A stretch of 64,000 bases of DNA from the IMG/VR virus record IMGVR_UViG_3300026521_000151, positions 3,627 through 67,626 of that record; one strand, 5' to 3'. A model generated the notes under the pieces. It was not told where the DNA came from. It saw nothing but the letters and a program-made list of their open reading frames with translations, and made no database searches. This DNA comes from a virus. A program made the position numbers and the translations under genes. Of this stretch, positions 1 through 64,000 are shown one piece after another. How positions within the stretch are numbered: the first letter of the stretch is position 1; every line of letters starts with the position of its first letter.

Positions 1-2
1 CA

Positions 3-788
3 TCTTTAACACAAGAGTTAGAAGATTTACACAAATTAAAAGATAACATATTAGCTCAAAAGGTACAAATTGATACTAAAAAGGATAATATATTATCTAT
101 CTTAGTTGAAAGTGAAACTAACTTAAAAATCAAACAAACAGAGTTAAATAATGAAATACAATCTATTGATGCACAACTTTTAGTTTATGAGGAAGAGGAA
201 CGAAGATACAAACAATTAGCTGATAATTTAATTCACTTAGAAAAAGAAAAGTTAATCTTTAAAGAAAAATATAGTGATATTCAAGATGAGTTAGCTTATA
301 TATCAGTTGCTTTAGCTGTGATTAAGTCTAATGCTATAACAAAAGAATACTTAAATAACTTTATTGTTTTATTAAATAGTAAGATAAAAGAGTTATCTGA
401 ATATGTAAATTTTACCACGGATATTATTATAAGTGAAACAAGAGGTAAATTAAAGTTTAAATTTGTTGAGGGTAATATAGAAAAGACACTTAATGCTTTG
501 TCTGCTGGTGAGAAAACAAGAGTAGCATTAATTACTTTATTTAGTGTATTAGAAACATTATCTATACTTGCTAACAATAAGTTTAATCTGTTAGTGTTGG
601 ATGAGTTATTAGGTGTGTTAGATGAAGAGGGTGTAGAAACATTAAAATTATTATTACAAAAGTATAAAGATAATATGTGTATCTTTGTAGTTTTACACCA
701 CAACGAAATAGATAGTAACTTTTTTGACGGTGTATATAATGTACATAAAACAAATGGAATTACAAATATAGAATATAAAGGAAATTAA
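3..788 (+). CDS. SbcC/Rad50-like recombination exonuclease ATPase subunit, C-terminal part (5' truncated by window)
   Basis: Frame is open from nt 3. Coiled coil, then ABC signature LSAGEKTR, Walker B LLVLDE and H-loop VLHH. Confidence 0.9.
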   Translation, partial: SLTQELEDLHKLKDNILAQKVQIDTKKDNILSILVESETNLKIKQTELNNEIQSIDAQLLVYEEEERRYKQLADNLIHLEKEKLIFKEKYSDIQDELAYISVALAVIKSNAITKEYLNNFIVLLNSKIKELSEYVNFTTDIIISETRGKLKFKFVEGNIEKTLNALSAGEKTRVALITLFSVLETLSILANNKFNLLVLDELLGVLDEEGVETLKLLLQKYKDNMCIFVVLHHNEIDSNFFDGVYNVHKTNGITNIEYKGN

Positions 789-790
789 AA

Positions 791-1342
791 ATGACAATAA
801 ATAAGAGAAATATAAAATACGAGGATTTTGTGAGAGAGAATCCTCATTTTATTGAGAGTAAAGTTAAGATGTTTTGTTTCAGCAAAGGTTATATACATCT
901 TTACGATATTCTTTTAAGTGAAGCCCAAATCATTGTTTTAAACTCTATTGAAACATACGATAACGAACAAGGAACACTTAAAGGTTGGATTAGTATTAAT
1001 ATACTTAATGGTTTAAGAAAGTTTATGAATAGTTACAATGAGTATAACAATACAAGTTTATACGAAATTCACGATGTTGATAACTCAAAAGTACATATTG
1101 ATTCGGATAGTTGTTTAGAGTTTCTTATTTATTTTGATAAGTTCAGCAAGGTAGAGCAGTTCATTATTGTATCTTATTTTTTTGAGAATGAAACTATAAC
1201 TTATATATCAAAGTTGTTAGGTCTACCTCGCTATAAAATAAATAATGTAGTTGATAGTTACAGTGAGTTTATGAAATGTGTTAGAACACACACTACAAGT
1301 AACTTTGAGTTATTAGCTAAAGGTTCTATTAATGAATTATAG
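791..1342 (+). CDS. Phage sigma70-family RNA polymerase sigma factor
   Basis: Region-2-like LLSEAQIIVLNSIETYDNEQGTLKGWISINILNGLRKF and region-4-like HTH EQFIIVSYFFENETITYISKLLGLPRYKI. Confidence 0.7.
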   Translation: MTINKRNIKYEDFVRENPHFIESKVKMFCFSKGYIHLYDILLSEAQIIVLNSIETYDNEQGTLKGWISINILNGLRKFMNSYNEYNNTSLYEIHDVDNSKVHIDSDSCLEFLIYFDKFSKVEQFIIVSYFFENETITYISKLLGLPRYKINNVVDSYSEFMKCVRTHTTSNFELLAKGSINEL

Positions 1343-2717
1343 AACACTTGAAAATATATATCAGGCGTTGGATGAGCTTTTGTTCCTCCCTGATATATAC
1401 AGTAGGAAATATAGATATGAAAAACTACACAACCAATATCCTGACACATTAGATAAAATAGTAAGTTATACTTTTGAGCTTAACAAATTAAATGTTACCC
1501 CTATTTATAATGATTTTACAAATTTTGATTATTCTATTGATTTTGGTAATTTAGTTTACTGTAATATGAATGATGAAGATTATCAAACTACTTTTACTCA
1601 ACTACCATATCCTATACAAAAATTAATATACATTATTTTAAATAAAACACTTATAAATAAATTAGGTGAAGATTACTTACTAATTAAAATGGATAAGTAC
1701 TATAAACTATCTGAATTGCTTTTAGACTTGCAAATGCCTGATATTATAGATAAAGTAAGTGTAGGTATTCAAGGATTAAAAAGAGATAAAATAAAGACAA
1801 TAGAGTTTCCTATCTATTTATACCAAATCCCTAATAAATTATCATATGATAGGCTACAATACTTTATAAAAAAAGATGGAGAGTATGTTTCTAACATTAA
1901 TTCAGGTGTTATCAGGGAATATATTAAAAACAATATAATGGAAGCTAATTATGGTGTTATAGGTATAACAACTAAGATACGAGGATTTAAGAGGAAATAT
2001 AAGTTTATACCTTTATACTTTAATCTCAATAGTAATAATGTTAAATTATTGTATCAAAATAAAGGTGCTGAGTACAGTAATGATTTAGACAGTTTAAATT
2101 TAGATAATATACCTAAACTAATTACTTTAAATAATGAGGATGAACTTAAAAACTTTATCTCTAAAAAGAAAAAGAAAGTTACTTACATAGTGTTATCTAA
2201 TAATGGTGTAGAGGTTATGAAGCCTAACATAGAGTATAAGAATGTTAAAATACTTGATTACATTTATAATGATTATTACGAAGCAAAAGGGTTAGTTGTT
2301 GAGTTTCAAGGCAGAAATTATGAAATATATTTTAATGTTATGGAAACTCACTATATAGATTCTATTGAGGATAAATATGTAAGAATTAGTGTAGTTAATT
2401 ATAAAGGTGTAGTTTTAAGTGTATATTACAACTCGGAGCTTAAATTATGGAGTAGGGTTAATAAGGTGTGTAAAGTGTGTGGTAAGGTTGATAGTAAGCA
2501 TAATAGGGATGGTGTTTGTAATAGTTGTATTTATAAATTTGAAAGGTATGTTGAGATTGTTAATAGAGAGTGTATTGTTGATTGTGTATCAGAATTTGAA
2601 ACGACTGTAGGTAATTATAGTTTCAAAAGTGTAGGAGGTAAGTTAGTAGTAAGTTGTATAGGTGTTTGTCAGCAGAATTTAGATTTGTTCAAAGGGAAGC
2701 TTTGTGAGAGTATTTAA
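1332..2717 (+). CDS. Hypothetical protein, possibly a degenerate ATP-dependent DNA ligase fold with C-terminal Cys cluster
   Basis: 461 aa. Patchy by-eye similarity to the ligase at 35163 but no KxDG. CxxC...CxxC near the C-terminus. Confidence 0.4.
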   Translation: MNYRTLENIYQALDELLFLPDIYSRKYRYEKLHNQYPDTLDKIVSYTFELNKLNVTPIYNDFTNFDYSIDFGNLVYCNMNDEDYQTTFTQLPYPIQKLIYIILNKTLINKLGEDYLLIKMDKYYKLSELLLDLQMPDIIDKVSVGIQGLKRDKIKTIEFPIYLYQIPNKLSYDRLQYFIKKDGEYVSNINSGVIREYIKNNIMEANYGVIGITTKIRGFKRKYKFIPLYFNLNSNNVKLLYQNKGAEYSNDLDSLNLDNIPKLITLNNEDELKNFISKKKKKVTYIVLSNNGVEVMKPNIEYKNVKILDYIYNDYYEAKGLVVEFQGRNYEIYFNVMETHYIDSIEDKYVRISVVNYKGVVLSVYYNSELKLWSRVNKVCKVCGKVDSKHNRDGVCNSCIYKFERYVEIVNRECIVDCVSEFETTVGNYSFKSVGGKLVVSCIGVCQQNLDLFKGKLCESI

Positions 2718-2800
2718 CTCTCACTCATAATAACAACCCTCTAACTCACCTATTATAAATAGTGTAAAGCTACCTAATAAAAAACCTATGAAGAATGAAG

Positions 2801-3052
2801 TCATTTTAGCTCCTTTAATAATTCTCTAATATATTTTTCAGTTATTTTACTATAACTCCTATCAACTTCTAATCTTTTATGATTAACATAGTTTAAGTAG
2901 TTTTTACATTGGTTACTGCTAAAAAACTCTATATTATTTATCATATTATCTGTAATGATTATATCAGAGTATATTGCTTGTGTTTTGTTATAATCATCTA
3001 CATAAACTAAAACTATATATTTTCCTAAATTATATATTTTACATTTTTTCAT
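2801..3052 (-). CDS. Hypothetical protein
   Basis: 83-aa ORF with AAGGA RBS, directly downstream of primase. Confidence 0.6.
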   Translation of the reverse strand: MKKCKIYNLGKYIVLVYVDDYNKTQAIYSDIIITDNMINNIEFFSSNQCKNYLNYVNHKRLEVDRSYSKITEKYIRELLKELK

Positions 3053-3061
3053 TTGTTTTCC

Positions 3062-3940
3062 TTACTTTCTAATTTCATTTTCAAAGTAATCACTGAAATC
3101 TTTATAACTTGATTTCATATAAGATTGTATCATAGTATCTTTGAATTTGTTAAGTGTTTTTACTTCAAAATAATCATTTAATTCTGATTTTTTAAATAAT
3201 TCTACTGCTTTTCTTCCAGCTTCATCTTTATCAAAACCTAAGTAAATAGTTTCAATTCCTTTTTCTAACAACTTCTTTATCTTATTATTACTCATATTGT
3301 AAGCAACACCAAAGTTACATATTGCTGAATAACCTAAATCCACGAAGGATAAAGTATCAAAAATACCCTCTGTTAAGATTACATAATTATTACTAAGTTG
3401 TGGATAAATTATATCTTTTACTTGGAAATTTTTACTATGTAAGTACTTTGGTTGTGTGTTACTGTCTAATGCTCTTGTTTCAAAAGCAACTATTTCATCT
3501 TTCTCTTTAATAGGTATTATCAACCTATTTCTAAATTTACCTTTACGACATACGTAAATACCTAAATCATTTATAACTTGTTTAGATAACCCTCTGTAAG
3601 TTTTTATATCTTCATTCTTAGGCGGTAATATAATACTTGCTTTAACCTCATATTTACTCTTTATGTTTTCAGCACCTTTTAACTTATTTTTAAGTTGTTG
3701 GTAATAACTTGCTCGTTCTAACTCTTCGGTATCAATTTCTTTATCTAACCAAAACCCTTTTTCCAACTTATAACCACAAGTGTAACAAAATGCAAAGCCT
3801 GTATCAGTATTAATACTAAAAGATGGTTTACTGTCATTGTGGTGAGGATTAAGGCATTGAGATAATAAATATCCTTCACCTGATTTACTATATTTTATAC
3901 TAAGTTTGTCTAACTTAGTTGTAATTATTTTCTCTAACAT
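3062..3940 (-). CDS. DNA primase (Zn finger + TOPRIM)
   Basis: CLNPHHNDSKPSF...CYTCG zinc finger; TOPRIM motifs TEGIFD and FDKDEAG. Confidence 0.92.
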   Translation of the reverse strand: MLEKIITTKLDKLSIKYSKSGEGYLLSQCLNPHHNDSKPSFSINTDTGFAFCYTCGYKLEKGFWLDKEIDTEELERASYYQQLKNKLKGAENIKSKYEVKASIILPPKNEDIKTYRGLSKQVINDLGIYVCRKGKFRNRLIIPIKEKDEIVAFETRALDSNTQPKYLHSKNFQVKDIIYPQLSNNYVILTEGIFDTLSFVDLGYSAICNFGVAYNMSNNKIKKLLEKGIETIYLGFDKDEAGRKAVELFKKSELNDYFEVKTLNKFKDTMIQSYMKSSYKDFSDYFENEIRK

Positions 3941-4398
3941 TTAAAATCCTTTGTTTTTATAAGCCCAAAAGTTTGTTCTGCGTTATAACCAAAAAGCTTT
4001 GTGAAACTTTTATAGGCACATTCCGAGCAACTTTTGTTCCATCTTATAACTTTTATTGTATAACCATTTGGGAGTATAATAGTGTTATTTACCCATTTAG
4101 CTTTATAAGGTTTCAAGATTGTTTTCTTTAACCAACCCAAAGACCATTTAAACCTTTTACCTCTCTTATCTTTATTATAATACCAAACTCTACTATACTT
4201 TTCACCCTTTAACCTCTTTTTAATATATCTTTCATCTTGTAGAGAACCCCAAACAACACTATAAACAATATCTTCTGTCATATCACACTCAAACATATAT
4301 TTTAGTTGTTTATATTTTCTTTCTTTCACTTTATTTATTATACCTCTTTTTCTGCCATTTAGTTTATTAAAATGATAATTATAGTAATGTAGTTGCAT
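3934..4398 (-). CDS. Hypothetical basic protein
   Basis: 154-aa ORF with AAGGAG RBS and upstream promoter. Confidence 0.6.
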   Translation of the reverse strand: MQLHYYNYHFNKLNGRKRGIINKVKERKYKQLKYMFECDMTEDIVYSVVWGSLQDERYIKKRLKGEKYSRVWYYNKDKRGKRFKWSLGWLKKTILKPYKAKWVNNTIILPNGYTIKVIRWNKSCSECAYKSFTKLFGYNAEQTFGLIKTKDFKC

Positions 4399-4426
4399 AT
4401 AGCTCCTTTAAATTATTTGTATTGAA

Positions 4427-4448
4427 ATTGTAACATAAGTTGCTTAAA
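4427..4448 (-). promoter_or_regulatory. Extended -10 promoter with upstream TTTAAG (Campylobacterota-like)
   Basis: Minus strand TTTAAGcaacttaTGtTACAAT. Same layout at 6407-6428 and 13345-13378. Confidence 0.6.
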
Positions 4449-4510
4449 GTTAGTTTAAATTATAGTTTATTGTGTGAAGAAGGCTCTAAAAAAAAAGCCT
4501 TCTCGTAGTT

Positions 4511-5719
4511 TTATTCAATAACTGTATATAAGTCAGTGAATGACATTGTATCAAAATCATTCTTTACCATACAAGTTATCTTTTGTGCATTTCTTGCTTT
4601 CTCTACTATAATACGAGAAACATTTTCAGCTCTTTCTTCTTTGTCTTGATATATAACTAAAAATAATGATGAGCTATATATTAGTTCTTGGCTACCTCTA
4701 CTTGATATTTGTATATGCCCATTTTTAGACACTTCTAAATTAACTTGCGTAGGTGATAGGATAACTACACCTGATTCGATAGCAAGTTGATGTAACTCTT
4801 TAACAAGGTTTGCTAAACTTTTCCACTCGTCATTAACACTATCAAAAGCTACAAGGTTTAAATAATCAATAACAATAAGTTTAACACCTTTGTCAATTAA
4901 ATCTTTAATTGTATCTTTTAATCCTGATATAGTATATCTTTTATGTTTGATGTAAAACTTATTTTCTCTATCAAAGTACTTAACTTTCCACTTGTCTATT
5001 AACTCTTTTTTACTTGAATTTTGTAGTAACTCTTTATAGTTAGTCTTGTTAATTTGTGAGTACATACGTGTTAAAAGTAAGCTTTCATCTAATTCAAGTG
5101 AAAGGAAACCTACACTATGCCCTTGCTCATACGTGTATAATGCTTGTTGTAGAGATAATAAGGACTTACCCCCACTCGACTTAGCACCAATGATAGATAA
5201 TCCTGTAAAGTTAATTCCTCTATCTCTAAGTGTGTCTAAACAATTATCAATATAAGATAAATTAACATTCTTAAAATCAACATTTAAAATATCATCAACA
5301 CCACTATCATCAACTTTATTAATTTTATTTTGTAAATCTAATAAAACAACTTTTAGTTTGTCTAAATCTTTGTTCTCAGCTAACTCAACTATCTTAGCAA
5401 CCTCACTATCAACTGATTTAGCTACACTATCATACCTTAACTCAGATAGTAATTCATCTGTGTTTAACTCACTCTCTATTTTATTTAATGAATCTATAAT
5501 AGCTGTGTAAGTTTCTGCTTTGTCTTTTGGTAATTTAGATTGAAACAGAGCTATTATATCATCTTTTGTGGGTAATTTATTGTGTTTAGAATAATAAGTG
5601 TCAAATAACCTTACTATATTTTTATAAGCCCCTGAAAATAAGTTAGGTGTGAGCTTATTAAGTAACTGCACGTTTCTATCTTTTAGTAATTGTTTTAGTG
5701 CTATCTTTTGAAAGTTCAT
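4511..5719 (-). CDS. DnaB-like replicative helicase
   Basis: Walker A GAKSSGGKS, SLELD, Walker B IVIDYL, PTQVN, KARNA. Confidence 0.9.
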   Translation of the reverse strand: MNFQKIALKQLLKDRNVQLLNKLTPNLFSGAYKNIVRLFDTYYSKHNKLPTKDDIIALFQSKLPKDKAETYTAIIDSLNKIESELNTDELLSELRYDSVAKSVDSEVAKIVELAENKDLDKLKVVLLDLQNKINKVDDSGVDDILNVDFKNVNLSYIDNCLDTLRDRGINFTGLSIIGAKSSGGKSLLSLQQALYTYEQGHSVGFLSLELDESLLLTRMYSQINKTNYKELLQNSSKKELIDKWKVKYFDRENKFYIKHKRYTISGLKDTIKDLIDKGVKLIVIDYLNLVAFDSVNDEWKSLANLVKELHQLAIESGVVILSPTQVNLEVSKNGHIQISSRGSQELIYSSSLFLVIYQDKEERAENVSRIIVEKARNAQKITCMVKNDFDTMSFTDLYTVIE

Positions 5720-5813
5720 TTATTCTCCTTTAATTGTTCATTCATTATTAATCCTTTATTTTAGTAGAACCTATACTTAATATAAATTCAAATAAAATAA
5801 AGAGATTTCCTCT

Positions 5814-6380
5814 TTATTTGTTGTTATTTTGTTTACCACAGAAAGTGTGTAACTCTTCGGGGATGTCTTCTACACCTAACTCCATTAGTGTTGATACGTA
5901 GTCTGCGACATAAACTTGTAACCTAAATAAGAATGCTGCATAAATCTGTGTAAATCCTTTTGGTCGTTCTAAGATTAAGGTATTAGTTGCAGAATTAATT
6001 TTAAAAGTGGTACTGCTATCTAAGTCTTTGTGTATATTTTTATTAAATAAATCTAAGCTAAACTTTTTATTCTTCGTTGTGTTTGTTAAATTAGTTAGAG
6101 GCTTTAACGTTTTACTGATATATAACAAATCACTTAAAACACAATAACCTCTTAATTTAATCTGACTATCTAAACCTTTAAATGTAACACCTCTTTTATT
6201 AAATGACAAACCATAATAGCCTAAGTCTTTTTGGTAAATATAAAACACTTCGCCTTGGTAATGTGTCATACGTAGTATTGCAGTGTAAGGTAATAATTCT
6301 CCTTTATCACTATAAATAGTAACACCCATATTTAATAGTGTTTCAAAATACTTTTTAATTACAACTATATCTAATCTCAT
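5814..6380 (-). CDS. Hypothetical protein
   Basis: 188-aa ORF with AAGGAG RBS and upstream promoter. Confidence 0.6.
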   Translation of the reverse strand: MRLDIVVIKKYFETLLNMGVTIYSDKGELLPYTAILRMTHYQGEVFYIYQKDLGYYGLSFNKRGVTFKGLDSQIKLRGYCVLSDLLYISKTLKPLTNLTNTTKNKKFSLDLFNKNIHKDLDSSTTFKINSATNTLILERPKGFTQIYAAFLFRLQVYVADYVSTLMELGVEDIPEELHTFCGKQNNNK

Positions 6381-6434
6381 TTTAATCTCCTTTATTTGTT
6401 GTTAGAATTGTAGCATAGTTTTCTTAAACTCTAC

Positions 6435-7046
6435 TTAATCTCCTGTATAATTTTTATCATTTCTTAACCAATCTATTGTAGGTTGTCCTACATAGTCTTT
6501 CCGCCAAATAAACCAAGCATAGCATATAGCATTACTTGTACCTGTATTAATACCATTTTTATACATAGGTTGTCTATTACTAAAAACTAATACATTCTTT
6601 AACATCATATTACTTGTAAAGAAATCATATCTTTTAATACTTTCTAAGAAGGTTATTTTTAGGGACATAGCCACACCTATCTCAGCAACAGCTAAACTCT
6701 TCTCTACAAAAGGTATAAGGAGTTTAGAATCATAAGGAGGGTTTGTTATAACCCAATCATACTTTTTATTAGGTTTCCATTGTAAGAAGTCAATACCACT
6801 TTCTACACTTGGTTCACCATAATCATATAAATCTACTGCCTTCACTTCACAATTTTTATGATATTGTTTTACTAATTTTCCTATATTATTTTTACCTGCA
6901 CAGGGTTCTGACACTTCATATAAATTATTGTCTAAGTAACCACTCTCTAATAATGATTTTGTAGATATATCAGGTGTAGGGTAAAAATCCCTACTACACC
7001 TTTCTGATTTACCTTTTCCGCCTGTCATTAAACTAACTCCTGCCAT
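6435..7046 (-). CDS. DNA amino (N6-adenine-type) methyltransferase
   Basis: DFYPTP, SAM-binding EPCAG and catalytic ITNPPY; common orphan phage MTase type. Confidence 0.85.
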   Translation of the reverse strand: MAGVSLMTGGKGKSERCSRDFYPTPDISTKSLLESGYLDNNLYEVSEPCAGKNNIGKLVKQYHKNCEVKAVDLYDYGEPSVESGIDFLQWKPNKKYDWVITNPPYDSKLLIPFVEKSLAVAEIGVAMSLKITFLESIKRYDFFTSNMMLKNVLVFSNRQPMYKNGINTGTSNAICYAWFIWRKDYVGQPTIDWLRNDKNYTGD

Positions 7047-7073
7047 TATCTATCCTTTTATTATATTTATTCT

Positions 7074-7277
7074 CTAACTTAAAATCCATTTGTCAACCTT
7101 ATAAAATAAAAAAGCTAAGGCAAATTGAGTAATAAGTAAATGTATATACTCAGCATACTTATTTCCTTCACAGCATTTATATTTAATTAAAAAGTAAAGT
7201 GGTATAAATGCTATAACACCACTTATCAACCATCTGGTTAAATATAATAAATAGTTTAAAGTTAAGTAATCAGTCAT
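7074..7277 (-). CDS. Small membrane protein
   Basis: 67 aa with two hydrophobic segments. Confidence 0.5.
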   Translation of the reverse strand: MTDYLTLNYLLYLTRWLISGVIAFIPLYFLIKYKCCEGNKYAEYIHLLITQFALAFLFYKVDKWILS

Positions 7278-7377
7278 TTCTAAACCTTTCTATTCTATTA
7301 CTTCTATTTCCATATCTTTAATATCAATTTCTTTTATCATTTTATAACTCCTTATCTTTTAATTACTTCACAAATTA

Positions 7378-7509
7378 CTTTTCAAGTATATAACTTTTTC
7401 TGAATGGTAATAAGTATTAACGGAACTTTTTGTAAAAAAAGGTAGTCCAGACTACCTTTTCAAGTATATAACTTTTTCTGAATGGTAATAAGTATTAACG
7501 GAACTTTTT
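7378..7509. repeat. Two identical 54-bp direct repeats separated by a terminator-like hairpin
   Basis: CTTTTCAAGTATATAACTTTTTCTGAATGGTAATAAGTATTAACGGAACTTTTT at 7378 and 7456 (period 78). Confidence 0.9.
7433..7460 (-). terminator. Intrinsic terminator
   Basis: Minus strand AAAAGGTAGT-ctgg-ACTACCTTTT continuing into a U tract. Confidence 0.7.
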
Positions 7510-7538
7510 TAAGGGTACCGGTACCCAAATCAAGTAAA

Positions 7539-7568
7539 ATTATAACAAAAAAATAAATTGTATGTCAA
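7539..7568 (-). promoter_or_regulatory. Consensus sigma70 promoter
   Basis: Minus strand TTGACA-18-TATAAT with extended TG. Confidence 0.7.
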
Positions 7569-7589
7569 GTGTTTTACAAAAAGAGAAAG

Positions 7590-8376
7590 TCAAGAAAGTT
7601 TATTTAAAACTTCCTCAATCTCTTCTAATGTAGCGTTGTTAGATAAAATTTCTAACTCCCCTACACTATAACCTATTTCTAAATCTGCCTCATTATCTAC
7701 TTCCCAGCTCTCATCATATTTATAAGTCATCAGTTCAATTAAATTATCATTTAACCATTTAATAATCCCTGTGTCAGGTTTAACATATAACATAACGCTG
7801 TCGTGAACTGTGTTAGAAATTATTATATCTTCTATATAACCTTGCTTCTCTATTCTTTCTTGTAATTTAAAGATAGTTCTAACCATCAGTAAAGCAAAAG
7901 ATTGAATAGTTGTATTTACCATAGTTCTTAAAATACTTGCATATTGTCTATCATCACTCATATCTTTTAAATTACTTCTTACCTTTAAACCAAAAGCACC
8001 TGTAACAAAACCTTTACTTAAAATTTGTTTTTCTATTTTACCCCAATACTTTTTAGTAACAGCATACATTTCCCAATATTTATCTAATATCTTTTGTGCT
8101 TCTTCTTTTGAGATTTTTAATGATTTACTTACAGCAATATGTGTACTTCCATAAGTTGCTCCAAATGTAACAGACTTCCCCTGCTGCCTTAAATCTTTTA
8201 TTTCATCTTTTAAAGAGTTAATACTTTCAGGGTTGTCTCTATTAAAAGTTATTCCTCTATTTTTTATTTCTTCTTCAAAATAGTATGTTGCTGCTAAAGT
8301 ATGTCCATCAAATCCTTGTGTAAAAACTTTTATTTTATTAGGGTCTTTTGTTACATTAGCCCCTACTCTGTCTTCG
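7590..8376 (-). CDS. polA: Family A DNA polymerase, exon 2
   Basis: Second half of motif A (EDRVGA), motif B RQQGKSVTFGATYG, motif C TVHDS. Joins exon 1 in frame to give an 848-aa spliced product. Confidence 0.9.
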
Positions 8377-8608
8377 CAATCTGTTATGAGGTTTGCTACA
8401 CCTCTCTCCAATTTCTTGGAGTGTCGGACTATATCATCACCCACAGCATTATCTGTTTGGGTGGTACCTGTTTCGACTTCACTTGAAGCCTACCCTACTC
8501 CCTTTAAGGTTATTTTAATAACCCCATCTAATTTTATATAGGTGTCATTAGTCTTGTATCTGACAAGATGTAGGTTTCGGTAGTCTCTGAACCGATTAGT
8601 GTTTTATT

Positions 8609-9343
8609 CTATTTATCTTTATAAATAAATTTATAACCATTAAATACTTTATTATATCTTAAAGTACGACTTATATTACTATGGTTTGTATTAAAATATT
8701 CAGCAGCCTCTTTTATAGAATAGAACTCTTTTATAATATCACCTGTTGTAATATCAATTTGGTATAAAGGTTTCCTTAAAGTAGAAATTTTAGCTGGTTT
8801 AGGTCTAAATGTTCCTTCTTTATACCTCCATTTAAAATCACCTGTTGTTTTTCTTTCACCTCTACATACTTTACCAATTAAAGCTGTGTGTAAATTATTT
8901 TGTTTAGCTGCTTCTGTTATAGATGGGTACTCTTCTAAAACTTCATTTGTATTTTTATCAATCTTTAAAACTTCTGTGGTTGGAACTTTAACTAACCCAT
9001 TAGCTTGTGCATGTTGGTTATTTTCTTTAATTGTAACCCATTCTAAATTATTTAATGAATTATTTGTTTTGTTTCCATCTTTGTGATTAACACAACATTT
9101 ATTTTCTGGGTTAGGTATAAAATGTAATGCTAATAATCTGTGAATAAAAACATTCTTTCTCTTTTTTGTTTTAGGTTGAACTAATGTTACCAAATAATAA
9201 CCTACACCTTTATCTAAAACAGGTTTTAATTTTATCCATTTATCCCCTAAACCACTAATTTTATATTTATACCCACTATAAACATCACCATTTTCTGTAA
9301 TTTTATATACACCATTGTAACCATCAATCAACTTTTCTCTCAT
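8609..9343 (-). CDS. Intron-encoded HNH homing endonuclease (NUMOD4-like N-terminus, HNH, two NUMOD1-like repeats)
   Basis: HRLLALHFIPNPENKCCVNHKDGNKTNNSLNNLEWVT; C-terminal EYPSITEAAK and EFYSIKEAAE repeats. Confidence 0.92.
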   Translation of the reverse strand: MREKLIDGYNGVYKITENGDVYSGYKYKISGLGDKWIKLKPVLDKGVGYYLVTLVQPKTKKRKNVFIHRLLALHFIPNPENKCCVNHKDGNKTNNSLNNLEWVTIKENNQHAQANGLVKVPTTEVLKIDKNTNEVLEEYPSITEAAKQNNLHTALIGKVCRGERKTTGDFKWRYKEGTFRPKPAKISTLRKPLYQIDITTGDIIKEFYSIKEAAEYFNTNHSNISRTLRYNKVFNGYKFIYKDK

Positions 9344-9350
9344 TTAAACC

Positions 9351-9394
9351 CCTTAATTTTCTTATATTATATCAAAAAATTAAGGAAATATCAA
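9351..9394 (-). promoter_or_regulatory. Intron-internal promoter and RBS-sequestering hairpin for the HNH gene
   Basis: TTGATA-17-TATAAT (9394-9366); a 10-bp stem CCTTAATTTT/AAAATTAAGG covers the SD. Confidence 0.65.
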
Positions 9395-9504
9395 GAACAA
9401 AACACTAACTTGGCTGCTGATTGTCCTCAACTTTACTTGTTAGGATTTCCAGCAATTAAGGTACTTTTCATAAAAGGTTTCCCTTTTATGCCCCCGATTT
9501 GTTA

Positions 9505-11264
9505 AGGGCTGAAAAATCAGAGTAAGCAACTAAATAACCTTTCGGTGCTATCTGTGTTTTTTTAAAATCTTTTCCATAACCTGATGTTGCTGGGGTATTT
9601 TGAAAATTTATCTGACCTGAACTTGATAACCTACCAGAAACTACTTTTGCTGTATTAAAATTTGATACTATTCTTTTATTTCCATCAATATCATCTAAAA
9701 CTATTTTAGGGATTTTATCTGTAAATGATGTAATAACTGTCTTAACTTTTGCTATTTCTAATAAATCATATACAATTTGATATTCTTCACTATCTTCACC
9801 AACCTCTTTCAATAAATTCTCTAAAACTTCTTTTCCTGTTGCTTCACTACCACTTTTAGTTTTTTCTAAAACAGGTAACCCTAAAACATCGTATAACAAT
9901 ACTCTTACTTGATTGCTTGACTTTGGGTTAAAATCTAACTTAATATCATCTATTGTTAGTTGTTTAGTTTTTAATTTAGCATTTCTTTTTATCATTTCTC
10001 TTTCTTTTAATATATAAGTAGTTTCTTTTACTGCTTCCCTATCTCTTAAATCGTCTAATGCTTTATTGTAAGTTTCTTTTAATTTATCATTTAATTCATT
10101 CATTTTACCAATATCAAAAACTACACCTTGTAATTCTACTTTTAATAATGATAATAAAGCAGGTTTATATATATTAAAATAAATATCTTCTTGGTTTTCT
10201 TCAAGCAATAAATTAGAAAGCTTATTATATAAGTAATAAGTCCCTATTGTATCTAACCCATTATACTTACCTGTGTCTTCATAATTAGTATTTATTAAAT
10301 TACTTTGGTCTATATCATCATCATAATTCCCAAGAAAATCATAAACTAATTTTTTAAGCCCTAATTCAGGTCTATCTACTGAGTTATAACATAAATAAGC
10401 CATTTGTAATGTGTCTTCATAGCCTTTAAAATAGTTAGCACCTTTTATAGCTCCTTTAACATCACCTAAACCTTGCATCCAATATCTATACACAAAAAAC
10501 TTTAAGTCAAATTTACCATTATGTAAAATAAATCTACCTTTATAATTTTCAAAAAATGATTTCACTAATTTATTTAATTTTTGGTAATCATCTGAATAAA
10601 CTTTATGTAAAGGTATAACAACTGCTGATTTATCATCTTCACTGAATGATACAGTTAATAACTCATCTTCCCAAAAATTAAGTCCCGTTGTTTCAATATC
10701 CATAGCTAATAAATCTTTATTTATAAGTTTTTTTAACTCATTTTTTGCTTCTTCATAAGTATTACATAATTTAATATCAAATGTTTTAAAAAGTTCCTCT
10801 TTGTTATCTCTATACATTCCTTGATACAAGGCTTTTAAAAGTCCTAACCCTTTATTTAGTAACTCTTTCTTATTTGGTTGAAAAGATAATACTTGATAAT
10901 TTACAATAGGTAGAATTTTCAAACCATCTTTTTCTCTCAAACTTCCAATTTCTCTTTCAAAAGCAGGTTTCTTTTTTTCTTCTAAAATAAACTTATAATA
11001 ATCTGTATTAGCAACCATAATTTTATCTATTCCGTAAGTTTCAACTAACTCATATACTGCTTCTAACTCTTCCATTGCTATACTTTTTTTTAAGCTTCCT
11101 TTTTCGGGGGTAAATACACCTACTACTAAAACTCTACCTCTAAACTCACCTAAGGGGGTTATATAGTTATTTAATACGGCTGGTAAACTATTTGTAGCTT
11201 TCTCAGGTAAGATTAGCAATGTATCTATATTTTCACTGTTTTTATTTATTGATAATAATCTCAT
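9505..11264 (-). CDS. polA: Family A DNA polymerase, exon 1 (N-terminal domain, 3'-5' exonuclease, start of polymerase domain)
   Basis: Exonuclease motifs DIETTG, HNGKFD, YNGLD; SGRLSS..NFQN; ends in motif A SDFSA(L). Confidence 0.9.
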
Positions 11265-11557
11265 TTTATTTCCTTTTGTTCTAATAAATCTAATTTTATA
11301 TATTTATTGTCATTATCTAAGTAACCTACAATCTCTTGTTCTACAATAAAACCATAAAAGTCTTTATACTCTTTAATCATTCTCTCTGCTAATTGTTGAT
11401 TACATTCTTGATACGTTTTAGTTCTGTGGTCCTTTATATACCATTTACCCTCATATAAAGGTCTATCACTGAACTTATAAAAATACCTTAAACTTATATT
11501 TCCAAATAACTCTACCTTACGGTACCATTGTAAATTCCTGTGCAATTTCATTATCAT
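11261..11557 (-). CDS. Hypothetical protein
   Basis: 98-aa ORF overlapping the pol start (ATGA coupling). Confidence 0.55.
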   Translation of the reverse strand: MIMKLHRNLQWYRKVELFGNISLRYFYKFSDRPLYEGKWYIKDHRTKTYQECNQQLAERMIKEYKDFYGFIVEQEIVGYLDNDNKYIKLDLLEQKEIK

Positions 11558-11564
11558 CCTTCTT

Positions 11565-11867
11565 TTAAAATATAATAGCTAATGTAATATCATAATCTTT
11601 ATTTTCTGTATTAGCATAAACACCTATCCTACCTGTACACACACAATCTGCTTTATCTAAGATTATATTGACTACCAAATGTACTAACAAATCTATAACG
11701 TTATTATAAGTTATATCCTTTATTGCCCAACTCCAAGAATTCACCCTACTCAATGTAAGAAAGGCACTAATAAAATCATCGTGCTCCTTTACTAATATAT
11801 CTGTTATTTTACTTTCTAACTTACCCTTCCTCATCCACTTTTGAACTGTACCATAGTTTAAATACAT
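11565..11867 (-). CDS. Hypothetical protein
   Basis: 100-aa ORF with AAGGAG RBS. Confidence 0.55.
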   Translation of the reverse strand: MYLNYGTVQKWMRKGKLESKITDILVKEHDDFISAFLTLSRVNSWSWAIKDITYNNVIDLLVHLVVNIILDKADCVCTGRIGVYANTENKDYDITLAIIF

Positions 11868-11969
11868 TTATTCTCCTTTTTGTAATTATACCTTATTGGT
11901 TTAATAATGTTTGACATCGTATGTAATTTAGTGTAATACTTACACCTTTAAGCTAAAAGAAAAGAGAAA

Positions 11970-12815
11970 CTATTTAAGTTTCCCCTCTGTTAATTCTTTC
12001 ATTTTCTCTGCTAACTCTCTTGTAGGCTCTTGTGTAGCTTTCTCTAATCTTAAATCAAAGAAAGTTTCTAATTGTTTTTTAGGAAATAGTTGCCAAATCG
12101 TTGTGTATAAAGCAACAGGTAACACTACTCTTGCGTCTTCTGGTTTCCACCCTTGTGCTAATAATAAATTATATTTATCAAGGTGTGAGCTATAATCAAT
12201 AGGTTCCTTATTAGAGAATTGATAAAATTCAAAATTACCTTTTGTGTATCTCCTGCTAAGTTCGTTTGCAACTACTCTGTGTCTAATAGTATGTCTAACT
12301 ACAAAAATAGGAACTTTATACCTAAAACAAAATGTATTCTCAAAAATCATTTTAAAATCTTGCTCTGATTTATTAAACCAACCTGAAATATCTTTGTTAA
12401 AATACTTAATACTCATAAAATTATCATTTAATAGAGCTCGTAAATTAGTAATAATATAAGGTTTTTTATCTTGTCCTACTACAACCTCACTATATTTCAA
12501 ACAATGAGGTTGATATGGTTGTGTAGTTTTGTTATAAACTACACTTGCTAACTCTTGTAAGTAATTCATTTCTAATTGACCTAGCACCACAGGAATAAAC
12601 TCAAATGACGTGTTAGGTCTTGAAGCATTCTCTTTCATTAGTCTATGGTAAAGTTTTTCAGGGTTCTTACTCTCATCTTTACCAAAACTGATTGATGCAA
12701 TCCTCGTAACAACATCAATTCTGTTATCTTCACTTTTATTAGCTTGTGAATTATCCCATAACTCTACAAACCCTATATTATCATTATACAAAGCTATTTT
12801 ACCTAAAAGTTTCAT
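11970..12815 (-). CDS. thyX: Flavin-dependent thymidylate synthase
   Basis: PIFVVRHTIRHRVVANELSRRY signature; PEDARVVLP; FFDLRL. Confidence 0.9.
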   Translation of the reverse strand: MKLLGKIALYNDNIGFVELWDNSQANKSEDNRIDVVTRIASISFGKDESKNPEKLYHRLMKENASRPNTSFEFIPVVLGQLEMNYLQELASVVYNKTTQPYQPHCLKYSEVVVGQDKKPYIITNLRALLNDNFMSIKYFNKDISGWFNKSEQDFKMIFENTFCFRYKVPIFVVRHTIRHRVVANELSRRYTKGNFEFYQFSNKEPIDYSSHLDKYNLLLAQGWKPEDARVVLPVALYTTIWQLFPKKQLETFFDLRLEKATQEPTRELAEKMKELTEGKLK

Positions 12816-13021
12816 TATAACTCCTTAATCTTATTTAATTTATCTACCAGTATATCTATATCGAAATCCTCAGCTAATCTATTAAGAATACTATCTAAGG
12901 GTAACTCTGTAAGTATATCTAATAAATCCTCTTTATGTAATTCTAATGGTATATTTATAGCTACTTTATTACCTCTAACCTCTACTTCCATTGTTTGTTT
13001 ATATTCTGTTCTTATATCCAT
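12815..13021 (-). CDS. Hypothetical acidic protein
   Basis: 68-aa ORF coupled to thyX; AAGGA RBS. Confidence 0.55.
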   Translation of the reverse strand: MDIRTEYKQTMEVEVRGNKVAINIPLELHKEDLLDILTELPLDSILNRLAEDFDIDILVDKLNKIKEL

Positions 13022-13031
13022 AATTTATCCT

Positions 13032-13322
13032 TTATAGTACCACAACTTTATCATTATAAAAATATAATGGTTGTATTCCTTTTTCTCTTAAAGCTAACTC
13101 TAAATGACTTACTAAAAATAAATCACAATCTATCACACATTTAGTACACTTAGCTTTCACTACTAATTCAGCAAGTCTGTATGCTACTCTTCTCAAATCA
13201 TCTCTATTAGGTTTATCAGTAAATATCAGTAAATTGTTAACCTCTTCAATGTTTGTTGGATTATACACAAACGCCTCATTAATTTGTCTTAACTTTGTAT
13301 TCTTTGTTAAGTTAAATATCAT
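13032..13322 (-). CDS. Small Rossmann-like phage protein (possible Csx15/Csx20-like fold)
   Basis: MIFNLT..., LLIFTDKP, CVIDCDLFLVSHLELALREKGIQPLYF pattern; own promoter and RBS. Confidence 0.35.
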   Translation of the reverse strand: MIFNLTKNTKLRQINEAFVYNPTNIEEVNNLLIFTDKPNRDDLRRVAYRLAELVVKAKCTKCVIDCDLFLVSHLELALREKGIQPLYFYNDKVVVL

Positions 13323-13362
13323 AATTTCTCCTTTCTTACTTAGAATTATATCATTTTTAAAC

Positions 13363-13983
13363 TTAAAGTTTCCTTAAATTAATTAAATTTTTAAGTTTTT
13401 CTTTATGTGTTATATTATTTTCTTGACCTTTTATAATAAAATCATACAATTTTAAATCATTTTTATAAAAAATTAAAGCAAATTGGTTTATATTATAAGT
13501 TTTCTTTATATAGTGTACAATGTATTCTATTGTTTGCTTACTTCTATTGTCTAATTTATATACAAAATTATAGTATGTATTTGTATAATCTATAACCACA
13601 CCTATAAAATCCTTAGTTATTTTTGGTAATTTTATAGGAAGTTGTATATTTAAAGTAGTTTCAATAGTGTTATACCTGTATTTAGCTACTAAAACCTTTT
13701 TCAATATAAATTGATAAGCTTTGAATGATTGAAAATCTTGTAATTTTAAGAAATTTATCATTTTTTCTTTGGGTATATTACCACTATTTAACTCGTGAAG
13801 TAATACTTTAAATTCTTTTATTGTATTCTTAAAAGCTAACTTCTTAGGTGTAGCAACTATTAAATTAAACTTTTTATAGTTAGGATTCACACATAAGTAA
13901 ATCAACTCCTGGCTAATACTACAATCTTTTAATTTTATCTTATTTTCACATAGATTATTAAATTCTATAATACTCTTTACCAT
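13363..13983 (-). CDS. Hypothetical protein
   Basis: 206-aa ORF with AAAGGA RBS, downstream of R1/R2 elements. Confidence 0.6.
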   Translation of the reverse strand: MVKSIIEFNNLCENKIKLKDCSISQELIYLCVNPNYKKFNLIVATPKKLAFKNTIKEFKVLLHELNSGNIPKEKMINFLKLQDFQSFKAYQFILKKVLVAKYRYNTIETTLNIQLPIKLPKITKDFIGVVIDYTNTYYNFVYKLDNRSKQTIEYIVHYIKKTYNINQFALIFYKNDLKLYDFIIKGQENNITHKEKLKNLINLRKL

Positions 13984-14000
13984 TATTAATCCTTTATATC

Positions 14001-14094
14001 ATACATAGCTCTATAAGGCTTATACTTTGCTTCTAAGCAACTTTATTAAGTTTTAGGTGTATTTGTATATCTAAGTATAAAAAGTTGCTTAGAA
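14001..14094. repeat. Dispersed element R2, copy 1
   Basis: ATACATAGCTCTATAAGGCT..TACTTTGCTTCTAAGCAACTTT...AAAGTTGCTTAGAA with internal inverted arms. Confidence 0.85.
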
Positions 14095-14140
14095 TGCTTT
14101 ATTTAATAACATTCATTGTGTATAAACTAAAATAACCTAT

Positions 14141-14251
14141 AAAATTCAATGTCATTAAAATTAGTATAAAAATATAAAATCCCTAAATTAAGGTAAATAC
14201 CCTATGGGAAATTTTATATAATAAATATATACTAATAATAAAGTTATTTTA
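14141..14251 (-). repeat. Dispersed palindromic element R1, copy A
   Basis: Core CCCTAAATTAAGG..ATACCCTATGGGAAATTTTATATAATAAATATATACTA..ATAAAGTTATTTT; overlaps the stop codon of 14249..14479. Confidence 0.92.
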
Positions 14252-14479
14252 TAGCTCTTGTAAGTCTTTATATAATTTTATTTTACTACTAACTGTTTGG
14301 TGTAAAGTATGTCTTAACTCTTTTATAACTGTACTCTTAGCTTCTACCTTTACCTGTAAATCTTTAATAGTTTGTCTAAGTAGTAGTAAATCATTCACAG
14401 TAATACTAACTTTATCCTCACCTTTTAATTCATAACTTGCTTTGTTTATTTGTTGTAATAAAAAATCTATTCTTTTCAT
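14249..14479 (-). CDS. Hypothetical coiled-coil protein
   Basis: 76 aa with RBS; stop codon lies at the R1 boundary. Confidence 0.55.
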   Translation of the reverse strand: MKRIDFLLQQINKASYELKGEDKVSITVNDLLLLRQTIKDLQVKVEAKSTVIKELRHTLHQTVSSKIKLYKDLQEL

Positions 14480-14638
14480 TTTATATCCTTATAATTCTTG
14501 TGGATTGTCTATACACCATTTTATCATTTTGAAATTCATAATCTATGTTAGCCTCAAAAGACTCTCTATCATCTTTTAAATTTAATACTTCTAAAACTAC
14601 TATATTGTCATATTCATTTATTACTGTAACTTTAAACA

Positions 14639-14947
14639 TTATACATCCTTTACTAATTTATTTATTAATTGTTTTCTTTTATTTCTGTACTCTCTCATAT
14701 ATTTCCTTCTCTTTTCTTTATTATAGTTAGCTTTTTTGTACTCATTATTTTGCTCTAAAAATAAATCATAACTGTTAGGCTTTACAATAAATCTGATAGT
14801 CGACTTAGACACCTTGTATATTTCTTTTAAATCATTATAACTATAAAGCCCCGACGCATACAATTCTTTTATTTTTTGTTTGTCTTCATCACTTAGTTTT
14901 TTTCGCCTATCTACCCCTAAGTTTGATAAATTAACTTGTTTTATCAT
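14639..14947 (-). CDS. Putative HTH DNA-binding protein
   Basis: KLSDEDKQKIKELYASGLYSYNDLKEIYKVSKSTIRFIV; start re-called at the ATG after AGGAG. Confidence 0.6.
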   Translation of the reverse strand: MIKQVNLSNLGVDRRKKLSDEDKQKIKELYASGLYSYNDLKEIYKVSKSTIRFIVKPNSYDLFLEQNNEYKKANYNKEKRRKYMREYRNKRKQLINKLVKDV

Positions 14948-14959
14948 TATTTTACTCCT

Positions 14960-15069
14960 AAAATTCAATGTCATTAAAATTAGTATAAAAATATAAAATC
15001 CCTAAATTAAGGTAAATACCCTATGGGAAATTTTATATAATAAATATATACTATAATAAAGTTATTTTA
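14960..15069 (-). repeat. R1 copy B
   Basis: Near-identical to copy A; overlaps the stop of 15067..15342. Confidence 0.92.
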
Positions 15070-15342
15070 TTTACTTTTATTACTTAATTGTAATATATTT
15101 ATTTCAACGCTTTTGTATAAATCAATATAACAATTATATAAATTTATTTTTATTAAATTATCATAATCCTTTTGTTGATACACTTCCGCTCTCGTCAGCA
15201 CACAAATACTATCCATACAAAACTTAATATAGTAATGTCTATTATTTTTAATGTGTCCTACCTTATCTATAATTTTATACTCAACCAAACAATTAAACAA
15301 ACTTTCTTTTGTTAAATCGATTAAATTAATCTTACATAACAT
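15067..15342 (-). CDS. Hypothetical protein
   Basis: 91 aa with AGGAGG RBS; lies between R2 and R1. Confidence 0.55.
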   Translation of the reverse strand: MLCKINLIDLTKESLFNCLVEYKIIDKVGHIKNNRHYYIKFCMDSICVLTRAEVYQQKDYDNLIKINLYNCYIDLYKSVEINILQLSNKSK

Positions 15343-15360
15343 ACTACCTCCTTTTAAAGT

Positions 15361-15454
15361 GTTTTAAGCAACTTTATATACTTAGATATACAAATACACC
15401 TAAAACTTAATAAAGTTGCTTAGAAGCAAAGTATGAGCCTTATAGAGCTATATA
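15361..15454. repeat. R2 copy 2 (inverted relative to copy 1)
   Basis: Reverse complement matches 14001-14094; supplies the last codons and stop of the SF2 helicase. Confidence 0.88.
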
Positions 15455-16783
15455 CTTATCAAACTTCACAACTCTCTTACTGTCTTTCTCTTTAACTACT
15501 AATTTATTTATATCATTATACCTTTGTTTACATTGTTTAGTTAATACACCACCAAACATAATGTCAATAAATAAAGGTTTTTGTTTTGTACTATGTTCAC
15601 GTACTAATCTACCTCTAAGCTGTTCTAAGTTTTCTTTTGTAAGTGTAGATAAATTAATAATAGTGTCCAACCTCTCTATTGATACACCTTTATTTAAAAT
15701 AACCCCTGAAATAATAATATCTAATTCCTCATCTCCAAAATTATTTATTATCTCCTCTCTATCACTCTTTTTCACTTTACTATTGATGATACCGACTTTT
15801 AATCCTATGTCTTCTAATAGTAACTTATAGTATTCCATAACGATACTGTAATTAGTGTAAAGTAGAATTTGTCTATTTTCCTTTTTAAGTTGAGTTATTA
15901 GGTTTATAACATATTTACTAAACTCTTCATTGCACACAATGTTTGAGTAAGCATCAGCAAATGAATTACCGTCCCATTTAGTTCTCCACGAGGTCAAATC
16001 TAAAATATCCCATTGTACTTTTAGACCTTTATTTAATCCTACTACTTCATTACTTCCAAATAAATCTCTAAGTAATTCAGTTAAACCATCAGACCTTGTA
16101 GGAGTAGCCGTAACAAATAATTGGTATGCGTGATTCAAATTAGCTAAAACATCTCTATAAGTTTCAGCTCCTAAAATGTGTGCCTCATCTACAATCACAA
16201 ATCCTACAATTTTAGATAATTCTTGTACTATGTCAGCATTCCTATGTAAAAATTGAAATGTAGTAATATAAACGTCTTTTGTTATGTCTAATTTTTTATC
16301 CTTTACAATTTGGTAATTTCCATTTGAGTTATGTTTGAATTCTTTACTCATTTGCTCTACTAAAAACTTTCTATCTACAATAATTAAAGTTTTTTGATTA
16401 ATTTCCTCCACAATAAAAGGTAAAATAAAACTTTTACCGAAACCACAAGGAGCTACTAATAAACAATCGCCTTTGTTTTTTAAATTTTCAATAACTTTGT
16501 TTACTGCTATTTCTTGGTTAGGTCTAAGTTTCAAGTTATCTGACTTCCTAAAATTAGTTAGATTATTTTTAGTTGTTTTGTCTATTATTTTTAAACTACC
16601 TAAAACATTTTTTAATTTATCTATATCTCTCGGGAATTTAATATAATCTTTACCTACTTTTGTGGAGGTCACTATTTTGTAATCAAAATTACTACCTTGC
16701 CTATAAGAATACTTTTTAATAGCTTCTAAACTATTCTTAGTTTTTGGTACAATATAAAACCCTGATTTTATTACCTCTATCAT
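15440..16783 (-). CDS. Superfamily 2 DNA helicase (UvsW/T5 D10-like)
   Basis: LRPNQ, APCGFGKS, VDEAH, TATPTRSDG, QLRGRLVR. Confidence 0.9.
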   Translation of the reverse strand: MIEVIKSGFYIVPKTKNSLEAIKKYSYRQGSNFDYKIVTSTKVGKDYIKFPRDIDKLKNVLGSLKIIDKTTKNNLTNFRKSDNLKLRPNQEIAVNKVIENLKNKGDCLLVAPCGFGKSFILPFIVEEINQKTLIIVDRKFLVEQMSKEFKHNSNGNYQIVKDKKLDITKDVYITTFQFLHRNADIVQELSKIVGFVIVDEAHILGAETYRDVLANLNHAYQLFVTATPTRSDGLTELLRDLFGSNEVVGLNKGLKVQWDILDLTSWRTKWDGNSFADAYSNIVCNEEFSKYVINLITQLKKENRQILLYTNYSIVMEYYKLLLEDIGLKVGIINSKVKKSDREEIINNFGDEELDIIISGVILNKGVSIERLDTIINLSTLTKENLEQLRGRLVREHSTKQKPLFIDIMFGGVLTKQCKQRYNDINKLVVKEKDSKRVVKFDKYIAL

Positions 16784-17049
16784 TTTGCACCTCCTTTGTA
16801 ATAATTCACTAAATTAACTAAGTCTTCAATCTCTAAGTCTAAATCTTGTAAAGTGACTGTTATATACCCTAAGGTAGTCCAATCATAATCCTCACAACCT
16901 TTATACACATAAGGTCTATTTGTGCCAAATTCTATTTCTACTCTATCTATTATGTTATCCACCATATACTCTAATATCTCTAAGACATAATCAGATAAAG
17001 CTATTGCAAAAGCCTCTTCTATGTCGTGTGCTTCTATTGTTAAACTCAT
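16780..17049 (-). CDS. Hypothetical acidic protein
   Basis: Start re-called at MSLTIE after the AAAAGGA RBS at the end of R1 copy C. Confidence 0.55.
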   Translation of the reverse strand: MSLTIEAHDIEEAFAIALSDYVLEILEYMVDNIIDRVEIEFGTNRPYVYKGCEDYDWTTLGYITVTLQDLDLEIEDLVNLVNYYKGGAK

Positions 17050-17054
17050 TTTAT

Positions 17055-17189
17055 AATCCTTTTTCTTATGTATTTTTAATGTCATTATTTTACACCTATT
17101 TTTATAAAATCCCTAAATTAAGGATAATACCCTATGGGAAATTTTATATAATAAATATATACTAATAATAAAGTTATTTTTAACTATCT
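17055..17189 (-). repeat. R1 copy C (with RBS tail)
   Basis: R1 core plus ATACATAAGAAAAAGGA tail shared with copies D and E. Confidence 0.92.
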
Positions 17190-17367
17190 AAATCAAATCT
17201 ATTTTCGTTTAAAATATCACATATTTTCTGTGCATCTTTTTCTGTTTTAAAATAAACTCTATCAGGAAAATAAAAATAATCTGTTATACTTGTTATCCAT
17301 TGTTCATTGTTTTCTTCTACAAAAATCTTTTTTAAAACCAAACAATTCTATCTAATGTATCACTCAT
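17180..17367 (-). pseudogene. Probable gene remnant
   Basis: RBS+ATG gives only 11 codons; another frame reads KKIFVEENNEQWITSITDYFYFPDRVYFKTEKDAQKICDILNENRFDLDS* into R1. Confidence 0.4.
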
Positions 17368-17379
17368 TTATTTATCCTT

Positions 17380-17682
17380 TTATTTATGTAATTGTTTTAA
17401 ACTAAAACAATTACATCCGAAATAATCTGAAACTTTTGGATAATAATCTTCATATTCTTCTATTTCTGTATTATATATTTGTTGTGTTAAACAATTACTA
17501 ACACATTCTTCTCCGTTATAGTATATACAGTTTTTACATATTCTATTTTCAAAATCATCATATATTTTATTTATTAAAAATCTTACATCAGTTGTTTTCA
17601 CTACTTTTTCAGTTACTGCTTTGTCATCATCTTCATATCTTGTTACTTTAAAATTTAAAGCTTTTTCTCTTGTTAATTCCAT
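17380..17682 (-). CDS. Hypothetical Cys-rich protein
   Basis: 100 aa; CKNCIYY...C...FGCNCF. Confidence 0.6.
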   Translation of the reverse strand: MELTREKALNFKVTRYEDDDKAVTEKVVKTTDVRFLINKIYDDFENRICKNCIYYNGEECVSNCLTQQIYNTEIEEYEDYYPKVSDYFGCNCFSLKQLHK

Positions 17683-17997
17683 TTTACACCTCTTTTTATA
17701 CGACTAATAAGACTTGGATTAACTCCAAATTTTATAGCTAGATCTTTATTCTTATAACAGTTTTTAACATATTTTTTAGCTCTTTAACTTTTCTTCATTT
17801 AATCTTGCTCTATTATGGTTTTCTCTTTTTAAGTTTCTTAATCCTTACTCATTACAAGCTTTTCTACAATTTTCACCCCTTGTTGTATACTCTAAATTTT
17901 CTGCATTATTATTTCTTGCTACTTCATTATCAATTAGTATTAACTCTTTATAAGATCCTGATAATTCAAATCTTATTTTAAGCTCTTCTATATCCAT
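17673..17997 (-). pseudogene. Decayed HNH endonuclease with C-terminal HTH
   Basis: NNNAENLEYTTRGEN, then in-frame TAA (17845-17847), ENHNRARLNEEK, two 1-nt deletions in A tracts, then LAIKFGVNPSLISRIKRGVKW. Confidence 0.7.
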
Positions 17998-18033
17998 TAA
18001 ATGATAAGAAGTATTTTTGCATTTCTTCTAATT

Positions 18034-18243
18034 TTATTTGTTTTTCTTTTCAATAACAAAATAAATAGTTATGTCCTTACAGTTAGAGTCAATTTGTAAA
18101 ATATTGATTTGATCTATTTCATCCTTATAAGGAAACCATACATCATTTAGTAACAAATATCTTAACCTTGATATATAAAAATTTCCAACATTTTCTATTG
18201 TATGTTCAATAATTTTTCCGTGATTATACCCAAATACTCTCAT
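18034..18243 (-). CDS. Hypothetical protein
   Basis: 69 aa with AAGGAG RBS. Confidence 0.5.
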   Translation of the reverse strand: MRVFGYNHGKIIEHTIENVGNFYISRLRYLLLNDVWFPYKDEIDQINILQIDSNCKDITIYFVIEKKNK

Positions 18244-18315
18244 TTTAAGCTCCTTTTGTAGTTTATGTATATTTTATAATTATATTTGCTATCTTACCTC
18301 TAAGCATACTTTATG

Positions 18316-18633
18316 TTAAATTGTACTAACTATGTCATCAATTACTAAATCCGGACGACTTAATAAGATTTTAACTAAATCCCACGAATCTTTTAACTCT
18401 TCATACTTTAACTTAGAATTAATGTACTCTAAATGACTTGATTTTAGTACATTATTACTTTGGTAAAACTCTCCTAATACTTTATCTTTTGCTGTTCTAT
18501 CTTTTGGATTATCTTTTTTCCACTCATTATATAACTTAGTTTCTAAGTGTTCTAAATCAACTTTATTACTTATATACTCAAATCTTGCTACTGCTAAACT
18601 ACCTTTTAACTCTTTAATTTTATTTAAACTCAT
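18316..18633 (-). CDS. Helical hypothetical protein (weakly UvsY-like)
   Basis: 105-aa all-helical pattern; weak recognition only. Confidence 0.35.
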   Translation of the reverse strand: MSLNKIKELKGSLAVARFEYISNKVDLEHLETKLYNEWKKDNPKDRTAKDKVLGEFYQSNNVLKSSHLEYINSKLKYEELKDSWDLVKILLSRPDLVIDDIVSTI

Positions 18634-18827
18634 TTTTGATCCTTTTTGTTTTGTTTATTTTGTGCTTTTATTTTAGTAAATTTTTTCTCTAAGTGTAGTA
18701 ACACCCGCTCATTATCTTCTACATAACCTGAACCTAAATCATAAAGCTCAGTTAAACAAGCATCACTGAACTCTAATAACTCTTCAACTACTCTAATTAA
18801 TTTTTTATTTTGTTTTTCTAATTTCAT
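18630..18827 (-). CDS. Hypothetical protein
   Basis: 65 aa; RBS supplied by the tail of R1 copy D. Confidence 0.5.
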   Translation of the reverse strand: MKLEKQNKKLIRVVEELLEFSDACLTELYDLGSGYVEDNERVLLHLEKKFTKIKAQNKQNKKDQK

Positions 18828-18832
18828 TTTTT

Positions 18833-18985
18833 AATCCTTTTTCTTATGTATTTTTAATGTCATTATTTTACACCTATTTTTATAAAACCCCTAAATTAAG
18901 GATAATACCCTATGGGAAATTTTATATAATAAATATATACTAATAATAAAGTTATTTTATGTTTATTTAATTATCATTTATATTG
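18833..18985 (-). repeat. R1 copy D (with flank shared with copy F)
   Basis: R1 core; 18857-18985 matches the reverse complement of 34935-35064. Confidence 0.92.
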
Positions 18986-19092
18986 TTTAGTACAACATAA
19001 TCAACCCTAAACCGTTGTTCTTTAAACAACCACTTACTGTCAGTTCTTAGTTGAGCTTCAAATTCTACATATTCCTACGATAACAGCTCTTT
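18986..19092 (-). pseudogene. Internally deleted duplicate of gene 19575..19997
   Basis: Three collinear pieces match about 19612-19660, 19838-19859 and 19950-19980. Confidence 0.75.
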
Positions 19093-19211
19093 TTATAATT
19101 TTACTTTACCTTACTATTATACATAGCTCTATAAGGCTCATACTTTGCTTCTAAGCAACTTTATTAAGTTTTATAAGCAAACATACTATAAGCCTTTTAA
19201 AGTTGCTTAAA
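19089..19211. repeat. R2 copy 3
   Basis: About 120 bp identical to 20007-20129. Confidence 0.9.
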
Positions 19212-19213
19212 AC

Positions 19214-19429
19214 TCAATAGGGTTGTCTTATAGGGCTATTACCTTTTGTTTTATCAATTATTTTATTTAGTGATATTGTGTACTCCACGTCTACACTACT
19301 TCCGTCTTTAAAAATATACCTAATTATTTTATGTTTCTGCTCTTCTTTTAAGTAAATAGTATCTAAAACCTCACTAAAATACTCACTAACATTTTCAGCT
19401 TTTATTATTTTATCACTTGTATACTTCAT
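19214..19429 (-). CDS. Hypothetical protein
   Basis: 71 aa; lies between R1 copy E and R2 copy 3. Confidence 0.5.
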   Translation of the reverse strand: MKYTSDKIIKAENVSEYFSEVLDTIYLKEEQKHKIIRYIFKDGSSVDVEYTISLNKIIDKTKGNSPIRQPY

Positions 19430-19432
19430 TTT

Positions 19433-19567
19433 TAATCCTTTTTCTTATGTATTTCCACTGTCATTAAAATTAGTATAAAAATATAAAATCCCTAAATTAA
19501 GGATAATACCCTATGGGAAATTTTATATAATAAATATATACTATAATAAAGTTATTTTTAACTATCT
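19433..19567 (-). repeat. R1 copy E
   Basis: R1 core plus RBS tail. Confidence 0.92.
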
Positions 19568-19574
19568 GAATTAA

Positions 19575-19997
19575 CTAAATAGACTCTAAATATAAATCAT
19601 CTATCTTATTATTTAGTACATCATAATCAGCTCTAAACCATTGTTCTTTAAACAACCACTCCCCGTTTTCTTTTATAACCACAACTGTTATGTAACAATA
19701 CGGTGGTTGATCCTCCATTAAATCCCTAAAATCTATGTTTAGACTACAACTAACCGTGCAAGTATCACTAATTAATTTACAGTTTTTTAACTCGTGGAGT
19801 ATAAAGTGTTTTGAATAAATACCTCCGTCATCTTTTGGTTGAGCTTCAAATTCTACATAATCAATAGCCCCTATTTTTCTATTTACAATGTTTTCTAACT
19901 TTCTAACTAATCGTGTAGTTGTTATAAAATCATCTATTTCTAATTCATTTTCTACATATTCCTGTGATAACAACTCTTTTGGTGTATTCCATTTCAT
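19575..19997 (-). CDS. Hypothetical acidic protein
   Basis: 140 aa; bracketed by R2 copy 4 and R1 copy E. Confidence 0.65.
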   Translation of the reverse strand: MKWNTPKELLSQEYVENELEIDDFITTTRLVRKLENIVNRKIGAIDYVEFEAQPKDDGGIYSKHFILHELKNCKLISDTCTVSCSLNIDFRDLMEDQPPYCYITVVVIKENGEWLFKEQWFRADYDVLNNKIDDLYLESI

Positions 19998-20006
19998 TTT
20001 ATAATC

Positions 20007-20129
20007 CTTTTTATAATTTTACTTTACCTTACTATTATACATAGCTCTATAAGGCTCATACTTTGCTTCTAAGCAACTTTATTAAGTTTTATAAGCAAAC
20101 ATACTATAAGCCTTTTAAAGTTGCTTAAA
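20007..20129. repeat. R2 copy 4
   Basis: Direct repeat of 19089-19211; overlaps the stop of 20125..20316; carries TATAAT upstream of the RBS on the minus strand. Confidence 0.9.
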
Positions 20130-20316
20130 TCCTTTTATTTTTACTAATTATTTCGAAGTCAATAAATGATACAGGAATTAGCACAAAGGTTTCAAGTGTT
20201 TGTTTATAACCGTAAAGGTAAAATTTACCTACATTTCCTGCTAAACCGTCAAACACTAATTTATAATTTCTTACTCTTATAACTTGTCCTTTTGTTAAGT
20301 AAATAATACTATTCAT
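20125..20316 (-). CDS. Hypothetical protein
   Basis: 63 aa, coupled to the upstream gene. Confidence 0.5.
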   Translation of the reverse strand: MNSIIYLTKGQVIRVRNYKLVFDGLAGNVGKFYLYGYKQTLETFVLIPVSFIDFEIISKNKRI

Positions 20317-20633
20317 CTCTTACTCCTTTTCTTTTTATTTTGTTTGAAATACTTTATATTTTGTGGGTTTTTAATTATAATTCCTACCTTTTCAGTAGTT
20401 AACCCACTTAAATAATGATAGGTAACACCCTCAAACTCTATAATATAAGTTTGGTATTTTTTCAGTATTTTATATTTTGTTTGTCCTTTTCTGTGATTTT
20501 CAACCCATAAATGTTCTCTAAAATCATCCCAGGTGGAAGTAGTAGGGTTATATTTTGTTACATTTAGTAACAAAACTAAGTCTTTATAGCCAACTTTACT
20601 GAATTTTGCTACTCTTGCTCTAAATTTATCCAT
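20313..20633 (-). CDS. Hypothetical basic protein
   Basis: 106 aa; LLLNV...DDFREHLWV pattern. Confidence 0.55.
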   Translation of the reverse strand: MDKFRARVAKFSKVGYKDLVLLLNVTKYNPTTSTWDDFREHLWVENHRKGQTKYKILKKYQTYIIEFEGVTYHYLSGLTTEKVGIIIKNPQNIKYFKQNKKKRSKR

Positions 20634-20644
20634 AATTTATCCAT

Positions 20645-21469
20645 TTATTGTATAAAATTTAGACAATCAGCACATACAAAATAACCATTAGCATCATAAA
20701 GTTTTGTATGTTCTCCACATACCTCACAAACAATAGGTGTATTTTCTATAAAAAAATCATCATAATATGGTAACTCCTCCACCTCAAATTGTTTTTTACT
20801 AACTTGTCGAATAAACTCTTGATTTTGTAAGAGTTTCAAAGTTTCTACCATTTTATCATAATAGATTATTTCGTTTTTAGTGTGTTCATTGTCATACCCT
20901 ACTGATAAATTTATCATAGCAACTTTTGTATGTTCAGCAACCGTCACCCCGTCTGTGTAGCTTCCCATACCCTCTTGAAAACCTAAATCTAAAAATATGT
21001 TATTTAAGTCTTGTGCATCAAAACCATAAGTAGCAAATTCATTTACTCCATTTGGACTTCTACGGTCTAATGAAATAATACACGACCAATTTTCATCTTT
21101 ATACAAAGTATTACACCAAGTACCTACACCTATTCCTCCTATCTCTTCATCCGTAGTAAGTAAAATATCGTAATCATTTATACTATTTTTTAGTAAAGAT
21201 TCAACAATCCATACACCACATCTATCATCGCCACCTAAACAACTTGCTTTACTTTTCTTATTTAGTGTTATTGTGTTACCTATAATATCTAAATCAGTGC
21301 TATTCAGTGCTGATTTATACCTGTGAGTGTTTATCGTGTCCAAGTGGGCTGTTAAAAGAGGTTTCAAGCCCTCTTTACTTCCTTTAATAAGTACAGCACC
21401 TGCCGTTATCTCATATTTTTTTATTAAGCTATTCTGTGTTTCTTTTAGTAATTGTATTAAGTTTTTCAT
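20645..21469 (-). CDS. M28/M20-like zinc peptidase with C-terminal Zn ribbon
   Basis: AHLDT, GGDDRCG, TDEEIGG, SLDRR, NLSVGYDNEHT; CxxC...CxxC tail. Confidence 0.85.
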   Translation of the reverse strand: MKNLIQLLKETQNSLIKKYEITAGAVLIKGSKEGLKPLLTAHLDTINTHRYKSALNSTDLDIIGNTITLNKKSKASCLGGDDRCGVWIVESLLKNSINDYDILLTTDEEIGGIGVGTWCNTLYKDENWSCIISLDRRSPNGVNEFATYGFDAQDLNNIFLDLGFQEGMGSYTDGVTVAEHTKVAMINLSVGYDNEHTKNEIIYYDKMVETLKLLQNQEFIRQVSKKQFEVEELPYYDDFFIENTPIVCEVCGEHTKLYDANGYFVCADCLNFIQ

Positions 21470-21491
21470 TTTTAAAATCCTTTATTTTTTT

Positions 21492-22880
21492 TTAGTTTAG
21501 TTCCTCAAAATCGATATTGCTATCGTTTTTCAGTGTTTCTATTTCGTCCTCATTTAACTCACATAGTTCTGGTATAAAAGTAGGTTGTCCGTTTATTGTT
21601 ACCAAATTACCGTCTATTTCGTCATCATCTAAGACTATTTCATAACCGAAATAGTCTGACAGCTCATAATAATTGAAATAATTAGCTACATTTTCAGTGT
21701 GGTACAATGCACGGTTTGAACTTTCGATACCATAAGTTGTTATAATTCCCTCAGTAGTACTATAAATACTGTTATTAGCTTCTGATACATACTCTTGTAT
21801 CACTTCATCATATATTACTTCATCTTCTGGTAGATAGTCGTCAGTATCTAAACAGTAATAAGCCTCATCACTTTCTATGTATGCATCTAATTGTTCAGAA
21901 TATACATAATATCTCTCTAAACACTGTGAGCATATATTCATTAGCCCTTCTCCATATACCTCAATTTCATTCATTTCACTATCTGCCTCATCACAATACT
22001 CACACATTATCTGAGTGTATTCACCACAAGTAGAATCCAACACCACTGACTGTTCATCATTAGTTAGGTAATTCGTTTCTATGTGCTCACAATAACTTAA
22101 TGTGTCTAAAAATGGTAAATAATACTGGTCTAAATCTACATAGTCCTCATGTTTTGTATGTACTTTTATATCATCATAAAAAACTTTATTCTCATAAATG
22201 AAACTCCCTTTTTCCTGGTATGATTGATATTTTTTGAACACCATATTGTTTTTTGTTGCATACTGTTGAAAAAAATGTAGGTATTTTTCCTCAGTGTAGT
22301 AAATTCTATCCATAAAATCTACTGTCTGATTAAGTTGTGGAAAATATACATTTTTCCATAATAGTGCTCTCGCAATTAATGTGTTTTTACTGTTAGTTAA
22401 ATAAAGAACCCCCACATCGAAATTTTCCATTAGAAAAGTGTAATAACTTCCATTATTTCGCATACAACTATTTCCAACAGTTCCTTTTGGGTAGTGTTCA
22501 AGATTATAAATCGCTTCAATATCACTTGATTTTAACATTTTTAAGTCTTTATCTATTTTATACTTTATACCCCATTCTGCAACTATTTTTCCAATAATAG
22601 TGCTATCTAATTCAGGGAAAATAGATTTCAGGATTTTTCCTAATTTCACAGGGTTTTCAGGGTTACTTTTAAAATACCAATTTCCACTCGCTCCGTTGTA
22701 TAAATAGTTTGTATTAGGTTCTGATTTATAGTTTTTATCTACTAAAACCTCGTACAAGGTTTTGTTTTCATTGTTTGCAACTGTGGTTAATGATTCCTCA
22801 GATATTAAGTTTTCATTCACTGTTGCCATAACTTCCATAAGTCTATCCATTGATAGACGCGATATATATAATATGTTCAT
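21492..22880 (-). CDS. Conserved-looking phage protein of unknown function
   Basis: SCMR, ARALLW, FMDRIY and PFLDTL motifs, then CxxC..CxxC and an acidic Tyr-rich tail. Confidence 0.6.
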   Translation of the reverse strand: MNILYISRLSMDRLMEVMATVNENLISEESLTTVANNENKTLYEVLVDKNYKSEPNTNYLYNGASGNWYFKSNPENPVKLGKILKSIFPELDSTIIGKIVAEWGIKYKIDKDLKMLKSSDIEAIYNLEHYPKGTVGNSCMRNNGSYYTFLMENFDVGVLYLTNSKNTLIARALLWKNVYFPQLNQTVDFMDRIYYTEEKYLHFFQQYATKNNMVFKKYQSYQEKGSFIYENKVFYDDIKVHTKHEDYVDLDQYYLPFLDTLSYCEHIETNYLTNDEQSVVLDSTCGEYTQIMCEYCDEADSEMNEIEVYGEGLMNICSQCLERYYVYSEQLDAYIESDEAYYCLDTDDYLPEDEVIYDEVIQEYVSEANNSIYSTTEGIITTYGIESSNRALYHTENVANYFNYYELSDYFGYEIVLDDDEIDGNLVTINGQPTFIPELCELNEDEIETLKNDSNIDFEELN

Positions 22881-22934
22881 TTTTAAGTCCTTTTTGTTTT
22901 GATTTTATTTTGTGTTTGCACCTAATGACTACAC

Positions 22935-23146
22935 AAATATAAGGGTAATTTCATATTACTGAAAAAATTACCCTTATATTTATATAACATTGTGATTTAA
23001 TTCTACTTAATAAATCACCTTATTTATGGGAAGTGGTGATTATTATTTAGTGTTTTTCATATTTTATAAAATAATTGTATAACATTGTCAAACATTAATC
23101 AGTTATGACTACCTTACAAAATTTTTTTATTTTTTGTAAGGTAGTG
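22935..23146. repeat. Cluster of inverted repeats with candidate promoter
   Basis: 17-bp stem 22935-22981, 9-bp stem about 23010-23043, 14-bp stem 23108-23146; TTGACA-17-TATAAA on the minus strand near 23063-23091. Confidence 0.75.
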
Positions 23147-23158
23147 AAATTTTTGTAA

Positions 23159-23253
23159 GTTTTTGAGTTCAGTTTTTTGAGTTCAGTTTTTTGAGTTCAG
23201 TTTTTTGAGTTCAGTTTTTTGAGTTCAGTTTTTTGAGTTCAGTTTTTTGAACT
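23159..23253. repeat. 14-bp tandem repeat (GTTTTTTGAGTTCA) x6
   Basis: GAGTTCA at 23165, 23179, 23193, 23207, 23221 and 23235. Confidence 0.95.
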
Positions 23254-23524
23254 TAATGGAACATCGCCGAAAAACCAAGTAAAAAGCTGAACGAAATTAT
23301 TATGTCGATTTTGTTGTATCTCATTTTGAATCCTTTATTTTTTATTTTTTAAATTACATTTTAATTTTTTAAATAAGCTTGAAAATCAGCTATCACAAAA
23401 TTGATTTCAGATAGCTTTAAATTTTCTTTGAAGAGTTGGTCTTTAATTTGTATTAACATTTTAACCTGCTCTTTTTTATTTAGTTCTTTGAAAAACTCCA
23501 CTAAGTTTATATAATCATTTAATT

Positions 23525-23821
23525 TCATTTTGAATCCTTTATTAAAGTTTCTAAATTAGCTTTTAAATTGTAAGAGCTTACTACGATACAACCTCCACAG
23601 TCTTTTCCACGGTATTTTTTCCCGCCAATTTCCCTGCTTATTTTTAAAGCTTGATTAAACAATTTAGAAATAGAATTTATGTCTATTTTATAATCAATCT
23701 CTTTTAATCTAAGAAAATACAAAAAGTGAATCACATATCTAGGGTTACCATTCACATCGTTCTTAACTCTTTTATACTCAACTTCTACATCATTTACAGT
23801 TACATAGTTAACCATATTCAA
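23525..23821 (-). CDS. Conserved-looking small phage protein
   Basis: RVKNDVNGNPRYVIHF...GGKKYRGK..GG.IVVSSYNL; AAAGGA RBS. Confidence 0.6.
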   Translation of the reverse strand: MNMVNYVTVNDVEVEYKRVKNDVNGNPRYVIHFLYFLRLKEIDYKIDINSISKLFNQALKISREIGGKKYRGKDCGGCIVVSSYNLKANLETLIKDSK

Positions 23822-24280
23822 ATCCTTTAAATTTAATTTTGTGATATTCTATTTACATAATGAGAACATCATCAAACTAAATCGTTTGATTGAACCTTTA
23901 AACAACACTCCAATGCACTTCCAACACTTGGTAGCCAACCTTTAAAAGTTCCTTAACAACAAATTATCAAATATCGTTTATAGTGTTATGATGATTTAAT
24001 CAAACCACTTGGTGCTATTGTTTGGATTATGTTTTTAGTATTTTGAAAATACTTTATGTAATCCTTGCACCTTTTAAATAAATAAAAACTCAAACCTTTT
24101 TGAAAGAAACTTTTAATCTCTTTCAAGCCGTTTGTTTGTTTATGAGTTGGAATTATAGTAAATTTTTGTTTGAATGTCAAGTGATTTTTAATAAATTTAT
24201 ACACAAATTTTAATGAATGTTTAATAAAGTCCGTAAATAAGGGTTATAAAATTATTGTAAATTTTGTTATTTTTAGTGTA

Positions 24281-24483
24281 GATAGCTTGAAGGTGTATTA
24301 TAATAGTTATAATAGATTATATGATAGCTTGGAGGTGTATTATAGATAGCTGTATGGAGGTGTATTATAATAGTTATAATAGATTATATGATAGCTTGGA
24401 GGTGTATTATAGATAGCTGTATGGAGGTGTATTATAATAGTTATAATAGATTATATGATAGCTTGGAGGTGTATTATAATAGT
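24281..24483. repeat. 67-bp tandem repeat built from six G(G/A)AGGTGTATTATA cores
   Basis: GATAGCTTGG at 24323, 24390 and 24457. Confidence 0.92.
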
Positions 24484-24570
24484 GTTATTAGTGGAGTGTG
24501 CTTCCATTATATGTTTGACTCAAACATAATGATACAGGGGGATGTTAGTTTGAGATTTTTAGTGGTTGTT

Positions 24571-24730
24571 TTGGAGAGTACAAAACACTCTCAAACACGT
24601 TATGTAATATATACTCTGAGTATAATTAAATACTATTGGAGAGCGTCACAAAACACTCTCAAACACGTTATGCAATATAGATATACACAATATCTAAGTT
24701 AATTCTACTAAACACAAAACACTCTCAAAA
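24571..24730. repeat. Regularly spaced repeats with hairpins
   Basis: ACAAAACACTCTCAAA at 24580, 24648 and 24714; the first two extend to 32 bp. Confidence 0.8.
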
Positions 24731-25303
24731 TCACACCACCAATTTTCGCCCCAAAACCTTTGCCTGATTGTCTAATGAATGTAAATCAGAGTTATTATCA
24801 ATATCATTCGGGAAACTAATGTCATCAAAACTTAATTCTGATTTATGAGTATCTAAAACACCTTTAAATTGTTTATTAACTTTAACAAAAACACAATCAT
24901 AAGAATCAAATACTTTACTTTCATAAGGGTATCTATAATCAGGTATTAATACAAAATCATAATTAACTCCCACCGATTCTATATATGATTTTAAAACTAA
25001 ACTCCAATACAATTTCCCTTTACACTCCTTAACCGATTCTGCGTAGTGTTGTATAAACTGCCTCCAAGTCAAACTCCCTGAAGGACTTACTAATGAACTA
25101 CTATTCTTTAATCTGTCTAAACACACTACACTAAACCCAAATAACTTACTTATTTCCTCTTTTACTTTATCAGCAAAATGGACTACCAAAACTCTCTTTC
25201 CTCTAAATTCTAAATAGTCTTGAAGGAAAGTAGCAAAGGTATCCTTCCCTGACCTTTGCTTCCCTGCTATAAATACTAACTTAGGTTTCTTAGTACTACT
25301 CAT
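24731..25303 (-). CDS. Deoxynucleoside monophosphate kinase
   Basis: IAGKQRSGKDT P-loop, HFADKVK, PDYRYPYE, HKSE. Confidence 0.85.
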   Translation of the reverse strand: MSSTKKPKLVFIAGKQRSGKDTFATFLQDYLEFRGKRVLVVHFADKVKEEISKLFGFSVVCLDRLKNSSSLVSPSGSLTWRQFIQHYAESVKECKGKLYWSLVLKSYIESVGVNYDFVLIPDYRYPYESKVFDSYDCVFVKVNKQFKGVLDTHKSELSFDDISFPNDIDNNSDLHSLDNQAKVLGRKLVV

Positions 25304-25304
25304 T

Positions 25305-25532
25305 TTATCTCCTTCCTTTTTCTCTTTTCATTTGTGTCATCCTACCATAATAATTATCAGGGACTCCAATATCATTATGACATTTTAATGTTACTATTTT
25401 ACTTATTGTCTTTTGTGTTGTGTTATACTCTTTAGCTAAATCACTTTGACTAATTCCTTCTAAGTAATCTATCCTTATTTTTAACAACTCTTCCTCTGAC
25501 CAAGCTTTCTGTATTCCTACTCTTTTCTTCAT
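25305..25532 (-). CDS. Small HTH protein
   Basis: IRIDYLEGISQSDLAKEYNTTQKTISKIV. Confidence 0.6.
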   Translation of the reverse strand: MKKRVGIQKAWSEEELLKIRIDYLEGISQSDLAKEYNTTQKTISKIVTLKCHNDIGVPDNYYGRMTQMKREKGRR

Positions 25533-25547
25533 TTTATCTCCTCACCA

Positions 25548-25778
25548 TTATAACTTAGAAATAGTGAAATCGGATAATTGATTTAATTCTTTTAAAAAAG
25601 AAACACTCACATTATTTATTTGTCCAACATAATAATCTTTATGGTGTTCTAATTCTGATTTCATCTTTTTAATCCAAGCTTTCACGCCTAAGTTATAATC
25701 ATTTGCTTCCATTTTATATCTAAACGCTCTTTTATACACTTTATAAGCTAATTTAGCTTCATCTCTTGTTACTTCCAT
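25548..25778 (-). CDS. Hypothetical protein
   Basis: 76-aa ORF within operon. Confidence 0.5.
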   Translation of the reverse strand: MEVTRDEAKLAYKVYKRAFRYKMEANDYNLGVKAWIKKMKSELEHHKDYYVGQINNVSVSFLKELNQLSDFTISKL

Positions 25779-25796
25779 TTTATTACCTTTGTTGTT

Positions 25797-26015
25797 TTAC
25801 CTAACTTCATAATCTTCATCATCTACCAATAACACACTACCTCTGTACTTATTTATAAAATCATAAATATAATTAAAATCTACTGTAATTGGTATTTCTT
25901 CAGGTTTTAGAAAACCTATTTTAGTAGGTAATCTTCCTGCTACATAATGTAGTTTATCATCAATCACAAAAGTATCACAATAGTATTTTAAAAATAAATC
26001 AGTTACACTTTTCAT
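25797..26015 (-). CDS. Hypothetical protein
   Basis: 72-aa ORF with AAGGA RBS. Confidence 0.5.
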   Translation of the reverse strand: MKSVTDLFLKYYCDTFVIDDKLHYVAGRLPTKIGFLKPEEIPITVDFNYIYDFINKYRGSVLLVDDEDYEVR

Positions 26016-26034
26016 ATTTTATCCTTCATTTGTG

Positions 26035-27066
26035 TTATAAATCGCTCCAGCCATCTAAAATAGTAGGTTGTTTATAATTTATACTTGTTACCTCAAAATT
26101 GTTTGTTCTACTTGTTGTTTCATCAATAACCCCTGATTGTAAATCTAAATGCTTATAAGGATTAGTTGTTTCATTGTAAATAGGGTTAAATTCTATTTGT
26201 TTCAATAACCAATCACATCTGTATTTAGCATATTGTGTTACACTCTCTGATGATTGTCCTAACACTTTATCACCTAAAATAGAAACACTGAATTTTATCT
26301 CCCACTCTGTTGCTTGTCTGAATAAGTCATAGATAACGTCTGTGTATTCCTCTTTAAGTTCAGGGTATTCATTCCAAATCTCTAAGAATATGTTTCTAAA
26401 TAATACAATGTGGAGTTCCTCTTCCTGTCTAATATATCTAATTTGTGTGTCTGTTGATGACATCAGACCTCTTGAATTTAGATTATGGAAGAATTGGAAT
26501 CCGTTGTAAAAATACAAACCCTCTAAGATGTAGTTCCCTATAATAGATTTCATAAATGTTGCTTCACAAGGATTATCTATAAAATCTTGATAAATACTCG
26601 CTATAAACTTATTTCTTTCTAACAATAACTTATTATCTCTCCAACGATAAACAATTTCAGTAGCCTCTTTATGACTAAATAATGAACTTAGTATATGTCC
26701 ATAACTTAAACTGTGATTACTTTCTTCATAAGTTTGGAAAGCTAAACAAATAACAACCTCTGGTGCTGTGATATAGTCAGCTATATTAGGTATATTATTT
26801 GTTTGTACACTATCTAAGAAAACTAAAAAACTAATAATATCTTTGTATGCCTCTTGCTCTGCTTTTGTTAAGCTAAACCAAGTTTCTTTGTCAGGGAGCA
26901 TATCTACTTTATAAGGTATCCACACCTTAGTGAACATACTCTCATATAGCTTAATAGCCCATTTATATTTACTTGTTTCTAAGTTTAGTAAATTAGTTGT
27001 GTTACCATTTATTATTCTTATATTGTTATCATCGCCTGTTGGGTTAAATAATCTCTTCTTTTCCAT
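26035..27066 (-). CDS. nrdB: Class I ribonucleotide reductase beta subunit
   Basis: FLDSVQ, EESNHSLSY, LEGLYFYNGF and EEELH di-metal motifs. Confidence 0.95.
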   Translation of the reverse strand: MEKKRLFNPTGDDNNIRIINGNTTNLLNLETSKYKWAIKLYESMFTKVWIPYKVDMLPDKETWFSLTKAEQEAYKDIISFLVFLDSVQTNNIPNIADYITAPEVVICLAFQTYEESNHSLSYGHILSSLFSHKEATEIVYRWRDNKLLLERNKFIASIYQDFIDNPCEATFMKSIIGNYILEGLYFYNGFQFFHNLNSRGLMSSTDTQIRYIRQEEELHIVLFRNIFLEIWNEYPELKEEYTDVIYDLFRQATEWEIKFSVSILGDKVLGQSSESVTQYAKYRCDWLLKQIEFNPIYNETTNPYKHLDLQSGVIDETTSRTNNFEVTSINYKQPTILDGWSDL

Positions 27067-27120
27067 TATATTCCTTTATAATTTATGTTATGCTAACCTC
27101 TTAAAAAGAGGGTGATTGTC

Positions 27121-30111
27121 TTAATTTGCACAATCAATACATTTATTTGATTCTTTTGAATCAATAGTTAAGCTATAATACACTGCTTTCAATTCTTTAT
27201 TTTTAAAAGCATTCAATATACTATCACTAATAAGTTTTATATTAGTATTTTCAGGATTGATAAATAACTCCATTGAAATACCTGTATCGACCCATCTCTG
27301 TAACCTTGTTGTCATATGCACTATATCGTGTGCAGGTATTTGATACTTAGCTTTATAACTCCAATAGTTAGTTTTTATAAATTTAGGCATAACAGGTACA
27401 TTCATACCCCCTAACTTTTGATAAAAGAACTTTTCTTGTGGCGGTAAGTAACTTGCCGTCGTACCCATAAGTAATCCTGTTGAAGTGTTAGGTGCTATTG
27501 CTAACAACCAACCATTCCTTAGTCCATACTTATTTATGTCATTTATTAAACCAACCCAATCTAAATTGTTTAAACTTCTTTGGTTTAACTCTTCTGGTAA
27601 TGTACCAAATAATGTCTTAATACCATTAAAAGCTTTGTAACTACCTTTTTCCTTAGCTATTTCCATACTACCTTTAAATGTATAGAATGAAATAAGTTCT
27701 ATTAGTTTTTCAGCCTCGTAATAACCTTTTTCACTGTTATAAACAACATTCTTACTTGCTAAATAATCAGCTAACCCTAAAATACCTATTCCTATATTTC
27801 TAAACAACTCTGATGAATTCTTAGCCTCTGGTACAGGCATTGTTCCAGTATCAATAGAATTGTCTAACATTTCTACTGCACATTTAGCTACCTCCTCAAT
27901 ATCATATTTGTCTATATCCGCTACATTAATAGAAATCAAACTACAACTATGGTATAAACCATCTGATGTATAATTAGTTATTTTATCCTCAACAACATCT
28001 AAGCTATATTTAGTAGCTGGTTTAATTAGGCTATAACTTTCTTGACATTGTCCTGTACATAAACCATTAAACATACCTAAATGTTTTTTAGACTCTGTAA
28101 AACACCAAGTAGGTTCTATTTTACCTTCATCTACAATAGCTGTTACTTGTATAAACTGTTCAGCGTTTCTACTAGGTTGTCTTAATTTAGGTTGTAGTCT
28201 AAATGTCTTTAAACCAAGACTTAGTAAAGCTTGAACACCATTCTCTCCGATAAGTAACCTATAACTATCCTCACGTTTGTTTAAAGTAGTTACAACACCT
28301 AATGTCTGTAGCATCAGTAAAACATTATGTAAAAATATATAATTCTTGTCCTTTATTTGAATACTATAATCACCAAACAAAATACCATTATTATCCATAA
28401 GCTGTGCTAACCACCTTAACCTACTTTGTACTGTATAAGCTTTATCAGGTACAAAATAATCACCTGATTTAAGATTAGTACAAGAAAATTCTTTATACCC
28501 ATCAATAATAGGTAAGTCAAATTTAATTAGTTTATCACCTATATGCAACTCATATGCACGCTTTTCAATAGTTTTACCCGCAATAGCCACATAAAATTTA
28601 TGGTAAGGAGTACATTCAATAGTACCTCCGTTTGTTTCTACTTTTACTACTTTCTGTCCTTCACTTGTCTTAACAATAGTAGTTTCACTCCACTCACTAC
28701 CATTCCACACATTCACTTGTTGGTCTTCTAAGTCTATAATCTCTTTATATCCATACTCTTTTGTTAAAATCTTAGTATCTCCAACAACACACAGATTCCC
28801 ACAAGTAGCTACACCAATATCTTGATGTCTATTATCTATGTTTAAGTTGTCTTTGTGATTTATATAAAAATCTCCAGTTTCAATGTAAATCTCTAAGTAC
28901 CTTTTCCATAATTCTTTAGCTTTTACTTTTCTAAAATGCTTTAATTTACCGTCTTCAATTAACTTTACTATTTTACTATAAGTGTCTTTAAAAGCATCGC
29001 CTATTAAATAAGGTATCACTACATTTAATAATTTACCTGCTTCATAATGGTCAAATTGATATACAAAGTCATCATTTAAAACTGCGTCTATAAACACATC
29101 ATCTACAACAATTTGTGGGAATAAATCAAATGCTTTTAACCTTAACTCTCCTGCTGTTTCTGTTTTCATTTCTACAAAATCATTACTGTCTAAATGATAC
29201 CAATCGATAGCTGGTGTTATAGCACCTTTCCTATTAGCACTTGCTTGTGTTACTGAATTAGCTATATCATTAAAGAACCTAACCCAATTCATTATATTAC
29301 CAGCACTCGGTATTTTATCTGACTTACTTCCTTGTGGTCTTATAGGAGTAACATATACACCTAAACCTCCACCGGCTCTCGATATAACACCTGCATCCAT
29401 AATAGCCTTTGCAATACCTTCCCAACTATCAGAAATAGGTAGAATAAAGCAACTACCTGTGTTACCATTAGGTACTCTTAAATTTCTTTTAAATGGTGTA
29501 GCTAAACTGATAACATTATTGTTAAGTAAATTAAAGTATTGTTTAGCTTTACTGACTCTATCTGTATAATTATTAGCTAAAATCATTGCATTAACTAAAT
29601 TAGCCCATATAGGATATTCTGTTATGCTGCCATTTAACTTTAGTAGATATTTTGATTTTAAACTTGCTACTTGTGCTATTGTAAGCTCAAAATCTTGTAA
29701 ATTACCGTCAATAAATTTACTTAACTCAGCTAAATCATCTTTCGTGTAATTACTTAAAAGATTAAAATTATACAAATTATTATCAACAGCAAATGTTGTT
29801 ATAAACTCATAAAAATTATGATAGTCTAATTTAGTTTGTTTATAAACTTGTCTATATAATTGCCACATAGCTAATCTACCAGCTACTTTAATCATATCAG
29901 GTTCATCTAATGATGTAAGCTTTATAGCAGTTGTCATAATAACATCTTGTAAATCAGTTGTAGTTACTACCTCACTTGTTATTTTTAACTTACTCTCAAT
30001 TTCGAGGGGATTAATATCTGTATCTTTACAAGCAAACTCTAACTGCCTCCTAATTTTAAGTACATCAAATTCCTCTAACTCACCACTTCTTTTTATAACG
30101 TTTTTAATCAT
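27121..30111 (-). CDS. nrdA: Class I ribonucleotide reductase alpha subunit with ATP cone and intein
   Basis: N-terminal ATP cone VIKRSG, SCF, GGGLG, NL-[intein]-CQE, APNTSTG, C-terminal CxxC. Confidence 0.95.
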   Translation of the reverse strand: MIKNVIKRSGELEEFDVLKIRRQLEFACKDTDINPLEIESKLKITSEVVTTTDLQDVIMTTAIKLTSLDEPDMIKVAGRLAMWQLYRQVYKQTKLDYHNFYEFITTFAVDNNLYNFNLLSNYTKDDLAELSKFIDGNLQDFELTIAQVASLKSKYLLKLNGSITEYPIWANLVNAMILANNYTDRVSKAKQYFNLLNNNVISLATPFKRNLRVPNGNTGSCFILPISDSWEGIAKAIMDAGVISRAGGGLGVYVTPIRPQGSKSDKIPSAGNIMNWVRFFNDIANSVTQASANRKGAITPAIDWYHLDSNDFVEMKTETAGELRLKAFDLFPQIVVDDVFIDAVLNDDFVYQFDHYEAGKLLNVVIPYLIGDAFKDTYSKIVKLIEDGKLKHFRKVKAKELWKRYLEIYIETGDFYINHKDNLNIDNRHQDIGVATCGNLCVVGDTKILTKEYGYKEIIDLEDQQVNVWNGSEWSETTIVKTSEGQKVVKVETNGGTIECTPYHKFYVAIAGKTIEKRAYELHIGDKLIKFDLPIIDGYKEFSCTNLKSGDYFVPDKAYTVQSRLRWLAQLMDNNGILFGDYSIQIKDKNYIFLHNVLLMLQTLGVVTTLNKREDSYRLLIGENGVQALLSLGLKTFRLQPKLRQPSRNAEQFIQVTAIVDEGKIEPTWCFTESKKHLGMFNGLCTGQCQESYSLIKPATKYSLDVVEDKITNYTSDGLYHSCSLISINVADIDKYDIEEVAKCAVEMLDNSIDTGTMPVPEAKNSSELFRNIGIGILGLADYLASKNVVYNSEKGYYEAEKLIELISFYTFKGSMEIAKEKGSYKAFNGIKTLFGTLPEELNQRSLNNLDWVGLINDINKYGLRNGWLLAIAPNTSTGLLMGTTASYLPPQEKFFYQKLGGMNVPVMPKFIKTNYWSYKAKYQIPAHDIVHMTTRLQRWVDTGISMELFINPENTNIKLISDSILNAFKNKELKAVYYSLTIDSKESNKCIDCAN
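28048..28791 (-). mobile_element. Intein (248 aa) ending in Gln, with partial LAGLIDADG domain
   Basis: Block A CVVGDTKILT, block B IECTPYHKF, C-terminal HLGMFNGLCTGQ followed by +1 Cys (the catalytic NLCxE cysteine). Confidence 0.9.
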
Positions 30112-30146
30112 CGTCTAAATTCTCCTTTTTGTTTATTTAGATTGAC

Positions 30147-30175
30147 ATTATAATCTAAATTCTACACATTGTCAA
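30147..30175 (-). promoter_or_regulatory. Consensus sigma70 promoter for nrdA
   Basis: Minus strand TTGACA-17-TATAAT. Confidence 0.75.
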
Positions 30176-30223
30176 GTTAATTATACTCAAAGTATATATT
30201 TTAGTATTAAAAAAGCTGATATT

Positions 30224-30421
30224 TCACAGCTTTAATATAAAATTAACAAAATATATCATTATATAATATATAACTAATAACCACCAACACACCACTAAAA
30301 ACAACAAAATACCTACTTTTGTTAAATCATCTTTTGGTTTTATAACATCTCTATCATTATAAATAAAAATACCTGCAAAAAACAAACCTACAATTAGATA
30401 ATCTAATAATAGAAAAATCAT
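30224..30421 (-). CDS. Small membrane protein
   Basis: 65 aa with two TM segments; AGGAGG RBS. Confidence 0.55.
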   Translation of the reverse strand: MIFLLLDYLIVGLFFAGIFIYNDRDVIKPKDDLTKVGILLFLVVCWWLLVIYYIMIYFVNFILKL

Positions 30422-30562
30422 CTCAACCTCCTACTTATTTCTTTACTATTTATAAACATATAATCATTCCTATAAACTAAAACATAAGCTACACCTGTTA
30501 AAACTAATGTTAAAATTATAAAATATATAGTTACAAGTAACCTAAATTGTTTATAATTACTA

Positions 30563-30814
30563 TCATATAATATCATTAACTACTTCCTTTGACATATATA
30601 ATATAGGTGCTAATATATATGTTATATCACTTTTAAATTTGACTAATTTTGTATCTATATATGCCTCTACAATATCGAAGTCTTCGTCTTTATCACAATA
30701 TATAAAGTGAAATCTATCGTCCTTTAAAAAGCCTATATGACCACAACTACATAATCTATTAGTATAAAGTATATCATTACACTTATTGCACTTTACAGCT
30801 TTTACCCTATCCAT
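30563..30814 (-). CDS. Small Zn-binding hypothetical protein
   Basis: CNKC...CSCG. Confidence 0.55.
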   Translation of the reverse strand: MDRVKAVKCNKCNDILYTNRLCSCGHIGFLKDDRFHFIYCDKDEDFDIVEAYIDTKLVKFKSDITYILAPILYMSKEVVNDII

Positions 30815-31082
30815 TCTTTAACCTATCTAAAACTAATTCATCTAACTTTAACCTATCTTCATCAAATCTATCTAAGTCTTTAATAACAATAATAGGTATG
30901 TTTTTAGTTAATGTTTTAAGTTGTGAATTATCTCTTGTTAGTGAGTATTTTTGCTTCACCACATTTAAAGTTCTGTCAGAAATACCAAACACCTTAGCTA
31001 TCTCTTTGTCTGTAAGGAAAGGTAATAATGATTTCAATAACCTTAAATCATCACCTCTCCAATTATTCTTTCTCTTTTTCAT
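30807..31082 (-). CDS. Putative HTH protein
   Basis: LTDKEIAKVFGISDRTL. Confidence 0.55.
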   Translation of the reverse strand: MKKRKNNWRGDDLRLLKSLLPFLTDKEIAKVFGISDRTLNVVKQKYSLTRDNSQLKTLTKNIPIIVIKDLDRFDEDRLKLDELVLDRLKNG

Positions 31083-31092
31083 TTAAACACCT

Positions 31093-32463
31093 TTAAAGTA
31101 CTACAATATCATTAACATTATAGCTTTTCTCAAATGTATAAATTCCATAACGCATTGAGGCTACTAAGTCGAAGTGGTGTCCTTTAACTCTCTTAAAAGG
31201 GTCAGGACTACTACCGTTATTAGTAGTTTCTTTCCACTCTATTAACTCAATCTCTGTAATTAATTGTTTCATATTGTCTGTAATAAATAGTTTTTCATTT
31301 CGAAATAACATATTTAAAGTGCTTATACCCTCTCTTACATTATTCTTTGCGGGATAAAAATATAAATCATAATTATTACTTAATGAAACAATCATCATTT
31401 TAGCTGATGGGTCACAAAATCTAACTTGTGGTTTAACATTCCATTTAGCCTCTAACTCTTTTATCTTCTGGGCTATAAGCTTTTCATCTAAACCACTTTC
31501 AGCAAAACCATCAAAAATGTAGTATTTACCATTTTCTACTTTTATTAATAAGTAAGCAGTGGCATCAACAAAACCTACATCTAATGCCCCAATAATTGTG
31601 CTATCTTTATCTATAAATTTTTCAACATTAGACAGAGGTATAACATTCACATTATGTTTAAAACTATTAAATACATCTGTACCTCCGACATCTATTAGCT
31701 CTGCCTCATACTCTCGTTTATATGTTGCTTCATCTAAAACAGCTCTTTGACTTTCTAAGAACTCTTTTGTGTTCATAGGATTTAACTTTGAAGGTAGTCT
31801 AAATGATACGAAACCTCTCTCTTTATTTAATCCTTTATAATAATACTGTTTATACTCTTTTGCACCACTCTTATATGTACCCGAACACACAACTCTACCT
31901 AAAGGTAAGCCTGTATTTGGTATATTACCATAAGACGCTAATGAGGGAGATAAAGAATTAAGCACAGCGTCGATAGAGTTCATAATTCCTGCTTCATCAA
32001 TTAAAATTAAACTTGCTCTCCTACCTTCTGCACTATCTAATCTTGTTTGGTTAGCAACAACCATAGTGCTTCCATTTTCTAACTCTAAATGAAAATCACT
32101 ATTATTAACACTCTTAAAACCTATATTTAATTGTTTTAAATACTTAACAACATCTTTAAATATAATACCTGCTTGTTTAGCATAAGGTGCTACAATAATA
32201 GTTGAGCTAAATGGTAACATCAACTCTGTTAAAGCTATCATAACTAATGTATGTGTTTTACCAAACCTCCTCGCAATAATAAGAATAAAGAAGTAATAAT
32301 CTTCCCACTTATTGTCGTAAGAATCTAATATCAACTGCTGACCTTTGTGGGGAGTAAAACCTAACAACTTAAACATTTTACTTACTTTAGGTCGTTTAGT
32401 ACTTAAAGCTACTTGTCTGTAACAATCTATTTCAGGATTTGATATAATTATATTATCTTCCAT
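31093..32463 (-). CDS. terL: Terminase large subunit
   Basis: PHKGQ, IARRFGKT, LILIDEAG, REYEAE, LDVGFVDATA, DPSA, HFDLVASMRY. Confidence 0.93.
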   Translation of the reverse strand: MEDNIIISNPEIDCYRQVALSTKRPKVSKMFKLLGFTPHKGQQLILDSYDNKWEDYYFFILIIARRFGKTHTLVMIALTELMLPFSSTIIVAPYAKQAGIIFKDVVKYLKQLNIGFKSVNNSDFHLELENGSTMVVANQTRLDSAEGRRASLILIDEAGIMNSIDAVLNSLSPSLASYGNIPNTGLPLGRVVCSGTYKSGAKEYKQYYYKGLNKERGFVSFRLPSKLNPMNTKEFLESQRAVLDEATYKREYEAELIDVGGTDVFNSFKHNVNVIPLSNVEKFIDKDSTIIGALDVGFVDATAYLLIKVENGKYYIFDGFAESGLDEKLIAQKIKELEAKWNVKPQVRFCDPSAKMMIVSLSNNYDLYFYPAKNNVREGISTLNMLFRNEKLFITDNMKQLITEIELIEWKETTNNGSSPDPFKRVKGHHFDLVASMRYGIYTFEKSYNVNDIVVL

Positions 32464-32473
32464 ATCAATCCTT

Positions 32474-32863
32474 TTACGCTAATTGATTAAGTACATTGAT
32501 AATTACATTCTCACCACCTGCACCTAATCTCTTTTTCTCAGTTTCTTTCATCATTGCATTTGTCGTATTTATAACATCTAAAATATCTCTACCTCTGCCT
32601 AACAAATCAGTCATATTTTCAGCATTCTCTGTTAGCTCATCTGTAAGGTCATTAAGTATCTCACTTTGCTTTACTTTAAGTAATAACTCTCTATGTTCTA
32701 CAATTTCAACTAATTTATCTTTTATATTAGGTTTAACAAATACTTTGTTTATAGCTTTTATTGGTAAATCTAATTTATAAGCTATGTCTTTTCTTGAATA
32801 ACCTTTAGTATAAAGTTCTAAGACTTGTTCATCTAACTCTGTAAATTTAACTAACTCATTCAT
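32474..32863 (-). CDS. terS: Probable terminase small subunit
   Basis: N-terminal HTH and helical body, directly upstream of terL; start re-called at MNELVK. Confidence 0.65.
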   Translation of the reverse strand: MNELVKFTELDEQVLELYTKGYSRKDIAYKLDLPIKAINKVFVKPNIKDKLVEIVEHRELLLKVKQSEILNDLTDELTENAENMTDLLGRGRDILDVINTTNAMMKETEKKRLGAGGENVIINVLNQLA

Positions 32864-33065
32864 CGTTATACCTTTTAGGTAATTTATTTGTATAACCACA
32901 TTTATATTTAACAAACTGTATAAAATCACTGATAGACGCCACTACATCTGAATCCTTACTCCTAAGTTTTCTATAAGCCTCTTCACAAACATCACAAGTA
33001 TTTTTATCGTCTTGAATACGTTTACCGCAACTGCAATATCTCCTATTTTTCTTTAATCTTACCAT
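32856..33065 (-). CDS. Small Zn-ribbon protein
   Basis: CSCG...CDVC. Confidence 0.5.
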   Translation of the reverse strand: MVRLKKNRRYCSCGKRIQDDKNTCDVCEEAYRKLRSKDSDVVASISDFIQFVKYKCGYTNKLPKRYNDE

Positions 33066-33066
33066 A

Positions 33067-34581
33067 TTAACTCACCTTATCTCGATAGCTTGATTTAGCT
33101 TTCATACCACTACGAGTTAATGTTACTACATTTTGTGCTATAGAGGCTAACAATTCTATCGAATATATATTATGCTTAGCTTTCTTCATAAACTTAGCGT
33201 AGTCTTCTTCATTATCTTTAAAGTTAGCTGATTTAAAATAACTTACTAACTCTTCAGCAGGAATACTACATAAAATTAAGTCAAATAAAGTTACCATATC
33301 TTTATCTTTTTGTAAGTCAAAACTACCAATTAAAATAAATAGCTCTTTTACTTCCTCTCTATATTTTCTATAAGTCTTAATATCTACCTCTGCTAACCTT
33401 GCTAATCTATTATAGAACCCTACACCTTCCATAATATGATCAATAGTTGTTGCTCCTGTGTCTATTGCTATTGCTAAATTAGTAATAATCTTTATCAGCA
33501 TTTTAGAGTGTATAGTTTTAGTTAAGTCTAAATAATACTCTCTTGTAAATTTAGAATAAACAGGATTATAATTATCCTCTGTAAAATTAAATACAGATAA
33601 TGCTATGTTCTCTACCTCACTATTGTATAAAGGTATTCTAAATCTCTCATTCTCTCTCATTGCTATCTCCTTAAATTCTACATAACTTAATCCATTTCTA
33701 TGTGCCTCAAACCCTAATAAAGTAAGATTACTAAGTAAAGCTTTATTCCTACCACCGACATTAACTTTACTTAAATCAACTAATTGCTTAGTTATAAACT
33801 TACTTTTTGTTTCAAAATTAAACTCTTTTATTGTGAATCTACTAAGTTTATTTAACATTGTTGCTACAACACAATTAACAATCTCTTTACTACTAATAAA
33901 ATCTGTTAGATTAAATATAGTATTATTAAACTTATGTTCGTGTTGTAAAGGATTTCTCATTATATAACCTGCTGCATTCAAATCACCATTAAATAAGGCA
34001 TTCATTTGTCCTACCACATATTTATATAAAACAGTAGATAATGAGCTTTTGTTAGCTATGAAATGGTCTAATGTAAATAATATGTGCCAACCTTTCTTAG
34101 TCTTAGTGATAAAAGAAGGTAATTTACCAAACTTAGCCGTACAAAACTTCTCAATATCTTTAAAAGACTTAAATTGTTTTCTATCATCAATATCAACAGG
34201 TACAACTTTACTACCTAAAATACCATTACTTGTAGGCTTAATTTGTATAAAATAAGCTGTATTGATAGCAATGTTATTAAATGTTTTATCTGTTGCCGCT
34301 TTCTTATCTTTGGCTAATGAGCACTGCATTAGCCTTTGGTTGTTTACATAATAACTTAAATGTTCCTTAGGTAGATTTTTACCTACTCTTTTTCTACCTG
34401 TCGGGCTATATTGTAATTGATGTTTATCTACACCTTTTAAAATAGAATTAAGCTCTGTTAACTCTCTATTAAATTTAGTCTTAGCTTTAATAACTCCTTT
34501 CGGCAGCTTAGGTCCACTAAACATATTAGAAAGTTCATTTTTAAATTTTGATTTTATATCATCTATTATTTGTTTATTCAT
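33067..34581 (-). CDS. Plasmid-type replication initiator/primase (ColE2-like Replicase + PriCT-1)
   Basis: VDIDD, TKKGWHILF, GDLNAAGYIMRNP, GGRNKAL, PLYNSEVENIALSV. Confidence 0.7.
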   Translation of the reverse strand: MNKQIIDDIKSKFKNELSNMFSGPKLPKGVIKAKTKFNRELTELNSILKGVDKHQLQYSPTGRKRVGKNLPKEHLSYYVNNQRLMQCSLAKDKKAATDKTFNNIAINTAYFIQIKPTSNGILGSKVVPVDIDDRKQFKSFKDIEKFCTAKFGKLPSFITKTKKGWHILFTLDHFIANKSSLSTVLYKYVVGQMNALFNGDLNAAGYIMRNPLQHEHKFNNTIFNLTDFISSKEIVNCVVATMLNKLSRFTIKEFNFETKSKFITKQLVDLSKVNVGGRNKALLSNLTLLGFEAHRNGLSYVEFKEIAMRENERFRIPLYNSEVENIALSVFNFTEDNYNPVYSKFTREYYLDLTKTIHSKMLIKIITNLAIAIDTGATTIDHIMEGVGFYNRLARLAEVDIKTYRKYREEVKELFILIGSFDLQKDKDMVTLFDLILCSIPAEELVSYFKSANFKDNEEDYAKFMKKAKHNIYSIELLASIAQNVVTLTRSGMKAKSSYRDKVS

Positions 34582-34623
34582 ACAATCTCCTTTTATTTAT
34601 TTTTGTATCAGTAAATTACTTGT

Positions 34624-34671
34624 ATTATATCAAATTTTTAAAGTAATGTCAAGGGTTTTATAAAGAAATTT
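34624..34671 (-). promoter_or_regulatory. Consensus promoter for the rep-terS-terL operon
   Basis: TTGACA-17-TATAAT (34652-34624); near-identical inverted twin at 35087-35134. Confidence 0.8.
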
Positions 34672-34934
34672 TAAAAAACTTCACACTCTCTATAAGTATA
34701 TTACACCCCACTGTACAAAGTTTTAGGTTTTTTATGTGTTGCTAAGTGCGATGACGCCCACCAATTAGGTAAGTAAGAAATTTGTAAATTTAAATATACT
34801 ATAAGTATTATATACCTATTTCTGTTAATTTTAGTTTTAATGATAGCTAACGCGTTAGTGTAGTTTATAATGTAGTGTTGAGTAGAGTGACATAAATCAG
34901 TGGAGTGGTTGTAATTAGTTAGTCTATATTAGAG

Positions 34935-35071
34935 CAATATAAATGATAATTAAATAAACATAAAATAACTTTATTATTAGTATATATTTATTATATAAAA
35001 TTTCCCATAGGGTATTATCCTTAATTTAGGGGTTTTATAAAAATAGGTGTAAAATAATGACATTGAATTTT
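34935..35071 (+). repeat. R1 copy F
   Basis: R1 core on the plus strand upstream of the ligase promoter. Confidence 0.92.
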
Positions 35072-35086
35072 ATGGGTTATTTATAC

Positions 35087-35134
35087 AAATTTCTTTATAA
35101 AACTCTTGACATTATTTTAAAAATTTGGTATAAT
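35087..35134 (+). promoter_or_regulatory. Consensus promoter for DNA ligase
   Basis: TTGACA (35106)-17-TATAAT (35129). Confidence 0.8.
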
Positions 35135-35162
35135 TGTGTATAAATACACAAAAAGGATTTAG

Positions 35163-36509
35163 ATGAAATCTATTATAGACAGACTTAGTAATGTAAGTTC
35201 TCGTAAAGAGAAAGAGCGTATTTTAACAGAACATAAAGAAAATGAACTATTTAAAAAAGTGTTAAAAGCTACATATGATAATAGTATAAAGTATTATATA
35301 ACTGATTGTGTTTTCACTCCTACCAACGAAAACATAACATTAGATAATGCAATAGACTATCTGTTAAATGAAATAGCTACACGTAAAGTAACAGGTAACT
35401 TAGCACAAGAAACAGTTAATAAAATATATTCATCATTACCTACCGATGATAGATATGTTTTTAAGCTTGTTTTAGAGAGGAATTTAGGTTGTGGTATATC
35501 AACTACTACAATCAATAAAGTCTTCTCTGAGCTCATTACAGACCCTAAGAAACTATATATGCGTTGTAGTACGTATGATAAAAGTAAAATAAGTAAGATA
35601 GCAAAACCAAATGACCTATTTTATGTTCAAGAAAAGTTAGATGGTTTATATTGTAATTATGATATTAATAATCAAGACTTTATAACAAGGAACTTAAAAC
35701 AATTACCTTTGTTTGTAAATCAGTATGAAGCTTTTGTCGATATTGTAAGGGGTGTTAATAACACACAACTAAGTAATGGTGATTATATTTTACAAGGTGA
35801 GTTATTAATTAAAGACAAAATAACTAATGAGATACTACCTCGCGAGGTTGGTAATGGTATGTTAAACAGTAAGAACAATTTATTAGATTTAACTAAGTAT
35901 AAAGTAGTGTATTACGTGTGGGATGTGATAAGTAAAAATGTATGGTTAGGTAAGCAACAATCTAAACCTTATTATGATAGACTACAATTTTTACAAGATA
36001 ATGTTAAGTTTCTTAACGATTGTGTAGTAGTACCTCAAACAATTCAAATATACCATAATGGGAGTTTTGAATCAGAAGTAGATAAATTATTAGATTTATT
36101 TTTAAGTAGGGGTAGTGAGGGAATTGTAATTAAACATAGTAAGATGTTATGGGAGGGTAAAACAAGTAAATATCAATTAAAATATAAAAAGGTGATTGAG
36201 GTTGATTTACTAATTACTGATTTATTAAATGGTGTTACAGGAAGCAATAAAGGTAAATTATCTATATTACACTGTGAGAGTTTAGAGGGGGAGTTACAAG
36301 TTAATGTCGGCATAGGTTTGAGTGACGAAGTATTAGAGGACATTAGAAATAATATGAATAATTGGTTAGGTAAGGTTGTAGCTATTAAAGCATTTGGTAT
36401 TACAACTAATGATAATGGTTATAGTTTATTCTTACCTCGTTTTGTAGAGTTAAGGTTAGATAAAGATGAACCTGATAGTATAGATAGAATAAAAGAAATA
36501 GATAGTTAA
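35163..36509 (+). CDS. ATP-dependent DNA ligase (T4-like)
   Basis: QEKLDG, LQGEL, VWD, EGIVIK, KYK, SLFLPRF. Confidence 0.93.
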   Translation: MKSIIDRLSNVSSRKEKERILTEHKENELFKKVLKATYDNSIKYYITDCVFTPTNENITLDNAIDYLLNEIATRKVTGNLAQETVNKIYSSLPTDDRYVFKLVLERNLGCGISTTTINKVFSELITDPKKLYMRCSTYDKSKISKIAKPNDLFYVQEKLDGLYCNYDINNQDFITRNLKQLPLFVNQYEAFVDIVRGVNNTQLSNGDYILQGELLIKDKITNEILPREVGNGMLNSKNNLLDLTKYKVVYYVWDVISKNVWLGKQQSKPYYDRLQFLQDNVKFLNDCVVVPQTIQIYHNGSFESEVDKLLDLFLSRGSEGIVIKHSKMLWEGKTSKYQLKYKKVIEVDLLITDLLNGVTGSNKGKLSILHCESLEGELQVNVGIGLSDEVLEDIRNNMNNWLGKVVAIKAFGITTNDNGYSLFLPRFVELRLDKDEPDSIDRIKEIDS

Positions 36510-36610
36510 AATAATTTTATTATTAGTATATATTTATTATATAAAATTTCCCATAGGGTATTATCCTTAATTTAGGGATTTTATATTTTTATATTAATTT
36601 TAATGACATT
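36500..36610 (+). repeat. R1 copy G
   Basis: Begins in the last ligase codons (AGATAGTTAA, shared with copies C and E). Confidence 0.92.
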
Positions 36611-36637
36611 GGAAATATACAATAAAAAGGAGTTTAA

Positions 36638-36925
36638 ATGAGTCATTTAAACTCTAAAAAGGTAGAATTGATAAGAGAGTTGGCTGAGTTAGTTATAGAC
36701 TACTACGATTTAACTTACTTACCCAAAGATGATTTAGTTGAGTTAGTTGTGCGTGATATTAAGAAGTGTGATTTTAAAAGTAAGAAAGCAGTTATTAATA
36801 AAGTATTGAAAGTGTTTAGTTGTATTGAGTTGACAGATAACTTAGGGTTATCTTACTATATAAGTTTAAAATATAAGTATCTACCTAAGCAATTAAAACG
36901 TAAGTTGAAAACAAAATTTGTATAA
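36638..36925 (+). CDS. Hypothetical protein
   Basis: 95 aa; RBS follows R1 copy G. Confidence 0.55.
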   Translation: MSHLNSKKVELIRELAELVIDYYDLTYLPKDDLVELVVRDIKKCDFKSKKAVINKVLKVFSCIELTDNLGLSYYISLKYKYLPKQLKRKLKTKFV

Positions 36926-37092
36926 TAGTAGGGTAAAATACCGAGAGTATAATTAAATTTACAAGAAATTTTATACCTTATTTTAGGTATTTATTTATAA
37001 TTTTAAGTAAAAATATGCTAAAAGTTTATACACTGATAGGCATTATACCTATAGAGAGCGTGGTTGATGAGCCACAAACAAAGGAAATGTTT

Positions 37093-38418
37093 ATGGGAAT
37101 TTTAAAAAACATATTTGGGAAAGATAAATCCCCGCCAAAACAAAGTAATGAATTTAAAAACACAATACCATTAGAACAGAAAGCAAGTAAAAATAATAGG
37201 CTATTAGTTGATAATGTTAGTAAACCTACCTCAACTACTTACACTAATGCTTATAAGAATGCTGATATAGTTAATGCGTGTGTATCATACAGTGCTGATA
37301 TAGCAAGTCAAATAAAATTGAAAGTTATGACAGATAATAATGGAGAGTTAATCCCTATAAATGACAAGAAGATAAATGATTGGGTTAAACAACCTAATCC
37401 ATTTATGAGTTGGGCAACATTGTTCCAACTTTATTTTCAAAGTTATTTAGTTACAGGGAATGCCTACTTAACATTTGAGAAAGTAGGTATAGGTTATGAA
37501 AGTTGGGTTTTAGACCCTACTAAAACAGAAGTAGTACCTGATACAAGAAAGTATATATCAGGTTATATCTTTGATTCACAAATTAGCTATAGAGCTTCCG
37601 AAGTTATATTTATGAAAAATGGAGATATAACAAATGGTTATTATGGTTTAAGCCCAATAGCAAGTTTAATAGATATGTTAAGCATTGAGGGTTATGCTGT
37701 TGATGATTTAAAAGATTTTTATAGTAACTCAATGATTATGCAAGGTTTATTTACTTCGGAGTATCAACTAAATGAAACTCAAATTGAAAGTTTAAGAACA
37801 CAATTTAGAGCTTTATATGGTAAAGGTGGAGAAGATAGATTTGGTCATTTATTTATGGGTAACAATTTAAAGTATCAACCTATGAAAGTGAATGTTAAAG
37901 ACGGAATGCTTTTAGATGCTTTAAATATAAGTGAAGATAGAATATATAAACTATTTAGAATTAATCCTATTCTGTTAGGAGTAGGTAGAAGTAATTCAGG
38001 TGATGATATTAGATTGGCTAAAGAAAATTATTTAAACAATTTTATAAGACCTTTGGTTAATAAATTAATAGGTGAATTTACTACATTCTTTAGACGTGTG
38101 CTAAAGAACAATAATGTAGAAGTTATTTGTGATTACTCTAACATACCTGAAATAACAAATGCTATACAACAAAAAGTAGATTATGTTAGTAAAGCACAAC
38201 AAAACGGTATATTGAGTGTTAATGAAAGTAGAGATTTACTAAACTTACCAAAAGTAAGTGATAAGTGGGCTAATGAAAGGTTCTTACCTTCATTTTTATT
38301 AGGTACTCAACCTATTAGTTTGAATGGTGAACAAATAGATTTAAGCCCAACTAATCAACAAGTCAGTCCTTCAAATGCTAATGTTAATGGTGGTGGAGAG
38401 AATGATAATTTAAGATAA
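37093..38418 (+). CDS. Portal protein (HK97 family)
   Basis: PNPFMS, LVTGNAYL, YGLSPI, GILSVNESRDLLNL; start re-called after AAGGA. Confidence 0.92.
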   Translation: MGILKNIFGKDKSPPKQSNEFKNTIPLEQKASKNNRLLVDNVSKPTSTTYTNAYKNADIVNACVSYSADIASQIKLKVMTDNNGELIPINDKKINDWVKQPNPFMSWATLFQLYFQSYLVTGNAYLTFEKVGIGYESWVLDPTKTEVVPDTRKYISGYIFDSQISYRASEVIFMKNGDITNGYYGLSPIASLIDMLSIEGYAVDDLKDFYSNSMIMQGLFTSEYQLNETQIESLRTQFRALYGKGGEDRFGHLFMGNNLKYQPMKVNVKDGMLLDALNISEDRIYKLFRINPILLGVGRSNSGDDIRLAKENYLNNFIRPLVNKLIGEFTTFFRRVLKNNNVEVICDYSNIPEITNAIQQKVDYVSKAQQNGILSVNESRDLLNLPKVSDKWANERFLPSFLLGTQPISLNGEQIDLSPTNQQVSPSNANVNGGGENDNLR

Positions 38419-38428
38419 TGGAGTTGTT

Positions 38429-39232
38429 ATGAAGAATAAAGTATTTTTAAATACACAAACTAAATTATTGTCTAATGTTGAAGATGTGGCAATAATTGAA
38501 GGTTACGCTAATGCTAACACAAAAGATAGGGACGGAGATATAGTTATTCAGTATGGAATTGATTTAACTAACTTTAAGAAAAATCCTATTATGTTATATC
38601 AACACGATAGAAATAATCCTATCGGTAAAGTTGTTGCTGTTGAAGCTACCGATAAAGGGTTATATGTTAAATGTGAAATTTATAAAGCACTAAACCCACA
38701 AGCATATGCTGGTGTTGTTAATGGTGTATTAAAAACATTTAGTATAGGTTTTAGAGGTCTTGACGGGGAGTATAATGATGACACTGATACATTTTATTTT
38801 ACTAAAAGTGAGTTATTAGAAGTTTCAGTTGTATCAATCCCAGCAAATCAAGATAGTATTTTTGACTTAGTAGAGAGTCCCTGTGGTGATGGTTTTTGCT
38901 TATTAGGCAAAAAAGGTTATAAACCAGAGGGAAGTATAAAAAAAGAAATACAAGCAAAGGAACAAGATATGTCAGAAGAAGTTGTTAAGCTGTTAGAAGA
39001 GATAGCTAAATCAAATAAAGAGTTATTAGCTTTACAGTTAGAAAAACAAGAACAAGCTAAAGGTGAAGAAACACCTGAGGTTGAGGAAGCACCTGAGGTT
39101 GAAGAGAAAGAGTTTAACTTAGTAGCTCACATAGAAGAGTTAGAAGTTAAAGAAGGACAATTTGAAGCTTTATTAAAAGCACAAGAAAAATTATCAGCAA
39201 AACTAAATAAATTTGTTGAAGAAAACATATAA
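38429..39232 (+). CDS. HK97-type prohead protease
   Basis: IEGYAN, DRDGD, MLYQHD, FSIGF, LLEVSVVSIPAN. Confidence 0.93.
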   Translation: MKNKVFLNTQTKLLSNVEDVAIIEGYANANTKDRDGDIVIQYGIDLTNFKKNPIMLYQHDRNNPIGKVVAVEATDKGLYVKCEIYKALNPQAYAGVVNGVLKTFSIGFRGLDGEYNDDTDTFYFTKSELLEVSVVSIPANQDSIFDLVESPCGDGFCLLGKKGYKPEGSIKKEIQAKEQDMSEEVVKLLEEIAKSNKELLALQLEKQEQAKGEETPEVEEAPEVEEKEFNLVAHIEELEVKEGQFEALLKAQEKLSAKLNKFVEENI

Positions 39233-39247
39233 ACACAAGGAGTATTA

Positions 39248-40471
39248 ATGAGTTTAGAATTAGTTAGAAACCTTAAAGGTGAAGTAGAATCACTAAAGAA
39301 AGAGTTAGAATCAGCGAAAGAAGCTGGAAGTAAAGTAGCTGAGCTTGAAAAAGAGTTTGGAGTATTTAAAGCAGAAGCTGAAAGACAAGTACCAACAGCA
39401 GAGAAAGAATTACCTGTTGCTGAACTAAAAGAAAAAGCAGCAAACTTAAAACTTAAATCTATTCTAACAGGTAGAGAGATGACAGCAACAGCTGAATATA
39501 AACAAATTGCGGGACAAATTGAGAAAGCAATTAAACCTTCTGATATTCCTAATTGGGTAGAGGAAGCATTCGCAAGTGAAATTTTAACAAAAATGGAACT
39601 TGATTTAAAAGTTGCTTCATTATTTGGAAGTTATACAATTCCTGAGAATGTTCAAGTATTATCAGTACCAAGATTAGACGCAGGTGCAGGTGAAGGTTTC
39701 TTAATTAATCCAGCAGATGACGCTATTGAAAGTGCATTAACAAGTGGTAAAGTACAATTCCAAGTTACTAAAATTAAATCATTAGTTGTTACAGCTGACG
39801 AAGCAAACCAAGAAGCAGTTATCAGTACTTTAATGGATGTTGTTAAATCTGAATTAGGTAAATCACTTGCGAGAGGTGTTGAAAAAGCTATTGTAAATGG
39901 TGACCAAGACACAGGTGATGATAACATTAACGGTGACCCTGCTGCGACTGACGTAACAAGAGCTTATGCAAAAGGTCTTAGAAAATATGGTTTAGTAAAT
40001 ACAGTAGACGCTGGTGGTGATGCAATCACTCTTGATGATATTAAAGCAGCAAGAAAAGCTATGGGTGTATTTGGTGTTAATCCAGCTGATATGGCATTAA
40101 TTATCAATCCTGAAACACTTTATGATTTACTTGGAATTGATGAAGTATTAACAGTTGACAAAATTGGTTCTGATAGAGCTGTTTTAAGAACAGGTACAAT
40201 CGCAAGTATCTTTGGTATCAATGTTATTATCTCTGAATATATCCCACATAATTTAGGTGCTGACGGTAAAGTAGCTGATGACGGTACAAAAACTGCTGCA
40301 TTACTTGTACACTTACCTTCATTTAGAAGAGCAAAAAGAAATGCTGTATCATTAGAGCAAGATAGAAACATTGTAAATGGTACTAACTTATATGTTGGTC
40401 AAACTTACACTGACTTCAAAATGACATCAGTTGCTGGTAATTCAGTAGTATCAATCATTAACTTAGCTTAA
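39248..40471 (+). CDS. Major capsid protein (HK97 fold)
   Basis: Coiled-coil N-terminal scaffold, AIVNGD, IFGINVIISEYIP; follows the protease. Confidence 0.9.
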   Translation: MSLELVRNLKGEVESLKKELESAKEAGSKVAELEKEFGVFKAEAERQVPTAEKELPVAELKEKAANLKLKSILTGREMTATAEYKQIAGQIEKAIKPSDIPNWVEEAFASEILTKMELDLKVASLFGSYTIPENVQVLSVPRLDAGAGEGFLINPADDAIESALTSGKVQFQVTKIKSLVVTADEANQEAVISTLMDVVKSELGKSLARGVEKAIVNGDQDTGDDNINGDPAATDVTRAYAKGLRKYGLVNTVDAGGDAITLDDIKAARKAMGVFGVNPADMALIINPETLYDLLGIDEVLTVDKIGSDRAVLRTGTIASIFGINVIISEYIPHNLGADGKVADDGTKTAALLVHLPSFRRAKRNAVSLEQDRNIVNGTNLYVGQTYTDFKMTSVAGNSVVSIINLA

Positions 40472-40606
40472 TAGTTAAAACATAAAGGCTGTTTTCCTTT
40501 ATGTTACTTCCACACAAGCTTACAAAATATATTGTGATTTGTATGTTCAACAAATCAGTAAATTAATAAGGAAGACACTAATAAGTTGTCTTCATCTTTA
40601 TTAGAT

Positions 40607-40660
40607 AAATTTCATATAAAGGCTGTTTTTCCTTCTTTTCAGCCTTTATATGAAATTTTA
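40607..40660 (+). terminator. Long hairpin after MCP
   Basis: AAATTTCATATAAAGGCTG...CAGCCTTTATATGAAATTT 19-bp stem. Confidence 0.65.
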
Positions 40661-40675
40661 ATTAAAGGATTATAG

Positions 40676-40930
40676 ATGAGTTATAAAGTACAACTAAAAG
40701 ATAAAGGTTCTATGATTATTGACGGGGAAAAATACCCATTCAATCAAATTAGAACTGTAAGTAAAAAAGTATTTGAGTACATTAAAGTTACATTTCCTAC
40801 TAAGTTTAATTTCTTTGGTGAGCCTGAGAGAAAGGTTGTTAAAACAAAAGAAAGTAAAGTTGAAGAGAGGGCAAAAGAAAAAGTAACAGAGGAAGGTAAA
40901 GGTTATACAAGAAAATCTTCTAAAAAGTAA
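40676..40930 (+). CDS. Small basic protein of the head module
   Basis: 84 aa, AAAGGA RBS, position after MCP. Confidence 0.55.
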   Translation: MSYKVQLKDKGSMIIDGEKYPFNQIRTVSKKVFEYIKVTFPTKFNFFGEPERKVVKTKESKVEERAKEKVTEEGKGYTRKSSKK

Positions 40931-40940
40931 GGAGCTATAA

Positions 40941-41492
40941 ATGGCTGATAATAAATTTTTAGATGAATTTAAAGAGTACAAAGATATTCCTACGGATAAC
41001 ACAGATACTGACACTATTTTAAATAAAGTATTAGATGGGGCTGAAAGCTACCTTAAAACACAATACTATGTTTATTTAGAAAAAGAAAGTTTAACTAAAA
41101 AATTGAATGGTAAAAACTATAATTTTGTTGTTCTACCTAATAAGTATATTAGTTTAACTTCTGTTAAAATTGATGGTGTAGATATTGATTTAGCTAATTT
41201 CTATGTTTCAGGTAATTTAGTTTATTACATAAATAACATATTTAGTTTTGGTGTACAAAACATTGAAGTAGATTTTGACATAGGTTTTGAAGATAGTGAT
41301 GATATTCCTGCTGACTTAAAAGTAGCTTTCTTTATTGTAGCTGATAAGTTGTACGAGAATGTACAACAAAATACTAACACGATAGATTACAGCGCTGATA
41401 GTAATTTTGGTAGAGTTAAAACATTAAATACACTACCTGATACTTTCTATCGTTTATTACAACCACACATAAGTCCTGTGCTTGGTGTGTAA
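40941..41492 (+). CDS. Head-tail adaptor/connector
   Basis: LDEFKEYKDI...D..L...AESYL and IPADLKVA pattern typical of gp6/gp15-like adaptors. Confidence 0.75.
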   Translation: MADNKFLDEFKEYKDIPTDNTDTDTILNKVLDGAESYLKTQYYVYLEKESLTKKLNGKNYNFVVLPNKYISLTSVKIDGVDIDLANFYVSGNLVYYINNIFSFGVQNIEVDFDIGFEDSDDIPADLKVAFFIVADKLYENVQQNTNTIDYSADSNFGRVKTLNTLPDTFYRLLQPHISPVLGV

Positions 41493-41495
41493 GTT

Positions 41496-42110
41496 ATGAG
41501 TAAGCTAACTACTGAGAGTATTAGATTACTTAAATACTTAGATGAACTATTAGCTTTTAATCATACTTTTGATTCAGGTATTGGAAAGAAAAAGATAAAA
41601 GGTGTTTCGGGTACTATGTATAGTGTGTTACTAAACACTATGGCTGAAGAGGTTAAAAAGGCAGAGAGTGAGTGGATAAAGGAATTAAAACCTAAATTAT
41701 CTACACCACTACCTTATAAGTATAAATACAAAAAGCGACCACAAGGTAGAATGTTTCCTTTTAGAATACCTAAGTCAAATGATTTAGTTAATTCTCTATC
41801 GACTGATTTTGTAAGTAATTACACGAATGGTACTATTGACATTAAAGCTTGGGCTGAGATAAATTCATTACACGCTTTATTAACTAATTATGGTTTTAGT
41901 AGAGCAGGTAAAGGTACATCTAAAGGTAAGTGGGCTGAGAATAATTGGATGGAAAAAGTGTTTTACTCTGACAAACCTTATGGTAATAGCAAATATGGTT
42001 ATGTAACTTCGTTTTCTACAATAGTGCATAATATATTTAGAAGTAAAAGATTATATAATAGAATTTACTACCTTAAAAAGAAATTAAGGGGGGAGTTAAA
42101 CTTTGAGTAA
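41496..42110 (+). CDS. Putative neck/tail completion protein
   Basis: Basic 204 aa; syntenic position. Confidence 0.5.
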   Translation: MSKLTTESIRLLKYLDELLAFNHTFDSGIGKKKIKGVSGTMYSVLLNTMAEEVKKAESEWIKELKPKLSTPLPYKYKYKKRPQGRMFPFRIPKSNDLVNSLSTDFVSNYTNGTIDIKAWAEINSLHALLTNYGFSRAGKGTSKGKWAENNWMEKVFYSDKPYGNSKYGYVTSFSTIVHNIFRSKRLYNRIYYLKKKLRGELNFE

Positions 42111-42510
42111 GAGAAAAGATATATTTGATAAAATAGTAGATATTGTAAGTAACAATGATAACATCAAACACACCTATATAAACGTTGCACCTACTTGGGG
42201 TAATGTTAGAGTGTTTCCTGCATCTGCTGTATTATTAGATACAGAAAATATAGAATTAAAAGAATATAGTTGCTCTACAGATAGAGAACTAACTGTGCTT
42301 ATATTGATTTATAATAAGCATAAGAACAATGATTATTCAGATATACTATCGGATATTTTAGATAGTATAGAGGATGATTTGAAGAACGATAGTGATTTAA
42401 GGGACTTAACTACTATTAGTTATCCTGAAACAATTACACAAGATGGTGGGATTTTATATCCTTTCACTATGGCAGAAATAGCTTTCAAGGTTAGATATTT
42501 TGAAAGCTAA
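42103..42510 (+). CDS. Putative tail terminator
   Basis: 135 aa, FPASAV; position before the tail tube. Confidence 0.6.
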   Translation: MSKRKDIFDKIVDIVSNNDNIKHTYINVAPTWGNVRVFPASAVLLDTENIELKEYSCSTDRELTVLILIYNKHKNNDYSDILSDILDSIEDDLKNDSDLRDLTTISYPETITQDGGILYPFTMAEIAFKVRYFES

Positions 42511-42529
42511 AATTAGATAAGGAGCTTAA

Positions 42530-43597
42530 ATGGCAAGAAAGACGAGAGGGATAGTAACTCAAATTAAAAAAGAGGATACTTTCAATGGTGGGGCTACATT
42601 TGATGATAGCGATGTAGTAGTAGCTAATGAGGCAACAATTACACCTAAAACTGATATGGTTGATAGAAAATTTTTAAACTGTGACATTGTTAAATTAGGT
42701 GGTGTACCTGTTAGAAATACAACAGATGGTACAGTTAGTGTTGAGATAGTTGCAGATACATCTGATACTGACACAGATTTCTTCGGTAAGGTTTTATTTG
42801 GTGCTGGTTTTGGTTATAAAAACGTACCAGGGCACGCAGGAGATGATACTGATAATGGTAAAGGTGGATTTGTAGGTAAAGATAGTGCAGGTAATGACGC
42901 TGATATGGTATCACTTGCTGATGATAATACAGCAGGTACTGATATTGTTTATTATGTTGCACATAAAGCAAGTGGTAATACTGCTGGTGAAGAATCAACT
43001 TACTCAATCGCAGTTAGAAAATTCTACGACGCTGACACAGTATGTTTATATACAACAGGTGTAAGAGCAAATAAAGTTGATATTTCAGTACCAACAGCTG
43101 ATATTATTACAGCAAGTTTTGGTGTTGAAGGAAGTGATTATACAACTCCAACTGACCAAACTAAACCAGCTTGTAGCACAATTACTGCTGCACCTTTTGT
43201 AGGTAAAAGTGCTACATTCAAGTATAAAGGTAATACTGTAAATGCTATGGATTTACAAGTTTCAGTAGCTAATACAATCGCTAATGAAGATTCATTAACA
43301 AGTGCTGGTTATACTGATAAAATTATTACTGAAAAAGCAATTAGTGGTTCATTTAAAATCTTATTTGAAGATTTCAGTTACTTAGATGAGTTAAAAGAAC
43401 AAACTATTGGTACACTTTATCTAAACGTTAAAGTAGGTGATAATGAGTTTGGTTTATATTTACCGAGAGTTAAAGTTCAAGATTATCAAGTAACGGATAA
43501 CTCAAATATGTTAGTTGAAGCTACTGTTAATTTCATAGGTGAAACAGATACATCATTAGTACCTGCTCCTGAAGCTATTTTAGTGGGGATTAAATAA
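42530..43597 (+). CDS. Major tail tube protein
   Basis: 355-aa beta-rich protein, ISGSF, LYLPRVK; synteny. Confidence 0.75.
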   Translation: MARKTRGIVTQIKKEDTFNGGATFDDSDVVVANEATITPKTDMVDRKFLNCDIVKLGGVPVRNTTDGTVSVEIVADTSDTDTDFFGKVLFGAGFGYKNVPGHAGDDTDNGKGGFVGKDSAGNDADMVSLADDNTAGTDIVYYVAHKASGNTAGEESTYSIAVRKFYDADTVCLYTTGVRANKVDISVPTADIITASFGVEGSDYTTPTDQTKPACSTITAAPFVGKSATFKYKGNTVNAMDLQVSVANTIANEDSLTSAGYTDKIITEKAISGSFKILFEDFSYLDELKEQTIGTLYLNVKVGDNEFGLYLPRVKVQDYQVTDNSNMLVEATVNFIGETDTSLVPAPEAILVGIK

Positions 43598-43690
43598 TAG
43601 TCTGACTAACTTGTAACCCTTTTGGGTTGCTTTGTTTAAGAACATTAAGGTGAATTTAAACAAAGCAAAAATAAAATTAAGGAGCTTAAA

Positions 43691-44083
43691 ATGGCAATCA
43701 AAGCAATCAAAAGACAAAGTGAATATAAATATATTCCATTAGAAGAAAGAGGAGAAAAGAAACCTACTACTTTCTATTTTAAACCATTAGATAAAGAAAC
43801 AAAAGCAAGACTTGAAGATAAATTAGTAACAGTTAATAAAGATGAAACAATTAATATCAGTAATGCTACTTATATTTTAGAAGCATTTAGAATTTGTGTA
43901 GTTAAAGTTGAAAACTTTGTTGATGAAAAAAATAGAGAAGTACCTATCGTTAGAGGTAAAGATGGTTTAGTTGTATATGACTTTTTAGATATGCTACCTG
44001 ATAGTATTATTCAAGAAGTAGGACAAACAATTATTAACATTTCAAAATTCCCAGATAAAGCTGACTTATTCTTAGGTGAATAA
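43691..44083 (+). CDS. Tail assembly chaperone
   Basis: 130 aa between tail tube and TMP; PTTFYFKPL. Confidence 0.65.
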   Translation: MAIKAIKRQSEYKYIPLEERGEKKPTTFYFKPLDKETKARLEDKLVTVNKDETINISNATYILEAFRICVVKVENFVDEKNREVPIVRGKDGLVVYDFLDMLPDSIIQEVGQTIINISKFPDKADLFLGE

Positions 44084-44187
44084 ATAGGTAAACATAGCCT
44101 ACCACTCCTACTATAGAGGGTCTTCGGTAGGTTTTTATTATATTTTAGACATTATTTGATTTTTAAAATATAATAAAAAGGAACACA

Positions 44188-44853
44188 ATGGATAAATACC
44201 CTATACATAAATTAGAATTTACTTACAAAACTCATTTAGTTGATGAAGGTTTACCTGTAATAATTGAGTATAGAGTTCTATCTAAAGCTGAATTACTCAA
44301 TTTACATTCAAAATACTACATACAAAACTCTCCAAATAATACATATAAATTTAAAATAGTTTATACTTCCCTCCTTAATGCTTACAAAGAATACACAGAA
44401 CTACTTTCCGATAATGAACTAAATGATATATATAATAACATAGTAAAATACTCTACAATTAATGTAGACACACTTGAAGAACTTAAAGATAGCTTTACAA
44501 TATCAAGTCACCAACCTTTACAGACAGATACATTTGATTGTGCATATTGTAAAGAAACAGGTTATTTACAGAAAACAAGGAATTGCGGGTATTTAACTGA
44601 TTGTTCAGATTGTAACAAAGACTTTACTTACGTTATTGACGGTAAACTGTATAGACAATGCCCAAAGAGTTTAGTTAATACAATGCTACTTAAAGCTGGT
44701 TATGACTGTTATTTTATGTATAATAAAGGTTTATTACCCGAACAAGGTGGTATGTTAGACCAAACAGAGTTTTTTAACGAGGTTAGTATTAGTATGTTTA
44801 ATTGGTTAAAAAAATATGAAAATGACATACTAAGTAAATCTGACGACCGATAG
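44188..44853 (+). CDS. Putative second tail assembly chaperone (Cys-rich)
   Basis: CAYC...C...CSDC...CP; GLLPEQGGMLDQT; precedes TMP. Confidence 0.55.
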   Translation: MDKYPIHKLEFTYKTHLVDEGLPVIIEYRVLSKAELLNLHSKYYIQNSPNNTYKFKIVYTSLLNAYKEYTELLSDNELNDIYNNIVKYSTINVDTLEELKDSFTISSHQPLQTDTFDCAYCKETGYLQKTRNCGYLTDCSDCNKDFTYVIDGKLYRQCPKSLVNTMLLKAGYDCYFMYNKGLLPEQGGMLDQTEFFNEVSISMFNWLKKYENDILSKSDDR

Positions 44854-44870
44854 ATAGAAAAGGAATATAA

Positions 44871-47800
44871 ATGTTTAATAATGACAACAATAAAGTAAAG
44901 ATAGACTTAGGTGTTGATTTTTCTCTTTTAGGGGAGAAGTCAGCCGAAGAGGCTTTTTACAAACTACAAGGTAAGGCTAAAACACTCACAGCCGAATTAC
45001 TAAAATTACAGCAAATAGCGAGTAACACTGAATCATTTAAGAAGTATGATTTAGGTATTACAGCTCTTGCAGAGGACTTAGGAAAATTAGCAATAGATAG
45101 TAAGAATGTTGATTTAACAAGTGTAGCTAAAGAGGTAGCTTATTTAGAGAGCGTAACTAAATCACTTACTAAACAATTAACTACAATGAGTACAGCTGTT
45201 GAATCAGATGTGACTAAATCTATTGACGTACTTTCAAACAAATTTACACTACTTAACAAACAACTTATAACTTTTAAATCTCAAAATAATAACTTACTCC
45301 CTGATAATATGAAACAATCATTAACTACGAGGGAAACACAATTAAATAAATTTATTAGTACTATTCATAATTATAAAAAAGAGTTAATAAACTTACAAAA
45401 AGTGTATGATAATAGTTTAAATAATGGTGATAGTAATGGAGCAAAACAGACGCTACAATCTATTGAGTCTATTAAATCTAAGATAAAAGAATTAAATAAA
45501 GACTACACTATTTATAATAGTAGAGTTAGAGATAGTATTAAACAAGCTAAAGATAGTATAGTTGTAGATAAAGATAAATTAAATTATCTAACTAGATATA
45601 AAAAAGGGTTAATAGAGCTTGAAAGACAATATAAAGTTTTAGAATCATTTAAAGGTTATAAAGATGTTGTTGTTGATGATAGTATGTTACTTAACTCAAA
45701 GAAACATATAACAGACTTAAACGCTTTAATCAAAGACACAGATAATTTAAGTATGGATGACTTACTTAGTGGTTATAATAAATTAGACCACGCTATTAAG
45801 TCTATTAAACAGAATGTTAAAGATTTAGCTCCTGCACTTACAAAACAAGATTCACTTAAAATTATAAATGATTATGAAAAGAAATTAGCTAATTTACAGA
45901 AAACTATTAATAACAGAAGTCATTTAGCTCCTGACGAATCTATAAAAAAATCAAGAGAATATGTTGTATCATTAGAAAAAGAGATAAATAGATTAAAGAA
46001 AGCTTATCAATCTGAAACAACTGCATTTCTTAAATCAGGGCATACACATAACTCTACATTAATTGAAGCTAAGAAAAATGTTAATAGTTTAAATAAAGAT
46101 ATAGCTGTACTAACAGAGGGTTTAAATAAACAAAGCCACACTAAATTTTTTGGTGAGATAGCTAAAAGGGCTACTGTGTATATGGGGCTATTCCAAACTA
46201 TTAGCTTTATTCAAAATACATTAGCTAATGGTGTAAGGTTTATAGCTGAGTACGATGGGGCATTACATAAACTACAAGCAGTAATGGGTGTATCAAACCA
46301 AGAAGCTAAAAGTTTAGAACAAACATTTATGCAGTTAGGGCAAACATTTGGTGGGAGTTTAGAATCTATTAACAAAGTAGCGTTAGATTTAGGAAGAGCA
46401 GGTATTGCTTCGAAAGATTTAGCTGATGCTACTAAGGTAACTATACAAATGGCACTACTTACAGGTGATACATATGAAGTATCAACACAAGCTATTGTAG
46501 GTTACTATACAACATTCGGTAAAATGGTAGCAGAGCAGTATAATGGTGCAAATGCTATGGAAGTTATAGGTAATAAGTTAGCTAAAATAGCCAATGATTC
46601 AAGACTTACAACACAAGACATAGCAACATCAGGGAACTACTTACTACAAATGACTAAAAATGTTGGAGCAAGTATTGATATGGTTGGTGCTTTACAAGTA
46701 GCTTTATCAAATGCAGGTGTTAACGCCTCTACAATAGGTACGAGTGTATCAAGATTTTTTACTATTTTAAAATCAGGTAGTAAGGACACAAAAGATTTAT
46801 TCTTCCAATTAGGTATAAACACTAAAAACTTTGTAGCTGATTTAAAGAAAGGTGGTAAAGTAGGTAAAGACGCTTTCAACCAATTTTTAATTAAATTAAA
46901 ACAAGTAGATAAAGTTAAATTTGATAACCTTACAAGTAACTTGCAAATACTTGACCAAAAAGCACTACTCGGTGTATATAACAATGTTGATGCTATTATT
47001 GAAGAGTTTAAAACATTAGGTGAAACATCTGCTGGTGAATTAGATTCAGCAAGTATTATAGCTAATTCTTACGTTAATATATGGGAAAGATTTAAAAATT
47101 TATTAGGTGAAATAGCGACTAAGATTAAACCTGTTACAGATATAGCTGTTAAAGGTTTACAGAGTGCTGGTTGGGTTGCAAGTTTAGCTATGAATCCTAA
47201 TCAAACATTAGATAAATATAACATAGCTCAAAAAGCTACTGACATCACGACAAAAGAACAAGAGCTAAAAAGATTAGAAGCTTTACAGAAAGTTACAGGT
47301 AATTATACGGATGAGATTAGAAACCTTAAGCTTGAATTGATTAGTTTAAAACAACAACTTAAATTTCTAAATAATAGTTTTAGTACTAAGACCGTTATAG
47401 CAGACACAAATAAAGAATTTAGTGCTTATAGTAAATATGATAGTGTCACAAAAGGTGTTGAAACTACTCAAGATATAACAAATATGAGTAGGAGGTTCTT
47501 AGCTAACAATAAAGCTGATGAATTAGCTAAATACTTAGACATATTACATACTAAAAATGAAAAAGTGTATGATAAAGTGATGAATGCTTTATTGTCTAAA
47601 GCTAAAACTGATGAAACTTTTGGGTCTATGTTTAAAAGTGCTTTAGGTGTTTCTAATGATTTTTTAAATTATAGTATGAAGTTTCAAGAACTCTTAGGTA
47701 AATATGCTATGAGTAATAAAGCTAATGCTAATAATTTACAAACATTAGCTCCTAATATGAACTTAGACGTAAGTAAAAAAGGTACATTTGTTGGTTATAA

Positions 47801-50800
47801 TGATATTACTTACACTGACGATAAAGCTACTAAAAGTAACAACACAGAGCTAATGAATAGTTTAGACCTTTACACTGCGATAGGTAAAGCCTCTACTAAT
47901 TATTTAAAAGATGTTAAAGCTTATAGAAAAGAATTAGCAAGTATTTTAAAGTTATCTGCTGATGTTGAAAAACATGATTTAGCTCTAACTAAAAAGAACT
48001 TTAATAAACAAGCACCTAATGGGCTTAAAAACTTTATACAAGATGCTAAAAGTTACACAGAGGTTGTAACAAAACTTTCAGGTAAATTAGTGGAACTACA
48101 AAAAGAGAAAGCACAAGCAACTAACAAAACTGATAAAGACAATATTGATAAAAAAATAAACTCTGTCAAAGCAACTCTTAACATAGCTAAAGAAAGAGTT
48201 AATATAGACGGTACACAAATACAAATTAGAAAGAAATTAAACGTAGCTACTATTGATTACTATAAACAATATAAAGAAAAACTTGATAGTACTTATGTAG
48301 CGTTAACTAAATATAAACAAGTTAGTGCAGATATAGCTAATATAGAAAAACTCAGAGTTCAAGGTAAAATTACCTCTAAACAAGCTAATGAGTTAACACA
48401 ATTAGCTGAAAGAGATAGGTTAGAAAAAGACTATCTTAAACTATTACAAGGTAAAGGCAACTTGTCTTCAGGTGATTTATTAAGTAAATTAGATAGTTTA
48501 AACAATGGTTATTCTGCTATCAACACAAAAGGTAAATACACTGATAGAGTAAATCAAACATCGGACGCAAGTACTACTGTTTATAACAAAGCTATCGGTA
48601 ACTTTATGTCTAATGATTTGAGTTCTATTATTGAAGCAAGAAATAAAGAGATAGAACAAATCAAATTCAAAACTTTATTAGGTGAGAAATTAACTAAAAA
48701 AGAAAAAGAAAAATTAGATATTTTAGAAAAAGAAAACAAAGCAGACAAAGAGAAACTCTTAGAGAACAACTTACTTAAAGCAAGTGTAATGGCAACAGCT
48801 GATGTATTTACTAAATTAGGTACAGGTCAGTATAAAAATATAAAGTCATTCCTTAAAGATTTAGGTAATCAAATAACTCAAAGTATCACGAGTTCTTTAA
48901 TGCAAAGCTTTACAAGTTCTGTTATAGATAGTTTAACACAAAGTACCACTAAAGCCGCGGTAAATAGTGCTACACAAAGTGCTGAGAGTGGTGCTACAAC
49001 CTCTATAATGGGTACTGGTCAAAGTAGAGTAGGTAGAGCTATGGTTGCTTATGGTGCAGGTAACATAGCAGGTAGTATAGGTGATACTATTACAGGTACA
49101 AAAACAAAAGCGGGGCAATATGCTGGTTTAGGTGCAGGTACTGCAATGTTATTTGGTGCTACACCTCAAACTGCCGCCGCGATAGGTGTAGCAGGTTTAA
49201 TATATGGAGGTATGAAAGGCTCTAAGGCTTTAAAAGATAGTGGTGTTAGTTTTAGTAGTGGTAGTTCAAATGCTACAAGTGGTTTAGACACATTTAAAGA
49301 CTATAAAAGGTCATCTTGGTTTGGTGATAAAGCTTGGACTGAATATGAAACAGCTTCGTACGGTATTGTAAAACAAACACAAGATTTATTCAAAACTTAT
49401 GGTTATTTAAAAGATAAATTAGGTGCTGGTTCAGATATTTATATACAAGCAGGGGATTATAATAATGGTGAGTTAGCTAAAGAATTCACTAAACAATTAT
49501 TAAAACCTTTTACAAATAACTACGATAAAGTAGCAGATGAATGGGCTGATTATGCTGATAAAACAGACACAGACTTAAATCAATTAATAACAGAAAGTAT
49601 GAGTAATTACTTTGCTGAGTTAGACAAAGTGAAACAAGCATACTACAAATCAATAAATGATAGTGTAGCAGGGGCTAAATTAGCTTTAACAAATGCTACT
49701 AAGGACTTAGACTACTATAAAGAATACTTAAATGTTGATGATGTGACATTAAAGAATTATGAGAGTTTATATAAAGCACAAATGAAAACAAACCCTACAC
49801 CTGACACTATTGAGAATTGGAATCAGTTAGGTGACGCTTTAATTGCGGCACAAGAGGCAGAGAAAACTTACTATGACACATTAAGACAACAAACGTATGA
49901 TGATAATTTGTTTGCCCAATCGTGGTCAAATTATGTTAATCAACAATTAGTAGATTATTCAAATAGTATTATTAGTGTATTTAACAGTATTTTAAATAGT
50001 TTAAATGACTTAAGAAATAGTTGGCAAGATGACACAGCTACTAACTATACTGACAGTGTTAAGACTTATTTAGAATCAAAAGATACTTTATTAGGTATGT
50101 ATGATGATAAAGGTAATTTGAAAGATACCTATAAAGCCGAGGATGTACAAAAAGTATATAATGACTTTATATCTGCTTCAAACGCTTTGAAGAGTTCATC
50201 AGATGATTTAATAAACTTTGATACACAAGACTTAACACAACAAATAGCATTGTCTGATATTGACCAAATATCTAACCTAACTACAAACTTAGATACAGTA
50301 ATGAAAGTTAATGTAGTAGGTAATGACGCTAATTTAGCTGTTAGTGACGACTTGAGTCCTATCCAACAGTCATTAATGACGTTAGAAGAGTATAAATACT
50401 TAACTCCTGATGATATAACAGACGTTGATAAAACATTAAAAGATGTAGTAGACGGTGTTGCTGGAGTTGCTGATAATGTTGATTCAGACAAAGATAGTAC
50501 AGCTGATTTCTTAACTAAGGTTGAGGATGCTATTAATATATTGAAAGAGGCTAACATAGTTGAGGCAGGGACAACACAAGACACAATAAACTTATTAAAA
50601 GATAGTGAGGTAATTAATGCGTCTGATATAACGTTAGCGACTGATAATTCTACAGAGGATATTAAGAATGCTTTAAGTATTTTACAAGATACGGAAACAA
50701 GTAATCTAACTGACATTCAAAATGCTACTGAATTAATTAGTGGTAATGGCGAGTATGACTTAGACACTGTAAGAGCTTCAATTAAGAGCTTAGAGGATAA

Positions 50801-52463
50801 TGAGGATATTAATTCTGATGATATAAACACAGCAGTAAATAACTTAACTGACGCAACTAACATTAATTTAGACGACGTACAAAATGCTATCACTATTCTT
50901 AATAATGACCAAAATGATTTATTAGACAGTGGTGGTATTAGTGTAGCTGACGCCTTAGCATATTTGACTGATGATAATGGTGTGAACTTAGAAGATGTGA
51001 AAGTAGCCTCATCAACATTAACAAGTGTAAATGGTTTAGATGATAACTTACCAATATCTATTGCTAAAGATGATATAGGGTTATCGTTAGATAGCACGTT
51101 AGGTGATGTATCTACTTACACACAAGCAACAGCAGAGGCATTAGGTGCTAATAAAGATATTACTTGGGATAATGTTACATTTGATAGTAATCTTTACACA
51201 GATGAACAGAAGAAAAATATCATTGACACCTTAGGTATTACTAATCAAGATGATTTAACAAGTACTTTACAAGATTTAAGTAACATTAAATATAGTGGTG
51301 GTGATTATCTTAGTCAGTTATCCGTGAATGATGCTAACAACTTAATATCTGAAATAAACAAACTAAATCTTGACCCTACATCAATTTCAGGGTTAGATTC
51401 ATTATCTATGGCTAATTTAGATATGTCAGGTGTGGATGTTAGTAGTTTAGGTTATACAAGTTTAAGTGCAAATAATGTAGAAAGTTCAGTATATTCAGGG
51501 AATCCTGAGATTAAGGATTTAACAGATGGTGGTCTAATCTCATTATCTAAAACTAACAATGTCTTAGATACATTCAACAACTTAGACTCAGCTATAAATT
51601 ATGATTTGTATGATACCTTAGGTAATTATATGACAGATGAAGATTATAGTAAATTGAGTGATTATTATAACGATAAGTCTTCATATATAAATGATAATGT
51701 AATTCAAGAATCTATAGATTTTTTACATTTATTAGACGCCCCTTTGGTTGATACACATAATTCTTGGAAAACTGCGTCTAATTTATTAGCACTATCTAAT
51801 TTAGACACCGACGGTGATTACTCTGCTTGGTTAGACGCATTAAAGTTATTACCTGAAGATACAAAAATAAGTTATACTAATGGTTATAATCAAGACGACA
51901 GTATGACAGTAAAAGATATTTTAAATAAATATCCTGACGCACTTAGTTGGGCTGACCAACAAATACATAATAGATACTCTCCACAATTTGCAGATAATGC
52001 CCAAGAGTTTTTGAATAAATACTTGCAGGGGTTTTTAGGAGATACAACTCGTTATTTTTATAACAAGTATGCTTCACAGGGTTATGCTAATGGAGGTTAC
52101 ACAGGTATAGGTCAAGGGTACGCAGATGAAACGGGTGAAACCGTAGCAGGGATTGTGCACGCAGGTGAATGGGTTGCCCCAAAATGGATGGTACAACAAG
52201 TACCAGAGTTATTTGCAAGTTTAGAGGGTGCAAGAAAGAATAAAAGTATAAACAATAATACCTATGCTAACGGAGGTTTTACTGATTTACTATTAGATAA
52301 ATCAACACCAATACAACCTATTGTTTATAACAGCACTACTGATTTAACAGAAACAAATAATATAATGAAAGAACAATTATATTACCAAATAAAAATGTAT
52401 AAAATTTTAGATAGAATTGATAGAAATGGTGTTGGGACTTACACAGTTTCAGCTCCTGCTTAA
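44871..52463 (+). CDS. Tape measure protein
   Basis: 2530 aa; TP901-like core (LGRAG, GVNASTIGTSV); Gly/Ala-rich hydrophobic stretch; C-terminal YANGGYTG..VAGIVHAGEWV. Confidence 0.9.
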   Translation: MFNNDNNKVKIDLGVDFSLLGEKSAEEAFYKLQGKAKTLTAELLKLQQIASNTESFKKYDLGITALAEDLGKLAIDSKNVDLTSVAKEVAYLESVTKSLTKQLTTMSTAVESDVTKSIDVLSNKFTLLNKQLITFKSQNNNLLPDNMKQSLTTRETQLNKFISTIHNYKKELINLQKVYDNSLNNGDSNGAKQTLQSIESIKSKIKELNKDYTIYNSRVRDSIKQAKDSIVVDKDKLNYLTRYKKGLIELERQYKVLESFKGYKDVVVDDSMLLNSKKHITDLNALIKDTDNLSMDDLLSGYNKLDHAIKSIKQNVKDLAPALTKQDSLKIINDYEKKLANLQKTINNRSHLAPDESIKKSREYVVSLEKEINRLKKAYQSETTAFLKSGHTHNSTLIEAKKNVNSLNKDIAVLTEGLNKQSHTKFFGEIAKRATVYMGLFQTISFIQNTLANGVRFIAEYDGALHKLQAVMGVSNQEAKSLEQTFMQLGQTFGGSLESINKVALDLGRAGIASKDLADATKVTIQMALLTGDTYEVSTQAIVGYYTTFGKMVAEQYNGANAMEVIGNKLAKIANDSRLTTQDIATSGNYLLQMTKNVGASIDMVGALQVALSNAGVNASTIGTSVSRFFTILKSGSKDTKDLFFQLGINTKNFVADLKKGGKVGKDAFNQFLIKLKQVDKVKFDNLTSNLQILDQKALLGVYNNVDAIIEEFKTLGETSAGELDSASIIANSYVNIWERFKNLLGEIATKIKPVTDIAVKGLQSAGWVASLAMNPNQTLDKYNIAQKATDITTKEQELKRLEALQKVTGNYTDEIRNLKLELISLKQQLKFLNNSFSTKTVIADTNKEFSAYSKYDSVTKGVETTQDITNMSRRFLANNKADELAKYLDILHTKNEKVYDKVMNALLSKAKTDETFGSMFKSALGVSNDFLNYSMKFQELLGKYAMSNKANANNLQTLAPNMNLDVSKKGTFVGYNDITYTDDKATKSNNTELMNSLDLYTAIGKASTNYLKDVKAYRKELASILKLSADVEKHDLALTKKNFNKQAPNGLKNFIQDAKSYTEVVTKLSGKLVELQKEKAQATNKTDKDNIDKKINSVKATLNIAKERVNIDGTQIQIRKKLNVATIDYYKQYKEKLDSTYVALTKYKQVSADIANIEKLRVQGKITSKQANELTQLAERDRLEKDYLKLLQGKGNLSSGDLLSKLDSLNNGYSAINTKGKYTDRVNQTSDASTTVYNKAIGNFMSNDLSSIIEARNKEIEQIKFKTLLGEKLTKKEKEKLDILEKENKADKEKLLENNLLKASVMATADVFTKLGTGQYKNIKSFLKDLGNQITQSITSSLMQSFTSSVIDSLTQSTTKAAVNSATQSAESGATTSIMGTGQSRVGRAMVAYGAGNIAGSIGDTITGTKTKAGQYAGLGAGTAMLFGATPQTAAAIGVAGLIYGGMKGSKALKDSGVSFSSGSSNATSGLDTFKDYKRSSWFGDKAWTEYETASYGIVKQTQDLFKTYGYLKDKLGAGSDIYIQAGDYNNGELAKEFTKQLLKPFTNNYDKVADEWADYADKTDTDLNQLITESMSNYFAELDKVKQAYYKSINDSVAGAKLALTNATKDLDYYKEYLNVDDVTLKNYESLYKAQMKTNPTPDTIENWNQLGDALIAAQEAEKTYYDTLRQQTYDDNLFAQSWSNYVNQQLVDYSNSIISVFNSILNSLNDLRNSWQDDTATNYTDSVKTYLESKDTLLGMYDDKGNLKDTYKAEDVQKVYNDFISASNALKSSSDDLINFDTQDLTQQIALSDIDQISNLTTNLDTVMKVNVVGNDANLAVSDDLSPIQQSLMTLEEYKYLTPDDITDVDKTLKDVVDGVAGVADNVDSDKDSTADFLTKVEDAINILKEANIVEAGTTQDTINLLKDSEVINASDITLATDNSTEDIKNALSILQDTETSNLTDIQNATELISGNGEYDLDTVRASIKSLEDNEDINSDDINTAVNNLTDATNINLDDVQNAITILNNDQNDLLDSGGISVADALAYLTDDNGVNLEDVKVASSTLTSVNGLDDNLPISIAKDDIGLSLDSTLGDVSTYTQATAEALGANKDITWDNVTFDSNLYTDEQKKNIIDTLGITNQDDLTSTLQDLSNIKYSGGDYLSQLSVNDANNLISEINKLNLDPTSISGLDSLSMANLDMSGVDVSSLGYTSLSANNVESSVYSGNPEIKDLTDGGLISLSKTNNVLDTFNNLDSAINYDLYDTLGNYMTDEDYSKLSDYYNDKSSYINDNVIQESIDFLHLLDAPLVDTHNSWKTASNLLALSNLDTDGDYSAWLDALKLLPEDTKISYTNGYNQDDSMTVKDILNKYPDALSWADQQIHNRYSPQFADNAQEFLNKYLQGFLGDTTRYFYNKYASQGYANGGYTGIGQGYADETGETVAGIVHAGEWVAPKWMVQQVPELFASLEGARKNKSINNNTYANGGFTDLLLDKSTPIQPIVYNSTTDLTETNNIMKEQLYYQIKMYKILDRIDRNGVGTYTVSAPA

Positions 52464-52482
52464 TAAAGGAGGATAAAATAAA

Positions 52483-53673
52483 GTGAATATATTATTAGAA
52501 AAAGGTAGGAGTGAGTTTTCTAACTCCTCTCTATTTTATGAGATAGAAATTTATGACGAAGATAATACATATGATGACGGAGATGAAGTTATCTACTTAA
52601 AAGACGGGCACAAATACACTTCTAAAAAGGATGGAAATGATGACCCTCTTGATGATGATGATAGTTGGGATGATAATGGGGAATGGGATAAAGTTTATAT
52701 CTATGATTTTTGGGAAAATGGGAAAGAGTACAACAAATTAGATTTAGTAAGGTCTGGTTCACACGGTTACCAATCATTAGTAAGTAATAACACAAAACCA
52801 TTAGATAACACCGAGTATTGGAATGATTTAGGTGAGGATAAATACTATCACACAATATGGGATAGTAGCACATCTTATAGTACAGATGATATAGTTATCT
52901 ACAAAAAAGATGATGATTTCTATTACTTATTTCAATCTATGAAAGATGATAACGATAGTGAGCCAACTACTAATATAGATTGGTATGAACTAACAACTCA
53001 AAATGCTTACAAAGCTTTTGATATTTATCTAAATACACACACAACAGCAAAAGATAGTTTATCAATTTGGTTAGACTTAACTAAGTGTAATTACACTGCT
53101 TTATTATCTTTATTAGGTGAGAAAATAAGAATACGTGCATACTCTTCAAGTATGGAAAAATTAGATGATATTGAGATAGACTTAGTAACTAACATAGAAG
53201 GTTGGGAGGACTATTTTTATGGAGATTTAGATGAGTTTTTAAGTAGTGTGTTTGAGGATATAACATATTCTTATACAGGTTATCTTAGAGTAGATTTAAC
53301 AGGTTCACAAAATCCTATATTATTAGGTAAAGCCTTAGTTGGCTATAAAAAAGAATTAGGTGCTACTTTATTAGGATTAAGAGGAAGTATAACCGACTAT
53401 TCTACAAAAGAAACAGATGATTATGGAAATATATATTTGAAACAAGGAGCTTATGCTATCGAGAGTTCAGGTAGAATAATGGTAGATAATAATAACTTAG
53501 ATTATCTATTTAGAAAGTTAGCAAGTTTAAGAGCTACACCTGTGTTGTGGTTGAGTGGGGCAGAAGATACATACAAAACATTAAATACATATGGTTACTA
53601 CAAAGATTTTAGTATCATATTCGATAACAATGTTACATCAACTTGTGATTTGACAATACAAGGTATTATATGA
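52483..53673 (+). CDS. Tail tip protein with CBM5/12-like repeats
   Basis: Three W/Y-x5-Y-x3-D-x-V/I repeats each ending in W; C-terminal ITDYSTKETDDYGN domain. Confidence 0.6.
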   Translation: MNILLEKGRSEFSNSSLFYEIEIYDEDNTYDDGDEVIYLKDGHKYTSKKDGNDDPLDDDDSWDDNGEWDKVYIYDFWENGKEYNKLDLVRSGSHGYQSLVSNNTKPLDNTEYWNDLGEDKYYHTIWDSSTSYSTDDIVIYKKDDDFYYLFQSMKDDNDSEPTTNIDWYELTTQNAYKAFDIYLNTHTTAKDSLSIWLDLTKCNYTALLSLLGEKIRIRAYSSSMEKLDDIEIDLVTNIEGWEDYFYGDLDEFLSSVFEDITYSYTGYLRVDLTGSQNPILLGKALVGYKKELGATLLGLRGSITDYSTKETDDYGNIYLKQGAYAIESSGRIMVDNNNLDYLFRKLASLRATPVLWLSGAEDTYKTLNTYGYYKDFSIIFDNNVTSTCDLTIQGII

Positions 53674-53703
53674 TGAATATAAAAGATATAGAAGGATTAA
53701 TAA

Positions 53704-56700
53704 ATGGCTAAAATAAATCAAAAAATAAGTACTTTACCTGATGTTAAAGATAGAAGAGATGCGGATTTCATACAATCTGCTGATACTTTCTTAGACATCT
53801 TACCTAATTTTAGTAGTGAATTAGATACATTCGGTGCAGAGGCAAATAACCTTAGGGATGAAGTAAATGATTTACAAGAAGCTACTAAGAGTTATAGAGA
53901 TGAGGCTTACAAAAAAGCGGAAGAAGCAAAAGCAGTAGTTATTCCAGAGGAGGCTACGTATAGTGAAGAAGAAATAGAGTTAAGAGCTTTAACAATAGGT
54001 GAAGCTCAATTTAAAGCTTTACAAGAACAAAGAAAAAAAGAATATGCTGGAAGTGGTTTTGTTGAATGGGGTAACAACCCAGTGCATATACCTTTGATAA
54101 ACCAATCAATGTATGTTCATTATGATGATTGGAAATCAATGTATATGACTTACGGTGGGTTAACAGAGTTAAATATAAATGGTGATTTAATAAGATTAGT
54201 AAGTATTAATTATGCTGGGGCTTCAAACAAAATAGGACTACCAAACCCAACTACTTCATTATTCACAATCACTAACTCAACTTCATTAAATGGAGATATG
54301 AAACAAGGTGATTTCGCTATCTTAAAAGATTTAGATAGAGAATTAGTTACTAATGGAACTTTTGATGATAACATTGATGGTTGGGTTTTTAATCAGTGTG
54401 ATGGGTCATATGATGACGATAATAATAGAATGAAAGTTGAGTGTACAGATGAATACTCTGTTATACTACAAAATGACGATAATAGAAAACATTTGATTAA
54501 AGATATTAAATATTTGATTAAGGTAAAAGTCGATACTGATGAAAATCCTGACGATATGGTATTTTTAGAGTATTCATCAGGACCAGCAACTTATCATCAT
54601 TTTAATTTTGATAGTAACGGTAATGGTGTATTAGAGTTTATTCCTAAATCAACATTTAATGCTTATAAATTTTTTATTCCTCATAAAAAAGATAAAGTAT
54701 ACTATCTAGACAATATCTCAATCAAACAAGTAGAAGAACAGCCTATTGTATCATTACAAGACACAACAGAAGGTATCGATGTTTATGAAAACTCTTCATT
54801 ATTTGAAGCAAGAGATAGTGTATCGAGACAAGACTTAGTATTCTTAGAATCATTTGAAGTTGATGTAACTACGAGATTAGCTTACCCATTTGGTAATACA
54901 CAATATAGAGGTGGTAATGTTGATAGACTATCTGGTATTGGTGAAGGTGATTTTGAAGGTGCTGATACTTACTCATTATTTGGTAATTGGCAACAACCTG
55001 GAGATTTAGTAGGGAAAGGCTATAAATGGGACGACCTTAGCATTGAAGACAAGATTAAATTTGTTAGTAATCCAGAACATAATGTATATCTTAGTAAAGA
55101 TGGTAAGTTTATCCAAGTTCAATACAGAATTAGAGTTGTTAAAGGTTTAGGTAATGAATGGAGTAATATAGATCCTCAAATTATACATGGAAGATTAACT
55201 TACGATAGTAGTGCCAATAACAGAGTTCAAGTAAAAGGTTGGTTAAATAATATAAGTAATGATACAGGAAAATATAATGAGTTTACCTCGTTAGGAGAAT
55301 TTTATAATGAACCTTCTTATTATGAAATAGAAAACGGTATTTTTAAAAATAATGCAAGTGATTTAGACGACGAAAACAAAGTATTTGCTCTCCCGATAGC
55401 ACTTGTTCAAAGGGTAAACGATGGAATTTTTCATAAAATCTATAACCTGCAAGGAACAGCTTATCTAATCAATGACAATGGTGATGACTTAGTACCATTC
55501 GAAGAATTTGCTTTAGATAATACATACATCACAAGCTTAGAAGATTGCTTTAACATTTCTAAAATTGCTTATAAAGATAGTGACGGGAATTATGTTAAGG
55601 GAGATGATGATTCTGCTGTAACGAGAACAGGAACTATCGCAAGTGCTATTACTGCTAATGAGAGTGGTAGATACTCTGACGAGATTAATGAAATGGATGT
55701 TGAAGATTTAAGAATGTCAGCACATAAAAAAGTGTTAAAAGAGATACACGATGTTGAAAGAATGACTGACATAAATGGTAAGAGAAGAGGTAAGGAAACA
55801 TCTACTTATTTTAATGGAAATATAGATTTAACTGATAAAACTGAGTGGAAACATTACCCTAATGATATTGAAGATATTACTTACTTATCAGAGAAAACTC
55901 ACCAATTCAACAACACACTAATACAAACAGACATCATTGGAGATCCAAGAAAACTATCAGATAGGATTGAATATACGGTAACAGATACAGATGAAACTAT
56001 TTCAATTCATAAAAATGAATATATTAAATGTGATGACGATACAAATAATGGTGGTACAACAGGACATTTATATAGATTATTAGCTGGTGATATAAGTAAT
56101 ATCCATAGTAACTCAACTGATGGTGATGCGAATACAGAAGATGGTCATATTGATTTCTCTGATACTGATGTATGGTTAGACTTAGGTGATGATTTAACTA
56201 CAGGCGGGTATAAAGATGAGTGGTTAGAGAAAGGTTTTAATGGAACCCCTTTGATTGTTGGAGAGAATGGTGAGAGTTTACTACCTATTGCTGTTGGAAT
56301 ATATGACGACACAGCTTTAAAAATAAAAGTTATTAAAAAATATGTAAATTATTATAAGTTGTATGTATCTGATAAAAATGGTAATTTTATTAACTACAGT
56401 AAAGGTGACTTACATAATCAAAATAAATATAATGTAAATAATACATTAAATGTTTATTACATAAATATAAATAATTCTTATTCAGATTTAGGTTATGATT
56501 CAGAACAAGAAATGTTAGATTTAATGAAAGTAGTTGTTATATATGAAACACAAACAAATACTATGGAATTAGCCAATAATAGTAAAGTGTTAGATGTTTA
56601 TCCGATGGCTGAAAAAGGTTATAGTAGTGATATAAACGAAGGTGTTTTTGTTACAAGTAATTTAATAAATAAGATACCTACTAATGGTATTATGTCAATA

Positions 56701-57039
56701 AATACTGAAAGTCAAACACTAACATTTACAAAAGTATCAGATAATACCTTAGATGGAGGTGGTGTTATGATACCTAAAAATAATTCATTCGATTTTAGTA
56801 ATTCATCACATATGCCACAAATCAAACAATTCACATACTTAACACAAGAAAACAACAGGCTTTATTTACAGTATGTATTTAAAGAACTTAAATATGATGA
56901 TGATACACATACTTGGGGTGATGATAATAAATTCCAAATAGTAAGTAATGTATCAACAACAACTGATGACAATGGAAATACAGTATTATACGGACAAAAA
57001 AGAATTCCATTACCTTATTTCTACAACGAGGAGGATTAA
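53704..57039 (+). CDS. Tail fibre / receptor-binding protein
   Basis: 1111 aa; coiled N-terminus, ELVTNGTFDDNIDGW carbohydrate-binding-like module; position. Confidence 0.7.
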   Translation: MAKINQKISTLPDVKDRRDADFIQSADTFLDILPNFSSELDTFGAEANNLRDEVNDLQEATKSYRDEAYKKAEEAKAVVIPEEATYSEEEIELRALTIGEAQFKALQEQRKKEYAGSGFVEWGNNPVHIPLINQSMYVHYDDWKSMYMTYGGLTELNINGDLIRLVSINYAGASNKIGLPNPTTSLFTITNSTSLNGDMKQGDFAILKDLDRELVTNGTFDDNIDGWVFNQCDGSYDDDNNRMKVECTDEYSVILQNDDNRKHLIKDIKYLIKVKVDTDENPDDMVFLEYSSGPATYHHFNFDSNGNGVLEFIPKSTFNAYKFFIPHKKDKVYYLDNISIKQVEEQPIVSLQDTTEGIDVYENSSLFEARDSVSRQDLVFLESFEVDVTTRLAYPFGNTQYRGGNVDRLSGIGEGDFEGADTYSLFGNWQQPGDLVGKGYKWDDLSIEDKIKFVSNPEHNVYLSKDGKFIQVQYRIRVVKGLGNEWSNIDPQIIHGRLTYDSSANNRVQVKGWLNNISNDTGKYNEFTSLGEFYNEPSYYEIENGIFKNNASDLDDENKVFALPIALVQRVNDGIFHKIYNLQGTAYLINDNGDDLVPFEEFALDNTYITSLEDCFNISKIAYKDSDGNYVKGDDDSAVTRTGTIASAITANESGRYSDEINEMDVEDLRMSAHKKVLKEIHDVERMTDINGKRRGKETSTYFNGNIDLTDKTEWKHYPNDIEDITYLSEKTHQFNNTLIQTDIIGDPRKLSDRIEYTVTDTDETISIHKNEYIKCDDDTNNGGTTGHLYRLLAGDISNIHSNSTDGDANTEDGHIDFSDTDVWLDLGDDLTTGGYKDEWLEKGFNGTPLIVGENGESLLPIAVGIYDDTALKIKVIKKYVNYYKLYVSDKNGNFINYSKGDLHNQNKYNVNNTLNVYYININNSYSDLGYDSEQEMLDLMKVVVIYETQTNTMELANNSKVLDVYPMAEKGYSSDINEGVFVTSNLINKIPTNGIMSINTESQTLTFTKVSDNTLDGGGVMIPKNNSFDFSNSSHMPQIKQFTYLTQENNRLYLQYVFKELKYDDDTHTWGDDNKFQIVSNVSTTTDDNGNTVLYGQKRIPLPYFYNEED

Positions 57040-57040
57040 T

Positions 57041-57694
57041 ATGAGTAATCATAATAACTACAAGATCAAAGAAGATTTAGACAGAGTTGTAACTAATAAG
57101 AAACCAGAAAGTGTTATAAAAACTTTCTTTGTTTCTTACAAACAAGGTTTAGCATATCAAGAATTTATAGATAGTGTAAGGGTAGAATATAATGAAAAAT
57201 ACCCTAATGATATTAATTATTTAGTTTATGATAAGCTAAAAACTATTATTGACGAAAATGGTGAAGAGCAGTCAATACCTGATATAGATAATCCTAATGA
57301 CTTACCTTTAAAACCTACATTTAATTTATGTTTACAAGGAGTATTAGAGCATTACACAGACCCCGTAATATCAGACGAAGAGTTTAATGAATTCTATAAA
57401 CCTTATAAGAGAGAGTTATTAAACAAACAAAGAGATGAGGAAGTTGCTAACTTAACTATTGACCTTACTTTAAACGATGAAGTAGTACCTTTTGACGCAG
57501 ATGAAGTATCACAACTTAGAATTACAAGAGCTTTACAAGTGTTAGAGGATGATGATGACACATTAGATTGGATTGATGCAAATGGTGATATTAGAACACT
57601 CACAAAAGCACAAATCAATGAAGGACTTAAATTAGCAAGTTATAAGCAATCAAATATCTTTATGCGTTATGCTAAGTTAAAGGAAGAATTATGA
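57041..57694 (+). CDS. Tail fibre assembly protein (DUF4376-like C-terminus)
   Basis: FDADEVSQLRI...WIDANG..RTLT; start re-called after GAGGA. Confidence 0.65.
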   Translation: MSNHNNYKIKEDLDRVVTNKKPESVIKTFFVSYKQGLAYQEFIDSVRVEYNEKYPNDINYLVYDKLKTIIDENGEEQSIPDIDNPNDLPLKPTFNLCLQGVLEHYTDPVISDEEFNEFYKPYKRELLNKQRDEEVANLTIDLTLNDEVVPFDADEVSQLRITRALQVLEDDDDTLDWIDANGDIRTLTKAQINEGLKLASYKQSNIFMRYAKLKEEL

Positions 57695-58047
57695 AAAAAT
57701 TAGCTATATTAAGTTTGATTTTGTTACTCCCTATTACATTTTTATTTGCAGAAACTAACAATTTCTTAGATAAAGACTTTTGGGAAAGTAAAGACAAACA
57801 AGAACACTTCGGAGGTTCTTTTGTTTTATCAAGTGTTATAGTCCCTGAATTATACAAAAGTTTATCAGAAACAAAACCAACGAAAACAGAGGTGTTTCTA
57901 ATATCTGTAGGCTCAACTATGTTAATAGGCTGGGCTAAGGAAGTTCGTGACGGGCAAGGTTATGGTAATAAAGATATAAATGACTTAGACGCAGATGTAT
58001 TAGGTGCTTTATTAGGTGCATTTGTTAATATCACAATTAGGTGGTGA
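57691..58047 (+). CDS. YfiM/DUF2279-like membrane protein
   Basis: Signal peptide, DKQEHF, GWAKEVRD, DLDADVLGALLG. Confidence 0.6.
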   Translation: MKKLAILSLILLLPITFLFAETNNFLDKDFWESKDKQEHFGGSFVLSSVIVPELYKSLSETKPTKTEVFLISVGSTMLIGWAKEVRDGQGYGNKDINDLDADVLGALLGAFVNITIRW

Positions 58048-58048
58048 T

Positions 58049-58492
58049 GTGGAACATAAAGTTATAGTAGCCTTTTACAAAGCTAATCAACCTAAGGCTA
58101 CTATCTTTGATAAATTAATAGCTTGGTACACAGGAGGAGCTTATTCACACGTAGAACTAATTATTGGTAGTATTATGTACTCATCATCAAGTAGAGATGG
58201 AGGTGTTAGGTGTAAAACACATAGTTTTGACAGTGATGTTTGGGACTACATACAGATAGAGGTAGACAATATAACAGAAATCTTATTATTTTATTCTCTA
58301 ACTGAGAATGCTAAATATGATTGGTTAGGTGTGTTTAGATTTTTAAACCCTATTATTAAACAAAACCATGAGAAGTATTTTTGTAGTGAGTGGGTAACTA
58401 ATGCACTACAACGTGTAAACAAACAAATGTTAAAAGTAAAACCTGAAAATATAAGTCCAAACGGTTTATATAAATTATTAAAACAGAGATGA
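58049..58492 (+). CDS. Permuted papain-like (NlpC/P60 clan) protein
   Basis: YSHVEL precedes KYDWLG and KYFCSEW; GTG start after GGTG. Confidence 0.65.
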   Translation: MEHKVIVAFYKANQPKATIFDKLIAWYTGGAYSHVELIIGSIMYSSSSRDGGVRCKTHSFDSDVWDYIQIEVDNITEILLFYSLTENAKYDWLGVFRFLNPIIKQNHEKYFCSEWVTNALQRVNKQMLKVKPENISPNGLYKLLKQR

Positions 58493-58503
58493 AAGAGTAA
58501 GAA

Positions 58504-58860
58504 ATGGTAAAGTATGAACAAATGAATGATATACCTATAATGCTATATATTATAGTGTTTGGTTTAGGTATGTGGGGAGCTATCCTAAATTACTTTAAAA
58601 GAGAAGACGATAAAGTTAGCAGGACTAAGTTACAAAAATTAGGTATATTTATACTTGATTTAGTGTCAAGTATGGGACTTAGTGTTATAACATTTCTTTC
58701 TTTATTGGGTTTAGGTATGAACGACATTATAGCTGTAGCTTTTAGTGGTTGGGTAGCTCATCAAGGAACAAGAGCTATTTATTTAGTTGAATTAATAATA
58801 GCAGAAAAATTAGGCAGTAAAGTAATGAAAGACGAGGTCTTAAAGTACAATGAAAAATGA
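58504..58860 (+). CDS. Holin
   Basis: 118 aa, three TM segments, GWVAHQGTRAI. Confidence 0.7.
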   Translation: MVKYEQMNDIPIMLYIIVFGLGMWGAILNYFKREDDKVSRTKLQKLGIFILDLVSSMGLSVITFLSLLGLGMNDIIAVAFSGWVAHQGTRAIYLVELIIAEKLGSKVMKDEVLKYNEK

Positions 58861-58990
58861 ATGTAAATTAGACTTACATAAAGAAATAGAGAAAGCTAAA
58901 CGAGAGGCTAAGGTTAACTTACTTGTTACTATCTTAGCTTTCTCTTTAATTATATTATCTACTCTTTATGTATGACAAAAGGAATTAAAA

Positions 58991-59212
58991 ATGTTAAGTA
59001 CATTAGTTACAATGATATATGAAATGAGTATAGCTATATTAGGTAGAGTAGCTTGGACGGCTGTATTTGAAAGATTCTACACAAGACTACTTATTTATAG
59101 TTTAAAGAAAATACAAACTATGAGTACTAATGATGTAGTAGATTCAACTGTTGAAGACATTATAAATAGCCTAAAAGGTAAAAAATTAGCTGTGGTAGAT
59201 AAAGGAGTTTAA
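58991..59212 (+). CDS. Hypothetical lysis-region protein
   Basis: 73 aa; STNDVVD motif; AAGGA RBS. Confidence 0.5.
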   Translation: MLSTLVTMIYEMSIAILGRVAWTAVFERFYTRLLIYSLKKIQTMSTNDVVDSTVEDIINSLKGKKLAVVDKGV

Positions 59213-59213
59213 T

Positions 59214-59558
59214 ATGCTCCTTAAAAAGATAGATAGATGGATAACAGCTGACGAAGATGTAGATATTGCTGATGAGATAAACTCTATGAAATCAGATGTT
59301 AATGACCTACAAGAAGCTGACGATAACAAAGATGAAGACGGAAACTACGTAGATATTATCCACGGAGAGATTTATGATGATAGAACTAAACAAATCTTCG
59401 AAGTTATATGTGATTATGGTATAGACTATTACAAATTAAATGCTTATTACAAAGTAGATGATGATACTTATATTACAGGTATTATTGATTCTACCCCTTT
59501 CCTCCCTGTTATTAGGTATTTACAGCAGGAAGCATTTAGTGTAGGGAGTGTATTATGA
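59214..59558 (+). CDS. Hypothetical acidic protein
   Basis: 114 aa; AAGGAG RBS. Confidence 0.55.
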   Translation: MLLKKIDRWITADEDVDIADEINSMKSDVNDLQEADDNKDEDGNYVDIIHGEIYDDRTKQIFEVICDYGIDYYKLNAYYKVDDDTYITGIIDSTPFLPVIRYLQQEAFSVGSVL

Positions 59559-59998
59559 TTGATAGCCCTGCATATAACACATATTTTATAGGTCAAAGTA
59601 TTGTTAAAGGTATTAAAATTAAAAGTAGTTTTTGGACAAGACCTCGTAGTAATGATATAAAACTTTATATATCACTTACTATTGACCCACTAAATAAAAC
59701 TGAATTAAATGTAGGTGTAGTTGAAGACAATGGATTTTATTGGACTAACCCGTTTACCTTAGATGAAGTAGGAGAGTATATAATACATTGGTATAGTATG
59801 TCTTACGGTATAGACTATAAACAAACATTTACAGTGATACCTTATAGTGATTTAAACACTGCATTAGAGGAATTAGAGAACAAACTACAAACAAGTCAAG
59901 ATAGTATTACACAAATCTTAATTAGTTTAGGCGAGAACATAGAAGCGACTAAACAAGAGATACAATTAGATAACAATATAGGTAAAATTGTATTCTGA
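59555..59998 (+). CDS. Putative virion protein (Ig-like + coiled coil)
   Basis: GFYW..FTLDEVGEYIIHW followed by heptads. Confidence 0.5.
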   Translation: MIDSPAYNTYFIGQSIVKGIKIKSSFWTRPRSNDIKLYISLTIDPLNKTELNVGVVEDNGFYWTNPFTLDEVGEYIIHWYSMSYGIDYKQTFTVIPYSDLNTALEELENKLQTSQDSITQILISLGENIEATKQEIQLDNNIGKIVF

Positions 59999-60049
59999 GT
60001 ATTGACCTAAGTAAGTCAGTAAACTACTTATATTTTTAAAGGAGCATAT

Positions 60050-61318
60050 ATGGCTAACATTAAGAAAGCAGGGGTACCATTTATTGTAACATTAGATTTA
60101 ACACCAGATTTATCAGATAATGCTGATAAATTTAAAGTTATTTTAAGAAAGAACATAGATGGGTCTGAAACTACAATAGTTGATGGTAGTGACGGTGCAG
60201 AGGTTACAGAGTTAGATAGTTTAGCTGGTACATACCAATTTGAAATGATGATTGATGAAGTAGGAGATTATACTTTATTAGTTGACGCTGATATTACAGC
60301 ATTTAATAAAGTGGCAGCAGCATTCGTTGTTACATCAGCAAGTATTGACGATGTTAAAGCAGTTGTTGATGATAGTTTAGTAAAAATAGAAGCTATTAAA
60401 TCACAAGTTGATTTACTTGATGAAGATGGATTAAATGCTATTGTTGATAAAACAAATAGCTTACAAGTTACAATAGAGAACATTAGAGATTTAATTACTG
60501 ATGTTACAGCTACCATTAAAGTAAGTGGTGATAAAACAGCTGATGTTAATAACGGTGATGTGTTAAGTGGGGAAACTACTAATGCATTAGGTAATGTAGT
60601 ATCTTCAAGTTATGATAGTGATAATGATGTAACAGCTATTGTGTTAGATAATGTTAAAGGTATATTTGATGTTGAAACACCTGAAAACTTATACAATGGT
60701 GATGTTGATTTAGGTGGTATTAGCGAAGTAGCTTATGGTGGCGGTGCAGTTGACAGTGTAATGGAATTTGTGAAATCATTAAATGCTGAACTTACAGATG
60801 GTGCAAGTGGTTTAGAAGCCTTAGCTACATACTCTAAGGATATTGAACATATCTTAAACGGTGATGATACATTAGAAGACGGTAGTGATAACCCTACTGC
60901 AGGTAAAGGATTAGTAGCTATATTTAATAATGTTGATGGTATTAGCGACGACATAGCTGATTTATCATCACAATTAGATAGCGTAAAATCAGACTTAAGC
61001 GACGCTATTAATAGTGCTAAATCTGATATTCAAGATAGTGTACAAGCTGTTAAGGACGTGGTAGACGCTAATAAATCACTATTAGAAGATGACACTTATG
61101 GGTTATCTGCACTTAAAGACTTAGTTGACCAACTATCAACTGATTTAAGTGATGACACTAAAAGTATAACAGACATCTTAAATGATGACACTTATGGGTT
61201 ATCTGCGTTAAACGATACAATCACAAATAGATTTGATTCTGTTGATAGTGCATTAGTTGATGTTAATGCTAAATTAGACAACTTAGGTGCTATTGTTAGA
61301 ACAAACGTACAAATTTAA
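60050..61318 (+). CDS. Putative fibre/whisker protein (Ig-like + segmented coiled coil)
   Basis: GTYQFEMMIDEVGDYTL; acidic heptads; duplicated DDTYGLSAL. Confidence 0.55.
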   Translation: MANIKKAGVPFIVTLDLTPDLSDNADKFKVILRKNIDGSETTIVDGSDGAEVTELDSLAGTYQFEMMIDEVGDYTLLVDADITAFNKVAAAFVVTSASIDDVKAVVDDSLVKIEAIKSQVDLLDEDGLNAIVDKTNSLQVTIENIRDLITDVTATIKVSGDKTADVNNGDVLSGETTNALGNVVSSSYDSDNDVTAIVLDNVKGIFDVETPENLYNGDVDLGGISEVAYGGGAVDSVMEFVKSLNAELTDGASGLEALATYSKDIEHILNGDDTLEDGSDNPTAGKGLVAIFNNVDGISDDIADLSSQLDSVKSDLSDAINSAKSDIQDSVQAVKDVVDANKSLLEDDTYGLSALKDLVDQLSTDLSDDTKSITDILNDDTYGLSALNDTITNRFDSVDSALVDVNAKLDNLGAIVRTNVQI

Positions 61319-61363
61319 GGTTAGGTTTTCCTTTCCTTATTTTATTTATTTTAAAGGAATACA

Positions 61364-61813
61364 ATGTGGTATATAAATGAAGACCATAGTGTTACTATGA
61401 CTTTCCCTGAAAATGCTGATTTAACCTTATATCTTAGGAAAGATTTAAACGACTTTAAAGAGTTAGATGTAGACATAGAAAATCCTGAAACAACTATTTA
61501 TCAAACAACTATAAACATAGAAGAAGAAGGAAATTACACTCTAAAAGTTGAAGATAATAACTCTAATATATTTATAATTAAAGAGTTTAAAGCTATCAAG
61601 AAAGAAGTATTTACAGATAATGATAGAACAACTCTTAATACTATAACTAGTAATATAAATCTATTATTAGACATAGAGCAAGGTAATTGGCAAATTAAAG
61701 ATAAACAAATGATATTTTATAATCGTGTAGGTGATGAACTTATGAGATTTAATCTATTTGATAAAAATAATATACCTTCTGAAAAAGTTGTATATAAAAG
61801 GGAGAGAGTATGA
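61364..61813 (+). CDS. Putative virion protein (Ig-like N-terminus)
   Basis: IYQTTINIEEEGNYTL; C-terminal GNWQIKDKQMIFY. Confidence 0.5.
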   Translation: MWYINEDHSVTMTFPENADLTLYLRKDLNDFKELDVDIENPETTIYQTTINIEEEGNYTLKVEDNNSNIFIIKEFKAIKKEVFTDNDRTTLNTITSNINLLLDIEQGNWQIKDKQMIFYNRVGDELMRFNLFDKNNIPSEKVVYKRERV

Positions 61814-62214
61814 AAAATGAATTAATAAGTAAGATAAAATTAGATGAGGGATTTAAAGGTACTGTGTATAAAGATAGTAGAGGTTTTCCTACAATAGGTT
61901 ATGGGACTTTACTACCTATCACTGAAATAGAGGCTGAACTATTATTAGAATATAGACTTGATTTAATTGTACAAGAACTAATCAATAATAAACCTATTGT
62001 AGTAGAATTACCTGACGAAGCTCAAAATATATTATATAATATGGCATATAATATGGGTGTACCTACATTACTTAAATTTAAGAAAATGTGGAGAGCCTTA
62101 GAGGAAGAAGATTTTAAAACAGCAAGTGCTGAAATGGAAGATAGTAGGTGGTATCATCAAGTAGGTGATAGAGCTAAAGAATTAGTACAAAGAATGTATA
62201 ATGTTAATAAATAA
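61810..62214 (+). CDS. Endolysin, GH24 / T4-lysozyme-like muramidase
   Basis: DEGFKGTVYKDSRGFPTIGYG (E-D-T triad), NMAYNMG, DSRWYHQVGDRA. Confidence 0.9.
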   Translation: MKNELISKIKLDEGFKGTVYKDSRGFPTIGYGTLLPITEIEAELLLEYRLDLIVQELINNKPIVVELPDEAQNILYNMAYNMGVPTLLKFKKMWRALEEEDFKTASAEMEDSRWYHQVGDRAKELVQRMYNVNK

Positions 62215-62344
62215 AGGGCTAACTGATGAAAGTATCATAACACAAGGTTACGGTTGGTTACCTGAAAGTATAAATGATATTATTACATTCTTTGTGGACT
62301 TATTTACAAATTTAAGGTATCAAGATGATAAAATACACTATTGA
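62201..62344 (+). CDS. Small hypothetical protein (below ORF-track cutoff)
   Basis: 47 aa MLINKGLTDESIITQGYGW...; overlaps its neighbours. Confidence 0.4.
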   Translation: MLINKGLTDESIITQGYGWLPESINDIITFFVDLFTNLRYQDDKIHY

Positions 62345-62501
62345 TATAACACAAGGTATTACATTATATGAAACATTAAATTTAGGTGTAGAACTTAAAG
62401 AATACATAAATAAAAATATCAAATTTAATATTATTTTAAATACAGAAATTGAGTATGAAAATGATGTTATTAAATTTACAAGGATAGATGATGAGCAATA
62501 A
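62325..62501 (+). CDS. Small hypothetical protein (below ORF-track cutoff)
   Basis: 58 aa MIKYTIDITQG...; fills the gap in the operon. Confidence 0.4.
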   Translation: MIKYTIDITQGITLYETLNLGVELKEYINKNIKFNIILNTEIEYENDVIKFTRIDDEQ

Positions 62502-62790
62502 CTACAATACTGTATATCAATTTGATATAGGTACAAGATTTGATTTTAGTATTTCCGTAGATATAGATAAAGTAGATTTAGCTAAACTATATGTACTTAA
62601 ACCCGATAACACTAAAATTGAAGTTGAATGTGAGTTAGACACAGAGAATGGATTAATTTACTATGTAACGCAAGAGAATGATTTAAACTTAGCAGGAACA
62701 TATCAGCTACAACTATATTGTGAGCTTGATGACGGTTCGTGGAAAGGGAGAGGACAAATTATAAAACTCCCTGTAAACAAAATTATATAA
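62488..62790 (+). CDS. BppU N-terminal-like virion protein
   Basis: DIGTRFDF, LKPDNT, IYYVT..DLNLAGTYQLQ. Confidence 0.6.
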   Translation: MMSNNYNTVYQFDIGTRFDFSISVDIDKVDLAKLYVLKPDNTKIEVECELDTENGLIYYVTQENDLNLAGTYQLQLYCELDDGSWKGRGQIIKLPVNKII

Positions 62791-62799
62791 ACTATAATT

Positions 62800-62857
62800 A
62801 TTATTGAGGGCTTTACTCCTATTATTTGCTTTGATTGTTTTAAAGCCCTCAGTTATT
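62800..62857. terminator. Probable bidirectional terminator between convergent operons
   Basis: TGAGGGCTTTA...TAAAGCCCTCA inverted repeat. Confidence 0.55.
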
Positions 62858-62858
62858 T

Positions 62859-63224
62859 TTATTCAAATATGTTACCTTTAATTTCTATTGTATCTAACAC
62901 AGTTAAAGGGACAAATTCTTCTCTTACCTTATCATCAATTAAAAAGGCACTACATCTTTCATCATAATATACAACACCCTCTGTACTAAAACCTAAACTT
63001 ATGGAAGAGATATTCACAATATCTCCTACATATATTTTATTATTGTGGGTGTCTTTTAAACCTATGTATTGACCTAAACTATTGTCAATAAAATAATCAC
63101 CAAAACTAAATCTAAAAAATCTTTCTAACTTGTAAGTATTAGTTTGTGTAAATAAATCTTCATTATTTGTACCATAAATCCACTCATTTGTTGTCTTCAT
63201 TTTACCTCTAAACTCTAATATCAT
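62859..63224 (-). CDS. YopX family protein
   Basis: EFRG...WIYG, GQYIGLKDTHNNKIYVGDIV, IKGNIFE. Confidence 0.85.
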   Translation of the reverse strand: MILEFRGKMKTTNEWIYGTNNEDLFTQTNTYKLERFFRFSFGDYFIDNSLGQYIGLKDTHNNKIYVGDIVNISSISLGFSTEGVVYYDERCSAFLIDDKVREEFVPLTVLDTIEIKGNIFE

Positions 63225-63235
63225 AATATACCCCT

Positions 63236-64000
63236 TTAAAACTTAATTAATTTTTGATAATTTAATTCCCCATACTCATCATAGCTTAAAATTAATTGAG
63301 AAGGTACTTCTTTAATAAACCCGCTATGGAAAGCATAATCATCCATACCAATCATTGAGCCTACTGTGCAAGCTAAACCTCCGTTACTCATTAGAGCTGA
63401 TTTATATTTATGGAAATGCCCATTTAGTAATAATGTAGGCTCTACCTGATACATTGTTTTACATAAATCTATAACTTGTAATAAACTACTCGGATTACCT
63501 ACGTCATATTTCCTAATAGTATCAGAGTGGAAAGCAAAACCATAGTTATTATTAGGTAATTTTATTAAGTTAAACCCACTAACGTCGTAGTTTATACATA
63601 CTCTTGTACCTTTAAATACCTCTTTTAGAAATGAATAAATTAAGAAATCAAAGTCATAACCTTTTTTATAAAATGCTACATTTTCACTCAACCTTGCATG
63701 ATTACTATTTGTTAATGTGATATGAATGTTCTCAAATTTAGTCTGTAATGGTAAAACTAAACCACTAAATATACTTACAAACTTAGTGAGTGCTGACACA
63801 ACAGGTAATTCTCCTGTGAGGTTTGATTGATGAATTACACCTTGTAAAATATCACCTAAAACTACAATTTCAACATCTCTTGTATGTTCATTGTTTAACA
63901 TTGTAAAACATTTATTTAATCTTTCCTCTGCTATCGATATATTATACTCATTCACACTACCTACATCTTCCTTTTCGACTAAACTACCTAAATGTAAATC
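63236..64000 (-). CDS. Metallophosphoesterase (5' truncated by window)
   Basis: Frame is open to the window end giving DLHLG; LGD, SNH, FH and GHFH motifs. Confidence 0.85.
   Translation of the reverse strand, partial: DLHLGSLVEKEDVGSVNEYNISIAEERLNKCFTMLNNEHTRDVEIVVLGDILQGVIHQSNLTGELPVVSALTKFVSIFSGLVLPLQTKFENIHITLTNSNHARLSENVAFYKKGYDFDFLIYSFLKEVFKGTRVCINYDVSGFNLIKLPNNNYGFAFHSDTIRKYDVGNPSSLLQVIDLCKTMYQVEPTLLLNGHFHKYKSALMSNGGLACTVGSMIGMDDYAFHSGFIKEVPSQLILSYDEYGELNYQKLIKF

Follow-up and report, generated by a model that had tools for sequence, protein, structure and literature searches.

The uncultured phage described here is known from a virus record of 67,626 bases and has a very AT-rich, siphovirus-like genome with an HK97-type portal. 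Coordinates refer to the window, the 64,000-nt stretch of that record under analysis, about 88% of which is coding. It contains seven copies (A-G) of an element of about 110-135 nt, termed R1, together with members of a second repeat family, R2 (Table 1). The 14.1-19.6 kb region that holds copies A-E has 15 ORFs: 13 lack a Pfam match, and the other two are the helicase and the small HTH protein. All copies are intergenic: of 31 non-coding gaps measuring 60 nt or more, seven hold an R1 copy, and every copy is co-directed with its flanking genes.

An earlier note, made from the letters alone, had placed seven copies at these positions, oriented with their neighbours, and both points were confirmed. 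A scan of the whole record with a 56-base core, allowing up to 12 mismatches, retrieved exactly seven copies, and an nhmmer profile of R1 gave the same number of matches (E 2e-32 to 9e-29) and nothing further. CheckV puts the completeness of the record at 36%, and an identical portal protein is known on a contig of 74,976 nt; additional R1 copies could lie outside the record.

Table 1. Repeats, genes and promoters of the R1 region, in window coordinates
Feature	Position	Strand	Description
R1-A	14118-14252	-	v1 arm and complete palindromic t1 tail; begins on a 76-aa ORF's stop codon; next comes R2a instead of a ribosome-binding site
R1-B	14948-15072	-	v1 arm and partial t1 tail; begins on a 91-aa ORF's stop codon; tail terminates in the HTH gene's AGGAG ribosome-binding site
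R1-C	17050-17189	-	arm v2, tail t2 with ribosome-binding site; 5' extension gives a 53-aa ORF its last codons and stop
R1-D	18828-18985	-	arm v2, tail t2; 25-nt 5' flank common to F, which stems from the gene140 remnant's 3' end
R1-E	19430-19568	-	arm v1, tail t2; 5' extension as in C and G, here non-coding
R1-F	34935-35086	+	chimera: D-type 5' flank and arm v2, A-type tail t1; between two divergent consensus promoters, immediately upstream of P_right
R1-G	36500-36637	+	arm v1, tail t2; provides the last ligase codons and stop; ends at the ORF95 ribosome-binding site
R2a	13971-14093	-	directly downstream of R1-A
R2b	15362-15425		hairpin part of R2 only; loop reversed relative to R2a
R2c	19089-19211	-	119 of 120 aligned bases identical to R2d
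R2d	20007-20129	-	upstream of the 140-aa gene
gene140 remnant	18986-19088	-	decayed; intact copy of the 140-aa gene at 19575-19997
Small HTH protein gene	14639-14947	-	inside the A-B cassette; resolvase-type HTH (HTH_7) only, no catalytic domain
SNF2/DEAD-type helicase gene	15440-16783	-	with two small ORFs between R1-B and R1-C
P_left	34624-34685	-	consensus sigma-70, 12/12 + TG, with upstream region; inverted near-copy of P_right
P_right	35087-35134	+	consensus sigma-70, 12/12 + TG; between R1-F and the ligase gene
ATP-dependent DNA ligase gene	35163-36509	+	bracketed by R1-F and R1-G; position non-syntenic with relatives
ORF95	36638-36925	+	between R1-G and the portal gene; no homologue in 32 relative loci

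Architecture of R1 and exchange between its copies

The 5' part of R1 aligns over 74 columns, only five of which are variable, and is followed by one of two unrelated 3' arms (v1 or v2) and one of two tails (t1 or t2). All four combinations are present: v1/t1 in A and B, v2/t2 in C and D, v1/t2 in E and G, and v2/t1 in F, in which a D-type left half is joined to an A-type right half. Because all four occur, the R1 copies have recombined, as the earlier note had proposed and as the alignment of the copies confirms; only exchange between copies explains their mosaic structure.

The element is fitted closely to its gaps. Copies A, B, C and G overlap the stop codon upstream of them, and a common 5' extension encodes the terminal codons of both the ligase and the 53-aa ORF; at the other end, B, C, D, E and G reach into the next ribosome-binding site. 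Both boundaries had been described before, the last ligase codons included, and were seen again here. Copies B, C, E and G take up their gaps completely, all 119-145 nt between the stop codon and the ribosome-binding site. The full-length tail, found in A, in F and partly in B, closes the palindrome with AAC...GTT ends and is absent from the other four copies; the terminal inverted repeat measures 9 bp in A and is imperfect in F.

Such a palindrome might belong to a selfish, non-autonomous MITE-like element, inserted between genes by an enzyme encoded elsewhere. The full-length form (A and F) is about 125 nt long with ends that pair TAAAATAAC with GTTATTTTA, the copies are near-identical, as after a recent burst, and R1 is missing from all 32 loci of relatives. 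However, four of the seven copies have lost the 3' terminal repeat, there is no recognisable target duplication, no transposase was found in the record or among the 86 ORFs scanned, and the R1 core pattern has no match in the genomes of 185,579 species or in IMG/VR. Co-orientation of all seven copies with genes would have a P of about 0.008 under random insertion, by our own arithmetic and for copies that are not independent. Moreover, D and F have 25 nt of gene-remnant flank in common, so at least one copy spread by recombination together with its flank and not by precise transposition. We regard this origin as very doubtful.

The earlier note had also likened R1 to integron attC arrays, while seeing no integrase. 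The absence of an integrase holds for the whole record: family searches of its 67.6 kb detected no integrase, resolvase or Y1/HUH transposase, the 86 ORFs scanned include no tyrosine or serine recombinase and no Y1/HUH transposase, and PF00589 (tyrosine recombinase), found in 14 of 14 control genomes, has no match in this record, which is possibly about 7 kb short. The phage does have an SbcCD-like nuclease pair. An attC-like array, in which a recombinase encoded outside the record would act on the folded single strand, would agree with the co-oriented promoterless ORFs parted by imperfect palindromes of about 120 nt that begin at the stop codon, with the AAC...GTT ends of full-length copies and with the possibly missing sequence. 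Yet the tyrosine recombinase is absent from the 67.6 kb, the GTT end is missing in four of seven copies, the flanking positions, compared by eye with the generally known consensus, misfit RYYYAAC / GTTRRRY, and the copies occupy both strands and two modules. The chimera junctions fall inside the element, where homologous exchange is expected, not exchange at one fixed site. The analogy is not supported, since closure of the palindrome is confined to A, F and part of B, and we consider an attC mechanism extremely unlikely.

Contigs related to this phage from the same sequencing run share pieces that end at 14472, 14840, 17630, 17934 and 18262, none of them an R1 edge, and one end, at 19442, does coincide with such an edge. 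The k-mer contigs of the run break at R1; all four joints there have a shorter side of at most 30 letters, at or below the length (under 30) at which caution is advised; they are probably assembly overlaps and carry no weight as signs of circular excision.

Promoters and folding

A sigma-70 scan of R1 found no site above background, and shuffled sequences yielded as many; the best site inside the element scores 9/12 and occurs in C, E and G only. Eight sites reach at least 11/12, all elsewhere than R1, and none lies on the minus strand from 23063 to 9394, the stretch of about 13.7 kb that holds A-E. P_right and P_left are identical at 45 of 48 positions, and F is the sole copy with a separate 12/12 promoter just after it, 20 nt downstream. 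F thus sits upstream of a promoter, and no strong promoter is known to read into it.

Without a consensus promoter around A-E, the minus-strand genes there may need another start signal. R1 itself could be that signal: a phage-specific (middle or late) promoter with a conserved 5' leader, used by the host RNA polymerase with a phage-encoded factor. Its invariant 5' 45 nt or so, ending in TATAAAAT, are promoter-sized and would be the promoter DNA, and the remainder would be an untranslated leader up to the ribosome-binding site; R1 always faces the downstream gene, ends at its ribosome-binding site in five of seven copies, and a factor could be among the many ORFs without assigned function. Against this stand the lack of any sigma-70-like site above background in R1 and of any sigma factor or RNA polymerase family match in the 86 ORFs scanned. 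One element would need to serve as promoter for small early-region ORFs as well as for the pre-portal unit, A and F precede another promoter-like unit (R2a and P_right, respectively) and not a gene, and neither the overlap with the upstream stop codon nor the palindrome would be explained. On balance, a promoter role seems unlikely.

The long imperfect hairpin proposed in the earlier note is real for v1, with perfect arms of 9 bp and 8 bp plus the CCC/GGG pairing, but thermodynamically modest. Compared with shuffles, the seven long R1 stretches had z-scores of +0.44 to -2.14, five of them between +0.44 and -0.69, and four trimmed copies had z-scores of -0.45 to -2.93, with only copy A reaching -2.9; the predicted fold is barely better than shuffles and not clearly beyond chance. 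The predicted sense-RNA stems have 9, 1 and 12 pairs with v1, and 6, 10 and 11 pairs with v2, where the pairing goes through G-U. Random genomic 16-mers put in place of the 16-nt arm block gave a fold as good as that of v2 in 6% of cases and as good as that of v1 in 25%; v1 and v2 are therefore not demonstrated compensatory variants.

In all four copies tested, the sense RNA folds better (-16.1 to -19.1 kcal/mol) than the antisense (-7.8 to -13.2 kcal/mol), and the predicted fold has what marks an RNase III substrate, namely about 20 bp or more of double-stranded sense RNA, an internal loop and a location between cistrons. The inner R1 hairpin, at a predicted -9.6 kcal/mol, matches in stability one of the phage's own terminator-like hairpins before consensus promoters (-7.6 and -14.0 kcal/mol). 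A U-run follows the hairpin in the v1 copies only (A, B, E and G; four of seven).

Gene content, relatives and a decaying duplicate

R1 copies bracket small accessory gene sets, the helicase and the ligase; the earlier note had described one to a few small genes and several remnants between copies. Relatives, whose portal is about 50% identical to that of this phage, carry R1 at none of 32 loci. Their portal gene comes directly after the divergent promoter region, with an intervening gene in none of five loci, and both long records (two of two) have the ligase in the opposite module. No helicase homologue was found in the available stretches of one relative, G001. These comparisons rest on fragments (CheckV 32% and 24%) too distant to reveal whether genes were gained or lost right at the R1 edges, and we found no close relative of this phage among the records open to the search; judged by synteny, the genes bracketed by R1 probably lie elsewhere in related phages. 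Of the cassette-shuffling system previously suggested, the shuffling is supported, by the mosaic copies, the non-syntenic ligase and ORF95 and a decayed duplicate, and a dedicated system is not, no recombinase having been found in the record.

G001 has its own, unrelated repeat families of 108-141 nt among small genes, which end in a ribosome-binding site and ATG and carry a perfect GTTACAAnTTGTAAC palindrome right before that site. This palindrome would suit a binding-site array, of operator or 'stoperator' type, for a phage regulator; mycobacteriophages have repressor sites between genes that show an orientation bias. The R1 core likewise contains two TAGGG-containing direct repeats 19 nt apart plus small palindromes, and the HTH_7-only protein encoded within the A-B cassette is a candidate DNA-binding regulator. 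Nonetheless, 110 nt far exceeds any operator, nothing links the HTH protein to R1, and the strand asymmetry of folding is irrelevant to a duplex site, which leaves a regulator-binding array very unlikely.

R2 is built of a 15-bp perfect stem, a loop of about 34 nt and then a TATAAT-like stretch. A duplicated R2-gene140-R1 unit contains both an intact gene and its remnant, which match at 89 of 98 bases over the three longest blocks, with at least four deletions. Decay is confined to the coding part: the cores of D and E match at 76 of 77 positions, with one indel in addition. By our own arithmetic, the probability of so few changes at 9% divergence is about 2e-4 in R2 and about 0.03 in R1. As the gene remnant has diverged while its flanking repeats are near-identical, the repeats are constrained or homogenised, and this internal clock, in which an enclosed gene decays between identical repeats, provides a simple and reusable argument for repeat maintenance.

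Homogenisation by gene conversion could also act on an R1 without function, left over from recent segmental duplications; the near-identity of the copies, the visible duplicated unit with its decaying gene and the weak fold statistics are all compatible with that. But the repeats are intact while the enclosed gene decays, they run precisely from stop codon to ribosome-binding site in an 88%-coding genome, where useless DNA is normally lost, and a relative has kept analogous repeats. We find a functionless R1 quite improbable.

Interpretation and comparison with known systems

Based on the above data, we propose, with about even confidence, that R1 is an intercistronic hairpin cassette which acts on RNA and, in addition, offers ordinary homologous recombination a portable stretch of homology. 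Between its edge at the stop codon and its tail, the near-invariant 74-nt part and one of the two 3' arms would form an AU-rich imperfect hairpin in the sense RNA; the tail would either close the palindrome (t1) or carry the ribosome-binding site of the next gene (t2). R1, probably co-transcribed with its neighbours, may interrupt long transcripts by weakly terminating or attenuating them (v1 is followed by the U-run); alternatively, it may be an RNase III-type processing site or a 3'-stabilising hairpin. A stop signal makes sense at G, which lies between the early-type promoter-ligase unit and the late structural genes. Processing had figured in the earlier note as an alternative, and it is supported at least as well as any DNA-level role.

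At the DNA level, 75-120 nt of near-identical homology in direct orientation would promote homologous recombination between R1 copies, giving rise to chimeric copies and duplications, both of which are observed, and probably, as synteny suggests, to deletion or relocation of the enclosed genes. Ordinary homologous recombination would suffice for this, and a dedicated recombinase would be unnecessary. It is worth adding that 74 near-invariant bases exceed the needs of a hairpin; their near-invariance may come from recent copying or gene conversion.

A bolder reading, which we hold to be a long shot, takes R1 as an adaptor of stop codon, folded palindrome and ribosome site for capturing and expressing promoterless genes in a lytic phage, that is, as an integron-like array without an integrase in which the arms set the state of each junction. 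Arm v1, with its hairpin and U-run, would halt or cut the transcript; v2, with a Shine-Dalgarno-like AGGTG in place of the U-run and a short upstream ORF from the conserved ATGACA, would let expression continue. If so, gene conversion among R1 copies would change how genes are expressed and not just how they are ordered.

The hairpin cassette with portable homology that we favour has its closest parallel in the promoter-early stem-loop (PeSL) cassettes of the T4-type phages RB49/phi1, T4/PST and KVP40/nt-1, which the portions of two reports drawn on here (PMC2839356, PMC4122927) describe as a strong sigma-70 consensus early promoter with a stable, often G/C-rich stem-loop shown to terminate, and for which mini-circles were shown. 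As characterised in those portions, PeSLs resemble R1 in being short, repeated intergenic stem-loop motifs among small ORFan genes of a plastic region, in having chimeric copies that arose by inter-motif exchange, in enclosing genes that differ from those of relatives, and in lacking a dedicated recombinase. By the same descriptions, R1 differs in having no consensus promoter, although the phage has such promoters elsewhere, in its AU-rich and weak hairpin, in its greater length (about 110-135 nt) with upstream stop codon and downstream ribosome-binding site, and in its unrelated, siphovirus-like host phage with an HK97-type portal. R1, once put forward as the best candidate for an undescribed system, is a lineage-specific variant of PeSL-type cassettes and not a new kind of system.

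The early polycistronic RNA of T7 has five RNase III signals, and the ideal substrate has 22 bp, according to the part of the report used here (PMC3867540). As far as that part and the generally known shape of the signals go, they and R1 are alike in being sets of similar, imperfect hairpins, each about two helical turns long, placed between cistrons of a long transcript in sense orientation right before the next ribosome-binding site. They have no sequence relationship; R1 cleavage is putative, and R1 copies are far more similar in sequence than a shared structure requires.

Integron attC sites, such as the Vibrio cholerae repeats, are imperfect palindromes of about 120 nt after each ORF in a co-oriented array. 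Full-length R1 copies resemble them in size, placement and AAC ... GTT ends, but R1 has no integrase, lacks the 3' end in most copies, occurs on both strands and in two modules, and is recombined within the element. The MITE-like palindromes located between bacterial genes (Correia/NEMIS, ERIC, RUP) are comparable in size, imperfect dyad symmetry, transcribed intergenic location and a possible effect on RNA processing, whereas R1 is phage-borne, has no recognisable target duplication, is strictly co-oriented with genes and has spread at least once along with flanking DNA.

The practical value is limited for as long as neither a host nor close relatives have come to light. Shuffling of small genes by way of repeats is documented mainly in T4-type myoviruses, and R1 represents the same behaviour in an unrelated phage. 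This suggests that any conserved intercistronic signal, beyond promoter-terminator units, can become portable homology that moves genes, such as that for DNA ligase, between modules.

Phage context and the architecture of R1

The virus record is a single contig of 67,626 bases, of which the window covers bases 3627–67626. It is classed as linear with a CheckV completeness of 36%, and because an identical portal protein is known from a 74,976-nt contig, roughly 7 kb may be absent from it. Pfam and PHROG scans of 86 ORFs describe a tailed phage (window G+C ~28%) with two gene modules. The leftward module encodes primase, a DnaB-type helicase, a split family A polymerase, ThyX, an SNF2/DEAD helicase, a dNMP kinase, a ribonucleotide reductase with an intein signal and the large terminase; the rightward one carries an ATP-dependent DNA ligase, ORF95, an HK97-type portal, protease, capsid and tail genes, a holin and a lysozyme. 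These scans gave no match to RNA polymerase or sigma factor families. No tRNA or tmRNA was found and no Rfam family reached its gathering score in the whole window; at E up to 1, the sole match in 13900–20200 was a chance snoRNA outside R1.

Three genes carry features of their own. The two polymerase ORFs are separated by a free-standing HNH/NUMOD endonuclease gene with its own 11/12 sigma-70 promoter; L003, a relative, has the two parts of the polymerase directly adjoining. An intein-splicing domain match spans residues 451–681 of the 996-aa large ribonucleotide reductase subunit and falls within its barrel domain. Pfam Phage_TreK, whose name refers to terminal-repeat-encoded proteins of Staphylococcus phages, is matched by a 98-aa protein (E 1.3e-18).

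Coordinates of the features discussed (window positions unless a relative is named)
Feature	Position	Strand	Remark
Leftward module	about 2.8–34.6 kb	-	Pfam/PHROG
Rightward module	35.2–62.8 kb	+	Pfam/PHROG
R1 copies A–E	14118–19568	-	
R1 copies F, G	34935–36637	+	
R2 copies (R2a–R2d)	13971–14093, 15362–15425, 19089–19211, 20007–20129		
gene140; remnant	19575–19997; 18986–19088		
Sigma-70 promoters	7568, 9394, 23091, 24180, 30175, 34652	-	at least 11/12
Sigma-70 promoters	35106, 44146	+	at least 11/12
P_left	34624–34685	-	
P_right	35087–35134	+	
Non-coding stretch	34686–34934		
ORF95	36638–36925	+	
Direct repeat	7378–7431, 7456–7509		54 nt
Tandem array	23146–23257		14-nt unit
Tandem array	24281–24488		67-nt unit
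Polymerase ORFs	9486–11264, 7590–8444		together 7590–11264
HNH/NUMOD gene	8609–9343		promoter at 9394
Large reductase subunit	27121–30111		
Phage_TreK match	23525–23821		
L003 polymerase parts	4617–6317, 3822–4616		relative
G001 (L035), 141-nt family	440–580, 1845–1985, 3692–3832		relative
G001 (L035), 108-nt family	6828–6935, 8196–8303, 9495–9550, 10467–10574		relative

Repeat finding, alignment, a mismatch-tolerant scan and an nhmmer profile all returned the same seven copies of the hairpin-forming repeat R1, and none of the four methods found a further copy in the 67,626-base record. Each of the seven occupies a non-coding gap, in a window with 88% coding sequence, and has the orientation of its neighbouring genes. 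The 5' side of the element is nearly constant (5 variable among 74 columns of the trimmed alignment) and is followed by a 16-nt arm block with two forms that are unrelated to each other: A, B, E and G have v1, and C, D and F have v2. Next come the conserved TAATGACA and a tail, t1 for A, B and F or t2 for the other four copies (C, D, E and G). Each of the four possible combinations of arm and tail is thereby present, and repeated mutation cannot explain them, because the alternative blocks are unlike at most positions; the copies have swapped segments among themselves. R1-F provides a second case of a chimera, with its 25-nt 5' flank, the G at column 67 and the arm from the D type and its tail from the A type. 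The recombination between copies of a repeat that the earlier note had described is thus borne out.

The edges of the element are closely fitted to the adjoining genes. Its 5' edge overlaps the stop codon of the upstream gene in A, B, C and G, and a 10-nt 5' extension common to C, E and G supplies the last residues and stop of the ligase and of a 53-aa ORF; in E this extension does not code for protein. At the other end, tail t2 continues into the next gene's ribosome-binding site. Tail t1 complements the sequence with which R1 starts at its 5' end, and A and F are therefore palindromes of roughly 125 nt with closed ends. In B and C an ATG in the conserved TAATGACA shares the reading frame of the downstream gene, and longest-ORF calls therefore begin inside R1 (17047–17085 and 14945–14974); the ribosome-binding sites indicate that the true starts are probably the downstream ATGs at 17049 and 14947.

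Traces of rearrangement in the phage and its relatives

A second repeat family, R2, adjoins R1 copies in four places and consists of a 15-bp perfect stem, a loop of ~34 nt and a TATAAT-containing stretch. Because the loop of R2b is the reverse complement of that of R2a, this hairpin unit is present in both orientations. The unit R2d–gene140–R1E, in which gene140 encodes 140 aa, occurs again as R2c–remnant–R1D. Here the gene has decayed to fragments with 19/22, 22/22 and 48/54 identical positions and at least four deletions, whereas R2c and R2d agree at 119/120 positions and the R1 cores of D and E at 76/77, with one indel. At the 9% divergence of the remnant, conservation of this order has by our arithmetic P ~2e-4 for R2 and 0.03 for R1, and the repeats are therefore either constrained or homogenised by conversion. 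Only one indel in ~118 nt distinguishes copies A and B, which are direct repeats spaced 819 nt apart and thus a ready substrate for deleting or excising the three genes that they enclose.

One metagenomic DNA run, available in the form of contigs, covers 94% of the sampled words, and its contigs end at R1 and R2. Four joints in it have a shorter side of only 22–30 letters and were given no weight, joints with a side under 30 often coming from other organisms or from repeats; they probably reflect overlaps made at the repeat during assembly. Parts of this region also recur in other contigs of the run, where the sequences on either side are different. The ends of the shared pieces at 14472, 14840, 17630, 17934 and 18262 are away from R1 edges, and that at 19442 is at the tail of E, a pattern that shows mosaicism among co-occurring phages and does not single out R1 as a breakpoint. 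No RNA run covering 13500–20500 was listed.

No match to PF00589, PF00239 or PF01797 was found in the record; the same families were detected in 14/14, 12/14 and 6/14 control genomes, respectively. The sole resolvase-related match is a 111-aa protein with only an HTH domain, and the phage encodes an SbcD/SbcC-like pair. General homologous recombination is the economical explanation for the exchange between R1 copies. The dedicated shuffling system that the earlier note had implied is not supported by this record, and cassette shuffling remains an apt description as an evolutionary behaviour.

A blastn search of 33000–39000 against 50,697 phage records gave no match, exact R1 patterns had no match in IMG/VR or among one genome per species, and the portal and the helicase found no relative as single queries in IMG/VR, in collections from which this record and near-identical ones may have been left out. 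The closest portal proteins are ~50% identical. The R1 profile matched none of 32 relative loci, which come from JGI metagenomes and IMG/VR and include several that are the same contig in both collections. Five of these loci (L002, L004, L021, L011 and L028, from three lineages) span both sides of the divergent region; in all five the portal gene directly follows that region, and none has a ligase or ORF95 homologue in between. The window has its ligase between R1-F/P_right and R1-G. In G001, a 60.8-kb record, the ligase homologue is on the opposite strand, 10.7 kb from the portal gene and flanked by homologues of the small ribonucleotide reductase subunit and the dNMP kinase, and in G002 it is likewise on the opposite strand, by our arithmetic about 9.7 kb away; the syntenic place in the window holds three small ORFs. 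This arrangement suggests that the ligase has been relocated, with exact breakpoints beyond the reach of such distant and fragmentary relatives (CheckV 32% and 24%). Three small genes bracketed by R1 also have homologues in G001, in a different order.

G001 is without R1 and has its own 108- and 141-nt repeat families among small minus-strand genes. Each of these repeats ends in a ribosome-binding site and ATG, and hairpins and a perfect palindrome are present. The palindrome GTTACAAnTTGTAAC occurs in all copies of the second family, one copy of which retains the conserved core but encloses it in a stem of wholly different bases, AAAAATCGGGC/GCCCGATTTTT instead of TTTTTTGAGTGTC/GACACTCAAAAAA. 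RNAalifold finds changes on both sides in 2/23 pairs of family D2, a count that is uninformative because the odd copy builds its stem in another register. Repeated intercistronic cassettes with lineage-specific sequences may be a trait of this phage group, as seen in this one relative; three relative loci scanned around the portal gene have no such families.

RNA folding, promoters and the role of R1

In copies with arm v1, the prediction is a hairpin in which ATTAGTATA/TATACTAAT form 9 perfect pairs and a 12-pair inner stem contains TATAAAAT/ATTTTATA and CCC/GGG; with v2, the 3' side is predicted to pair in another register, with G-U pairs. For four copies the predicted sense RNA folds at -16.1 to -19.1 kcal/mol and the antisense RNA at -7.8 to -13.2 kcal/mol, and this poorer antisense folding favours a role of R1 in RNA over a DNA cruciform. 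The significance of the fold is weak, with z of +0.44 to -2.14 against shuffles for seven long stretches and -0.45 to -2.93 for four trimmed copies. The native arms do not stand out as compensatory variants: when the arm was replaced by 400 random genomic 16-mers, 6% reached the fold of v2 and 25% that of v1, and random or shuffled replacements thus leave both unremarkable. The inner hairpin (-9.6 kcal/mol) compares with -7.6 and -14.0 for terminator-like hairpins upstream of two consensus promoters of the phage, and a U-run follows it in v1 only. At the place of this U-run, v2 has AGGTG, 7 nt ahead of the conserved ATG of ATGACA; D and F thereby gain a short upstream ORF, and C gains an extension in frame. 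The longer AGGTGTA, which arm v2 has in common with the R2 loops and with the 67-nt tandem repeats, is present at 40 sites where 9.5 would be expected; it was dropped as a binding motif, most sites being GGT-GTA codons within genes.

Eight near-consensus sigma-70 promoters are present in the phage, two of them preceded by a hairpin and T-run. None lies on the minus strand from 23063 to 9394, the region of A–E, and no sigma-70 site in R1 rises above the shuffle background. R1-F lies between P_left and P_right, directly upstream of the latter. That R1 acts as a promoter dependent on an additional factor is an unlikely reading of these data, and further rivals are less likely still. The reading that we prefer, with about an even chance of being correct, is that R1 is an RNA-level punctuation signal.

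P_left and P_right, which diverge at 34.6–35.1 kb, are inverted copies with 45/48 identical positions, the AT-rich upstream part included, and recombination between them could invert a 400-nt segment containing R1-F. Between P_left and R1-F is a ~250-nt non-coding stretch of visibly higher G+C and no Rfam match. G001 has two tandem 12/12 promoters pointing left and none toward the portal gene. Two tandem arrays, in non-coding gaps of 0.5 and 0.9 kb, could be replication-origin iterons or regulator sites: 6.5 units with 100% matches by the promoter at 23091, and 2.9 units at 99%, with six GGAGGTGTATTATA motifs, by that at 24180. In the gap just downstream of the promoter at 7568, a 54-nt sequence is directly repeated without mismatch, the two starts being 78 nt apart.

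Comparison with known systems

The analogy with integron attC arrays drawn in the earlier note fails, the integrase being missing from the record and R1 having no matching 3' core. For a sense-strand hairpin between stop codon and ribosome-binding site, the closest functional analogue is the set of RNase III signals of phage T7, of which an excerpt from PMC3867540 gives five in the early polycistronic RNA, with an ideal substrate of 22 bp. In excerpts from PMC2839356 and PMC4122927, the promoter-early stem-loops (PeSLs) of T4-type phages are described as small cassettes in which a strong sigma-70-like early promoter is combined with a stem-loop that terminates transcription. They flank ORFans in hyperplastic regions, and their exchanges, with no dedicated recombinase involved, give rise to mini-circles, indels and chimeric PeSLs. 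R1 resembles them in location, a predicted stem-loop, chimeras and the missing recombinase, but differs in having no such promoter and is for this reason not a PeSL. It works in evolution as a PeSL does without being one, a variant of an already known type of element whose shuffling probably proceeds without a dedicated system.
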